The notes under the pieces: model-generated | The model's database searches: none | What the model was told of the DNA's origin: nothing | The model's input: only the letters and a program-made list of their open reading frames with translations | Translations under genes and position numbers: made by a program | Assembly: GCF_963921235.1 (NCBI RefSeq) | Contig: NC_086107.1 | Coordinates: 111,354,001-111,418,000, forward strand | Source of the DNA: Mobula hypostoma | Taxonomy: Eukaryota | Reading direction: 5' to 3' | DNA length: 64,000 nt | Shown: positions 1-64,000 of the stretch, in pieces | Layout: each line of letters begins with the position of its first letter | Numbering within the stretch: position 1 is the stretch's first letter

Positions 1-79
1 TAGGTTCTCGATTAGTAAGTATTATGGGGAGACGGTGGGAGAATGAGATTGTAAAAAATAATCAGCTATGATTGACAGG

Positions 80-412
80 TCCTCCAAGAGGACCACAGCC
101 TTGTTGTTGGGTTTGGAGGCTTGTGTGCATCAATGGCCCGGAGAGCTATGCTGGCTGGAGTCAGAGCCTTGTGCTTTGACTCTTGGTAGGGTCCCCCAAG
201 CCAAACAGGTCAAAGGGTAAAGGTCAGACTAAGAGTAGTCCACCGGTCCTTCAGGTCCTGGGCTAACAACCCTGATTGGTCAAAAAATATTGTTACGGAA
301 ACAACAAGGAAGAATCCTTCTTTATCTGTGTGCGACGATATGGACAGACAAACGTGGAGTACCTTCAATGTTGCCCTAAACGCCAATGGTGTAACAAGCA
401 GTAAGTAAGTAA
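80..412 (+). mobile_element. Short non-autonomous RTE-derived element (5'UTR-like part joined to a 3' tail)
   Basis: RTE/Expander-like 5'UTR sequence (ggaggcttgtgtgc...ggtagggtc...caaacaggtc) followed by a (GTAA)n tail. A related 5'UTR-like sequence occurs at about 18165-18305. Confidence 0.45.
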
Positions 413-494
413 TGAATGAATGGTGGAGCAGGCATGATGGGCTGAACGGACTGAATTTGCTGCTATAATTATTAATTTTATTTTATATATTTGT

Positions 495-720
495 AGATAC
501 AGCACCCACCCACACCACCCAGCAACCCATCTATTTAACCCTGGTCTATTCACAGGACAATTTACAATGACCAATTACCCTACGAACTGGTAAGTCATTG
601 GAATGTGGGAGGAAACTGGAGCACCCGGAGGAAACCCACGTAAGGTACAATCTCCTTACAGACGGCATCAGAATTGAACTGTGTACTCTGGAACAGCCCA
701 AGCTGTAATAGCATCACACC
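495..720 (-). mobile_element. V-domain tRNA-SINE (HE1-like); representative of more than 15 copies in the window
   Basis: Recurrent body 'gggtttcctccgggtgctccagtttcctcccaca(t/g)tccaaagacgtac...ggttaattggtcattgtaaattgtcc'. Other copies at about 1020-2270 (split), 2450, 3240, 7830, 9190, 9760, 16620, 26730, 31530, 39560, 43370, 48680 and 58430. Confidence 0.7.
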
Positions 721-1204
721 CTACACCTTACGGTCTATGTTAAGGCTCTATGTGAAGAAAAGGGAATCCTTGTACAAAGTCTGATCATCTCTGATCAGAG
801 GCAACATCTTTCATCAGAGATGTTAAACAAGAGAAAGCTTCTGCTGATTAGGTAAGCGCAATAATTTTAGTTTGCAGTCTGAGGCAGAACAAAGGGTTTT
901 CAAGGTTTCCTGACCAACGATCATTGTTCAACCAAAATGGCCAAAGCTAGATTATCTAGTGATGAATCTTGTTTGTTCTTTGTGGGCAAATTGGTTGTGG
1001 TGTTTTATTTATCTATTTAATTACTCAGAGATACAATGTGGAACGGGACCTTCGAGCCACGCCACCCAGCAATCCCCCGATTTAACCCTAGCCTAATCAC
1101 AGGACAATTTACAATGACCAATTAACCACCGAACAGTACGTTTGTGGACTGTGGGAGGAAACTGGAGCACTAGGAGAAAGCCCATGTGTTCCGTGGATGG
1201 GTAG

Positions 1205-2199
1205 TGTGAGGGGATCCAGGAGTGCCCCTATTAACTTTTGGAGAGAGACATTTATCGTTGATAGTTTGTTTGGAAAGGAGAGAGAGACAGAGTTATTTAC
1301 CACCGATATGTTGCTTTTGAAAAGAGAGAGAGAGAGACGAAGATTAACAATTGGACTGTCACTTTAAGGCATTGGAAGTAACTTTGGATTTCTACTGAGT
1401 TTGGAGTTGGAGACAGCATCAAGCAGCTCGAAAGTTGCTATGGTGACCGAAGGCGGTGTTAGTTAATGGACACTCGATGTTATGATTTTCAGCACATTGT
1501 TGATGTTACTTTCAAGGACTTGTTGCCTGCTTGTACTCTTTTACAGATAAAGGAGGGAGGGACTCTTTGAATGACAGGTGATGCTCAGCCTGGTGAAATA
1601 AATGGGAGGTCAGATGATACAGACCTCAGGACACATGATCTGGACACTGAATGAGCATTGTTGTGCCCGCAGAGAAAGTAGGTTTTGGAGGATCGATCAG
1701 GCGGATCAATCCAAATTGCTATTCCACCGTGTGAAGAAGGGGTTGACTGGTGGGGAGTTGTCTATGTGTCCACCCTCGCCTGGGTGATAGCTCCACCACA
1801 GAAGACCGGTCCCCCGGTTAAAGTCACAGTCGGTGACTTGTGAAGGATTTCAGAGGACGACGAGAGGATTGACGGCATCAGCTCACCTGAAGAATCAACT
1901 CACTCTCTCTCTCTCCATCACTACTCAACTAAATACCACCAACTGAACTGAACTGAACTTTACTCAACCTCGTAAGACTGTACCTTTTTACCCCTAGACT
2001 TAAAGAAGCTTGGTTTTTCATACATATATATTCCACACTTACTTCTATATATAATCATTGCTAACCTGTTTGATTTATCTACATTTATATTACTGTATTG
2101 CGTAGTTACTAATAGATATTATTAGTTTATAGCAATACGAGACTCCAAAGTGTTTCCCATCTCTGCTGGTTCTTTATCCCCCTCACGAGGTACATGACA
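1205..2199. mobile_element. Solo LTR (995 bp) with 4-bp TSD, inserted into a SINE
   Basis: Begins TGTGA, ends TGACA, flanked by GTAG at 1201-1204 and 2200-2203. The SINE sequence resumes on the other side. Confidence 0.75.
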
Positions 2200-2579
2200 G
2201 TAGGTACAGACTCCGTACAGAGGACACTTCGAGCTGTAATAGCATCGTTCTAACCGCTACACCACCGTGGTGCCCAATTCTGCACATCGCAACAACATCT
2301 GTATGTTCATCATTACACAATACAGAGAGTGCCCTGAACCCAAGGCATTTGCACCCTTGGTGCCTTGGCTGACTGCTTATTCCCCGTCAAATAGGGAACC
2401 GTGTTTGGTCACGTCACCATGGGTAGTAACAAAGGGGCACAAATGTGACCGTGTGGTTTCCTCCGCGTGCTCCAGTTTCCTCCCACATTCCAAAGACGTA
2501 CCGGTTAGCAGGTTAATTGGTCACATGGGCAGCGAGGATTCTTTGGGCTGGAAGGATCTGTTACTGTGCTGGATTTCTA

Positions 2580-2840
2580 AATAAAGTTTAAATAATGAAT
2601 GAATAAATAAATAAACAAACAAACATACAAACAGATAGATAGACTGACAGATGGCTGGATAGATAAATAGATAGATGTACAGATGGATAGATGGATAGAT
2701 GGATAGATTCATACATACATAGATAATAATTGATAGATGGATAGATAGCGAAATAAATAGATAATTGGATAGATAAATGGATAGACAGATAGATGAATGG
2801 ATAGATAGATAGGTAGATAGATTGGATAGATAGTCAGATA
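2580..2840 (+). repeat. Compound (AAAT)/(GATA)/(GGAT) microsatellite
   Basis: Direct reading of tetranucleotide units following a SINE tail. Confidence 0.9.
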
Positions 2841-4667
2841 CTCCCATGAAGAAGGAGAGTAGGAGCCCTCTTTTCTATGCTTGTTCTATATCACAAAAGC
2901 GGTCTCATCTCTGTTATCGAGAAACTAAACTTGCAGGAAGCCTGGAGGAATATACATAGTGCTGGGGTGATATTAAAGGGGTAATTAAGAAACCAATGGG
3001 AAGGCACATGAAAAAGTATCTTGCAGAAAAGATTAAAGAAAATCTAAAGATGTGTTATAAACACATGAGGAGCAATATGATAACGAATGAACAAATAGGA
3101 CTACTGGAGACCGAATCAGCAAGCCACGATTGGAAGAGGAGTTGAAGGTGCACTTCTCAATGGATAATTTTCAGGACCTCCATAAAAGAGATGATGCCAC
3201 CTGTAGTTTAAGAAGTGTGCAAAAAGTGGAGGCCGGTAGCGGACTGGTTAGAGTAACACTGCTGTCTGTAAAGAGGTTGTACTTTCTCCTTGTGACAGCA
3301 TGAGCTTCCGCTGGGAGCTCCAGTTTACGCCCACATTCCAAAGATGTACGGGTTATTAGAGTAATTGGTTACATGGGTGTAATTGGGCTGTGTGGGATTA
3401 TTTGGCTGGAATGTGTTTGCTACAGAATTTAATCTCTAAGTAAAAATATTAGTTGCGGTAAATATAGGAAAAGAAGAAGCATTAAGAAGTTTAATGTTAA
3501 AAGCTATCCAGATCAACATGAAATATATATCAGCCTCTCAAAGGATGCAAAGTAGGAAATTGCAAGGATTTGATCATAATTTATAAACATTCATAACTGC
3601 AGGGATAATGTCAGTGGAATGAATGACTGTTCATTTTGCAAATTGTTTGAAAAAGGATAAACCATCTCATGACAGAGCCATTAGTTTACCAGTAATGGTG
3701 GGGAAATTACTGGAATGAGTTCTGAAGAACAGTATAAATCTTCATTTAGAAAGGCCCAACTTAATCAAGAGTGGTTAGCAGGAATTTCTCAAGAAAAGTC
3801 TTGTCTGACTAAGATTGAGTGTTATTTGGAGGGAATGATCAGATGAGAGAGAGCTTCTTTATTCTGATAATGTGTCTTTGACTTCCAATTTTAATTTTGC
3901 TTCTCTTTCTGTGGATGCTGCCTGACCTATTGAGTTTAATTTCTAAATAATAATATTAGATTAGATTAGATTATGTGGACACTCAGTCCTCGTTTATTGT
4001 CATTTAGAAATTCATGCATTAAAAAATGATACAATGTTCCTCCAGTATGATATCGCAGAAACACAAGATAGACCAAGACTAAAACTGACAAGAACCACAT
4101 AATTATAACATATAGTTACAACAATGCAAAGCAATACCATAATTTGATAAGAGCAGACCATGAGCACGGTAAAAAAAAGTCTCAAAGTCCTGACAGCCCC
4201 AACATCTCACGCAGACGGTTGAAGGGAGAAACTCTCCCTGCCATGAGCTTCCAGCGCTGCAAACTTGCCGATGCAGCATCCTGGAAGCACCCGACCACAG
4301 TCCGACTCTGAGTCCGTCCGAAAACTTCAAGCCTCCGACCAGCCCTCCGACACCGAGCACCGAGCACCATCTCTGCCGAGCGCTTTGACCTCGGCCCCGG
4401 TCGCCGAGCAACAAGCAAAGCCGAGGATTCGGGGCCTTCCCCTCCGGAGATTTCGGATTACACAGTTGAGTGTATTGAGTGTTCACAGCATTTTCTAATT
4501 TTACTTCGGATTTCCAATAGCTGCATTTGATTTATTTTTGGGTAAATGATGGACCATTAGACATAGGAGCACAATTAGGCCATTCGGCCCATTGAGTCTG
4601 CTCCACCTTTCTATCATGGCTGGTTTATTATCCCTCTCAACCCCACTTCCTGTCTTCTCCCCGTGAC

Positions 4668-5049
4668 TGTGACGAGAGGCCTAGGTGAGGATGGGAAGAA
4701 CCCAAGTGCTGGAGTGTCCCAGACTAGAATGAAAACATGATTTGGAGACTGAGAAAAGAACAGGGTTCTTGACGGCATGCCATTCGAGGACCTGACAAGA
4801 CTAGATGAGAATCCTGCTAAGACAGAAATCCTAAACACAAGCACAGACAGAACCAAAGTTGAGCTGATGATTGAGCACCGAAAACGAGTCCAGGTGCTCT
4901 TTAAATATCCAAATCTCGGTGCCAAAGCATGACTGCCATTCAGAGGAGCAGGCCAGAATCTTATACGGGACTGTGCTAGCTATCTGTCCTCTGGAGAATC
5001 CGAGCGTCTAAATCCCGGAGGCTGGCACGGTCGGGTACATACTGTAACA
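4668..5049. mobile_element. Probable short solo LTR (382 bp) with 5-bp TSD inside a CR1 3' tail
   Basis: TGTGAC...GTAACA termini; flanks GTGAC (4663-4667) and GTAAC (5050-5054). CR1 tail sequence continues on both sides. Confidence 0.6.
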
Positions 5050-7079
5050 GTAACATTACCAATCAAGAATTTATCGGCTTCCACTTTAAAACACCCAATG
5101 ACTTGGCTTCCACAGCTGCATCTATCAGGGACAATGGGTTTGGCAGGACATTGACCTAAGGGGTGTGAATATCCCCTGGACCAGCGTCCAGGTATCTCCA
5201 CACCTCCCTGGTGTGCCACAGTGTATGAAGCTCAGACTTCAGCCTCACAACTCTGAGCCAAAGTTCCTCGAGCAGCCAATGCCTGGTACAGATGTGACTG
5301 GGCTGAACCACAGTGAGGTTCGTCAGGTCCCATATGTTGGAACAGCCAGACGTCCCTTGCTCGGTCATTTCTGTCCCATTTACCTGGATTAGGTTAGAGT
5401 CATAGAGTTATTCAACATGGAAGCAGGCCCTTCAAGCCAACGTGTCTATACCAACCAAATGGTCCCCTTTAGTTATTCCCATTTCCCAATGTTTGAGTGT
5501 TCTCATAATCTAATCCTGTAAACCATTCTTATCCCCGAACCTTTCTCTGGCAGTTCAGTCCACATATTCACTGCCCTCGGTGTCAAAATGTTACCACTCA
5601 GATCTCCTTGCCTTTAAGAAGAAGGTACAGGAACCTTAGGTTCCACGGCACCAGGTTCAGGAACGGCTATTACCCTTCAACCATCAGGCTCCTGAACCAG
5701 TGTGGATAACTTCACCCATCTCAACTCTGAACTGATTCCACAAACTACAGACTCACTTTCAAGGCTGACAACTCATGTTCTCAACATTATTTACTTACTA
5801 ATTTTTTTATAATTATTGTGTTTTTATTTTTGCCCGGCTCAAGCTGGCAAAACCTAAGGTGTGGGATAGCCAACCACACTCAATTCTCGCGTACTAGGCT
5901 TTCCGGAGACTTACATAGATATTACTGTGGAGCCCTAATTGTTTAATGCTATTGTGTAGTGACTTTGGGATGACACCAGTTGTAGATATTACTTTTGGAA
6001 CAATATATACTCTGTTCATGTTCCATTGTCTTTCAATTTCCTCTTTTAATTCAGCATATTTCTGGTGTTCTGCACTTATTGACTTCTGTACGTTATGTGG
6101 GTTTGGAATGGCTAGATCTATTAAGTAAGTTGTTCTTGCTTGTTTGTCCTGTATTATTATATCCAGATGGTTATTATGGCTTGTCCTATCTGTAATAACA
6201 GATTAGTCATGATATAATTTGTGGGACTCTGACTCTGATGCCCGAGCTGTAGTAGCATCCCGCTAACCGCTACACAAAAAAGCCACTCCATCGAGCCAGA
6301 GTCACTGAAGACTCCAGCAAATTTCTACAGATGTACTGTGGAGAGCAGAGGAGACTCGGTGCCCGTACAACTGGCCCGGGTGCCGGTGCCAGGCTGATTT
6401 GAAGATCTTGAGAGGGGCCTTGAGCTGGGCAGTGAAATCTGGGCCTGGAGCGAGTCGCTGGATGGCGTGGTCTAGGCCCCGCGTCCTTCGCAGTAGCTGG
6501 GTCCTAGTGTGTGATACGATTCGCTGTTTAGACAATTTAAATCCAGGCCCAGACTAGAAGCAAGAGCCAATTTCACCCGCTCTCCGCGATGTTCACTCCT
6601 CTCTCCAGGGCACTAGAACCATTTTGCTGTCTGTTGTGGGGTCATCTTAAAGACTAACCCAGATAGACTGAAAAAGTCAGGGTGTCGGGATCCGGTACGA
6701 GAACCGATTTCACTCGTTCTCTGCGATCGTTACTCCTCTCTCCCTGGCGCCGAGGCTGTGAAGACAGCCCTGGCTGCTGTACTCCATGCCTGCTAGTATG
6801 ATGAACTGATAGGTGAGGCTTTGGGCCTACTCTGGACTGCTCTAGGATTCAGATCTGTGGACACAAGTTTGGTTCGGAATGCTGTTGTTGTTCACTCCAA
6901 TTGTTTGTATGATTTGTATTTTTTTCTTTCTCTTGTTAGTCTTTTGTTTTTCTTTTTATTCCTTTTTTTCCTTTAATTGGGTTATTTCTGGTTTCTTGCT
7001 TTGTGGCTACTGTGAGCAAGCAAATCTCAAGGTTGTATAATTTATACATTCTTTGATAATAAATGACTTGACTTGACTT

Positions 7080-7482
7080 GGTTGCATCACTGTCTGGTAC
7101 GGAGGGGCCACTGCACGGCATCAGAAAAAAGCTGCAGAAGGTTGTAAACTCGGCCAGCTCCCTCATGGCTACCGGCCTCCCCAACATCAAAGACACCTTT
7201 AAAAGGCGATGCTCCAAAAAGACAACATTCATCGTTAAGGACCCTCATCACCCAGGACATGCCGTCTTCTCATTGCTACCATCAGGAAGGAGATACAGGA
7301 GCCTGAAGACACACACACACTCATTATTTCAAGAACAGCTCCTTCCCCTCCACCATCAGATTTCTGAATGGACAATGAACCCACGAACACTGTCTCAGTG
7401 ATTATCCCCCACTCTTTTTACTTTTATTGTAACTTATTGGTTTTATTGCTATGTATTGCAATGTACCGCTGCCACAAAACAG
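7080..7482 (+). mobile_element. Rex/Babar-type LINE 3' fragment
   Basis: ORF 7078-7401 'KKLQKVVNSA...IVKDPHHPGHAVFSLLPSGRRYRSLKT' is the typical C-terminus. Related copies at about 20480-20830, 32960-33360, 41345-42000 and 60355-61550. Confidence 0.75.
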
Positions 7483-8407
7483 CAGAGCGCACGGAATGTT
7501 CATCACCATGGACGGTCCCAAGTGAAAAGAAGAGGGTTGGGTGTGAGTCACAGAAAGCTACAGCACAGAAACAGGCCCCTCGGCCCATCCAGCCCATGCT
7601 GAACCATTTGAACTGCCTTGTCCCATCAACCTGCACCCGGACCATAGCCGCCCATCTCTCCCATCCATGCACCAACCAAACTTCTCTTACACATTGAAGT
7701 CGAAATGACATCCACCACTTGCACAGGCACCTCAACCGACACTGTAGTTTTCAGGAATATTCCTGCTTCCCAACATTTTCACCACATTTGAACTGAATGT
7801 TCAGTCCATTCTCTTTACTTATCGATCAAGCACGGAGTAGGGGCTTCCGAACCTTCGAGCCACATCACCCCAATAACACCCAACAACACCGATTAACCCA
7901 AACCTAATTATGGGCCAATTTACGATGACCAATTAACCCACAGATTTTGGACACTGGGAGGAAACCGGAAAACGCGGGGAAAACCCATGCATTCCATGGG
8001 GAGGACGGACAGAGACTGAAATTGAACTCTGAACCCTGACACCCTGAGCTGTAATAGTGACGTTGTAACTGCGACATTACCATGGCAACCATTAATTTAT
8101 CCCACAAATTGGTGAACGATGATGTCTGCAGACTCCCCCAACTCCCTGGAGATTGCCCCACCACTGAGATGAGTCAGGGGGTCATTGAAACTCCTCCAGG
8201 TTGTATCCAGAATGGGGTCAGTGGGCAGATCAGTTCTGTAACCCAACTCCAGGAAGCTGGCACTCCTCCACCAGACTCCATGACAATGCAGGGCCATAGA
8301 GCGGTCTGAGTGACTGTGGGGGAGACCACGCAAGGAAATGGGGTTCTGTGTCCATTCTAGGGCCCGCTGAAGGGGTATGGAGTTCAAGTTCAAGGGCTAG
8401 CGATGTC

Positions 8408-9090
8408 GAAACATAGAAACTTCGAAAATAGGTACAGGAGTAGGCCATTTGGCCCTTCGAGCCTGCACCGCCATTCAGTATGATCATGGCTGATCATCCA
8501 ACTCAGAACCCTGTACCTGCCTCCTCTCCATACCCCCGATCCCTTTAGCCACAAAGGCCATATCTAACTCCCTCTTAAATATAGCCAATGAACTGGCCTC
8601 AACTGTTTCCTGTGGCAGAGAATTCCACAGATTCACCACTCCCTGTGTGAAGAAGTTTTTCCTCATCTCAGTCCTAAAAGGCTTCCTCTTTATCCTCAAA
8701 CTGTGACCCCTCGTTCTGGACTTCCCCAACATCAGGAACAATCTTTCTGCATCTAGCCTGTCCAGTCCCTTTAGAATTCTACGTGTTTCAATAAGATCCC
8801 CCCTCAATCTTCTAAATTCCAGCGGATATAAGCCTAGTTCATCCAGTCTTTCATCATATGAAAGTCCTGCCACCCCAGGAATCAATCTGGTGAGCCTTCT
8901 TTGTACTCCCTCTATGGCAAGAATGTCTTTCCTCAGATTAGGGGACCAATACTGCACACAATACTCCAGGTGTGGTCTCACCAAGGCCTTGTACAACTGC
9001 AGTAGTACCTCCCTGCTCCTGTACTCGAATCCTCTTGCTATGAATGCCAGCATACCATTCGCCTTTTTCACCGCCTGCTGTACCTGCATG
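8408..9090 (-). mobile_element. Young CR1 LINE 3' fragment
   Basis: ORF 8484-9089 'LYKALVRPHLEYCVQYWSP...RRLRGDLIE...RTRGH' is nearly identical to 13425-14012. Confidence 0.9.
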
Positions 9091-9964
9091 ATATACTTCC
9101 AAGTTGGGACGACGAGTGACTTGAAGGGGAACCTGAAGGTGATGGTGTCTCCATGTGTCCGCTGCCCTGCCCGTCCGATTGGTGGAGGTTGTGGGAGTTT
9201 CTCCCCGTGACTGCTTGGGTTTCCTCCGGGTGCTTCAGTTTCCTCCCACAGTCCAAAAGTTTGGGAGGTGAAGTAAGTACCCAGGAAGAGTTACTGCAGT
9301 GCGTCTTTCTTGATGCAAGATCGTTTAAAGTCACTTCATGTAGACAAATGCATGGAGAATGAAACAATTCTTTCTCCAGATCCAATGCAGCACAAACAAA
9401 ACACAATAATAATAATAAAAAACACACAATAAATATAAGTACAGAAGATAGCTTGATTGTATGTCCATAAATTAGTGTGGCACAGTGGCGTAATGCGTTA
9501 CAGCGCCAGCTGTAAGATCGAGGTTCAATTTCCGCCACCATCTGTAAGAAGTTTGCAAGTTCTCTCCTTGACTTCGTGGGTTTCCTTCATGTCCTCCCGC
9601 ATTCCAAAGGCATATGGGTTAGTGTTAGTAAATTGTGGGCATGCCACGTTGGCGCTGGAAGTGCGGGGACGCTCACGGGCTGCCCGCAGCGCATCCTGAA
9701 CACATTCCACTGTATGTTTCGATGCACTGGTGACAAATAAAGCTAATTTTTAGGACCACATGGTAACGTAGTGGTGAGAACAACGGTTTACAGTACCGGC
9801 GACGCGGGTTCAATTCCCGCCGCTGCCTGTGAGGAGTTTGTACATTCTCCCCGTGACCACGTGCATTTCCTCCGTGTGCTCCAGTTTCCTCCCACAGTCC
9901 AAAGATGTCATTCTAAGTTGTCCCGTACTTAGGCTAGGATTAAATCTGTGTTGGGTGGCACAGG

Positions 9965-10810
9965 AGGGCAGGTCCTGGGTGATGGAGGCCCTTAATAATG
10001 GATGCTGACTTCTGAGTTACTGCTTTTTGAAGGTGTCCTGGATGCTGGTGAGGCTCGTGTCCACGATGAAGCTGACTGAATTTAAAACTTTCTTCAGCTT
10101 TTTCCGATTCTGTGCAGTGGCCTCTCCACACCAGACGGTGATGCAAGCATTTGGAATGCTCTCCACAGTACATCTATGGAAATTCGTGAGTGTTCCTGGT
10201 AACATACCAATTCTCCTCAAGCACCCAATGAAATATAGCCACTGTCCTGCCTTCTTTGGTGTGGGCACATGGCCAAGTGGTTAAGGCATTGGACTAGCTA
10301 CCTGAAGGTCGTGAGTTCGAGCCCCAGCCAAGGCAAAGTGTTGTGTTCTTGAGCAAGGCACTTAATCACACATTAATCTGTGACGACACCGGTGCCAAGC
10401 TGTATGGGTCCTAATGCCCTTCCCTTGGACAACATTGGCGTTGTGGAGAGGGGAGACTTGCAGCATGGGCAACTGCCGGTCTTCCAAACAACCTTGCCCA
10501 GGCCTGTGCCCTGGAGAGTGAAGACTTTCCAGGCGCAGCTCCATGGTCTCGCAAGACTAACGGATGTCTTAAATCCTGCCTTCTTTGTAATTGGCATCAC
10601 CATGTTGGGCCTGGGATAGATCTTCAGCGATGTTGACACCTAGGAACTTGAAATTGCTCACCTTTTCCACTGCTGATCCCTTGAAGATTGGTTGTGTTCC
10701 CTCGATTTCCCCTTCCTGAGGCCTACAAGCAATTTCTTGGTCTTGCTGATGTTGAGAGCAAGGTTGTTTGCTGTGACACCACTCAACCAAACTTTGTGCT
10801 TCCATTTGGA
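9965..10810 (-). mobile_element. Rex/Babar-type LINE fragment interrupted by a SINE
   Basis: ORFs 10569-10892 (VEKVSNFKFLGVNIAEDLS) and 10017-10268 (LYFIGCLRR...TVESI...CITVW) on either side of a TSD-flanked SINE. Confidence 0.75.
10259..10573 (+). mobile_element. tRNA-derived SINE with 14-bp TSD
   Basis: A box TGGCCAAGTGG, B box GTTCGAGCC, central 'ttgagcaaggcacttaa' domain. TSD tcctgccttctttg at 10245-10258 and 10574-10587. A headless copy lies at about 63515-63710 (-). Confidence 0.85.
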
Positions 10811-10964
10811 AACTAGAGATCCAGAATAATTTATTTATCACACGTACATTGAAGTATAAAGTTAAAAAACTTAACTTGCATAAAGTCATCACTTGTAACC
10901 TAATTTAAATAGCAAAAAGGTTATTCTCTGCAAAAAGGGTGTGCATTCAATAATTGCTCATGGT

Positions 10965-13900
10965 CAAACTAGAATGATTGGGGGGTGGGAATCAAATTAA
11001 AGAGACTAGGAGAGAGGAGGTTAGTTCACAACAGGAGGATGGGAACCAGTGCAGAGAGACAGAGGGGTGTAAAATGAGGGTAGAAGCAAAAAGTAGTAAG
11101 GAGAAAAGTAAAAGTGGCAGGCCAACAAATCCAGGGCAAGCATCAAAAAGGGCCACTTTTCAACATAATTGTATAAGGGCTAAGAGTGTTGTAAAAGCGA
11201 GCCTGAAGGCTTTGTGTGTCAATGCAAGGAGCATTCATAACAAGATGGATGAATTAAAAGTGCAGATTGTTATTAATGAATATGATATAGTTGGGATCAC
11301 AGAGACATGGCTCCAGGGTGACCAAGGATGGGAGCTCAACATTCAGGGATATTCAATATTCAGGAGAGATAGACATGAAGGAAAAGGAAGTGGGGTAGCA
11401 TTGCTAGTTAGAGAGGAGATTAACACAATAGAAAGGAAGGACATTAGCCGGGAGGATGTGGAATCGATATGGGTAGAGCTGCATATCACTAAGGGGCAGA
11501 AAACGCTGGTGGGAGTTGTGTACAGGCCACCTAACAGTAGTAGTGAGGTTGGGGATGGTATTAAACAGGAAATTAGAAATGCTTGCAATAAAGGAACAGC
11601 AGTTATAATGGGTGACTTCAATCTACATGTAGGTTGGGTGAATCAAATTGATAAGGGTGCTGAGGAAGAGGATTTCTTGGAATGTATGCGGGATGGTTTT
11701 TTGAACCAACATGTCGAGGAACCAACTAGAGAGCAGGCTATTCTAGACTGGGTATTGAGCAATGAGGAAGGGTTAATTAGCAATCTTGTCATGAGAGGCC
11801 CCTTGGGTAAGAGTGACCATAATATGGTGGAATTCTTCATTAAGATGGAGAGTGACATAGTTAATTCAGAAACAAAGGTTCTGAACTTAAAGAAGGGTAA
11901 CTTTGAAGGTATGAGACGGGAATTAGCTAAGATAGACTGGCAAATGACACTTAAAGGGTGACGGTGGATATGCAATGGCAAGCATTTAAAGATTGCATGG
12001 ATGAACTACAACAATTGTTCATCCCAGTTTGGCAAAAGAATAAATCAGGGAAGGTAGTGCACCCGTAGCTGACGAGGGAAATTAGGGATAGTATCAATTC
12101 CAAAGAAGAAACATACAAATTAGCCAGAAAAAGTGGCTCACCTGAGGACTGGGAGAAATTCAGAGTCCAGCAGAGGAGGACAAAGGGCTTAATTAGGAAG
12201 GGGAAAAAAGATTATGAGAGAAAACTGGCAAGGAACATAAAAACTGACTGTAAAAGCTTTTATAGATATGTGAAAAGAAAAAGATTGATTAAGACAAATG
12301 TAGGTCCCCTACAGACAGAAACAGGTGAATTGATTCTGGGGAGCAAGGACATGGCAGACCAAATAAATAACTACTTTGGTTCTGTCTTCACTAAGGAGGA
12401 CATAAATAATCTTCCGGAAATAGTAGGGGATAGAGGGTCCAGTGAGATGGAGGAACTGAGGGAAATACGTGTTAGTAGGAAAGTGGTGTTAGGTAAATTG
12501 AAGGGATTAAAGGCAGATAAATCCCCAGGGCCAGATGGTCTGCATCCCAGAGTGCTTAAGGAAGTAGCCCAAGAAATAGTGGATGCATTAGTGATAATTT
12601 TTCAAAACTCTTTAGATTCTGGACTAGTTCCTGAGGATTGGAGGGTGGCTAATGTAACCCCACTTTTTAAAAAAGGAGGGAGAGAGAAACCGGGGAATTA
12701 TAGACCAGTTAGCCTAACATCAGTAGTGGGGAAAATGCTAGAGTCAGTTATCAAAGATGTGATAACAGCACATTTGGAAAGCGGTGAAATCATCGGACAA
12801 AGTCAGCATGGATTTGTGAAAGGAAAATCATGTCTGACGAATCTCAGAATTTTTTGAGGATGTAACCAGTAGAGTGGGTAGGGGAGAACCAGTGGACGTG
12901 GTATATTTGGATTTTCAAAAGGCTTTTGACAAGGTCCCAAACAGGAGATTAGTGTGCAAACTTAAAGCACACGGTATTGGGGGTAAGGTATTGATGTGGA
13001 TAGAGAATTGGTTGGTAGACAGGAAGCAAAGAGTGGGAATAAATGGGACCTTTTCAGAATGGCAGGCAGTGACTAGTGGGGTACCACAGGACTCAGTGCT
13101 GGGACCCCACCCCAGTTCTTTACAATATATATTAATGACTTAGATGAGGGAATTAAATGCAGCATCTCCAAGTTTGCGGATGACATGAAGCTGGGCGGCA
13201 GTGTTAGCTGTGAGGAGGATGCTAAGAGGACGCAGGGTGACTTGGATAGGTTAGGTGAGTGGGCAAATTCATGGCAGATGCAATTTAATGTGGATAAATG
13301 TGAAGTTATCCACTTTGGTGGCAAAAACAGGAAAACAGATTATTATCTGAATGGTGGCCGATTAGGAAAAGGGGAGGTGCAACGAGACCTGGGTGTCATT
13401 ATACACCAGTCATTGAAAGTGGGCATGCAGGTACAGCAGGCGGTGAAAAAGGCGAATGGTATGCTGGCATTCATAGCAAGGGGATTTGAGTACAGGAGCA
13501 GGGAGGTACTACTGCAGTTGTACAAGGCCTTGGTGAGACCGCACCTTGAGTATTGTGTGCAGTTTTGGTCCCCTAATCTGAGGAAAGACATTCTTGCCAT
13601 AGAGGGAGTACAAAGAAGGTTCACCAGATTGATTCCTGGGATGGCAGGACTTTCATATGATAAAAGGCTGGATCGACTAGGCTTATATTCATTGGAATTT
13701 AGAAGATTGAGGGGGGATCTGATTGAAATGTGTAAAATATTAAAGGGATTGGACAGGCTAGATGCAGGAAGATTGTTCCCGATGTTGGGGAAGTCCAGAA
13801 CAAGGGGCCACAGTTTGAGGATAAAGGGGAAGCCTTTTAGGACCGAGATGAGGAAAAACTTCTTCACACAGAGAGTGGTGAATCTGTGGAATTCTCTGCC

Positions 13901-14111
13901 ACAGGAAACAGTTGAGGCCAGTTCATTGGCTATATTTAAGAGGGAGTTAGATATGGCCCTTGTGGCTAAAGGGATCAGGGGGTATGGAGGGAAGGCTGGT
14001 ACAGGGTTCTGAGTTGGATGATCAGCCATGATCATACTGAATGGCGGTACAGGCTCAAAGGGCCGAATGGCCTACTCCTGCACCTATTTTCTATGTTTCT
14101 ATGTTTCTATG
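10965..14111 (+). mobile_element. CR1 LINE, near-complete ORF2 (APE endonuclease plus RT), disabled
   Basis: EN motifs 'NARSI', 'GITETW', 'YRPP', 'MGDFN', 'LDWV', 'SDH'. RT motifs 'KSPGPDG', 'NYRPVSL', 'QHGF', 'YLDFQKAFDKV', 'FADD'. (TTTCTATG)n tail. Broken by frameshifts near 11958, 12845 and 13105 and a TAG at about 12066. Confidence 0.95.
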
Positions 14112-14459
14112 TCAAGTTTTTCTTCAAGATGCTGCTCTGCCACAACGGTTCACCTGATCAAGTCTCATCTGCTAAGTCCAAGGTACCTCAAACATCAAAC
14201 AACAGTTCATCATATTTGATTAATACAAATAGTTTTATTTATTTTTTACAATAAATGTTCTGTACATGTAAATTGAGCAGCTAAAATGCACAGGGGAAAA
14301 AAGAGAATTCATTACAGAAACAAGAATCACCAGGCATTTCAGTCAGAGCATTATCTACACATGAAGTGTCCTGGTTGACCAATGCAACAGATTGCCAAAT
14401 GGAGTGGATTTTGCGGAGGAGGGACAGCCAAATGGAAAATAGATTTACACTGGGAATTC

Positions 14460-15913
14460 AATCACAAACAAGGGAAAATCTGCAGATGCTGGAAATCCGA
14501 GCAACATACACAAAATTCTGGGGCATCTCACAAGCCAGACAGCATCTAGGGAAAAAAGCAGAGTCAACAATTCGGGCTGAAACCCTTCGGCAGGACTGGA
14601 GAAAAAAAGGTGAGGTGTAGATTTAAGAGGTGAGGGTAGGGGAGAGACAAAAACACAAGGTGATAGGTGAGACCTGAAGGGAGATGGATGAAGTAAAGAG
14701 CTGGGAAGTTGATTGGTGAAAGAGACAGAAGGACACGGAAGAAAGAAAAGGGGGTAGGAGCACCAGAGGGAGGCAATGGGCGGGCAAGGAGATAAGGTGA
14801 GAGAGGAATAAGGGATGGGAAATGGAGAAAGAGGGAGGGTGGGGGACATTACCAGAAATTTGAGAAATTAATGTTCATGCCATCAGGTGAGAGGCTACCC
14901 AAACAGAATATAAGGTGTTGTTCCTCCAACCTAAGTGTGGCCTCATCACAACAGTGGAGGAGGCCATAAGTGGACATATTGGAATGGGAATGGGAAGTGG
15001 AATTAAAATGGGTGGCCTCTGAGAGATCTCGCTTGTTCTGGTGGACGGAGAGTAGATGCTTGGCAAAGTGGTCTCCCAATCTACGTCGGGTCTCACCGGT
15101 ATACAGGAGGCCACACCAGCAGCACTGGACACAGTATATGACCCCAACAGACTCACAGGTGATATGTTGCCTCAATTGGAAGGACTGTTTAGGGCCCTGA
15201 ATAGTAGTGAGGGAGGAGGTGTAGGGGCAGGTGTAGCACTCGCTCCGCTTTCAAGGATAAGTGCCAGGAGGGAGATCAGTGGGGAGGGACAAATGGACGA
15301 GGGAGTTGCGTAGGGAGCAATCCCTGCAGAAAGCAGAAAGTGGGTGGGAGGGAAAAAGGTGGTAGGATCTTGTTGGAGATGGCAGAGGTTTTGCAGGATT
15401 ATGTGCTGGACGCAGAAGCTGGTGGGGTGGTAGGTGAGGATAAGAGGAAGCCTTTCCCTAGAGGGGTGGCAGGAGGATGGGTTAAGAGCAGATGTGTGTG
15501 AAATGGATGAAAACCAGGAGTCCAGTAGTATTCAGCTTAGTTCCATTCAGTTCCATTCCAGAACGAAAAGCCTCATCCTGAGAGCAGATGTGGCAGAGGC
15601 AGAGGAATTGAAAGAAGGGGATGGCGTTTTTACAACAGGGTGGGAAGAGTTAGAGTCCAAGTACCTGTGAGCTTTCTTCCATGGCCTTCTGTGGCTTTCA
15701 CAAATCAACTTCCCAACTTTTTACTTCATCCCTCCCCCTTCAGGTTTCACCTATCCCTTGTGCTTTTCTCTCTCCGCTCCCCCCACCTCTAAAATCTACT
15801 CCTCAGCATCTTCTCCTCTGGTCCTGCCGAAGGGTTTCGTCCTGAAGCATCAACTGTACTCTTTTTCATAGATGCTGCCTGGTCTGCTGAGTTCCTCCAG
15901 CTTTTTGTGTGCG
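14460..15913 (-). mobile_element. Penelope-like element: GIY-YIG fragment with inverted pLTR and 15-bp TSD
   Basis: ORF 14849-15175 'TCESVGVIYCVQCCWCGLLYTGETRRRLGDHF...EEQHLIFCLGSLSPDGMN'. 15670-15913 is an inverted copy of the 14500-14750 terminus. TSD ttacactgggaattc at 14445-14459 and 15914-15928. Confidence 0.88.
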
Positions 15914-16489
15914 TTACACTGGGAATTCCCGAGCCTTGCAAGCCGAGAAACTGTGCAAAGGCTAAACTCCGAAAGTTTCCAAAGGTCAGGAGTGGAAGAT
16001 TTAATTTATTTCTAAAACAGTTGTAGGCTGTTGGAGGTTTCAAGGATAACGAAAGGTTAAAATGAGGAAGACAACAGGAAACTTTAAAAATGAGATATTG
16101 CTTAAACGGGTGATGGGGTCGAACACGCAGCTTGGAACATGCTACAGGATATGGTTTGAAAAGAAACGCGAATATTTTTAAAACAAATGAAAGCATTGTT
16201 TCGTTTAACTGAAATAAGGCCTTGAGACTTCAGACATAAGAGCAGAATTAGGACATTCAGACTATCGAGTCTGCCTCGCCATTCCACCATGACTGAATAT
16301 TAAGTGTCTTTTCTGGTAAGCTCTCACCAAACTTTGTGCATCCATTTGGAAAATTTAAATTCAGATTCATGTATTTATCGTATGTACATCGAAACATAGA
16401 GTGAAATACTTTGTTTGAGTTAACATTCACACACTCTAAAGGTGTGCTGGGGGAAGCCCACAAGTGTTGCCACACATTCCGGCGCCAAC

Positions 16490-16600
16490 CTTCTATTCTT
16501 CCCTCCTTCCTTCCCTCTTTCCTTCCCTCCTTCCTTCCTTCCTTCCCTTCTTCCTTCCCTCCTTCCTTCCTTCCTTCCCTCCTTCCCCCCCCACCCCCCC
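16490..16600 (+). repeat. (TTCC)n / C-rich microsatellite
   Basis: Direct reading. Confidence 0.9.
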
Positions 16601-17135
16601 CAACGGCCCTTCAAGCCACACCGCCCAGCAATCCCCTGATTTCATTCTAGTCTATCATGGGATACTTTACAACAACCAATTAACCTACCAAACGGTACGC
16701 CTTTGGACTGTGGTAAAAGCCGTGACCGGAGCGAACCCGCGGTCATGGAGAGAACGTACAAACTCCTCACAGGCAGCAGCGGGGACTGAACCCAGGTCGC
16801 CCGCATATGAAGTGTTGTGCTAACCACTATGCTGCTCTGACACTCTATATATATTGCTTTTCTTCATGTAATTTACAGCTTTTATTATGATGTATTGCAA
16901 TATGCTACTACTGCAAAACAACAAATTTCAGGACATACTCTATGCCGGTGATATTAACTGATTCTGATACCCACTCCCTCACACACAAGCACGCGCAGGC
17001 CCCAACCCCAGGACAGGCTGGATCTCCCGCCTGCAGTGAAACTGCGGAGTTGCAGACATCGGACCTCAGACTTCCACAGTGGACTGTCAAACCCAGGGCT
17101 TCAGCCAATACTGTCTGCATACCCCAGCTTGATTA

Positions 17136-17810
17136 CTAAGGATCTATAATGTTAGTTCTGAAGCATAGTTGCGGTTGATCAACCAGATTCCCAGCAAATC
17201 TGCAGATTAGCTCTGCACCCACAAGAAGCTGCAGCAGTGAGATAAAACATTTTGGAGAGAAAGGTTGAAAGAAGAGGCAGCCTTGTTTGACACCAGTCTT
17301 CACTGCGATTAGCCCTGTTGTAGGCTCACTGGTTAACACTGTGACTTTCACGTCACTGTGGAGGGAACTTCTTGAGGATGATGTTCCGCTGTCCCTCCTG
17401 ACTGATGGAGTCAAAGTCTTTAGCGAGGACAAAGGCGGCCATGTATTTTGATGTGGTTGTCACACTCTGAAGAACGTGTCCACTGCATGGATGGAATCAC
17501 ATTGAAAGAGCAGCCGTTCAGCCACTGAGGAGAGGAGATTGAGGAGGACTCTGGACAAGTGACAACTGGCAAGTGAATTCTTCCGTCATTAGCACAGATG
17601 AAAAATAGTGATGGCTACAGTGTCCCCTCTTCACTGAAGTGGAGAAATGAGATGGAGAAGGATTTTGGCATCAACTTTATAATCACAATGAGGATATCAT
17701 CTCTTCTCAGATTCGTGTCACTTATGAGCTGTGATATGACCATTTTGACTTCTTTTTGACATGGAGAGGCTAGCTTGAATAGGTTACTGAGGAGTAGAGG
17801 TGAGGGCACT
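17136..17810 (-). mobile_element. Degenerate RTE-clade LINE RT fragment
   Basis: 'IAVKTGVKQGC' RT motif in ORF 17136-17432; flanking sequence heavily decayed. Confidence 0.5.
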
Positions 17811-18724
17811 TATTCAAGGATAACAGAGGCATGTACATACACATGCATGCATATATAAACGTGTATACACACATATAGCAGCGTGGAACTGAACGGAACC
17901 CAGCTGAATACTACTGGACTCCTGCTTTGATATTTGATGTTCCATGTGTTTGCTTGCACCTTGCAGTTTGCGCTATTTGTTGCTTTTTTTTCACCCGTTT
18001 GGTGTTTGATGTTTTCTTGAACGGGTTCCATGGGGACTCTGTTTTGTGGTTGCCTGTGGGAGGACGAATTTCAGAGTTGCATTTTGCATACATACTTTGA
18101 CAATAAATGTCCTTTGAATCTTAAGTACGTACACACACACACACACATATATATATATACTCTCCGAGGATCATCACCTTATCATGGTGGAGAGGCTTGA
18201 GAGTTCCTGAGATCCCAAGAGCGATAGAGTTTAAAGTTTAGCTCCCGGTAGGTTCACCAGTGAAGGCGACAGTAAGAGGGAGGTCCCAAGCAAAGAGCTC
18301 AGGGAGATGGAGCAGATATGCACATTGGGGGAGAAGAGGCTTTTCTACGTATTTCAACATCTGCTCCATCCAATGAAGACCTCAACAGTGGAGGTGGCTG
18401 AAGATGATGACACATCCCAGTGTCAGTTCAGGTGGAGGAAGGCTGTAGCAGTGAAGGGTGCCCAGCTGTCTTGCATTCCATGCCACTGGACCCTGCGCCC
18501 GATCTGTGTAGGACCATGTTAACTGCTGCCCGTGCATCTGCCTCCCCACGTTAGACAAAGTCACATTCTCCATTAAGGGACAAAGCGCCAGAATATATGT
18601 ATCTTGGATTGATCTCTACAGTCATCTGAGGACCCACCAATTGACAATCCCTCAGGAGAGCATCATATTTATGTGATTGCAGAACCACTACATGTACAAT
18701 TATGGATTACGTTTATGCTCACAA

Positions 18725-19070
18725 GCATGTGGAGAGGATGTTTCCTATTGTGGGGGAGTCTAAGACCAGGGGACCTAGCCTCAGAATAGAGGGACATTCA
18801 TTTAGAACGGAGATGAGAAGGAATTTCTTTCGCCAGAGAGTGGTGAATCTGTAGAATTCGTTGCCACAGACAGCTGTGAAGGCCAAGTCATTGGGTATAT
18901 CTAAGGCAGAGGTTGATAGGTTCTTGATTAGTCAGGGCATGAAGGGATGCAGGGAGAAGGCAGGAAATTGGGTCTGAGAGGGAAGTGGATCAGCCATGGT
19001 GAAATGGAGGAGCAGAATCGATGGGCCAAATGGCCAAATTTTGCTCATATGTCTTATGACCTTATGGTCT
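18725..19070 (+). mobile_element. Older CR1 3' fragment
   Basis: 'gagatgagaaggaatttcttt..ccagagagtggtgaatctg' plus the CR1 tail hairpin region. Similar pieces at about 30040-30500, 31690-31990, 34330-34850 and 39045-39335. Confidence 0.8.
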
Positions 19071-21247
19071 ATAATAACAAGCACACTTGCAATAGGGAAT
19101 TGTGAGAATGTGGGTAGAATAAAAGAGTATGAATTAGTACCAGTGGGTATTAACTGGTCATTGCAGGTTCAATGGGTCAAAGGGCTCATTTCAATGATGT
19201 ATCTCTCTCTGTCTGACTCTATGAAACAAGCTTTAATTTGTAACTTTTCAGCTTCTCTCTTTTTCAGTTTCTTTAGGTTTTGATCTGCACTTGCTGTAGG
19301 TAGGGTGGCTTCGAGTATGGCAAGCAACAGATACAAGATGCTGGGAAAACTCAGAGGGTCAGGCAGCAGCTATGGAGGGAAGCAGACAGTCCCGCTTTGG
19401 GCTGAGACCCTTCATCAGGACTGTGCGTGTGGCGAGCTTGGATCTCACAAATAATCACTAGAAAGCGACCATACCTGTGGATTTGGGTTCATGACAGAGT
19501 TGGAGCGAGATCGAGGCATGTTCTGGGAGAAGTTGGAATTTTGGAGACTAAGTTGGAGCAGGCGGAGTGGAGAAAAGTTGAAGTGAACTTATTTCTGAGC
19601 CTGTATTCCTAACGGGGAGCGAGGTTTGTTCCATCTAAGTGATGCCCCTACTTGGAAAGGTTGAGTATGGGCCAGAAGCGGCTCAGAGTGTATCACTGCG
19701 GCGAGGCCTGGGTCCAAGTGTGAGGGGTGACCCAGTGCTTGGACAATTTAAATGCTGAGCCAGATGAATTGAAAAGGCAGGTGTCAGAACCGGAGGTGAG
19801 GGTTGAGCCGGTCCTGATCAGCGATGTTTTACTCCGCTGTCCTTGGGGCCGAGGCTGTGTCCAGCTCCGGCTGCCACTCGCTTTGTGGCCATTTGCCCTA
19901 CTATATAATGAACTGAGATCCAAGTCTACGGTCCTACTCTGGGATTTGAGTCTATGGATTCTATTTGGTTCGGAATGCTGTTATTTTCTTTTATTGTTTG
20001 CATGATTTGTGTTTTTTTCTCCCCCTCTTTCACTGCACGTTGGGTGTTCGTCTTTTTTTTTAACTGGGTTTTTTCTGATTTCTTGCTTTGTGGCTGCTTG
20101 TAAGCAGATGAATCAAAAGGGTTGTACAATTTATACATACATTGATAATAATAAGTGAAAATAAATGTACTTTGAATGTGTTGATCTATGCACTGGGAAG
20201 GGTTCAATCCAGCTTGGTTTCTCTCTCTGTAGATGCTACCTGACCTGCTGAGCATTTCCAACATTTTGATTTTTATTTGGCTATTGATTCACAGTTTTAT
20301 TCTATCTGGCTTCATGTGTGCAGACAATGGATAAGAAAAAAAGAGCCCAAACGAAATGATTGGACACGACAGTACTCTTCACTTCTCAGGGCAACACAAG
20401 GCAATTTTAAGCTGCGTCGAATCAATTCCCAACGTTGTTGGAAAATTTTCCAGACAGAAACAATAAAAGAAGGAAACAAGCGATGGCTCAAAAAGGTGGC
20501 ATCCATCATCAAGGACCCCCCCCACCCACCCAATACCCAGAACATGCCCTCTTCTCATTGCTACCATTAAGGAGGAGGTACAGAAACCCGAAGACACACA
20601 CTCAACAATTCAGGAACAACTTCTCTCCCTCTGCATTCTGCTTTCTGAACAATGAAGCAACCCATGAACACTACCTCATTACTTCATGCTCTCTTTTTGC
20701 TATTTATTTAATTTTAAAACTATTTTTTACGTATTGTAATTTATAGTATTATGTTACGAATTGGACTGTACCGCTGCTGCAAAACAACAAATTTCACATA
20801 TGTCAGTGAGATTAAACCCAATTCTGATTCAATTTGCTGTTGGTAAAATGCCACCTCTTTGGGACCGAGGCTATACAATTATACAGTATTGAACGCTACT
20901 GGCTCATCTGAGGAACAGTGTCCTATTGGGCTAACAGAACTAAACTTACCATCAGGCTCTAGCGTGAAGAATACTCAATAGAACTGCATAAAGTGTTCTA
21001 GATGTCCCTGCATCTGGATTATCAGAAATTCCAGCTACAGAAATATATTAGGATGGCGTACAGAATACCGGCCCTCCTTACAAGAGGATTTGAATAAAAG
21101 AGTAAGGATGGCTTGCTGCAATAATATAGACCACAACTGGAATGTTACATGCAAGTCTGGTCTACCTACCCAAGGGCAAATATATTGTAACACTCACAAC
21201 ACGCTGGAGGAACTCAGCAGGTCGGGCAGCATCCATGGAAACAATCG

Positions 21248-21281
21248 GTCGACGTTTCGGGCCGGAACCCTTCGTCAGGAC
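21248..21281 (-). ncRNA. Minimal type I hammerhead ribozyme motif in a PLE terminal repeat
   Basis: GUC-CUGACGA-A-GGGUUCCGGCCC-GAAAC-GUC-GAC: intact CUGANGA/GAAA core, stem II GGGU/GCCC, palindromic ACGU stem III, GUC cleavage triplet, stem I GUC/GAC. Confidence 0.7.
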
Positions 21282-21927
21282 TGAAGAGGGAGGGGGCAGA
21301 GGACCTATAAAGAAGGTGGGGGGAGGGTGGGAAGGAGAAGGCTGGTAGGTTCCAGGTGAAAAACCAGTAAGGGGAAAGATAAAGGGGTGGGGGAGGGGAG
21401 GCAGGGAGGTGATAGGCAGGAAAGGTGAAGAAAGAATAGGACGCAGATTGGGGAACCGCTTCGTCGAGCATCTCCGCTCCGTCCGCCAAAACAGACAGGA
21501 TCTCCCAGTAGCCACCCACTTCAACTCTGCTTCCCACTCCCATTCAGATATGTCCATACATGGCCTCCTCTACTGCCATGATGAGGCTAAACTCAGGTTG
21601 GAGGACCAACACCTCATATACCGTCTAGGTAGTCTCCAGCCCCTTGGTATGAACATAGAATTCCCCAACTTCTGGTAATTCCTTCCCCCTATCCCTATGT
21701 CACTCTGCCCCCTCCCCCAGCTGCCTATCACCTTCCTCATGGTTCTACCTCCTTCTACTACCCATTGTGTTTTCCCCTAGTCCTTCTTCACCTTTCCTGC
21801 CTATCACCTCCCTGCCTCCCCTCCCCCACCCATTTATCTTTCCCCTTACTGGTTTTTCACCTGGAACCTACCAGCCTTCTCCTTCGCACCCTCCCCCCAG
21901 CCTTCTCCTCTGCCCCTTCCCCCTACA

Positions 21928-21961
21928 ATCCTGACGAAGGGTTCCGGCCCGAAACGTCGAC
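21928..21961 (+). ncRNA. Minimal type I hammerhead ribozyme motif (sense pLTR copy)
   Basis: AUC-CUGACGA-A-GGGUUCCGGCCC-GAAAC-GUC-GAC: core intact, one mismatch in stem I. Confidence 0.62.
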
Positions 21962-24369
21962 CGATCGTTTCCACGGATGCTGCCGGACCTGCTGAGTTCC
22001 TCCAGTGTGTTGTGAGTGTTGCTTTGACCCCAGCATCTGCAGATTATTTTGTGTTGGCAAATATATTGTACTTGCAATGGTACAGCAAGGGTTATCCCAT
22101 TGGTTCCTGGGAAGGCAGGTCTGTTTCATGATGGGAGATTAAGCAGATTGGACCTATAAGTGTTTACAGTTTAGAAGAACGGGAAGTGATCTCATAAAAA
22201 TGTAGAGTGTTTATGGTTTTGGCAAATCACAAAATGGTATTTTTCCTTGGCTGGAGGGGTGGGACGGAAATGGAACCCAACAGGATCAAGCCATTTATTT
22301 TCCTTGAGGTACCAATGACGATTCATTGACTCACTGGAGTGAGTAAGAACAACGGGAACACTCTCTCTTTAAGTGTTCTCTGCAACTGGACAACAAAACT
22401 CAAATGACAGGTTGTGTAATCCTGGTCTTACACAAACAACCATAGGGTGGGAGTAAGATCCCAAAATGGTTTCAGAGAGAATGTGATGGACACTTTTTTT
22501 TTGCTAAACTCAGCTTTCTAATCACAGCAGCTGCTTCTTGTAAAGATCAAAGTGTTGTTTTTGAGTCAGTTAAGATTCCAACTAATAGTCTTTGTTTAGA
22601 TGCTTGTCATAAACAGGAGATGGTCTTCAGTTCTTAATGTGGCAAGCAGTAATCAGCTTGAAGTTGAAAGCACAGCTCTGCAAACAAGCGCTGTCTATTG
22701 AACAGACATGCTGGCCCAGGTTTATTGCTCAAGAGGTGTGGTGTAAGACAATGGGGTAATTTAATTGGGCCTGTTTCAATCTAGACAATGCTAGCTAAGT
22801 TATTTAGTTCAAAGAAGCTTGCAGACAAGACAGATAATCACTTAGCATATCAAGAGCTGATCTACTAATAGTTGGAAGATTATTGTACTCATGAGGATCG
22901 CTTTGCAGCAGTAATTCTGGGTACCTGGGATCTCTGTCACCAGAAGCTTTTAGAGCATCTGTGTAATACATATCTGAAAAAAATCATGTGCGTGAAGTCA
23001 CCCAAGTGGCAAGAAGGTAGTATAAATTTAGAAGGAAGTTGTCTGTTTTGGCAAAGTCCACAATTATTTCTGGTATGCTTCACATATTGGCAATAAAGTG
23101 ATTCTGATTTTGAAGTTCAGGCTTTTTAGGAATGGTCCAGGAACATCAGGAAGAATGACAGAAAGATGGGTCAAATTGAATCCATTCCTCTGCCTTTGAT
23201 TTCTGTGACAGACAAGTGGTTCATCTGTGGCTTTCAGCTTACAGGAATTGTACCTGGGTTTTGCAAATCTTTTGTGTTTTAGAAATAGTTTTTAATTTGG
23301 AACCTTTTTTTCTGAGCTAGAAGTCCTCTGTAAGTTTTAAGTGTGTTTTAAAAGTGTTGTTTGGATTTAAATGTGTATCACTGAAAATAAATAAACTGTT
23401 TAAACTACTTTGTTAGCTGGAAGTATCTTCTCCTTGGTAGGGAGGGTGTACACCGCCCCCCCCCCACTCACCTGCTGGGAACTGGGCGTGAAACTCACTG
23501 TGGAGAATAAACAGGGAAGTAAACTAGTCTTTAAAGATTAAGTAGTTACAGTGTAACCTCCCTTTAGTGGGGCTATCTATAAGAGATAGGGCTTAAGGTC
23601 TTTGTTTGAGTTCAGAAGCTCGTGGTCAGCAAACCCAACACCATCACAGAGGAAAAGTGACTGTGATGATGTCCGAGTTTGAAATGGCATCAACTAGAGT
23701 ACAAGTGGACATTAAAGCAGTCACAAGGCCCTTGGGTCTTGATTTCACTCAAACTGACCACTCGCTCTCACCTCTTGATTTAGTTGAATCAGACCCACTG
23801 GGCCAACAATAAACTAGGACTGAGGTTGTATCTGTCGTCAACCAAGGTTGTCATGGAGACACAAGAGACTGCAGATGCTGGAATCTGGGGCAACAAGCGA
23901 TCTGTCAGGGAACTCAGCAGTGAGGAAAATGGACAGTCGACATTTTAGATCCAGACCTCGCACTTGCTGTCAGTTTTGTTAATGATTTAAGGTGACAACT
24001 TTTACCCCATTGTTCTCTGCACTGAGGCTGGGGCTTGGTCCAAGCTCTGTGACATTTACTCTGCTGTGTGTTGAGCTGAGGCTGAGGCTGAGGGCCTGCT
24101 CTGGGCTTCCTGTCTGAGGGCTCGCATTTGTTCTAAATGCTGTTTGCTTACTTTTATTGTTTGCATGATTTGTTGTTTTTCTCTTTCTCTCTCTCTGCAC
24201 ATTGGGTGTTTGTTGGGTATTTTTTAATGGTTTCTTTTGAGTTTCTTGTTTTGTGGCTGCCTGTAAGGAGATAAATCTCAAGGTTGTATAATGCATACAT
24301 ACTTTGATAATAAATGTACTTTGAACTTTAAATTCGCTTCCTGAAGGTTGTCATTGGTGAGGGGAGGGG

Positions 24370-24890
24370 GTGTGAAGGTAGTGGGGATAAGCTTCCACGA
24401 CCTATTAAATAGATAGCCTCAAATAGCCTCTGACAACCGAGTCCAGCTCCTGGCTGTCACGTGTGGCTTAGCTACTAAGCCCAGTGGAACTGTTTCTACC
24501 GACAGGAGAAGGGGCAAAGGCGAGTTACTGGTGCCTTTAAACCAGTTCCTTTAGACAGGAGGGACTCATCAGCCATGGTTGGCAGCTCATCGAGGAGAAG
24601 GAAAACTCTGATTTCAAACCTCTGCCGCCTTGTGGCTACACCCACTCGTGGGGAAGGCTTTGGGAGTAAACCCCGAGGGAAAAATCCAGAGCTGGTGTCC
24701 CTAAGGCCATCTTACGCTCAGTTCAACGCTGATGGGCAACTCCTGCAATGCTGCTGGTGCTGAACTGTATCAGTCCCTGCCTTTCCTTTGGACTCATTAG
24801 CTGTATGGAGTGGGGGAGCCTGCTGTATGGGGAAAAGCTTGCTCTCCATATCGTACTATCCTGGCTTGTGTATCGCATAGACAGCTAGGA
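24370..24890 (+). mobile_element. RTE-related non-autonomous element
   Basis: 'ggagaaggaaaactctgatttcaaacc' RTE-5'UTR-like motif. A related copy on the minus strand at about 49420-49790. Confidence 0.5.
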
Positions 24891-25832
24891 TAAGAGCCCC
24901 AGTGTTAAAATATCAAACATGTTTACTGTTAAGTTTATTAAAACAGTATTATCATTGCTACTTTTCCATTAACATTGTGCATAACTATTAACACAATTTT
25001 GGTTACTTCTGCTATCTTTGTTATCTAACCCATGTTTGATTAGCTGATCAATAAAGATTACAGCCCTTGATTAAACTCTGCTGAAATCGTTGCCGTAGTC
25101 ATTTTTAGTTTTAAGATAAATTAATATTTTACCATGAGATGCAGTTACTTTCTCCCAGGGCTGCTGTTCGAAGCTGTTGGCTTTGGTCCGGAGCAATTTG
25201 TCTGCAGAATGCCAAAGCTGCGATGTTTCTTTTATCTAAATTGGAAGCTACAATTTCTTTATAGAGGTTGAAAAATTACATTGTAAAAGATTTCATTGAA
25301 TTCTTGGCCTTGCTAATGTACAGTGTTGATCCAAGCCCTGGCCTTTCCATCTATCTACTTCTGATACTGGGTAATTAGGGCATGCAGTAACAAAGGAGGC
25401 TTCTGCTGATCGAGTGCCCAGGCGCATTACTTGAGTAGTAATTCCCAGTCGTGTGATGCACGTCTTTTTAAGTCTGGTCTGATTTATTCGCCTAATTGAT
25501 GAGCCTTGGCAATCACACAATAAATCAGTTAAAAAGCAGTTTCAATGTTTGGAATTTCTTTACAGAAAGGTCTGAGGCTATTGAGTATAATCAAAGCTAA
25601 ACTATAAAGATCTTCAAATACTAAAGCCCTTAAGGAGACAAACTTGAACCTTGTTAAATGCTGCAGCAACTATGAGGGCCAGTGTTGACTGTTCCTGCTC
25701 CTTTATTTAATTTCATTTGTAAATCTATTTACTTTTTTATTAATAATTACAGTACTTCTCAAACTTAAAAATGTGGATTAGCTTCCAGATAAACACCATT
25801 ATCAAAAGAGGACAGCAGGGCTAGAATTCATA

Positions 25833-26043
25833 GTAACACAAAAATGCTGGAGGAACTCAGTAGGTCAGGCAACATCTACGGAAAGGAATAAAGAGTTGAT
25901 GTTTCGGGCCAGATACTGATGTCGGGTCTCAGCCTGAAACATCAGCTCTTTATCCCAATCCGTAGATGCTGCATGACCTGCCGAGTTCCTGCAGTGTTTT
26001 GTGTGGGTTGCTCTGGATGTCTAGCATCTGCAACATCTGTGTT
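25833..26043 (+). mobile_element. Short fold-back PLE-pLTR insertion with 11-bp TSD
   Basis: Inverted arms around about 25912. TSD tagaattcata at 25822-25832 and 26044-26054. Decayed hammerhead core 'ctgatgtc...gaaacatc'. Confidence 0.75.
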
Positions 26044-26079
26044 TAGAATTCATAAATTGCTGAGTAATCTTAGTGGCAG

Positions 26080-26550
26080 CATCTGGCACAAGCAGGACTT
26101 CCCGGAGGCTAAAGCATTTTAATTTTGATTCCCATTCCCATTCTGACATGTCCGTCCAGAGCCTCTCCTTCAACCTGATGGCATAAGTATTGATTTCTCT
26201 TTCCAATAAACAAATTTCACCCCTTTCCCTTCCTCTAATCCCCACTCTGACCTCTCAATTCTTCTCACCTGCCTATTACTTCTCCCTGGGTGCCCTCCTC
26301 CTTCCCTTTCTCCTATGGTCCACTCTCCTCTCCTATCGGATTCTTTCTTCTCCGGCCCTTGACCTTTCCCACCCACCTGGTTTCCCCTATCACCTTCCAG
26401 CTAGCCTCCCCTCCACCTTTTTATTCTGCCATTTTTGCCCTTCCTTTTCGGTCCTGAAGACGGGTCTCGGCCCAAGACGTCAATTATCTATTCCTCTCCA
26501 TAGATGCTGCCTGACCTGCAGAGTTCTTCCAGCATTTTGTGTGTGTTTCT
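26080..26550 (+). mobile_element. Degenerate PLE 3' fragment (GIY-YIG remnant plus pLTR)
   Basis: Similar to 21480-22020. Decayed hammerhead 'gtcctgaagacgggtctcggcccaagacgtc'. Confidence 0.7.
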
Positions 26551-27291
26551 TTCTTCAAAGATAGTATTCATTCTGAGTATTCCCTTGATCTGTCTATAGG
26601 GCTACCTTACCATGACCAGGAAATAATGGATGGGCCAACCACTTAGAAGAGAGCACAACAGAACTTGCCTTATTTACTCCTGACATCCCAGAGAGGAACC
26701 AAGCCACAGTAAACGACACAGTCGTGTAACAGCATGGTACTATTACAACTCAGGGCTTCAAGAGTTCGGAGTTCATTTCAGGCGCCATTAGAATGTTTAT
26801 GCGCATGGATCTCCTCCGGGTGCCCCTGTTTCCTCCCACAGTCCAGAGACATACCAGTTAGTAGGTTAATTGGTCTTTGTAAATTGTCTTGTGATTAGGC
26901 TAGGGTTACATTGGTGGGTTGTTGGGGAGTACAGCTTAGTGGGCCAGAAGGGCCAATTCCGCGTTGTATCCCTAAATAAAAGAAACACTTGACATTCCTT
27001 CCTGATCCTAGGCTTTTGATTGTTGAACCCAACGTTAACTGTTGACAGCAACCTTCTAATCCAGGGGTTCCCAACTTGGGGTCCATAGACCCCTCGGTTA
27101 ATGGGAGGCATCTATGGCATAAAAACACTGGGAGCCCCTGCTCGAATCTAAGACCAATGGAAATCCACCAACTCCACGGGTCATCTTAGTTACGACACTG
27201 GAGGAGGCCATTCGGCCCACTGTGCCTGTGATATAACCATCCCAATGCCAGCTTTCGCATCGGTAGTCTGGCAGCTTTGAGTTTGCATCCA

Positions 27292-27672
27292 AGTAAGGCC
27301 AGTGATGTTGTGGGGATGGAACTGGACTCTCTCACGGTGGTGTCTGAAGAGAGGATGCTGTCCAAGTTGCATGCCATCTTGGACAATGTCTCCCATCCAC
27401 TACATAATGTACTGGGTGGGCACAGGAGTACATTCAGCCAGAGACTCATTCCACCGAGATGCAACACAGAGTGTCATAGGAAGTCATTCCTGCCTGTGGC
27501 CATCAAACTTTACAACTCCTCCCTTGGAGGGTCAGACACCCTGAGTCAATAGGCTGGTCCTGGACTTATTTCCTGGCATAATTTACATATTACTATTTAA
27601 CTATTTATGGTTTTATTACTATTTAAGTATTTATGGTGCACCTGTAACGAAAACCAAAACCAATATGACTAT
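27292..27672 (+). mobile_element. Rex/Babar LINE 3' fragment (young family)
   Basis: ORF 27277-27552 is nearly identical to the 3' part of ORF 33290-33823. Confidence 0.85.
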
Positions 27673-28032
27673 GTATGTTTTTAAAAGTGAAGAGGGTTTT
27701 CTTTCTCTATCTCCTCTACAGGCAGTGAATTTCAGATCCCCCAGTACCCTCAGGTTACAAAGGGTTTCTTTTACCCTTCTCTCTAATCTACTGATTACTT
27801 TAAACTGCTGCTTTCTGACTCCTCTGCCAAGTGAAATAAGCCCTTCCTACTCATTGTATCGGGACTTGCCGAGAATTTTAGAGACTTCGGCTAAATATCG
27901 CCTCTACCACCTCTAGACCGAAGTAAACTTTTGTAGCCTATCCATGCTCTCCTCATAGTTCATTCATCCAATCAATATTTCCCAGGATTGTTTATTTACC
28001 AATTCCCAGAATATTGGATCAAATTTTACATT

Positions 28033-28060
28033 TTTATTTATGTAACAAAATATATTTATT
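28033..28060 (-). terminator. Candidate polyadenylation signals of SOCS1 (3'UTR about 630 nt)
   Basis: AATAAA on the minus strand at 28060-28055 and 28038-28033, in an AT-rich block at the end of unique sequence downstream of the stop. Confidence 0.55.
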
Positions 28061-28685
28061 TATATAATTAAAATATATAAGAATCATATTTCGTACTGTT
28101 CAAGTGAATCATGAAACACGTTACGTAGCAATGGTTTCTGTGTCATGGTGACTTAATTGAACAGAAATATTTCCTTCTCGCTATGTCAAGCTCTCCGCTC
28201 ACTCAGTGAGTGTCCGTCATTGCAGAGCTTGTGGGCTCGACACACAGCAGGCCTCCAATCCCCTGTGAAAGAGTCTCCCTCGCTGACTCCGCACCAACGT
28301 TCCCTCTTCACTTTTCTTTCTCTCTACAGGTGTGCAGGCCAAGCACTGCTCCGTTGAGGAAATTTGTACATGGCCTGAAAACTGCGTGGCATTTTTAACA
28401 AAACACTAATTATATTAAAAGAAAATTCCAGCAAAGGCTACGTGCGTGGGGCCATCTCAGTTACTGCATGCTGCACGCCTACGCAGCTTAGAGGGAATGG
28501 TGCTCCACACTGCTTGCCGCGGTCCCCGTCATCGCCCCAAAACAAGGGCTGAGGAACACTCCGAGCCTGTCAGTGACAATCGGCATCAACTTTTTCCGCT
28601 GTGGGAGGCGTTCCTGGCAGCCAGACTCCAGGCCAGCTGTGCCACAACGATGGAGGAAAGACAACGTCATCGACAGGCTTGGGGG

Positions 28686-29279
28686 TTATATTTTGAATGG
28701 AAATTCCTCAATATAATTCCGAAGGCTGGGCCTCAGAGGCAGCTTTGTCACTCCGTCTCTCCCAAAGTGGCAGATAATGTTCTTTCTGCATAGCTGCTGT
28801 AGTTTGAGGACAGGGTTTTTCCGCAGCGGGGTGGAAAAGACAATCGTGTCTCCTCCCTCAAAGACAAAAGGCTTGCGCCGGCTGCTGTCCACGCAGTATT
28901 CCAGCAGCTTCACCATGCAGTCAAAGTGAGTGTTATCGAACCAGAAGAGTTCTTTCTTGAACTGGATTCGCATGCTGACGGGCCCCCTGTGGGCCCGGAC
29001 GCTCAGACTGAACAGGTGATCGGCCTGGGTGCTATCCCGGACGAGGAAGGTGCCCACGGGCTCCGCCTTCAGCATGGCGTGAGCCTTCTCCACGGGCAGC
29101 GGCCCCCAGTAGAATCCGCCCTCGTTCAGGGAGCGCAGGCTTCGCTCCACCGTCTCCCTCTCTTCGTTCTGGAACGTGCGGAAGTGGGTGGGAGACTCAG
29201 GCGGAGGGCGCTGTAACTGCGGCGGAGGGGACTGTCGCACGTCTGCCCGGGCATCCAGTTGGTTTCTCCCTCCGACCAT
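28686..29279 (-). CDS. SOCS1: Suppressor of cytokine signaling 1-like protein (197 aa; KIR, ESS, SH2, SOCS box), CDS in one exon
   Basis: Intact GC-rich ORF: KIR 'THFRTF', 'GFYWGPL', 'LKAEPVGTFLVRDS' SH2, C-terminal 'LQQLCR...LPLRPSLRNYIEEFPFKI' SOCS box. These closely parallel vertebrate SOCS1 motifs (THFRTF, GFYWGPL, AEPVGTFLVRDS, FPFQI). Paralogue identity (1a vs 1b) is unresolved. Confidence 0.93.
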   Translation of the reverse strand: MVGGRNQLDARADVRQSPPPQLQRPPPESPTHFRTFQNEERETVERSLRSLNEGGFYWGPLPVEKAHAMLKAEPVGTFLVRDSTQADHLFSLSVRAHRGPVSMRIQFKKELFWFDNTHFDCMVKLLEYCVDSSRRKPFVFEGGDTIVFSTPLRKNPVLKLQQLCRKNIICHFGRDGVTKLPLRPSLRNYIEEFPFKI

Positions 29280-29280
29280 C

Positions 29281-29328
29281 TCAGATGGACCTCCAGCTCC
29301 GGAGAGGTCCCATCTTCAGCCGCCTCAT
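29281..29328 (-). promoter_or_regulatory. Upstream ORF (MRRLKMGPLRSWRSI*) in the SOCS1 5'UTR
   Basis: ATG at 29328, second in-frame ATG at codon 6, TGA at 29283-29281, then one base (29280) before the main ATG at 29279. Confidence 0.7.
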
Positions 29329-29339
29329 GGATAAATGTC

Positions 29340-29362
29340 CTGCAGGGAAAGAGAGCTGAATG
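29340..29362 (-). other. Splice acceptor of the SOCS1 coding exon (exon starts at 29339; 60 nt of 5'UTR in this exon)
   Basis: Minus strand reads ttcagctctctttccctgcAG|gacattt: pyrimidine tract plus CAG just upstream of the ATG. Matches the known SOCS1 layout of a non-coding exon 1 and coding exon 2. Confidence 0.75.
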
Positions 29363-32300
29363 TTAATTTATCATCAAATTTTGTTAATGTCGCCATAAAC
29401 CACCCGGAGATTCACTTTCATGGACAGAACAGTGGGACTGCCAAGAGCCCTGCTGCCTCACGGCTTCAATGACCCGAGTCTGATCCTGACCTCTGGTACT
29501 CTTTGTGGAGTTTGCACGTTCTGTCTGTGACTACAGATAGATAGATAGATATAATTTATTAATCCCGAGGGAAATTTGGTTTCGTTACAGCCACACCCAA
29601 CCAAGAATAGAGTGTAAATATAGCAATACAAAAACCACCAACAATCAAACAACAAAATGCAAACTATGCCAGATGGAAAATAAGTCCAGGACCAGTCTAT
29701 TGGCTCAGGGTGTCTGACCCTCCACGGGAGGAGCTGCACGTTCGATGGCCACAGGCAGGAACGACCTCCCGTGCCGCCCAGTGTTGTATCTCGGTGGAAT
29801 GTGGCCGAAGTCCAACAGTAAAAAGTTCAATATCCGGTCTACAAACACGTTCCTCGATCATAATATGCCCCGGATTGCTCCTTCCTCACACCTACACTGC
29901 CGGTAAGTTACAGAGAGCCGTTAACCCATAAGACCAAGGAGCGGAAATAGACCACTGGGCCTACCTAGTCCCTACCTGGGACTACCTGGGTTTCCCAGAT
30001 GTTCTGGTTTCCTCCTACATCCCAATTACTTGCTGGTTGGTGGGTTGGAGAGATTCCAGAAGAAGTTCAAGAGAATGATTCTGGAAAGGAAAGGGTTAAC
30101 ATACGAGGAATACTTGATGGCTCAGACCTGTACTCACTGGCGTCCGGAAGAATGTGGAGCAGGAGGTCTCACCGAAACCTATCGAATATTGGAAGGCCTG
30201 GGTTGAGTGGATGTGGAGAAGATGCTCTCTATAGTGGGGGAGTCTAGAACCAGAGGGCACAGCTTCAAACAGAACAAAGATGAGAAGAAATTTCTTTAGC
30301 CAGAGGTCCTTTGCCATGGGTGACTGTGGAGGACAAGTCATTGTGTATATCTAAATCAGAAGTTGATAAGTTCTTGGTTAGTCAGTGCGTCAAAGGTTAC
30401 ATGGAGAAGGCAGAAGATTGGGGTTGAGAGGGATAATATATCAGTCATGATGGAATGACAGAGCAGACATGATAGGCCCACTGGCCTAATTCCGCTCCTT
30501 GGTCTTAAGGGTTAATGGCTCTCTGTAACTTACCAGCAGTGCAGGTGTGAAGAAGGAGCAAAAGTGGGTTATAGTCAGGTAGGTAGGAGAATTGATGAAA
30601 TTCCCTTGAAATCCACCCAACATCACAAGAAAATATGAATACAGTTTACTTATATTTGAACTTCCTATAAGCATATTAATACTAACAATGTCATATAAGG
30701 CCCAGTTATCAAGATACTTCTTGCTGCCTCAGTAAAGCAGCCAGCATTAACAAAGAACCCACCCACTCTCTCTTCTATTGGGCAGAAGGTGCAAAAGCCT
30801 GAAAACACATATCACAAGGCTCAAGGACAGCTGTTATCAGACTGATTTGATATTGTCTGGTAAATAACTGCAACATTTTCCACATAATAACCATGTTGAT
30901 AGTCCAAATACGTTGGTTGTTAAGCACTTTTGGATATCCTGAGCCTATGAAGAGCAATAGGTTTCTGGTAGGCCTCTGTAGAGAATTCTCTGTGACCAAG
31001 AGCCCCCGTCAAGGCAAAATTGTGTTAAGCGCTAACCTTTCTGGTTACCTTTCCACGTTTTTGCCAAATATTTTCTCATCAATCCAATGTTTTCTGTCTG
31101 TGGAAACAATAACCCCACATAAAGCCAGTGTTCCTTGTTAAATATTAATCTCATTCACCTTTCTTTTCCCTTACGTCTGAAGGCACGGTCTCAGAATAAA
31201 GGGACGTCCTATCATTACTGAGAGAAGGAGGAATTTCTTTAGCCAGAATCTGTGGAATATGTTGCCACAGAGAACTTGGGGATGTGGTGGCTATTTCACT
31301 GTGTGTATTTAAGGCCCAGGTCAGAGCTGAGCAAATAGACTTTATGATTGATAGGATCTTGATTGGTCAAAAGGGTTAAATATCACAGGGGGAAGGTAGC
31401 AAAAAATATTGACCACGACTGAATGGTGGAACAGATTGGCCTATTTCTTCTCCTATCTCTTTTGATAGTTTGGTCTTAAGGTCTACTTGCTCAACTCTGA
31501 TTTTTACTTCAATTAACATTCCCCTGACTGTGGGGGATTTCTCTGGGTGCTCCAGTTTCCTCCCACATTCCAAAGACGTACAGGTTAAGATTCAAGATTT
31601 AAGATTGTTTAATATCATTTCCAGTACAGCAGTGCAAGATGAACAATATAGTGATTTCTCTGGATCCAATGCTGCATAACAACAATGACTTTTCCCCAGG
31701 GCTGAAATGGCTAGCACGAGAGGGCACAGTTTTAAGGTGCTTGAAAGTAGGTACAGAGGAGATGTCAGGGGTAAGTTTTTTTATGCAGGGAATGGTGAGG
31801 GTGTGAAATGGGCTGCCGGCGACGGTGGTGGAGGGGGATACGATAAGGTCTTTTAAGAGACTCCTGGACAGGTACGCGGAGCTCAGAAAGGTAGAGGGCT
31901 ATGGGTAACCCTAGGTAGTTTCTAAAGTAAGTACGTGTTTGGCACAGCATTGTGGGCCGAATAGTCTGTATTGTGCTGTAGGTTTTCTATATTTCTAAAA
32001 CACAGAGGATAAAGAACACAAGGATATCAAGTAAAAACACACACAATAAATATAAATACATAAGATAGCTTATATACTTAGATTGATTGTAAGGTGACAG
32101 ATGAAGCACATTCCTTGGTCTGTGTCTACTCTGTTTGTGGCAGTCTCCTTGAATATCTGCCAGTTGGTCAGTTGAAAACAATTCATAAGTTAATAAGTTA
32201 ATTGGTCACATGGGTGCAATTGGGCAGTGCGGGGTCATTGGGCTGGAAAGAGCTGCTCCTGTGCTGTATCGCTAAATTAAAACTACAAAAAACATTGTTC

Positions 32301-32594
32301 CTTCCAGCCTGAGAATACGAACTTTTAATCCTTAAACCCTTAAAACCTTCTCCACAAGGAATTATTTCTTTGGCTAGTCTCCAACAACTACTTCCTGAAA
32401 CTGCCTTTGGAAGATATCTTTTTGTGCAATTGTGTGACGAGGTACAATCAACAGCTTATAGAGGGAGCAACCACTTGCCAACATTCCCTCTTAAAATTAG
32501 CACCACTGTTGAACTGGGCTGTAGAATTGTTATTTTTCTTGTATTTTGATGTCCCTGTTTGTACTTTTAAATAATCACCTATACACACGTAATT

Positions 32595-32799
32595 AAAAGC
32601 TGCTGGTGAATGCAACAGGCCAGGCAGCATCTCGAGGAAGAGGTACAGTCGACGTTTTGGGCCTCGTCCTGATGAAGGGTCTTGGCCCGAAACGTCGACT
32701 GTACCTCTTCCTAGAGATGCTGCCTGGCCTGCTGCGTTCACCAGCAACTTTGATGTGTGTTGCTTGAAATTCCAGCATCTGCTGATTTCCTCGTGTTTT
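32595..32799 (+). mobile_element. Short fold-back PLE-pLTR insertion with 11-bp TSD
   Basis: Arm 32599-32663 is complementary to about 32684-32746. TSD cacacgtaatt at 32584-32594 and 32800-32810. Confidence 0.85.
32666..32699 (+). ncRNA. Minimal type I hammerhead ribozyme motif
   Basis: GUC-CUGAUGA-A-GGGUCUUGGCCC-GAAAC-GUC-GAC. All core positions intact; predicted cleavage after C32696. Confidence 0.72.
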
Positions 32800-33399
32800 C
32801 ACACGTAATTGTTCAGTGAGTATTTCAGTGGTTGCAGTCGCCTCCACTGAAATGTACCACATTTTTCTGGAAATTTGTTGGTTTCAGTGATGGGTGTCAC
32901 ATTACTTGAATCTGGCTATCTGATTGGTTAACTGTTACCTGTTAGAATTTTAACAGCATTCAATGACAAAGAAGGCACAACAGTGGCGATTTTTCATTGG
33001 GAATTTGAGGAGAACTGATATGTCACCGAAGGCAAGTAAATTTCTACAGACGTACTGTGGAGAGCATTCTAACTGGCTGCATCATTATCTGGTGTGGGGA
33101 TGGGTGGGTGCGGGAGCTACTGCACTAGATCGATACAAGCTGCAGAGAGATGTAAACTCAGTCAGCTCCATCATGGGCACTAGCCTCCATAGTATCCAAG
33201 ACATCTCTAAGGAGCGATGCCTCAAAAAAGGCAGCATCCATCATTAAGGGCCCCCATCACCCAGGACATGCCCTGTTCTCATTGTTACCATGGGGAAGGA
33301 GGTACAGAAGCCTGAAGGCACACACTCGGCGATTCAGGAACAACTTCTTCTTCTCTGCCATCTAGTGTACCTGTTTCCGAGTTGTTTCCAATACATACC

Positions 33400-33970
33400 T
33401 ACCCGTCTCTATTTCCTGAGGAGACTGAGGTCCTTTAACATATGCCGGACGATGCTGAGGATGTTCTACGAGTCTGTGGTGACCAGTGCTATCATGTTTG
33501 CTGTTGTGTGCTGGGGCAGCAGGCTGAGGGTAGCAGACACCAACAGAGTCAACAAACTCATTCGTAAGGCCAGTGATGTTGTGGGGATGGAACTGGACTC
33601 TCTCACGGTGGTGTCTGAAAAGAGGATGCTGTCCAAGTTGCATGCCATCTTGGACAATGTCTCCCATCCACTACATAATGTACTGGGTGGGCACAGGAGT
33701 ACATTCAGCCAGAGACTCATACCACCGAGATGCAGCACAGAGCATCATAGGAAGTCATTCCTGCCTGTGGCCATCAAACTTTACAACTCCTCCCTTGGAG
33801 GGTCAGACACCCTGAGCCAATAGGCTGGTCTTGGACATTTCATAATTTACTGGCATAATTTACATATTACTATTTAACTATTTATGGTTCTATTACTATT
33901 TATTATTTATGGTGCAACTGTAATGAAAACCAATTTCCCCCGGAATCAATAAAGTATGACTATGACTATG
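33400..33970 (+). mobile_element. Rex/Babar LINE 3' fragment with (TATGAC)n tail
   Basis: 'RLYFLRRLRSFNICRTMLRMFYESVV..AIMFAVVCWGS...HPLH...RKSFLPVAIKLYN', followed by AATAAA and tatgactatgactatg. Confidence 0.85.
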
Positions 33971-35299
33971 TAACACTAACAAAGCGATGGTAAGCAAGAA
34001 CACTTATGCCTCATTCATAATTGCTGGAGAAGTTTTGGATCGCAACAGCATCAAGATCCGGCAACACTGCTTCATTTTCCCTGCAGGTAAGCAGAGGGTT
34101 ATCGGGATCAGAGGTGTGTCGGATCAGCCTCCAGGTCACGGCTCTGTTTGACAGTGACACGGACAGAACAGTGCTACGGCAAAGAGCATTGCTGCTTCAC
34201 AGCTTCAACGACCTGAGTTTGACCCTGACCTCTGGTGCGCTCTGCAGAATTTGTAGGTCCCCCACCGTGACCACACGGGGCTCCCCCGGGTGCTCTGGTG
34301 TCCTCCCACCTCCCAATGACTTCCTGGCTGAGAGGCTGGAGAGGGTCCAGAGGAGGTTCACAAGAATGATTCTGGAAATGAAAGGGTTAACACATGAGGA
34401 GCAATTGGCCTGTACTCACTGGAGTCTAGAATAACCGGGGGTGGTGGGAGGGGGAAAGAATCTCACTGAAACCTGTCAAATATTGAAGAGCCTAGATAGA
34501 GCGGATGTGGGGAGGATGTTTTCTATATCGGGGAAGCCCAGGACCAGAGGACACAGTCTCAGAATAGAGGGACATCCATTTAAAACAGAGATGAGATGAA
34601 ATTTCTTTAGCCAGGGGGTGGTGAATCTATGGAATTCATTAGCACAGATGGTTGTGGAGGTTAAGTCATTGTGTATATCCAATTATCTAAAGCAGAGGTT
34701 GATAGGTTCTTGGTTAGTCAGGGCATCAAAGGCTACGGGGAGAGGGTAGGAGAACGAGGTTGAGAGGGATCATTTATCAGTCGTGATGGAATGACAGAGG
34801 AGACACGATGGGCCGAGTGGCCTAACTCTGCTTCTATGCCTTATGGTCTTATGGGTTAAATTACCTGTAGTGCAGGCGTGTGGAAAGAGAGAGAATGGGA
34901 GAAATAATGAGATTGTCTTGAGACCTAACCAACAGCCTTCCCCAATGTCACTAGTAAATATGAATGCATTTTAATTACATCTGAATTTTCTTTATCTGCA
35001 TTATTACTAACAGTGCCATATAAGGCCCAGTTATCAAGATACTTCTTGCTGCCTCAGTAAAGCATTCAGCAAAATCAAATACCCTAGTTACCCTGGACAT
35101 TGTCTCTTTGCCTCATTTCCCATAAGGCAGAAGATATAAAAGCCTGAAAGCACAGGCTCTAAGTCAGTCATAGTCATAGTCATACTTTATTGATCCTGGG
35201 GGAAATTGGTTTTCGTTACAGTTGCACCATAAATAATTAAATAGTAATAAAACCATTTCTCTTTTCTCTTGTTCTCTTTTCTCTTGATTTTCTCTTGTT

Positions 35300-35765
35300 T
35301 GTGACTGGGGAGGAAGTTCGTCTTTCAGCAGGGCAACAACCCAAAGCACACTGACAAAGCAACCATTCAGTGGCTTCAGATGAAGAAAGATGCTGCCCTT
35401 GAGTGGCCCAGTCAGAGTCCTTCTCTTAACCCGATCGAACATCTCTGGCAAGACCTCAAGATTGCTGTTCACCACCGCTCCCCAACTAACCCGTCACAGC
35501 TTGAGCAATTTTGCAAGGAGGAATGGTAAATCTTGCTTCATCACGTTGTGCAAAGTTAATAGAGACTTATCCAAGAAGATTACTGGCCGTAATAGCCGCG
35601 AGAGGTAATTTAACCAAGTACTGACCAAACTGCTGACATTTCAGTTTTTGAATTCTTATTTTATCATGCTTTACAATTTTCCCTGTTTTTTAGGCTCTAC
35701 TATGTGATTCATAAATAAAAATTGTCAGTTAAGTTGATCAAAATCCCTGGTTGTAATATTCATGT
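35300..35765 (+). mobile_element. Tc1-family transposase 3' remnant
   Basis: Reads 'FQQGNNPKHT...LEWPSQSPSLNPIEHLWQDLKIAV...QLEQFCKEEW*', Tc1 DDE C-terminal motifs with lesions. Confidence 0.85.
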
Positions 35766-36194
35766 GTGTAAATAACAGGAGCAATGAAAGATCAACCAGA
35801 GCGCAGAAGACAACAAACTGTGCAAATGCAAATACAGATAAATAGCAATAAATAATGAGAACATAAGGTAATGTGATAAAGAGTCCTTGAAAGTGATATC
35901 AATGGCAGTGGGAACACTTCAGTGTAGTTATCCCCTATTATTCAAGAGCCTGAAGGTTGAGGGGTGAAACTCAGTGTGGCCTTCTGCTCCTGTAGCCCAT
36001 CCACTTCAAAGCTCAAAGTGCAGTATGTTCAGAGATGCTCTTCTGCACACCACTGTTGTAACGTGTGGTTATCTGAGTTACTGTTGCCTTCCTGTCAGCT
36101 TGAACCAGTCTGGTAATTCTCCTCTGACCACTCTCTTTGACAAGGTGATTTTGCACACAGAACACAGAATCTAAAGGTTGTATAATCCAAGTTT

Positions 36195-36832
36195 CTGTAG
36201 TTAAGAAGGCCTACGGTGCATTGGCCTTCATCAATTGTGGCACTGAGTTTAAGAGCCAAGAGGTAATTTTGCAGCTATATAGGACCCTGGTCAGACCCCT
36301 GCTCAATTCTGGTTGCCTCGCTACAGGAAGGACATGGAAACCAGAGAAAGGGTGCAGAGGAGATTTACAAGGATGTTGCCTGGATTGGGGAGCGTGCCTT
36401 ATAAGAATAGGTTGAGTGAACTCAGCCTTTTCTCCTTGGAGCGACAGAGGATGATGGGTGACCTGATAGAGGTGTACAAGATAATGAGAGGCATTGATTG
36501 TGTGGATAGTCAAAGGCTTTTCCCCATGGCTGAAATAGCTAGCACGAGAGGGCGTAGTTTTAAGGTGCTTGGAAGTAGGTACAGAGAAGATGTCAGGGGT
36601 AAGTTTTTTATGCAGAGAGTGGTGAGTGCGTGGAATGGGCGGCCGGCGGCGGTGGTGGAGGCGGAAACGATAGGGCCGTTTAAGAGACTCCTGGATGGCT
36701 ACATGAAGCTTAGAAAAATAGAGGGGTATGGGTAAAACCTAGGTAGTTCTAAGGTAGGGACATGTTTGGCATGGCTTTGTGGGCCAAAGGGCCTGTATTG
36801 TGCTGTAGGTTTTCTACGTTTCTGTGTTTCTA
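36195..36832 (+). mobile_element. CR1 LINE 3' fragment (second subfamily)
   Basis: ORF 36313-36735 'ERVQRRFTRMLPGL...GDLIEVYKIMRG...FFMQRVVSAWN'; tttctacgtttctgtg tail. Confidence 0.85.
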
Positions 36833-36867
36833 TAATGTAAACATACTTAGATAATACATTGAACTGC

Positions 36868-37171
36868 CACTCACTGGACTTTTCTTTTGTGTGCGCACCA
36901 TTCCCTGTAAACTCTAGGGACTGGTGTGTGTGAAAATCCCAGATGATTAGCAGTTTCTAAGATCCTCAAACCACCCCATCTGGCACCAACAATCATTCCA
37001 TGGTCAAAGTCACTTGGATCACATTTCTTTCCCATCCTTATGTTTGGTCTGAACAACAACTGAACCTCTTGACCATACTGGCATGCTTTAATGCACTGAG
37101 TTACCGCCACATGAATGGCCGATTAGATATTTGCATTAACGAGCAGGTGTACCTAATAAAGTGGCCACTGA
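36868..37171 (-). mobile_element. Tc1-like element 5' end / MITE fragment
   Basis: 'MGKKCDPSDFDHGMIVGARWGGL..LETA..LGFS...RVYREW' paired-like N-terminus; TIR ctcagtggccactttattaggtac. Confidence 0.8.
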
Positions 37172-40100
37172 GGGTTTTAACAATTGATCCACTTTAAAAG
37201 GTGATAACCCCTGAGTGCTTCCCCTTTTACAACATTACCTCAGCAAATATTTCATACACTTCCTTCTTAGTTATAATGGCCACGTCATCCCCTCTTTTGT
37301 ACAGAGATGCAGTGTTTGGAGGTCAGTGCACCCTCCACCGTGGTGTGGTATCAAAAGGTCTTCACTCCCAAGTAGGAATGCCTCCACCACCCTCCATCAT
37401 CAAGGACCCCACCATCCAGACCATGCCCCCTTCTCACTGTTAACATCAGTAATAAAGTGCAGGAGCCTTAGGTCCCACAGAACAAGGTCCAGGAACAGCT
37501 GTAACCCCTCAGCCATCAGGACCTTGAAGCAGAGTGGATAACTTCACTCACTCCAACACCAAACTGTTTCCACAAACTATGGACTCACTTTCAAGGACTC
37601 CTCATCTCATGCTCTCGGTATTTATTTCTTATTTCTTTTTGTATTTGCAGTTTGGTTGTTTGTCTGGGTGAGGTCTTTCATTGGTTCTGTTGTGTTTCTT
37701 GGACTTACCGTGTATGCCTGCAAGCAAGTGAACCTCAGAGCTGTATATGGTGACGTATATATACTTTGATAATAAACTTCCTTTGAGCTTTGAACCACTG
37801 GTTTGTAAACTGATGTCCTACGTGTCCAGCCAGCACCTTTGCAGAACGCCAGGCTACAGCAGCTTTGTAGCATGCACCGAAAGGTGTGAACCTATTGATA
37901 AGTGTGTGATGTTATGCAAAGGTCATAGACTCATAGAAGACTTCACAACAGAAACAGGCTCTTTGGCCCAGCTAGTCTGTGCCGATCTGTAACTCTGAGT
38001 CCCACTGACCTGCACCCAGATCATACTCCTCCCGTTCATGAACTTATCCAAACTTCTCTTAAACATTGAAATCGAACCCAAATCCACCACTTCCACATTT
38101 CACACTCTCACCATCCTCTGAGTACTCTGACAGACTGTGGGTGTAGAGAGATGGGTGCACATTGACAAAGTTCAAAATAAATCTGTCATCCAAGCACACA
38201 TATGTCACCATATAATATGCACTTTCTTGTGGGCATTCACGGAAAAAAAAGAATTTCAGGATGTATTTTGTATACGTTTCTCCGACGTTAAATGTACCTA
38301 TTGAAACCCAAACACAATAAAATCAATGAAAGGCCACACCCAACGGGCGGACAGACAACCAATGTGCAGAAGATGACAGACTGTGCCATTACGAAAAGGA
38401 AGGAAAAAATAATTTAAAAAATAAGCAATAGATATTGAGAACATGAGACAAGGAAGTTCAAGGTGGCAAGACGGCACTGGAGAACCATGGTGATGAGTTG
38501 TGGGCAGACAAGCTCTAGAACCCGGGGGGGGCAAAAAAAGAGAGAGACAGACATATCATGTTGACAAAGTGGAAACAGCAGACATAAACTGGGCTAAAAA
38601 CTACATTAAGAAATACAGAGATAAAAAATTAAGTAAGTAATACAAAACAGAGAGCAGAAGTAGTGGGGTGGGGTTCGTTGTCCGTTCAGAAATCTAATGG
38701 CGGCGGGAAGAAGCTGTTTCTAAAACGTTGAGTGTGTCTCTCTTGGAGACTTGGATGGGTTCAGACCGAGCTGTGAATTCTCCCATGGACAAATAAGTGC
38801 CAATATTTTGTGCAAATATTGGCACAAAGTGCGCATCCTCAGATTGTGTTGTTCTCACAGATGATGCATTTCACTGTACACGTGATCAATAAATAAATAT
38901 ATTCTAATCTAATCTACCGAGAGCATTATACAAATATACTTTCCCTGTCCCTTTCTGCCTGGATCTCTTTATTGATCCTTTCCACTGACACTCCCTTTGT
39001 CATTCCTTACATTAGAAGCCAACCACGTCAGGCTATGTAACACCATAAGATATAGGGGCAGAATCAGGCCATTCGGCCCATCGAGCCTGCTCCGCCATTT
39101 CATCATGGATGATCCATTTTCTCTCTCGGCCCTAATTTCCTGCCTTCTCCTAAAATATATTTAAGATAAGGTGGGATAGATTTTTGCACAGTAGGGGAGT
39201 TAAGGGTTATGGGGAAAAGGCAGGCAGGAGGAGATAAGTCCATGGCCAGATCAACCATGATCTTATTGAATTACGGAGCAGACTCAATGGGCCAGATGGC
39301 CGACTCCTGCTCCTACTTCTTATGTTCCTATGTTCTCCACATATCTCTTCATACCTTGACAAATCAGGAATCTATCAATCTCTGAGTATGGGAGAAGTAG
39401 CTCCATTGCCACAAGGTTCTGAGCCATTACCGGGGCCGACAAATACTAGAACACCAGTGTTCGCAGTTGTTAACAGAAGAAGCAGACCAGAGACCTGGAC
39501 CAACAGGTCGAAGCTGCACCATGACAGTTTACTGAAAATCATCTGGGGCGCCGCAGTAGATTTGGGGCGTAGCGCAATGCTTTACAGCACCAGCATTCAA
39601 GGATCGGGGTTCAATTCCCACCACAGGCTGCAAGGGTCTGTGATGTCCTCCCTGTGACGCCACGGGTTTCCTTCGTATATTTCCGTTTGCTCCCACAATC
39701 CAGACGCGTACGGTTAGGGTTAGTGTTCCGTTGGTGCTGGAAGCACAGCAACGTATCCTCGGACTCTGCAGGTCGATGATGCAAACAAGGCATTTCACAG
39801 CATGTTTTGATGTAACAAATTAAGCTAATCTTCAAATCTTTATCTTTTGAAAAAAAACTAGACTCTTGTAATCTGCTCTGTGAATGTCCCCCACGGTTGG
39901 AAAACTGCCTTTGGGACTCACAGATCTAATCTAAAGCACAAAGGAATGCTGGAAATCCAGAGCAATATGCACACAAGATGCTGGAGGAACTCAGCAGGTC
40001 AGGTAGCATCTATGGAGGGGAACAAACAGTTGATGTTTCGGGCCGAGACCATTCATCAGGACTGGCTGCCTGACCTGCTGAGCTCTTCCAGCATTTCATG

Positions 40101-43091
40101 TGTGTTACTCAGGTTGAATCTTAATGCCCCTTGAGTGGTATCCAAAACTGCAGTGTTAAAAGAGAATGAAATCAAATAGAGAGCCTGGCATCAACTTGGC
40201 ACTGAACTAACACACAGTTAAGTTGTTTCCTGTCCACTTAACCCTGTTAGTTCCTCCTCTACATGAACAACAATTGTTCAAACTGCGGTGGAGAAAATCG
40301 CAGTGGCTCAAGAAAGAAAATCACCACCATCTTCTCAAGGGCTAATGCTGGCCTTGTCAACAACACCTGAGGTCATGGGTGAAAGGTGAAATGTCTAAAG
40401 GGAAGTTAAAGGGGTACTTTTTCTCTCCGAGGGTGGTACGAGTGTGGAACGAGTTGACAGCATAAGAGGCTCGATTTCAACATTTAAGAGAAGTTTGTAT
40501 AAGTACATGGACAGGAGGGGTATGGACAGTTATGGTCCAGTTGCAGATTGATGGGCCTTGGCAGAATAGTTCGGCATGGACTAGATGGGCCGAAGGTGCT
40601 GTAGTGCTCAAATAAAAATCTTACTGCCTCTAACAAGAATAAATGCATTGCTTCCTACAAAATATTGGGAGATCTTCCTGAGTAAAATCAAAAAGCAGTG
40701 AAGATAGTGTTTTATTTCAGATTTCCAGCTGCAGCAGTTTTCCTCCATCTTGCTATGCAGAAGGCAAAAGGGAAGTAGAAGGGAAGGACATGTCGAGCTC
40801 TCCCAACCCACAGTGTAGAGCTTGTCATTGTCAACTACGTATTTTTAAACACTAAGTTTTGACTGGACCAGAGAGATAACACTGTCCCTGAGGCATTTAA
40901 AATGTGCTTTTAATCTTATCATGTTTTCTGTCTGTGTTGCGTGTGCAGTCCCACCCTGACAATGAGACTTTTCGGATACCAAGTTCCATCAAAGCCACAG
41001 TTGTGCACATCACGTGATTGCACATTTTCTCCCTAATCCCTTTTGGAAAGCCCAACGATTCCAAATTATGGCTTTTCAACCGAACAGCCATGTTTCATGT
41101 TGTCAATGCCATAGAAGCCATCTCTTTAGCCCGAGAGCATCCATGATTTTGAGCAGTGTCTCCTCCTGCCTCTTCGTGTTATCAAACGTGGCTCAGAGCT
41201 AGATTAAGTCTCAGCTCAGAAACTCAAACACCTAATCCAGCTCGACATTTCAATCACATCCCTGTGCTGCTGGGAGATGTTGCCCTTAGGTAAGATTTTA
41301 AACTGACCCCACCTTGCTCGATAGCACATGCCAGTCCTCATCTGGGGAAGAGCAGTGGAAAGGGTGAGCAGCTTCAGGTCAACATCTCTGAAGATCTACC
41401 CTGTGTGCAACATACTGATGCAATTACAAAGAAGGCACAACAGCGGCTATATTTCATTAGGAGTTTGAGGAGATTTGGTATGTCACCAAAAGACTCGCTA
41501 ATTTCTACAGGCGTGCCATGGAGAGCATTTTAATTGGCTGCATCACCGTCTGGTATGGAGGGGCCACTAAACAGGATTGGAAAAAAACGGCAGGAAGTTG
41601 TAAACTCAACCAGCTCCATTATTTGCAGTAACCTCCCCAGTATTCTGGACACCTTCAAAAGGTGATGCCTTAAAAAGGCCGCATCCATCATTAAGGACAC
41701 TCATTACCCAGACCATACCCTCTTCTCATTGCTACTATCAAGGAGGAGGTACAGGAACCTGAAAACACCCACTCACGATTCAGGAACAGCTTCCTCCCCT
41801 CTGCCATCTGATTCCTGAATGGACATTGAAGTCATAAACACTACCTCACTACCTCTTTGTCTCTCCCTTTTTGCACTACTTTTAATTTATATATGTTTCT
41901 TATTGTAATTTATATTTTTGATTATGTATTGCAATGTACTTCTGCTGCAAAACAACAAATTTCATAACCTATGCCAGTGATAATAAACCTGTTCAGATTC
42001 TCCAACAAGAAAGGTAAGGTTAGTTTAGTGCCCTGGGAAAGATTGATTTCACAATTGTTACTCAAAACCTGATATTTGATTTCACTGCTGTTTGCACTAG
42101 TCTGCTGAGCACAAATTAGCTGCCACATGGTATTTGGGTGAGGCTAGAACCAGAGGTCATGGGTTAAGGGTGAAAGGTGAAACATTTAAGCAGAACACAA
42201 GGGGAACCTCTTCACTCAGAGGGTGGTGAGAGTGTGGAATGAGCTGCCAGCGGTGATTTGATGCCCACATTTAAGAGAGATTTTGATAAATACATGGATA
42301 GGAGGGGTGTGAACTGTAGACTGGGTGCAGGCTAATGGAACTAGGCAGACTAGATGGACAACACACGTGAAATTCTGGAGGAACTCAGCAGGTCAGGCAG
42401 CATCTATGGAGAGGAATAAACAGTCAACATTTTTGGGCTGAGACCCTTCTTCAGGACTGATGGGGCATATGGGGTGACCAGTGTGGCACTGCATCACTAT
42501 ATATGATGAGGGGCCATATACATATTCCTCTCCTTGGATACAAGAGGTTCTGCAGATGCCTGCAAAAGATGTCTGTTTATTCCCCTCCATAGTGCCGGGA
42601 TGAATTGAAAAGATCGGGTACAGGCCACATTGATGTGGTGGACTTCAGGTCTCAGAACGTATTGAAGTGACTGAAGCCGCCGACGATTTCGGCACCGAGC
42701 CAGACTGAAAAGGTCAGTGTGTCGCTGCTCCACTCTGAGTTGAACTAAGAGTCTGTGGACTATCTCTCTACTTGGACTTCTATTCAGAATGCTATTTGCT
42801 TGTGTTTATTATTATTTGCATGATTTTTTTAAATCTCTGCACATTCAGTGTTTGATGGTCTTTTTTAAAAAATGGGTTCTTTGGGGTTTCCTTTTCATGG
42901 CTGCCTTATAGCAGATGAATCTCAAGGTTGTCTAATGTATATATTGATAATAAATGTACTTTGAACTTTGAAATAAATGCATCTGGGTATGGACAAAGTG
43001 GGTTGTGTGTGCAAGCAACAATTTCGAAGTTTGAGGATGACACAAAACTTGGCAGTAGTGAAGAGGATATGACAAATAACAGCAGAATATA

Positions 43092-43320
43092 TATAAGCAA
43101 CACACACAAAATGCTGGAGGAACTCAGCATCTATGGAGAAGAGTAAACAGTTGACATTTCAGGCCGAGACCTCTTGTCAGGTCCTGATGAAGAGTCTCCG
43201 CCTGAAACGTCGACTCTATACTCTTTTCCATAGATGCCCCCTGGCCTGCTGAGTTCCTCCAGCATTTTCTGTGTGTTGCTTCGATTTCCATCATCTGCAG
43301 ATTTTCTCTTGTTTGTGAAT
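43092..43320 (+). mobile_element. Short fold-back PLE-pLTR insertion with 11-bp TSD and hammerhead core at 43181-43214
   Basis: TSD agcagaatata at 43081-43091 and 43321-43331. gtc-CTGATGA-agagtctccgcct-GAAACGTC-gac, with a decayed stem II. Confidence 0.8.
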
Positions 43321-43635
43321 AGCAGAATATAAACAGGCTAGAAGGGAGGGCAGACAGGTACCAGATGAGGGCGCGATGATAGTGTAACAGTTAGCGAGTT
43401 GGAATTCAGAGTTCAATTCCGATGTCATCTGTAAGGAGCCTCCGTACGTCCTATCTGTGGAACGCCTAGGTTTTCTCCGGGTGCTCCAGTTTCCTCCCAC
43501 AGTCCAAAGACGTACCGGTTAGTAGGTTAATTGGCCATTGTAAATTGTCCTGTGATTAGGCTGGGGTTAAAAATCAGGGGCTGCTAGGCAGTGTGGCTGG
43601 ACTGGAAGGACCTTTTCTGCTCTGTATCTCTAAGA

Positions 43636-44408
43636 TATTTCAGATATGCAGATGACACTGTGTTAATTGCAAGTACGGAGGAAGAACTACAAAACTTAAT
43701 TGATAAAGTTGTTGAAGAAAGTGCAAAAATGGGTCTATCTATCAACTGCAAAAAGACAGAATGTATGGTGATATCCAAAAAGAAGGAGAACCCTATCTGC
43801 AGGCTGAGAATAAATGGGAAAGACATAAAACAAGTACAGAACTTTTGCTACTTGGGATGCAGGTGCGACACGGACATCAGAAGAAGAATAGGGATGGCAA
43901 AGGACACCTTTATGAGAATGAAGAGTGTACTGACCAACACTAAACTAGGCACGACAACCCGCCTCAGAGTACTGAAATGTTACGTTTATCTAGTTATGTT
44001 ATATGGCTCAGAATGTTGGACAATATCTAGTAACATGAGGAAACGAATTGAAGCAGCGGAGATGTGGTTTTTGCGGAGGATGCAAAGAATATCATGGACG
44101 AAACGAATATCTAACGAGGATGTCATGAACAGAGCAAGCACAAAAAGAGAAATAATGTATGAGATCATGAAAAGGCAACGTGACTTCATTGGACATGTGA
44201 TTAGGAAACAGGAGTTAGAATGCACGGTAATTACGGGAAAGATTGAAGGGAAGAAAGCAAGAGGAAGACAAAGACAAATGATGATGGAGACAGCAGCCAG
44301 AGAACTGGAAATGAATACCAATGAAGTGATCCACTTGACCCGAAACAGAAGTGTGTGGGCCATGGCAGTCAAAGCGCAAACCGGGCAGGGCACCTGATGG
44401 TGATGATG
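43636..44408 (+). mobile_element. RTE-clade LINE 3' fragment with 10-bp TSD
   Basis: Open frame 'RYADDTVLIA...GLSINCKKT...YGSECWT...EMWFLRRM...GKIEGKKARGRQR'; (TGA)n tail. TSD atctctaaga at 43626-43635 and 44409-44418. Confidence 0.9.
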
Positions 44409-45954
44409 ATCTCTAAGAAAAATAAAATAAGTGAAGAGAACTACAGAGATGAATTTTTAGGAATAATAAGGAGAGGTGTAAAGAATAACCATTTTTAAAG
44501 GATTCAGGAGCAGGATAACCGTAGCTACATAAGCACAAGTCACTGACAAAGGTTAGGCATGTCAAGACTGGTGATTAATAAGATAAATAAGAGCTTATTC
44601 AATTCCGGGCTTTTTTAAATGGCATAAAAATTAAAAGTAGGTAAGACATGCTGATGACTTTGGATGTCAGTTGATTGAACATAGAATATAGAACGTAGAA
44701 CAATATCACATAGTAGAGACCCTTCAGCCCATAATGTTATGCTGACCCTTTAGCCTACACCAAGATCATTCTAACACTTCCCTCCAACATAGCCCGCCAG
44801 TTTTCTTTCATCCATGTGCCTATCTAAGAATTTCTTAAATGCTCTTAATGTGTCTGCCTCTTCCACCACGCTTGGCAACACGTTCCATGTGCCCACCGCT
44901 CTCTGTGTAAAGAACTCACCTCTGACATCCCGCTATACTTTCCTCCAATCTTCTTTCAGTAGCATGGATATCAATTTCTCCTGCCAGTAAACAAGTACCC
45001 CCCCCCCGCCCGCCAGCCTCTATTCCCTACTCTTATATCTTTTCACCTGCCTATTACTTCCCCCTGCGTCCCTTCCTTTTCCCGTTTCTCCTATGGTCCA
45101 CTCTCCTTTCCTATCAGATTCCTTCTTCTCTAGCTGTTGATCTTTCCAGCCCACCTGGCTTCACCCATCACCTTCCAGCTAGCCTCCTTCGCCTCCCCGC
45201 TTCTTTCTCAGTCCTGAAGAAGGGCCTCGGCCCGACTGTCTATTCACTCCCACAGACGCTGCCTGACCTGCTGAGCTCCTCCAGCATCTTGTGTGCGTTG
45301 CTCTGGATTTCCAGCGTCTCATGTGTTAATGATAATGGTTATCTTCTTTACGTCAGAGTAAAACGTTTTTAACCAATTTGGTGGAGTTTTAGATCAGCTA
45401 AAAGATAGAGTTGATGAGGGCAATGCAGCCAACTTGGTAAACATGGAGACACTGGAGACCACAGATACTGGTTTCATGGACTGCTGATGATTCAGATCAA
45501 CAGATGAAGGGTCCCCGACAGCCCATTTCCCTCCACAGACCTGCTGAGTGCTTCCATCATTTTCTGTGTTGATGTAGAATACATCCTTTTCCAGAGAAAT
45601 TTTGATGATATACAGCATTAGAGGGCATCTGGACAAAGTTGAAGCACTTAGGCCACAGAGGGTTATTGAGAGCATGCCTACAGAGAACGTCCTGGTGAAT
45701 GGTTGTTTTTGTTTTGGGCTGGAACAATGGGAATAGCTGAGCTCCATCAGGACTGATTTTACGGCCACTGCAAATTTCCCGGATTTATATTAGTAACAGA
45801 ACTGAGTGTGCAAACAACAATTTCTAAGTTTGTGGATGACACAGAACTTGGCAGTAGTGAAGAGGATGTGATGAACAACAGTAGAATGTAAACAGGTTGG
45901 AAGGGAGGGCAGATATACTGACTGGTGCCAGATGAAGAGAAACTGGAGAGGATG

Positions 45955-46066
45955 GTGTGTGTGTGTGTGTGTGCGCGTGTGTCTGATGTGTGTGTGTGTG
46001 TGTGTGTATGCGTGTGTGTGTGTGTGTGTGTCTGATGTGTGTGTGTGTGTGTGTGTGTGTGTGTCT

Positions 46067-46102
<36 letters not shown>

Positions 46103-46104
46103 TG

Positions 46105-46137
<33 letters not shown>

Positions 46138-46220
46138 CGTCTGCATCTGTGTGTAAGTGTGTGTGTCTGCATGTCTGTGTGTATATGTGCACCTCTGTGT
46201 GTGTCTGTGTGGGCGTGTGT
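45955..46220 (+). repeat. Interrupted (GT)n microsatellite with periodic CTGA/CTGG interruptions
   Basis: Direct reading. Confidence 0.92.
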
Positions 46221-46737
46221 GGTGATTGCTTCATGAATGAGTTACTGAACTAGAAATTTGGACAGCAGAGTTCAAATTTCCCATGGCAGCCGAGGAAATT
46301 GGTTGCATGTTAAAAATCTGGAACATAAAGACTCTAATCTTCGACCGAAACAAGCCACTGGACTGTTGTAATATCTGAGTAGGAAGTATGTTGCCTGTGC
46401 TCTGTGTGGTCAAAGAACAAAACATTGTACAACACTGAAATGTACCCTTCAACCCACTATGTCCAGGCCAAACTCTTCACTAATCCCACATGCATGCCAG
46501 ATGAGGAACAACTACTCACACCAACCTTGCCTGCCCCATTCATCTTCTGTAGCCGTCTAGGATATGACACATGAATTACTCATACCAGCAATTTTCAAAT
46601 GTGACAAGGCTTCTGCCCACGTTAGCACTTTAAGCCAGAGTTACTGACCCCAACAACATTTCTGGGTGGGGGGGTGGAGATTTATCTTCATCTCCTCTCT
46701 CATCACTCTACCTTAAATCTACATTTATGTTCGATGT

Positions 46738-46885
46738 AAACAACAGGAATTCTGCAGATGCTGGAAATTCAAGCAACACACACAAAAGTTGCTGGCGAAG
46801 GGCCTCGGCCTGAAACGTCGACTGCACCTCTTCCTAGAGATGCTGCCTGGCCTGCTGCGTTCACCAGCAACTTTGATGTGTGTTG
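46738..46885. mobile_element. Short rearranged PLE-pLTR insertion with about 14-bp TSD
   Basis: Same subfamily as 32595-32799. Flanks tttatgttcgatgt / tttatgttctatgt; hammerhead 5'-truncated. Confidence 0.7.
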
Positions 46886-47159
46886 TTTATGTTCTATGTG
46901 CCATGTTCCATAGTTCTAAAGTTCCAAGTCCTAAAGTTCTACTGAATGTTGTATGTTCCATAACTCCAACCTGCTCAAACTTTATGCATGATTAAAATTT
47001 CTAAAGAAATTTAATGGGAATTCAAAAGGCCTGATGAGTTTGTGGATCCTTTAGTTCCTAGGAAAGAAGACGGATCATTCACACTTGATTAAAAATCGGG
47101 ACACTGACAGGATGCAAAGTTGGGCTGAGAGGAGTTCCATCTGGAGAGATGAGAGTAAG

Positions 47160-48205
47160 TAGGATAGACAAAGGAAAACTGGTGGATGTTGTGTACTTGG
47201 ATTTTCAGAAGGCATTTGACAAGGCGCCACACATGAGGTTGTTCAACAAGACAAGAGTCCGTGGTATTACAGGAGAGATACAATCATAGATAAAGTAGTG
47301 GTTGATTGGCCGGAGGCAAAGAGTCAGACTAAAGGGAGTCCTTTCTGATTTTCTGCTGGTGACTACTGTTCCACATGGGCCAGCGTTAGAACCGCTTCTT
47401 TTTACATTGTATGTCAGTGATATGGATGATGGAATTGCTGACCTTGTGGTCAAGTTTGCGGATGAAACAAAGGGAGGCGGAGATGCAGGTAGTATTGAGG
47501 AAGCAGGGAGGCCACAGGAAGATTTAGACAGATTTGGAGAACGGGCAAAGAAGTAGCAGATGGAATATATTGTAGGGAAGTGTACAGCCAGGCACTTTGG
47601 TTGATGAAATAAAAGCATAAACATGGATAGAATTCAAAAACCGGAGGTATAAAGGGACTTGGGACTCCTCGTGCAGGATTCCCTAAAGGTTAATTTGTAG
47701 TTTGAGTCAGTAGTGAAGAATGCAAACGCAATGTTAGCATTAATTTTGAGAGGACTAGGATATGAAAGCAAGGATGTAATGCTGAGGCTTTATAAGGCAC
47801 TGGTGAGCAGTTTTGGGCCCCTTATTTAAGAAAGGATGTGTTGACATTGGAGAGGCTTCAGAGGAGGTTCATGAGAATGATTCCGGGAATGAAAGGCTTT
47901 TCGTACGATGAGCAATCATTGGCGCTAGGCCTGTACTCGCTGGAATTTAGAAGAATAAAGGAGGATCTCATTGAAACCTATTGAATGTTGAAAGGCCTAG
48001 CTAAAGTGGATGTGGAGAGGATGTTTCCTATGGTGAGGGAGTCAAGGAATAGAGGGCACAGCTGCAGAATAGAGGGACATCCATTTAGGATGGGACGAAG
48101 GCAAGAGAATGGAGTTGAGAGGGAAATGGTTCAGCCATGATGAAATAACAAAGCAGACTCGATGGGCTGAATGGCCTAATTCTGCACCAGTGTCTCATGG
48201 TCTAA
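47160..48205 (+). mobile_element. Older CR1 RT/3' fragment
   Basis: 'gatgttgtgtacttggattttcagaaggcatttgacaag' (DVVYLDFQKAFDK), 'KFADETK'; multiple stops. Confidence 0.85.
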
Positions 48206-51200
48206 GTGATTCACTTTGGAATATCAAACTGGAAGGCAGAATACAGGGTTAATGGCAACACTGTCAGCAGAGTGAAGGAACAGAGGGACCTTGGGGTCCA
48301 CACCCGTAGACCCCTCGACGGCGCCGCACAGGTTCACAGGCAGTATTTCCCTTCCAAGTTTCAAATTAAGTTTATTGTCAAAGTACCTACTGGATGTATG
48401 TCACCATATACAACCCTGAGATTCTCTCTGGAGCGAAGCAGGATGGGAGAGGTGACTTGTTAGAGGTGTACAAGATGATAAAGAGGCATGGATGAAGTGA
48501 ACAGACAGGGACTTCCCCGGGGAGCAAATGGTTAACACAAGGGGGCATAATTTTAAGATGGAAAGAAATAGGGGATTTCAGAGATACATTTTTTTTTAAC
48601 ACAAAGGGAGGTGACTATGTGGAACCCAGTACAGGGGTAGCAGCAGGGGAACATTCATTAAGGATAATTAATTTTTTTAAATTTATTGAGATCCAGTGTG
48701 AAGTAGACCCTTCTACACTGTGAGCTTCCCCCCCCCCCCACCCCCAGATTTAACCCTAGCCCAATCAAAGGCACTTTACAAAGAACAATTAACCTACTAA
48801 CCGGTACACCTTTGGAGCTTGGGAGGAAACCAGAGCACCCAGGGGAAACCCATGCCTTCACGGGGAGAATGCGTGAGCTCCGGCGGGAATTGAACTCGCG
48901 TCACTGGTGCGGTGAAGCAGTGCACTGGCCACTATGCCACCGAGCCGCGCTGTGCTGTTATGTCCCACGTATCTACGGGGGACTGGGTGAGCATACAAAA
49001 AAAGAGGCGGACGGACCGGTGTGCGAGAGTGGGCGAAGACATATGCTTTGGTATAGACTGCGCTGCATACTATGTAACTTGATGTAAAGTACCCTTCTCT
49101 CTTGTATGTGGCTGCCACTTCATCTGTATATTGTTTCCATTTGTCAGACTTTCGACTCTGCACGGTCATCACAAATCCCTCATGACTAACCATCAACACC
49201 AAATCATGATTCATTCGGCCATCAAACCAGATAGCTTCCCACCCACCAACTCCCCCCCGCCAATAATCTGTGTCAGCTTGCCTCCATTTAGTATTACCTT
49301 ACTTTAATAAAAAAAAACAAGTTTATTCAGAATTAAAAAAACAGTATTTACAAGAATAAACCATACACTGCCTTTTCATTCTTTACAGACAATGCGTTCA
49401 GTAGTGTTTGATAGAGGCCCTCCAATGGTTCATGGATGTTGTGTCCTAGCTGTCTGTGTTCGATACACAAGCCAGGGCAGTACAATAATGGAGAGCGAGC
49501 TGTTGCCCATGTAGCGGGCTCCCCCTCTCCATGCAGCTGATCAATCCAAAGGAACGGCAGAGGCCGATTCTGTTTGGCACTGGTGGCGTCGCAGGAGTTG
49601 CCAGTCAGCGTTGAACTCAACGCAGGACTGCCTCAGGGACTCCAGCTCTGGAACTTTCCCTTGGGATTTACTCCCGAAGCCTTACTCATCAGTGGGTATA
49701 GCCACAAGCCAACGGAGGTTTGAGATCAGAGATTTCCTTCTCCTACTGGAGCTGCCATCCACAGCTGACAAGCCCCACCTGCCCGAGCTCAACCACATAA
49801 ATGCTTGCTGACAGTTCAGTTACAGTTCTTAAAACTAATAGCACTGCTTCCACCCAAGGGCCTTCCCATGCTGTACCTTACGTCTGCATGGGCTGAAGTT
49901 CTCATACCAAGGACATACGTTCATATAATGAATGCTGGCTGGTATTCCAGCTTCTCTCCAACAACTTAACTAGTTCAGGGATTTGGAATTTGCTGACCTC
50001 CAGCAGAAATATTCCCATTTAGAGTCATAGAAACAGGCCCTTTGGCTCATCTAGTCCGTGCCGAATTCTTCCCATTCCTATCAACCTGCACCTGGAGTAT
50101 CGTCCTCCACTCCTCTCCCGTCCGTGTACTTACCCAAACTTCTCTTAAATGTTGAAATCGAACCGGCATTTACCACTTGCACTGGCAGCCCGTTCCGCAC
50201 CTGAAGTTCTCCTTAAACATGTCACCTTTCACCCCTGACCCACGACCTCTAGTTGTAGTCTCATCCGAGCTTAGTGGGGGAAAGCCTCTCTGCATTTACC
50301 CTACCTATACCCCTCATAATTTTGTCTACCTCTATCAAATCTCCCCCCCACAGTGGGTGAAGTTAGATTCAGTGAACATCAGCATTCTTGAGGAATGCAG
50401 AATATGTGGGCTGGGATTGGATTCTCATCTCGCTTTCAGCAGAGCTCTCTTCTAATGAAGGTACCTAGTGCAAGTCTACGAGCACCTCTTCAACTGATCC
50501 CGGACGTTCCAGGCATAAGTCCCACTCCAGCAACACAAATGCACAGATTCCGACAGAGGTTCCAGGATAGTAACAGAAGATTTCTATTCCGGGAGATACT
50601 ACCTTTCACTACAAACTGAGGACCTACCTATTCTCTGAAATGCCTAAAAGAAAACAAGACTGGTACCTTTACTAATATTAGACCATAAGACATAGGAACA
50701 GAGTTCAGCCCATCAAATCTGCTCCACCATTCAATCACGTCTGATTTATTATCCCTCTCAACCCCATTTGACACCCTGACTAATCAAGAATCTAACAACC
50801 TCCAATTTAAGGATACCCAGGGACTTGGCCTCCATACTGTCTACAGCAATGAATTCTATATTCACCACCCTCTGGCTGAAGAAATTCTTCCTCATATCTT
50901 TTCTAAAGGGACATCTGCCAGGATAATCAAGGACACGAGCCACCTAGCCAACAGACTTTTCGTCCCTCTTCCCTCCGGGAGAAGGCTCAGGAGCTTGAAG
51001 ACTCGTACGGCCAGATTTGGGAACAACTTCTTTCCAACTGTGATAAGACAGCTGAACGGATCCTGATCCGGATCTGGGACGTACCCTCCAAATATCCGGA
51101 CCTGCCTCTCGTTTTTTTTTTGCACTACCTTACTTCCCATTTTTCTATTTTCTATTTATGATTTATAATTTAAATTTTTAATATTTACTAATTTTAACTA

Positions 51201-51339
51201 TCTTTAATATTTTTAATATTTAATATTTGTAATCCAGGGAGTGTGAAGCGCAGAATCAAATATCGCTGTGATGATTGTATGTTCTAGTACCAATTGTTTC
51301 GCGACAATAAAGTATAAAGAATACCAAAGTTAAGAATAA

Positions 51340-51642
51340 ACTCTTCTCAAGCTTCCAGCAGGGTACAGGTATCCATTTTACCTGACATTTTTTCCAAAAA
51401 TACTGTATTCAGAAATATTACACAATAAAGTTATTGATTTTACCTGACGTTTCGATGACAAACTCCGCTACCTCATCAGGGATGATGCCTAGGCGTGTCT
51501 AGTCCGGTGGTATATATGCTCAACTCCCGCCTTCCGTCCGCCTGATTGGCTAGTCCTCAACCAATCAGGTTTCCGCTATCCCACCTTGTTTACAATCGAA
51601 TTCCAGTTCTTACTTGGAGTGAGACCTTTGTCTTTGTCAAGA
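51340..51642 (-). mobile_element. Second PLE family 3' end/pLTR with a hammerhead-like motif at 51443-51481
   Basis: Minus strand encodes 'KDKGLTPSKNWNSIVNKVG*' (resembles the PLE C-terminal N-[RK]-D-x-G...W motif), followed by CC-CUGAUGA-GGUAGCGGAGUUUGUCAUC-GAAAC-GUC-AGG. Confidence 0.6.
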
Positions 51643-52060
51643 TCAATCCCAGTACCCGGCTGGAATCCCGAAAATAGTTTATTCGTTATCTACGTCGGGA
51701 AAGCAGCAAATCCTTTTTCACCCAAGTTATGAACATAAGAACAAGCAAAGCAGAATAGTAAATTAAAAATCCTGCATAGATACATACATCCCTTCCTAAG
51801 AATGGCAGAACTAGTTTAACCTCCTCCCCACTTTCAGTAACTGCTTCTTCCCTGTCTTAGGTGCTTTCAATATCATTCATTACCACACTGTGGGAACCAT
51901 ACCAAGTACTTTCCTTGTGTGTGCTTTCTGACTTAACGGACAAAGCTGACTTGCATGTGGCTACAACAATCCGTTCATTACCCTGTGATAACCTTTCACT
52001 CCCACGTTACCTACTTACAGAGACTTTGACTACCGTGTTTCTGAAATAAAAATAACAGCA

Positions 52061-52622
52061 CCAGGGGTGATTGATAAGTTCGTGGCCTAAGGTAGACGGA
52101 GCCAGTTTTAGAAAACCTAGCACATTTATTTTTCCTACATTTACAGACACACAGTCTAGCGGTCGTGGAGCATACGGATCCCTTCTTTGTAGAAGTTGGC
52201 GTCTTGGACCGCCAGAAGTGGTCCACAGCATGGGGTGATTGATAAGTTCGTGACCTACGGTAGAAGAAGATGAATTATTAACTTCAAACTTACTGCATTT
52301 TCACTCAGAGTTGAACTGCACGTGCATGTAACGACAGCTGTGTAACTCATCTCCTCCTACCACCTGGAGGTCCAAGATGCTTTCATTGCATGCACAAATG
52401 CAAAAGTTTGAAGTTAATAACTCATTGCCTTCTACCTTAGGCCACAAACTTATCAATCACCCCTGCTGTGGACCACTTCTACAAAGAAGGGATCCGTATG
52501 CTCCACGACCGCTGGACTAAGTGTGTACATGTAGGAGGGGACTATGTTGAAAAATAAATGTGCTAGGTTTTCTAAAATTGACTCCTTCTACCATAGGCCA
52601 CGAACTTATCAATCAAGCCTCA
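52061..52622. mobile_element. Mariner-derived fold-back MITE (4 TIR copies)
   Basis: TIR aggggtgattgataagttcgtggcctaaggtaga at both ends and twice internally. 52478-52557 reads FYKEGIRMLHDRWTKCVHVGGDYVEK*, a mariner transposase C-terminus. TA on the right flank. Confidence 0.85.
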
Positions 52623-53540
52623 TACTTCCAACTGTAGAGCAACAGTGATTCCCCAGAGCATGGCCCCCCTTGCCAAGGTAGCATCAGTGAGCAACACAAT
52701 CAATGGCAACGTCCTGCTGACAGTTCATAAAACCGCTTCTTTTACTTCTTCCTCTTTCAAATATGATTCTACTACCATGCTGCGTGTGATTGGGACTTCT
52801 GATTTTACAATTTGATGGTTTGTTCTGGGGGCTAAAATAGAGCACGTTGCTGTCTCTAAGGGAGTTGGGTGAGGTCTGGAGCAGAGTGTGCAGGCTGGAG
52901 GCCTACAGATGGGGCACGAGCCCATGGTCGGCTCCATTGTTTCTCCCCGAGGGTGCGAGCCCATGATTGTCTCCACTGCTTCTCTCCGAATGAGTGGCCA
53001 AGCAAGTCTGAGATCAACTAAGACGAGAGCAGAGGGCAGGAGGGTATTTGATGCCATCTGCCTGAGTTTGACCGGTCTTCCTCTCCCTCTCGCTTGCTGC
53101 TGTCAGAGGGGAGCGCAGGAGTCTTGGGACCCACGTTACCAGGATTGATCAGCGAGGCTGTGGACTTGTTTTGGGGGACTTTAAGGTTCATGTTACATGT
53201 CCTGGATTTTGGTTACTCTTTATTACTCTGCTGTTTTTGAGCAGATTGATCGGGGCGATCGGTGCAGACTGGCGCACTTCAGCGGAGAATGGCCCTGCGG
53301 TCCGTAGTGGGCTAGCGGCACGGCGTGGAACTGAACGAAACTAAACTGAATGCTACTGGACTGCTGGTTTGATGTTTGATATTCTACGTGTTGTCTGCTC
53401 GCTTTTGGCTGTATGCGTAATTTGTTCTTTTTTTTCGCACGTTGGGTGTTCGATGTTCTCTTGAACCGGTTCCATAATGCTCCTCTGGTTCATGGCTGCC
53501 TGCGGGAGGGTGAATCTCACATTTGTTTTCTGTATACATA

Positions 53541-54140
53541 TGAGGGGTGATTGACAGGTTCGTGGCCTAAGGTAGAAGGAGTCAATTTTAGAGAACCCAG
53601 CACATTTATTTTTCAACATAGTCCCCTCCTACATTTACACACTTAGTCCAGCGGTCGCGGAGCATACGGATCTTGGACCTCCAGAAAGTGTCTACAGCAC
53701 GGGTGAATGATAAGTTTGTGGCCTAAGGTAGAAGGAGATGAGTTATACAGCTCTCGTTACATGCACATGCAGCTCAACCCTTTGAGTGATCATGCAGAAA
53801 GTTTGAAGTTAATAACTCATCAGTTAAAGACTTATCAAGGGTGATTGATAAGTGTGTGGCCTAAGGTAGAAGGAGATGAGTTATTAACTTCAAACTTTCT
53901 GCATAATCACTCAAAGAGTTGAACTGCATGTGCATGTAACGAGAGCGGTATAACTCATCTCCTCCTACATTAGGCCACGAACTTATCAATCACCCCTGCT
54001 GTGGGCCACTTCTACAAAGAAGGGATCTGTATGCTTCACAACCACTGGACTAAGTCTGCACATGTTGTAAAATAAATGTGCTAGGTTTTCTAAAATTGAC
54101 TCCTTCTACCCTAGGCCACGAACTTATCAATCACCCCATG
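53541..54140. mobile_element. Mariner-derived fold-back MITE (5 TIR copies), TA target
   Basis: TA at 53539-53540 and 54141-54142. Internal TIRs at about 53701, 53839 and (inverted) 53965-53996. Inserted into a LINE tail. Confidence 0.85.
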
Positions 54141-54926
54141 TACTTCCATAATACATGTATTTTGAATCTTTGACTTTGAATCTTGTAATGAATACATCAA
54201 GGATTAACTTTCACTGCCATATACATTGATAGTTATTAGGAATTTGCTGTGGTGTGTTGGTGAGGGTGCAGCATGTAACAGAAAGCAACTGTCAATAATT
54301 ATAAAGAATAAAGAATTATATAAAAATGAAGTTATAAGCTAAAGTATGGACATGGAATAAAATGTGCATAAATACAGAAATATCAGAATGTATTGACAAT
54401 GTATTATAAAAAATGATTTAAATTACTTACAGTGCAGTGATGGGGCGGTATTAGATAGAAGGGGGAGTAACAGATAGAGGAGGTGTGGAGGACTAACTAG
54501 AATAGTTGATCAGATTATCTGCCTGGGGGAAGAAACTTTTAAGATGGCATGAAGTTTCTGTTTTAATAGCCCTATAGTGCTTTCCAGAAAGGAACGTTAG
54601 GAAAAGGCAGATTGTGGGGGTGGGGGGTGTTGTCCCCAATGATTTCTCCTGCCCTCTTCTTTATCTGGCCACACACAAGCCCTGCAGTGATGGCAGACTG
54701 CAGCCAATGACCTTTTCTGCAGAACCTGACAGTTTGCTGTAGTTTTCAATATCGTGAGAGAATATGTTGGATCGTGGCGCTTTTGTGATCTAGAGGTCCA
54801 GATGGTCAGACTGAGGCATACAACTCCCCAGCTCTTTACTTCATCCCTCCCCCTCTCCTGCTTTCATCTATCACCTACCACCTTGTACATCTTCCCTCTC
54901 CGACGAACCCCACCTTCTTAGCCTGA

Positions 54927-55412
54927 CATAGAAACATAGAAAACAGATGCAGGAGTAGGCCATTCGGCCCTTTGAGCCTGCACCGCCATTCAGTATGATC
55001 ATGGCTGATCATCCAACTCAGAACCCTGTACCTGCCTCCTCTCCATACCCCCTGATCCCTTTGGCCACAAGGGCCATATCTAACTCCCTCTTAAATATAG
55101 CCAATGAACTGGCCTCAACTGTTTCCTGTGGCAGAGAATTCCACAGATTCACCACTCTCTGTGTGAAGAAGTTTTTCCTCATCTCGGTCCTAAAAGGCTT
55201 TCCCTTTATCCTTAAACTGTGATCCCTCGTTCTGGACTTCCCCAACATCGGGAACAATCTTCCTGCATCTAGCCTGTCCAATCCCTTTAGAACTTTATAC
55301 GTTTCAATCAGATCCCCCCTCAATCTTCTAAATTCCAACGAGTATAAGCCTAGTCGATCCAGTCTTTCATCATACGAAAGTCCTGCCATCCTGGGAATCA
55401 AGCTGGTGAACA
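54927..55412 (-). mobile_element. Young CR1 3' fragment
   Basis: ORF 55018-55494 3' portion is near-identical to 13630-14012; (CATAGAAA)n tail. Confidence 0.9.
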
Positions 55413-56338
55413 ATCCAGGAATCAATCTGACTTCTCTTCCTTTCCAGTCCTTGGACTTCCAGCATCTGCAGACTGTCTTGTGTTGGTGAGGCATAGAAAT
55501 TGTTGCTTAGGGCCATTTTATTAAGTGTTACTAGAACAAAGGGAACCGCCGAGAACAAAAGGTCGTGGTTGTTCTCTACACACAAAAAAACTAGCTTCGA
55601 CTACAAAAGGTAACAGCATTCCAGTGATAACAATTAGCCTATGAGAATGCCAGATTCAAGTGGCCCGATGTGTTTGTGGATCGTCTCATCCCTATGAATA
55701 CCCACAGCAGAAAAACTAAGAAGCTTCTAGAAAAATACTGAAGCTACAATTACTGAAAAATTTACTGAACAATTACACATAAATAATGATTATATAAAAG
55801 TACAAGGAAGGATAGGAACTACAAGAAAAATAACAATTTTACACCCTTATCTAACAAATGAAAGACCTTTCTTTTATTGATTTTTTTTCCTTAATCATTA
55901 ATTTCCTGGTCAGTGACCAAAAGGACAACAATTAGTGCCCTCAGTAAGCCTCTTTGCTGACTCACTACAAACTCATCGTCAAGCACCCCCACCAACCAGA
56001 ATTACCGTGGATGAGATGATCGCTCTCGAGATCCCCACCATCTCAGGATCTCGTTCCATGTCTAATCAGCCTGGGTAACACCACTGACTAAGAACTTGAC
56101 TCGTCAAAGTCTTTAAATGCTAAGACTGTGAGACCACATCAGAGACTGGGTTTCCTGAGGCAAGTGTCTCTTCCACCAACACCCCCGAAAACAAGGGTGG
56201 TGGCAATCTATGGATAGCTATAAATTCACCCTGAACTTTGAAGTTCAAAGTAAATTTATTATCAAAGTACATATGTCACCATATACACAACCCTGAGATT
56301 CCTTTTCTTGCGGGCATTCACAGTAAGTACAAGAAACA

Positions 56339-56857
56339 CAGGGGTGCAGTGGTCGCCGGAGCGCACCCAGCACATCTTTAAGAAAACAGCTGAAATAAAC
56401 AAGCTAATTAATTAGGTGCCGCCCAGAAGCCAGTCTTCAATAGAGGAACTGAGGTGGAGAGGGTCAATAACTTTAAATTCTTTGGCATTAAGGATCGACA
56501 TTTCTCAATTTTGAAAAGAGTCAGAGGATCTGTTCTGGGACCAGCACGTAACCGTCATTACAAAGAAAGCACGGCAGCGCCTATACTTAATTAGATTCAG
56601 CATGTCACCTCGATCCTGACAGCCCTGTCTTTTCAGCCTGTCTGGGCTGGCATTTAAATTGACCAAACAATGGAACAGCTAAAGGCCCCAGCGCCCTGGA
56701 AAGAGGAGTGAACATCGCGTTGAGCACGTGAAATCGGCAACCGCCTCTGATCTGGGCCGACATTTAATGCCGGGCCGCACCTAATTAATTAGCTTATTTA
56801 TTTCGGCTTTTTTCTTAAAGATGTGCTGGGTGAGTCCCGGCTACCACTGCACCCCTG
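56339..56857. mobile_element. hAT-type non-autonomous element with about 85-bp TIRs and 8-bp TSD
   Basis: CAGGGGTGCAGTGGT...ACCACTGCACCCCTG termini; TSD aagaaaca at 56331-56338 and 56858-56865. Confidence 0.85.
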
Positions 56858-57469
56858 AAGAAACACCATAGAATCAATGAAAGACTGCCCCCAACAGGAT
56901 GGCCAACAGCCAATGTGCAAAAAGGAAGCTGTGCAAAGACGAAAGAAAAAAATAAATAGATAGTTAAATTAAGTAAGTAAGTTAAGAACATGAGATGAAG
57001 CGTCCTTGAAAGTGATTCCATAGTTTATGGGAACAGTTCAGTGATGGGGTGAGTGAAGTTACCCCTCTGTTTCAACAGCGCGATGGTTGAGGGGTAATAA
57101 CTGTTCCTGATCCCGGTGGTGCAGGTCCTGAGGTTCCTGTGCCTTTTTCCTGATGGGAGCAGCGAGAAGACAGCATGGTCTGGGTGGTGGGGGACCTCGA
57201 TGATGGATGCTGCTTTTCTACGAGATCACTCCGTGTAGATGTGCTCAAGGGTGGGGAGGACTTTACCTGTAATGGACTGGGCCGTATCGATTATTTTTTG
57301 TATGATTTACCGTACAAGGGCATTGGTGAGTCCATACCAGGCTGTGATGCAAACCAGTCAATATATGCTATACCACACATCTATAGAAGTTTGTCAAAGT
57401 TTGTCAAATCTTCACAAATTTTTAAGAAAGTAGAGAAAATAGAGAAAAGTGCAAGAAAATGAGTCAAGG

Positions 57470-58017
57470 CGCCTCCTGTACCTAATAAAGTGGCCACTGC
57501 GTGTACGTTCATGGTCTTCTGCTGCTGTAGTCCATCCACTTCCAGGTTCGATGTGTTGTGCACTCAGAGATCCGTTTCTGCACACCGTTGTTGTCACGTA
57601 TGGTTATTTGAGTTACTGTTGTCTTCCTGTCTACTTGAAACAGTCTGGTCACTCTCCACTGACCTCTCTCATTAGCAAGGCGTTTTGCTCACAGAGCTGC
57701 CGCTCACTGGATAATTTTTAGGTTTTTTCACACCATTCTAGAGAATCTAAATTCTGCTTTGCATGTAAATCCCAGGAGATCAGCAGTTTCTGAGATACTC
57801 AAATCACCCTGTCTGGCATCAACAATCATTCCACAGTCAAAGTCACTTAGATCAAATGTCTTCCCCATTCTGATGTTTGGTCTGAACAACAACCGAACCC
57901 CTTGACCACATCTGTATGTTTTTATGTATTGAGTTGCTGCCACATGATTGGCTGATAAGATATTTGCATTAATGAGCAGCTGTACAGGTGTACCTAATAA
58001 AGTGGCCACTGAGTGTA
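57470..58017 (-). mobile_element. Tc1-like MITE/deletion derivative
   Basis: 'MGKTFDLSDFDCGMIVDARQGDLSISETADLLGF'. TIR-like gtacctaataaagtggccactg(a/c)gtgta at about 57478-57505 and 57989-58017. Confidence 0.8.
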
Positions 58018-60973
58018 GGACATGGTGACACATATGTATTTTGATAATAAATTTACTTTGACGTTGACTTTTGAGTTCTCATAGATCCTGTTAACAGTTT
58101 AAGATCTACCACCATTCACAAGGTGTGGGAGGGTTGCGGAGCCTCAGTCTGATCTGCTGGTTTCAAGATTGCTTAGCATTGCCTGCTGCAGACTGATTTT
58201 GCTGATTGCCACATATGTCATCCCAGCACTTTGCGTGTTCCTCTTCCAGCTTGGTGCACGGCATCTGATGCTGATAACGTGTTCTCTGCTACGTGCTGGA
58301 GACCAAGCCCAGTCCACAAGGAAAACCCTCAGCGTCTAGTGACAAGCCCCCTCAATTCTATATCCCGTTCCCAATCTGGCCAAGTGTGGCAGATGGGTTC
58401 CCACCGGTCGGAACGAACACGATGGGCTGAATGGCCCGCTTCCATCCTCACGGCAGCCTACCGCTGTCTGTAAGGGTTCTCTGCATTCTCCCCGTGACTG
58501 TGCGAGCTTCCTCCCACATTCCAAGGGCATGCTCTTCTGGTTAGAGAATTGGCAAGCTATGTTGGGGACGAGCGCACACTGCCATTCACGGGCTTCCCTC
58601 AGCACAATCCTTGCCGGTCGGATTTGGCACAAGTGGCGCACTTCACTGTATGTTTCGATGTACATGTGACAAGTAAAGCGAATCTTTAAGACTCAAATGA
58701 AATACGGGATTAATTCAGGATTAGTGTAAAAGGCTGATGATGATGATGGCCGAAGGGCCTGTTCCTATAACCTTCCTATGACCCTATGACCTCCTGTCTA
58801 GTATTCTCCTTGTTCAGCTTAGCATATCACAGCCTTCAGCAATTTCAGAGAATTGGCCTCTGCAGTTTCCTATCTCACAGTTCGAGCACTAAATTTATTG
58901 TTTCACTCTCTCATCTGGAGATTTCAGATTTCAGACTTCTCCCCCATCTCTGTGGCCTTTCCAAATGTCATCACCAACACCATTTGTTAGAATGTAGAAC
59001 AAGAACAGGCCCTTCGGCCCATAATGTCTGTCCCGATCACGATGCCAAATTGTAATCTCTTCCGCCTGCTCATGATCCACGTCCATTCCCTGCATATCTG
59101 AAATTCTCTTTAAAGCTACTATGCTTCCTTCCACCATTACCCTTGGCAGCCATGTCAATCATGCTAAGTCAAGTTTATTGTCATTTAACTATGTATATAT
59201 ATATACCGCCAAACGAAACAACATTTCCCTGGACCAGGATGTAAAGTACAGTAGTACACATTGTTATTGTTGCTCCTGTCCATGCCTCTTGGCGCATCAG
59301 TCAGCAACCTTGCTGTTTCCTTAGTGCTTTCTTTGTCTGTTTCTCACAAGACCGAGTTGCTAGCTTGACGCTCAACCCAGCTCAGATGGAAAGCATGCAA
59401 GGAGCCGGCCGGATTCGAACCCGGGACCAATCAGCAGAAGTACACGTAACACACAATGGTTTAGGAATGTAAGGATTAAATTTGCAGATGAATTATGCGA
59501 AGATAAACAAAGTAAAGTGCATAAATTAAATATTGTAGGGTACAGAACAAATTATCTGTTGACACTTTGAATGCAGGGAGTTCAGAAGCCTATTGGCCTG
59601 AGGGAAGAAGCTGTTTCTCATCCTGACCGTTCTTGTCTTTATGCATCAGAAACTCCTGCCTGATGGTAGAAAGTCAAAGAGGATGCTGGATGGATGGGTG
59701 GGATCCTTGATAACACCGAGGACCTTGCGTATGCAGCGCTCCTGATAAATGTCCTTGATAGATGGTAGGGAGACCCTCCATCGGGGACATTTATCAGGAG
59801 CACTGTGTACGCAGGACCCTACCATCCACGGGGAGACCTACCATTCAGGCACCTACCTCTCTCTGTGTAAAAAAAAACTTGTCCCATATATCTCATTTAA
59901 ACTTTTCCCCTCTCACAGTAAATGCATATTCTCATGGCTTTGACGTGTCTACTCTGGGGAAAAATTCCACCTAACTTATCTGGGCCTCGGCCTCGCATAA
60001 TGTTATAAACTTCCATCATGTCGACTCCACAGCCTCTGACACTCCAGAATGAAGAACTCAAGTTGGACCAAACTGCACACCTCTAGTTCAGGCCACATCC
60101 TGAAGAACCTCTTCTGCACCCTTGCCAAAGTCCCTATGGCGTTCCTGTAATGGAGTAACCAGAATTGCACATAACAACTTGTGTTGTTCAATCCCTCCTG
60201 ATCTCCATCCAATCACAGAACAGTCCCTTCCCTCTACATTTCAAAACCTGTTTTATTTCTAGCCGTTGTTAGATGTGACAACAGCTTATCAGTCCGGAAC
60301 ACCGCAGATGCCTCCTAACGTGAGGAATTTTAGCACCTTCCCCTAGTTGGGTGGCGTCACAGCAACAACCTTGCACTCCGCGTCAGCAAGACCAGAGAGC
60401 TGATTGTGGACTTCAGAAAGGGTAAGACGAGGGAACGCAAATCAGTCCTCACAGAGGGATCGGAAGTGGAGAGAGCGAGTAATTTCAAGTTCGTGGATGT
60501 CAGTATCTCTGAGGACCTAACCCGGATGCAACATATAGATGCAGCTATAAAGAAGGCAAGACAGCGGCTACATTTCATCAAGAGTTTGAGGAAACTTGGT
60601 TTGTCACCTAACTCACCCGAAAATTTCCACAGATGTACTGTGAAGAGCATTCTGACTGGCTGTATCACCGTTTAGTATGGGGCGGGGGTGGGGGTGCTAC
60701 TGTACAAGATCGAAGGAAGTTGCAGAAAGTTGTAAAATTAGTCAGCTCCATCACGGGAATGAGCCTCCATAGTATCAAAGACATCTTCCAAGTTGCGATG
60801 CCTCAGGAAGGTGGCATCCATCATTAAGGACCCCCATCACCCAGGACGTGGCCTCTTCCCATTGTTACCATCAGGAAGAAGGTACAGGAGCCTGAAGGCA
60901 CGCACCCAGTGATTCAGGAACAGCTTCTTCCCCTCTGCCATCTGATTTCTGAATGGACATTGAATCCATGAAC

Positions 60974-61370
60974 TACTACTACTATGTTGACTCAGGTCTA
61001 GGGGGCCGGCGTCGGGCACGATGACGGACTCTCCACTTCTCCCTCTCCCTCATCAGTGTGTTCAGTTCATCTACATTAGCCGCGCCGCTGTCTTCTAGGA
61101 GCGTGTTGACCACAGTCTTGGGAGGGCGCCCAGGGTTCATCCTCCCGTGCTTGGGCTCCCATATGATGACTAGGCTGACAGGTAGCTCGGGGTGGCGTAG
61201 ACAGTGCCCCGCTAGTTGCAGTCTTCTCGCCTCGATTTTAGTGGAGAGCATCGGTAGGTTGTTATAGAGCTCAACGTTCGTCATGTGCTATTGTCAACTC
61301 ACGTCAAGAGCCATCCGGAGCATTCGTGTATAGCAACCATCTAGAGACTTTCACATCGATGACAGACAAC
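60974..61370 (-). mobile_element. RTE/RTEX-like LINE 3' fragment nested in a Rex/Babar element
   Basis: ORF 60982-61284 'RRLQLAGHCLRHPE...WEPKHG..NPGRPPKT'; (TAG)n tail; direct repeat ccatgaac on both flanks. Confidence 0.75.
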
Positions 61371-62071
61371 CCATGAACGCTACCTCAATATTTTGTTTGT
61401 TTCCGTTTTTGCATTACTTACTTTAACTTAGCTATATATATACTTACAGTAATTCAGTTTTTTCTATATTTACCATGTATTGCATTGTACTGCTGCCACA
61501 ATGTTAACAAATTTCATGACGTATGCTGATGATTCTGATTGTGATTTTTCACACTGTATTTCTGACTTTGCTGCATAGACATTCCTGTCCTAGGAGGCAA
61601 AGCCATCTCCAGCGGACTGGGCAGATGAGATCCAACGACCATGAAGGAAGTTCTGCAACGCTCCGTGGAGACTGGAGGACGTGACAAGGCACAGGCGACG
61701 CCATGGTCATCCACTGCAACTGAGAAAGAACCACGATGTGACCACCACTTGTACCACTGGACCCGGACTTCCAAGTTCGAGTGAGTGGAACTGCCCCAGT
61801 GCAACGGCTTGTCCACTTTAAAAGCACTCCTACATAGGTTTCAAAATACCGCCACCATCAGATTCGAGAGACAACCAGTCCATCGATCGCCATAGATATG
61901 GTGAAGGTGTAGCAGAGGGCAAACTGTCCGCTAAACAGCAAGATCTAACTGGAAATAAACAGAACTAACTTATTTCACAGTCAATGGTGAGATTAAATCT
62001 CTGCGATTCAGTTGTGAATCGTGGAGGAGGTGCAACATCACACCACGCTCAACAAAAGTGACCCCAGCTTG

Positions 62072-62746
62072 TGAGTACAGCAGGCGGAGAAAAAGGCGAA
62101 TGGTATGCTGGCATTTATAGCAAGAGGATTCGAGTACAGGAGCAGGGAGGTACGACTGCAGTTGTACAAGGCCTTGGTGAGACCACACCTGGAGTATTGT
62201 GTGCAGTTTTGGTCCCCTAATCTGAGGAAAGACATCCTTGCCATAGAGGGAGTACAAACAAGGCTCACCAGATTGATTCCTGGGATGGCAGGACTTTCAT
62301 ATGATGAAAGACTGGATCGACTAGGCTTATACTCACTGGAATTTAGAAGATCGAGGGGGGATCTTATTGAAACGTATAAAATCCTAAAGGGATTGGACAG
62401 GCTAGATGCAGGAAGATTGTTCCTGATGTTGGGGAAGTCCAGAACGAGGGGTCACAGTTTGAGGATAAAGGGGAAGCCTTTTAGGACCGAGATGAGGAAA
62501 AACTTCTTCACACAGAGAGTGGTGAATCTGTGGAATTCTCTGCCACAGGAAACAGCTGAAGCCAGTTCATTGGCTATATTTAAGAGGGAGTTAGATATGG
62601 CTCTTGTGGCTAAAGGGATCAGGGGGTATGGAGAGGAGGCAGGTACAGGGTTCTGAGTTGGATGATCAGCCATGATCATACTGAGTGGCGGTGCAGGCTC
62701 GAAGGGCTGAATGGCCTACTCCTGCACCTATTTTCTATGTTTCTAC
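62072..62746 (+). mobile_element. Young CR1 3' fragment
   Basis: ORF 62105-62656 is near-identical to 13460-14012; ttttctatgtttcta tail. Confidence 0.9.
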
Positions 62747-62939
62747 TGAGGACGTGGCTGAAGTCTTGTTCAAGCGAGTGCTCAGTAAATGATGCCAAGC
62801 AACAAACACAAAACTGAAGGAACTCAGCCAGTCGGGCAGCATCTATGAAGAGGAATAAACTGTGGATGGTTCAGGCTGAGACATTTCATCGGGACTTGGA
62901 AAAGAATGGAGAGGAAGCCAGAAGAGGAATGTCCTCATG

Positions 62940-63170
62940 CACGTGGCCAGGTGGCTAAGGCGTTCGTCTAGTGATCTCAAGGTCGCTGGTTCGAGCCTCA
63001 GCTGAGGTAGCGTGTTTGTGCCCTTGAGCAAGGCACTTAACCACACATTGCTCTAGTCTGTGCGAGGAGTGGCGCCCCACACAGACTTCCAATCTGCGCC
63101 CTGTAAGGCATGAAAATGCCCGACGCAGGCCTCTCACGGTCTGAGTCGACATTCCCTCCCCTCCCCCTCC
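62940..63170 (+). mobile_element. tRNA-derived SINE inserted in a CR1 fragment
   Basis: A box TGGCCAGGTGG, B box GTTCGAGCC, 'ccttgagcaaggcacttaac' domain, (CCCCT)n tail; flanks cctcatgca / ccccatgca. Confidence 0.8.
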
Positions 63171-64000
63171 CCATGCAGGATTCCCTAAAGGTTAACTTGC
63201 AGGTTGAGTCAGTGGTGAAGAAGGCATATGCAATGTTAGCATTCATTGGACTAGAATATTAAAGCAAGGGTGTAATGTTGAGGCTTTATAAATCACTGAT
63301 AAGGCCTGACTTGGACTGTTATGAGCGGTTTTGGGCCCACTGTCTCAGAAAAGATGAAGAGGATTCAGAGAAGGTTTACAAAAATGATTCTGAGAATGAA
63401 AAGGTGACTATATGAGGATCGGTTGGTGGCTCTGGGCCTATACTCACTAGAATTCAGAAGATAGATAGATAGATCCTTTATTGATCCCAATGGAAATTAC
63501 AATGTCTCAAAATAGGCATCCGTTAGTCTCATGACACCATGGATATGCACCTTGGAAGGTCTCCAGGGTGCAGGCCTGGGCAAGGTTGTATGGAAGACTG
63601 GCAGTTGCTCATGCTGCAAGTCTCCCCTCTCCACAACACCAATGTTGTCCAAGGGAAGGGCATTAGGACCCATACAGTTTGGCATCAGTGTCGTCGCAGA
63701 GCAATGTGTGGCTGAGTCACATTGTCACAGTAGCATTACAAATGCACAGATATTCAAATATTAGAAGGGAAGTAAGAAAGAATAAAAAAAATAAGTTACC
63801 TCAAACAGTCTAACGGGAGGGGGTCATCACTTCCCCAGCTACAGGTTGACTCATTATAGAGCCTAATGCCAAGGGTAAGAATAACCCCATATAGCGCTCT
63901 TCGGAACAGCACAGTTGTCTTAGTCTATTACTAAAAGTGCTCCTCTGTTTAACCAAGGTGGCATGCAGAGGGTGAGGAACGTTGTCCAGAATTGCCAAGA

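What the first reader, a model, noticed from the sequence alone, without database searches (positions are those of the whole stretch)
21248..51481. Hammerhead ribozyme motifs scattered through the window in Penelope-like terminal repeats
Seen: the abundant short repeat contains (A)GUC-CUGANGA-A-GGGU(N4)GCCC-GAAAC-GUC-GAC. Cores are intact at 21248-21281(-), 21928-21961(+) and 32666-32699(+), and at 43181-43214(+) with a decayed stem II. Decayed copies lie at about 14565(-), 15821(+), 19390(-), 25915(+), 26451(+), 40030(-), 42425(-), 45210(+), 46796(+) and 62865(-). Established: PLEs carry minimal type I hammerheads whose short palindromic stem III (here ACGU) favours cleavage as dimers. Inference: at more than 10 copies per 64 kb, the genome could hold a very large number of such motifs, some placed sense within host pre-mRNAs. 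The extra A after CUGANGA is a family-wide variant.
Basis: partly seen in the sequence, partly recalled or inferred. Interest (0 to 1): 0.75.

Follow-up and report, generated by a model that had tools for sequence, protein, structure and literature searches.

The report
Ray Penelope transposon's hammerhead stubs
The scattered motif is real: it is a known type of tiny self-cutting RNA motif, carried here in the end repeat of a Penelope-like jumping gene of a cartilaginous fish (likely a ray) in about 58,000 exact copies, but the scattered copies are likely inert, and many break off just in front of the motif, likely because the element's RNA starts there.

Summary
The motifs are at the stated coordinates (14 copies vs 0-1 by chance). 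They lie in the terminal repeat of an RT + GIY-YIG Penelope-like element with the Neptune-type CX4CxxC linker; full-length copies exist elsewhere in the genome. The architecture, including the extra A and palindromic ACGU, is the published PLE minimal hammerhead, so the kind is known. Only 2 window copies pass a full descriptor. Genome-wide there are 57,914 exact motifs, 78% with G10.1·U11.1, and about 0.7 million relics by extrapolation, above the published counts I saw. Intact copies in myosin-gene stretches are not depleted in sense (16:11), so harm to host pre-mRNAs is unsupported. 5' ends pile up 2-7 nt before C3 (17 of 92; 4.9 vs 0.39%/nt) and 80 of 92 extend past the cut site. Templates were therefore uncut or re-ligated, and likely often began at the motif. 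This scan has noted the same element and pile-up in other shark/ray genomes. Cleavage was not tested.

The parts
21190..22055 (+). 5'-truncated PLE insertion: inverted arm (21189-21440, minus), GIY-YIG C-terminal remnant (21440-21679), pyrimidine-rich 3' UTR, hammerhead and tail; 15-bp target-site duplication at 21175-21189 and 22056-22070
21248..21281 (-). min-HHR with intact core, 4-bp stem II, 3-bp stem I; C3 at 21278, predicted cut 21251/21250; lies in the inverted arm
   Evidence: predicted buried in the whole-insertion fold
21928..21961 (+). min-HHR with intact core, stem I reduced to 2 bp
32595..32799 (+). short fold-back insertion (arms 86% complementary over 158 nt) whose junction lies at the hammerhead's 5' edge; 11-bp target-site duplication at 32584-32594 and 32800-32810
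32666..32699 (+). min-HHR with intact core, G10.1-C11.1, 3-bp stem I; predicted cut 32696/32697
43092..43320 (+). fold-back insertion with hammerhead 43181-43214 (stem II mismatch, G10.1·U11.1) and a decayed antisense partner; 11-bp target-site duplication
46733..46888 (+). fold-back stub starting at C3 (core A6G); 9-bp target-site duplication
25833..26043 (+). older fold-back stub with broken core; 11-bp target-site duplication
14464..15910 (-). older PLE 3' fragment, 72% identical to full-length copy L043 over 1.3 kb, with endonuclease C-terminus (14852-15250), broken hammerhead at about 14565-14596 and inverted arm 15672-15910 carrying the broken 15821 copy
26090..26551 (+). old PLE 3' end with broken hammerhead at 26451
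19321..19424 (-). decayed hammerhead-plus-tail stub
39946..40113 (-). decayed stub with short inverted arm
42358..42460 (-). decayed stub
44974..45319 (+). decayed 3' UTR plus stub with a deletion in the hammerhead
62796..62897 (-). decayed stub
51443..51483 (-). second, unrelated minimal hammerhead family (2-bp stem I, 6-bp stem II in better copies), decayed here; preceded by CCAAT- and TATA-like words up to about 51580

Best explanation
The motifs are the minimal type I hammerhead carried in the terminal repeat of a very abundant, likely Neptune-clade, Penelope-like retroelement, and the scattered copies are 5'-truncated or fold-back insertions whose ribozymes are likely inert. Shown: the full element runs hammerhead, about 140 nt of 5' UTR, RT + GIY-YIG ORF, pyrimidine-rich 3' UTR, hammerhead, tail. 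Insertion 3' ends cluster about 65 and 95 nt past the cut site. Most 5' ends lie upstream of the cut site and pile up 2-7 nt before C3. Inferred: the protein primes internally in the tail, as shown for the anole element PAc, and copies uncut RNA. Many templates likely start at an initiator just 5' of stem I, so the enzyme runs off there and leaves 100-135-nt hammerhead stubs; longer tandem read-through RNAs give the partial tandems. Any cleavage would happen in the parent RNP or in tandem dimers, not in lone relics, which decay neutrally.
For: Element anatomy: RVT_1 and GIY-YIG below curated cut-offs; 634 relatives at E<=1e-20; best named 78% Hypanus, 71% Rhincodon. Motif matches the min-HHR definition. 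Two of three stem I pairs are compensatory against the Acropora Neptune motif. 3' ends at +90-99 (17 of 64 rows) and +120-129 (35 of 64). 5' pile-up was first seen (24 of 61 non-edge rows in -20..+9) and repeated in an independent tail-anchored set: 33 of 92 in the same window, 17 of 92 in -7..-2, 4.9%/nt vs 0.39%/nt, p 6e-11; without an adjacent inverted arm 9 of 60, p 5e-6 (the narrow window was picked after seeing the data). AT-rich words at about -36..-28 in three subfamilies, TATA-like in one; CCAAT plus TATA about 37 nt before C3 in the second family. Inertness: 0 of 30 intact copies reach 0.5 pair probability for stem I or II in 280-nt context, and 11 of 30 have an antisense copy within 2 kb upstream. 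Non-CpG core positions are no better kept than neighbours, and CpG decay hits G12 (26% A). Published lone min-HHRs did not cleave. PAc's needs protein and is not needed for insertion.
Against: No RNA data, so no start site or cleavage is shown. 16 of 22 copies anchored at the ORF start that reach +7 run well upstream of -25, so many templates do not start at the motif. The upstream tract also reads as a branch point, pyrimidine tract and AG. Three of 92 5' ends fall exactly at the cut site against 0.27 expected; one is explained by stem I microhomology, and only 1 of 60 non-inverted copies ends there. Equilibrium folding ignores co-transcriptional folding, tertiary contacts and protein. Neptune placement rests on a motif, not on a tree.
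Confidence: 0.8

Rival explanations
1. The pile-up of 5' ends is a reverse-transcriptase stall or cDNA fold-back caused by the hammerhead structure, or by protein bound to it, on a longer template, not a transcript start.
For: The peak matches the outer edge of the 5-bp stem I (-5..-1). 33 of 93 tail-anchored copies have an inverted arm directly upstream, and some junctions use stem I complementarity (L276, L086).
Against: The peak persists in copies with no inverted arm (9 of 60), several with clean target-site duplications. Copying melts the 3' strand of stem I before it reaches -5 (inference). TATA-like words sit at the expected distance.
Confidence: 0.25
2. The hammerhead is active in the parent element: tandem RNA is cut and re-ligated into circles, and copying round the circle gives the partial tandems (model of PMC4209133).
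For: Partial tandems are common (16 of 29 ORF-start copies extend beyond -25). The motif is kept across subfamilies. There is a small excess of ends at the cut site. Short tandem arrays with 2-4 hammerheads exist.
Against: A ligated junction cannot be told from uncut RNA in DNA. PAc insertion does not need cleavage, and no reads ended at its cut site. In the retrozyme preprint 8 of 9 Xenopus dimers did not cleave. The double-hammerhead fold scores -17.9 against -35.3 kcal/mol for the best dimer fold.
Confidence: 0.25
3. Dispersed copies cut host pre-mRNAs often enough to matter.
For: About 96,000 descriptor-positive motifs are extrapolated (65,000-135,000), and sense copies occur within myosin-gene stretches (16 in 1.0 Mb).
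Against: No sense depletion: 16:11 for intact copies (p 0.44; 95% CI 39-78% sense), 27:18 for core letters intact, 87:89 for all copies. Same-strand intact pairs occur in 1 of the 10-kb loci. The fold is predicted to be buried. The test is small, and part of the stretches is only inferred to be intronic.
Confidence: 0.08
4. The 5' ends mark a 3' splice site at the start of stem I, as in D. virilis Penelope, so stubs come from spliced or intron-processed RNA.
For: A branch-like word, pyrimidine tract and AG lie right before stem I. The Penelope intron ends at the 5' end of helix I.
Against: No shared upstream exon sequence precedes the stubs; host target DNA abuts them.
Confidence: 0.08

Closest known systems
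Minimal type I hammerheads (min-HHR) in pLTRs of metazoan Penelope-like elements (Cervera and De la Pena 2014, PMC4209133)
   Same: CUGANGA plus an extra nucleotide, short stem I, loop-less palindromic stem III, U-rich 5' flank, place in the pLTR, mostly single dispersed copies. G10.1·U11.1 also occurs in listed coelacanth, Xenopus and cichlid motifs.
   Different: No cartilaginous fish in the parts of the S3 alignment I read. Stem II is 4 bp, shorter than most. 57,914 exact motifs against about 4,000 (coelacanth) and 9,000 (Xenopus), found by different methods. Subfamilies share one stem sequence instead of being highly variable.
Neptune-clade EN+ PLEs (PMC8557442; Acropora digitifera Neptune in PMC4209133 Table S1)
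   Same: RT, then a CX2-5CxxC linker (here CX4CxxC), then C-terminal GIY-YIG; partial tandems, inverted 5'-truncated arms, a 30-35-nt optional tail; a near-identical hammerhead layout with compensatory stem I pairs.
   Different: No tree was built and Nematis shares the linker motif. The 5'-end pile-up at the hammerhead was not found in the papers searched.
PAc, Poseidon of Anolis carolinensis (Frangieh et al. 2024, PMC11167929)
   Same: Two internal start sites about 30 nt apart downstream of the hammerhead; uncut RNA as template.
   Different: In PAc the ORF begins in stem II. Here the apparent ATG lies about 140 nt past the cut site and the two main 3' ends lie in the 5' UTR.
Non-LTR retrozymes (bioRxiv 10.64898/2026.07.22.740005)
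   Same: PLE pLTR-derived, hammerhead-bearing short units; tandem arrays of 262-435 bp exist in this genome.
   Different: The window copies are single or inverted insertions with target-site duplications, not tandem arrays.

Membership tests
PLE min-HHR (type I) | CUGANGA(+N), stem II, GAAANNUH and stem I of at least 3 bp (published descriptor) | tested here: met
   2 window copies and 32 in 1.164 Mb pass my script version of the descriptor, 0 in reversed sequence (published descriptor seen)
PLE min-HHR (type I) | Palindromic 15.2-16.2, no loop 3 | tested here: met
   ACGU; C-G in 77 of 146 copies, most others are CpG decay
PLE min-HHR (type I) | Located in both pLTRs of a PLE, sense to the ORF | tested here: met
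   L043 has copies before and after the ORF
PLE min-HHR (type I) | Compensatory changes in stems | tested here: inconclusive
   Only one-sided changes among subfamilies; 2 of 3 stem I pairs compensatory against the Acropora Neptune motif, compared by eye
PLE min-HHR (type I) | Self-cleavage after NUH (dimer or protein-assisted) | not testable with these tools
   No RNA run on record holds the stretch
EN+ Penelope-like element | Single ORF with RT and C-terminal GIY-YIG | tested here: met
   Open frames of 798-949 aa; RVT_1 E 1e-4 to 4e-4 and GIY-YIG E 2e-3, both below curated cut-offs; 634 relatives
EN+ Penelope-like element | pLTR/partial tandem, inverted 5'-truncated arm, optional 30-40-nt tail | tested here: met
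   definition
Neptune clade | CX2-5CxxC linker between RT and EN | tested here: met
   CKRNKCYTC in L043, L044, L045, L046; shared with Nematis
Neptune clade | Groups with Neptune references in an RT tree | not tested
   No labelled references in hand
Non-LTR retrozyme | Tandem units each with a hammerhead | tested here: not met
   Not in the window; met at L281, L282, L175 elsewhere
Rfam hammerhead families | Covariance-model match | tested here: not met
   lack of stem III is the likely reason (inference)

The most novel reading that the evidence does not exclude
In this ray Penelope-like element the transcript begins at the first base of the hammerhead, so the ribozyme is a cap-proximal switch: with the element's protein, or in tandem RNA, it cuts off the capped first 32 nt. 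Run-off copying of the uncut RNA has seeded about 58,000 exact and about 0.7 million total ribozyme stubs, the largest genomic ribozyme load I found on record, and a fraction could be cut in trans within host RNAs when the element's protein is expressed.
Probability: 0.15. Interest if true: 0.65.

Novelty: new member of a known kind. Interest (0 to 1): 0.32.

Why it matters
The kind is published, so the finding is ordinary in type. Two measured points are useful. First, the load of exact motifs (57,914) exceeds the counts I saw in print for vertebrates (4,000, 9,000 and 14,255, by other methods). Second, tens of thousands of young insertions record where reverse transcription started and stopped. 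That makes the open question of what PLE hammerheads do testable from DNA plus one 5'-end sequencing experiment: templates were uncut or re-ligated, and the commonest stop is the motif's 5' edge.

Tried and rejected
Rfam scans found no hammerhead. The RNA-run search listed no RNA holder. Contigs of 4 coded runs of uncertain kind laid on 20700-26700 showed only that the repeat is abundant in organisms A, B and C; they show no starts or ends and I drew no dating from them. A metagenome scan for related elements gave 1 remote locus with no hammerhead match. Pfam on 69 unmasked ORFs of the window and its 100-kb flanks (33 from the window, 36 from flanks, a subset of those listed) found no host exon, only one weak mucin-like hit. 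Short exons would be missed, so genic context stays open. G10.1·U11.1 as a new variant was rejected because precedents exist. G·U as mere CpG decay was rejected for the young subfamily: it is in the main element of all nine loci L043-L051 and in 45,430 copies that keep neighbouring CpGs. Spliced-exon origin of the stubs lacks a shared upstream exon. Chance was rejected (0 hits in reversed controls). Literature searches found no paper on this element's hammerhead or on 5'-end pile-up at PLE hammerheads. The library lacks most subscription papers and Repbase. Supplement file 1 of PMC4209133 and the preprint's supplements, which cover one chondrichthyan, were not seen and may bear on novelty.
Full report
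Observation. The four named motifs are at the stated places. A fuzzy search finds 14 copies with up to 6 substitutions, against 0-1 in each of 10 simulated windows, and an HMM built from 73 seed copies gives 21 window hits. Scoring 15 copies by hand-set coordinates: 21248(-) and 32666(+) have an intact core, 4-bp stem II and 3-bp stem I. 21928(+) has only 2 bp of stem I. 43181(+) has a stem II mismatch. 40059(-) keeps core letters but no stem I. The other ten have broken cores. Rfam gives no hammerhead hit.

What carries it. Two window copies follow the C-terminal end of an endonuclease frame and a pyrimidine-rich UTR. That protein piece has 188,934 first-look candidates in the 3.48-Gb genome, of which 150 were scored. 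I fetched 10 of those with long open frames. L043 is full length: inverted stub, hammerhead, 5' UTR, ORF, 3' UTR, hammerhead, tail. The ORF has RT and C-terminal GIY-YIG matches below Pfam's cut-offs and a CX4CxxC linker. PMC8557442 (passages seen) gives that linker as a mark of Neptune and Nematis. The best named relatives are from Hypanus (78%), Rhincodon and Chiloscyllium (71%), then marine invertebrates, so the host is a cartilaginous fish, likely a ray. Five window insertions have 9-15-bp target-site duplications and inverted arms; a sixth tested (40 kb) has no duplication.

Known kind. PMC4209133 (main text parts 1-2 of 4; supplement file 2 parts 1-2 of 3; file 1 not searched) defines PLE min-HHRs with the extra nucleotide after A9 and the palindromic 15.2-16.2. 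It reports them in Neptune elements of fishes, counts about 4,000 in coelacanth and 9,000 in Xenopus, and found lone motifs inactive and dimers weak. Its Acropora Neptune motif has the same layout, with 2 of 3 stem I pairs changed on both sides (compared by eye). PMC11167929 (parts 1-2 of 4) shows for the anole element two internal RT start sites, protein-assisted cleavage and uncut RNA as the main template. The retrozyme preprint (abstract, most of Results, passages; supplements not seen) covers one chondrichthyan and a maximum of 14,255 copies. PMC2377424 (passages) places the Penelope start site 46 nt before a 75-nt intron.

Load. Exact 34-nt patterns give 12,484 copies with G10.1-C11.1 and 45,430 with G10.1·U11.1, with 0 in reversed controls. 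In 1.164 Mb not chosen for the motif (window, 100 kb of flanks, 1.0 Mb of myosin-gene stretches), a general descriptor finds 32 motifs, all of this family and 0 in reversed DNA; the HMM finds 232. These extrapolate to about 96,000 (65,000-135,000) and 690,000, from a non-random sample. G·U marks the young, ORF-bearing subfamily and has published precedents. That it lowers activity is recalled, not tested.

Conservation. Among 146 ungapped copies (of 160 covering the motif, of 232), subfamilies share the same stems with only one-sided changes. CpG decay hits G12, 16.2 and 1.1, and non-CpG core positions are no better kept than their neighbours. This fits neutral decay after insertion.

Can the copies fold? 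In whole-insertion folds, stems I and II have probability 0.0 for all four named copies. Of 30 intact copies with enough flank, none reaches 0.5 for either stem in 280-nt context, and 11 have an antisense copy within 2 kb upstream. A short G-C copy does form both stems, but its core letters pair with each other. These are equilibrium predictions without protein.

Host transcripts. The only host coding sequence found is a SOCS1-like frame at 28689-29315(-). No hammerhead copy was shown to be inside a transcript. In myosin-gene stretches, intact copies are 16 sense to 11 antisense, and all copies 87 to 89; core-intact 27:18 against broken 34:30. There is no sign of purging, but the test is weak and about a third of the stretches are inferred extensions beyond matched exons.

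Where copies start and stop. 3' ends cluster at +90-99 and +120-129 from C3 (17 and 35 of 64 rows), the PLE tail signature. In one search, 24 of 61 non-edge rows had 5' ends in -20..+9 (3 edge rows dropped; some rows belong to other subfamilies or are two arms of one insertion). I then anchored on a tail word alone (62,768 exact copies) and examined 93 of them near the start of contig C1; one ending at the anchor was dropped and 25 run beyond -350. In all, 80 of 92 extend past the cut site, 33 end in -20..+9 and 17 in -7..-2. That is 4.9%/nt against 0.39%/nt downstream and 0.15%/nt upstream; without an adjacent inverted arm it is 9 of 60. Three end exactly at the cut site (0.27 expected), a weak hint of some cut templates. 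Against a single start site: of 30 copies anchored at the ORF start (553 in the genome; one left out as unalignable), 22 reach +7, 6 stop in -25..+7 and 16 continue into an upstream tandem copy.

Mechanism. Shown: anatomy, counts and end positions. From the literature: internal priming and protein-assisted cleavage. Inferred: a start site at about -8..-4. Initiator-like words sit there (consensus recalled), AT-rich words lie about 30 nt upstream in three subfamilies, and a second, unrelated hammerhead family in the window (about 51443-51483, minus; 11 exact copies of the probe) has CCAAT and TATA words at the matching distance, with 3 of 11 copies ending at -11..+1. Priming in the 5' copy of the tail and running off that end gives the 100-135-nt stubs; read-through or circular RNA gives partial tandems. 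Stalling or fold-back at stem I and a splice acceptor remain rivals.

Earlier notes of this scan (listing only; consulted after I had written this reading) describe the same element and pile-up in other shark or ray genomes. They are not independent support.

Verdict. The feature is real and of a known kind, with a very high copy number and an informative truncation pattern. The dispersed copies are likely inert. New member of a known kind, interest 0.32.

Noticed in passing
window 28689-29315 (-): Single-frame SH2 + SOCS-box gene, best solved relative SOCS1 (E 3e-33); the only host coding sequence found in the window.
   Followed up: partly
window 51443-51640 (-); L284-L294: Second minimal hammerhead family (2-bp stem I, 6-bp stem II, unrelated stem sequence) with CCAAT and TATA words upstream; older and rarer; its parent ORF was not found.
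   Followed up: partly
L281 1996-3028, L282 1558-1982, L175 889-1920 (reverse-complement coordinates): Tandem arrays of 310, 262 and 435 bp with 4, 2 and 3 hammerheads, retrozyme-like and the best natural dimer candidates.
   Followed up: partly
L163-L192: About a third of ORF-start copies end at +275..+347 from C3, suggesting a third RT start region inside the ORF.
   Followed up: no
window 9762-9828 (+), 48875-48946 (-): tRNA-like matches above Rfam's cut-off, likely heads of tRNA-derived SINEs.
   Followed up: no
window 10978-14107 (+), 8408-9090 (-), 54926-55411 (-), 62075-62745 (+): Young APE-type LINE (endonuclease + RT) and 93-95% identical 3' fragments.
   Followed up: no
window 52065-54013: Cluster of short direct and inverted repeats resembling DNA-transposon ends or a MITE.
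   Followed up: no
window 59728-59811: Long near-perfect hairpin with only sub-threshold miRNA-family matches.
   Followed up: no
G000:C68:15.30-15.91 Mb: Tandem cluster of at least eight compact myosin genes.
   Followed up: no
protein P0001: A Hypanus protein named 'divergent protein kinase domain 1C isoform X2' is 78% identical to the PLE ORF: a likely mis-annotation or exonised PLE.
   Followed up: no
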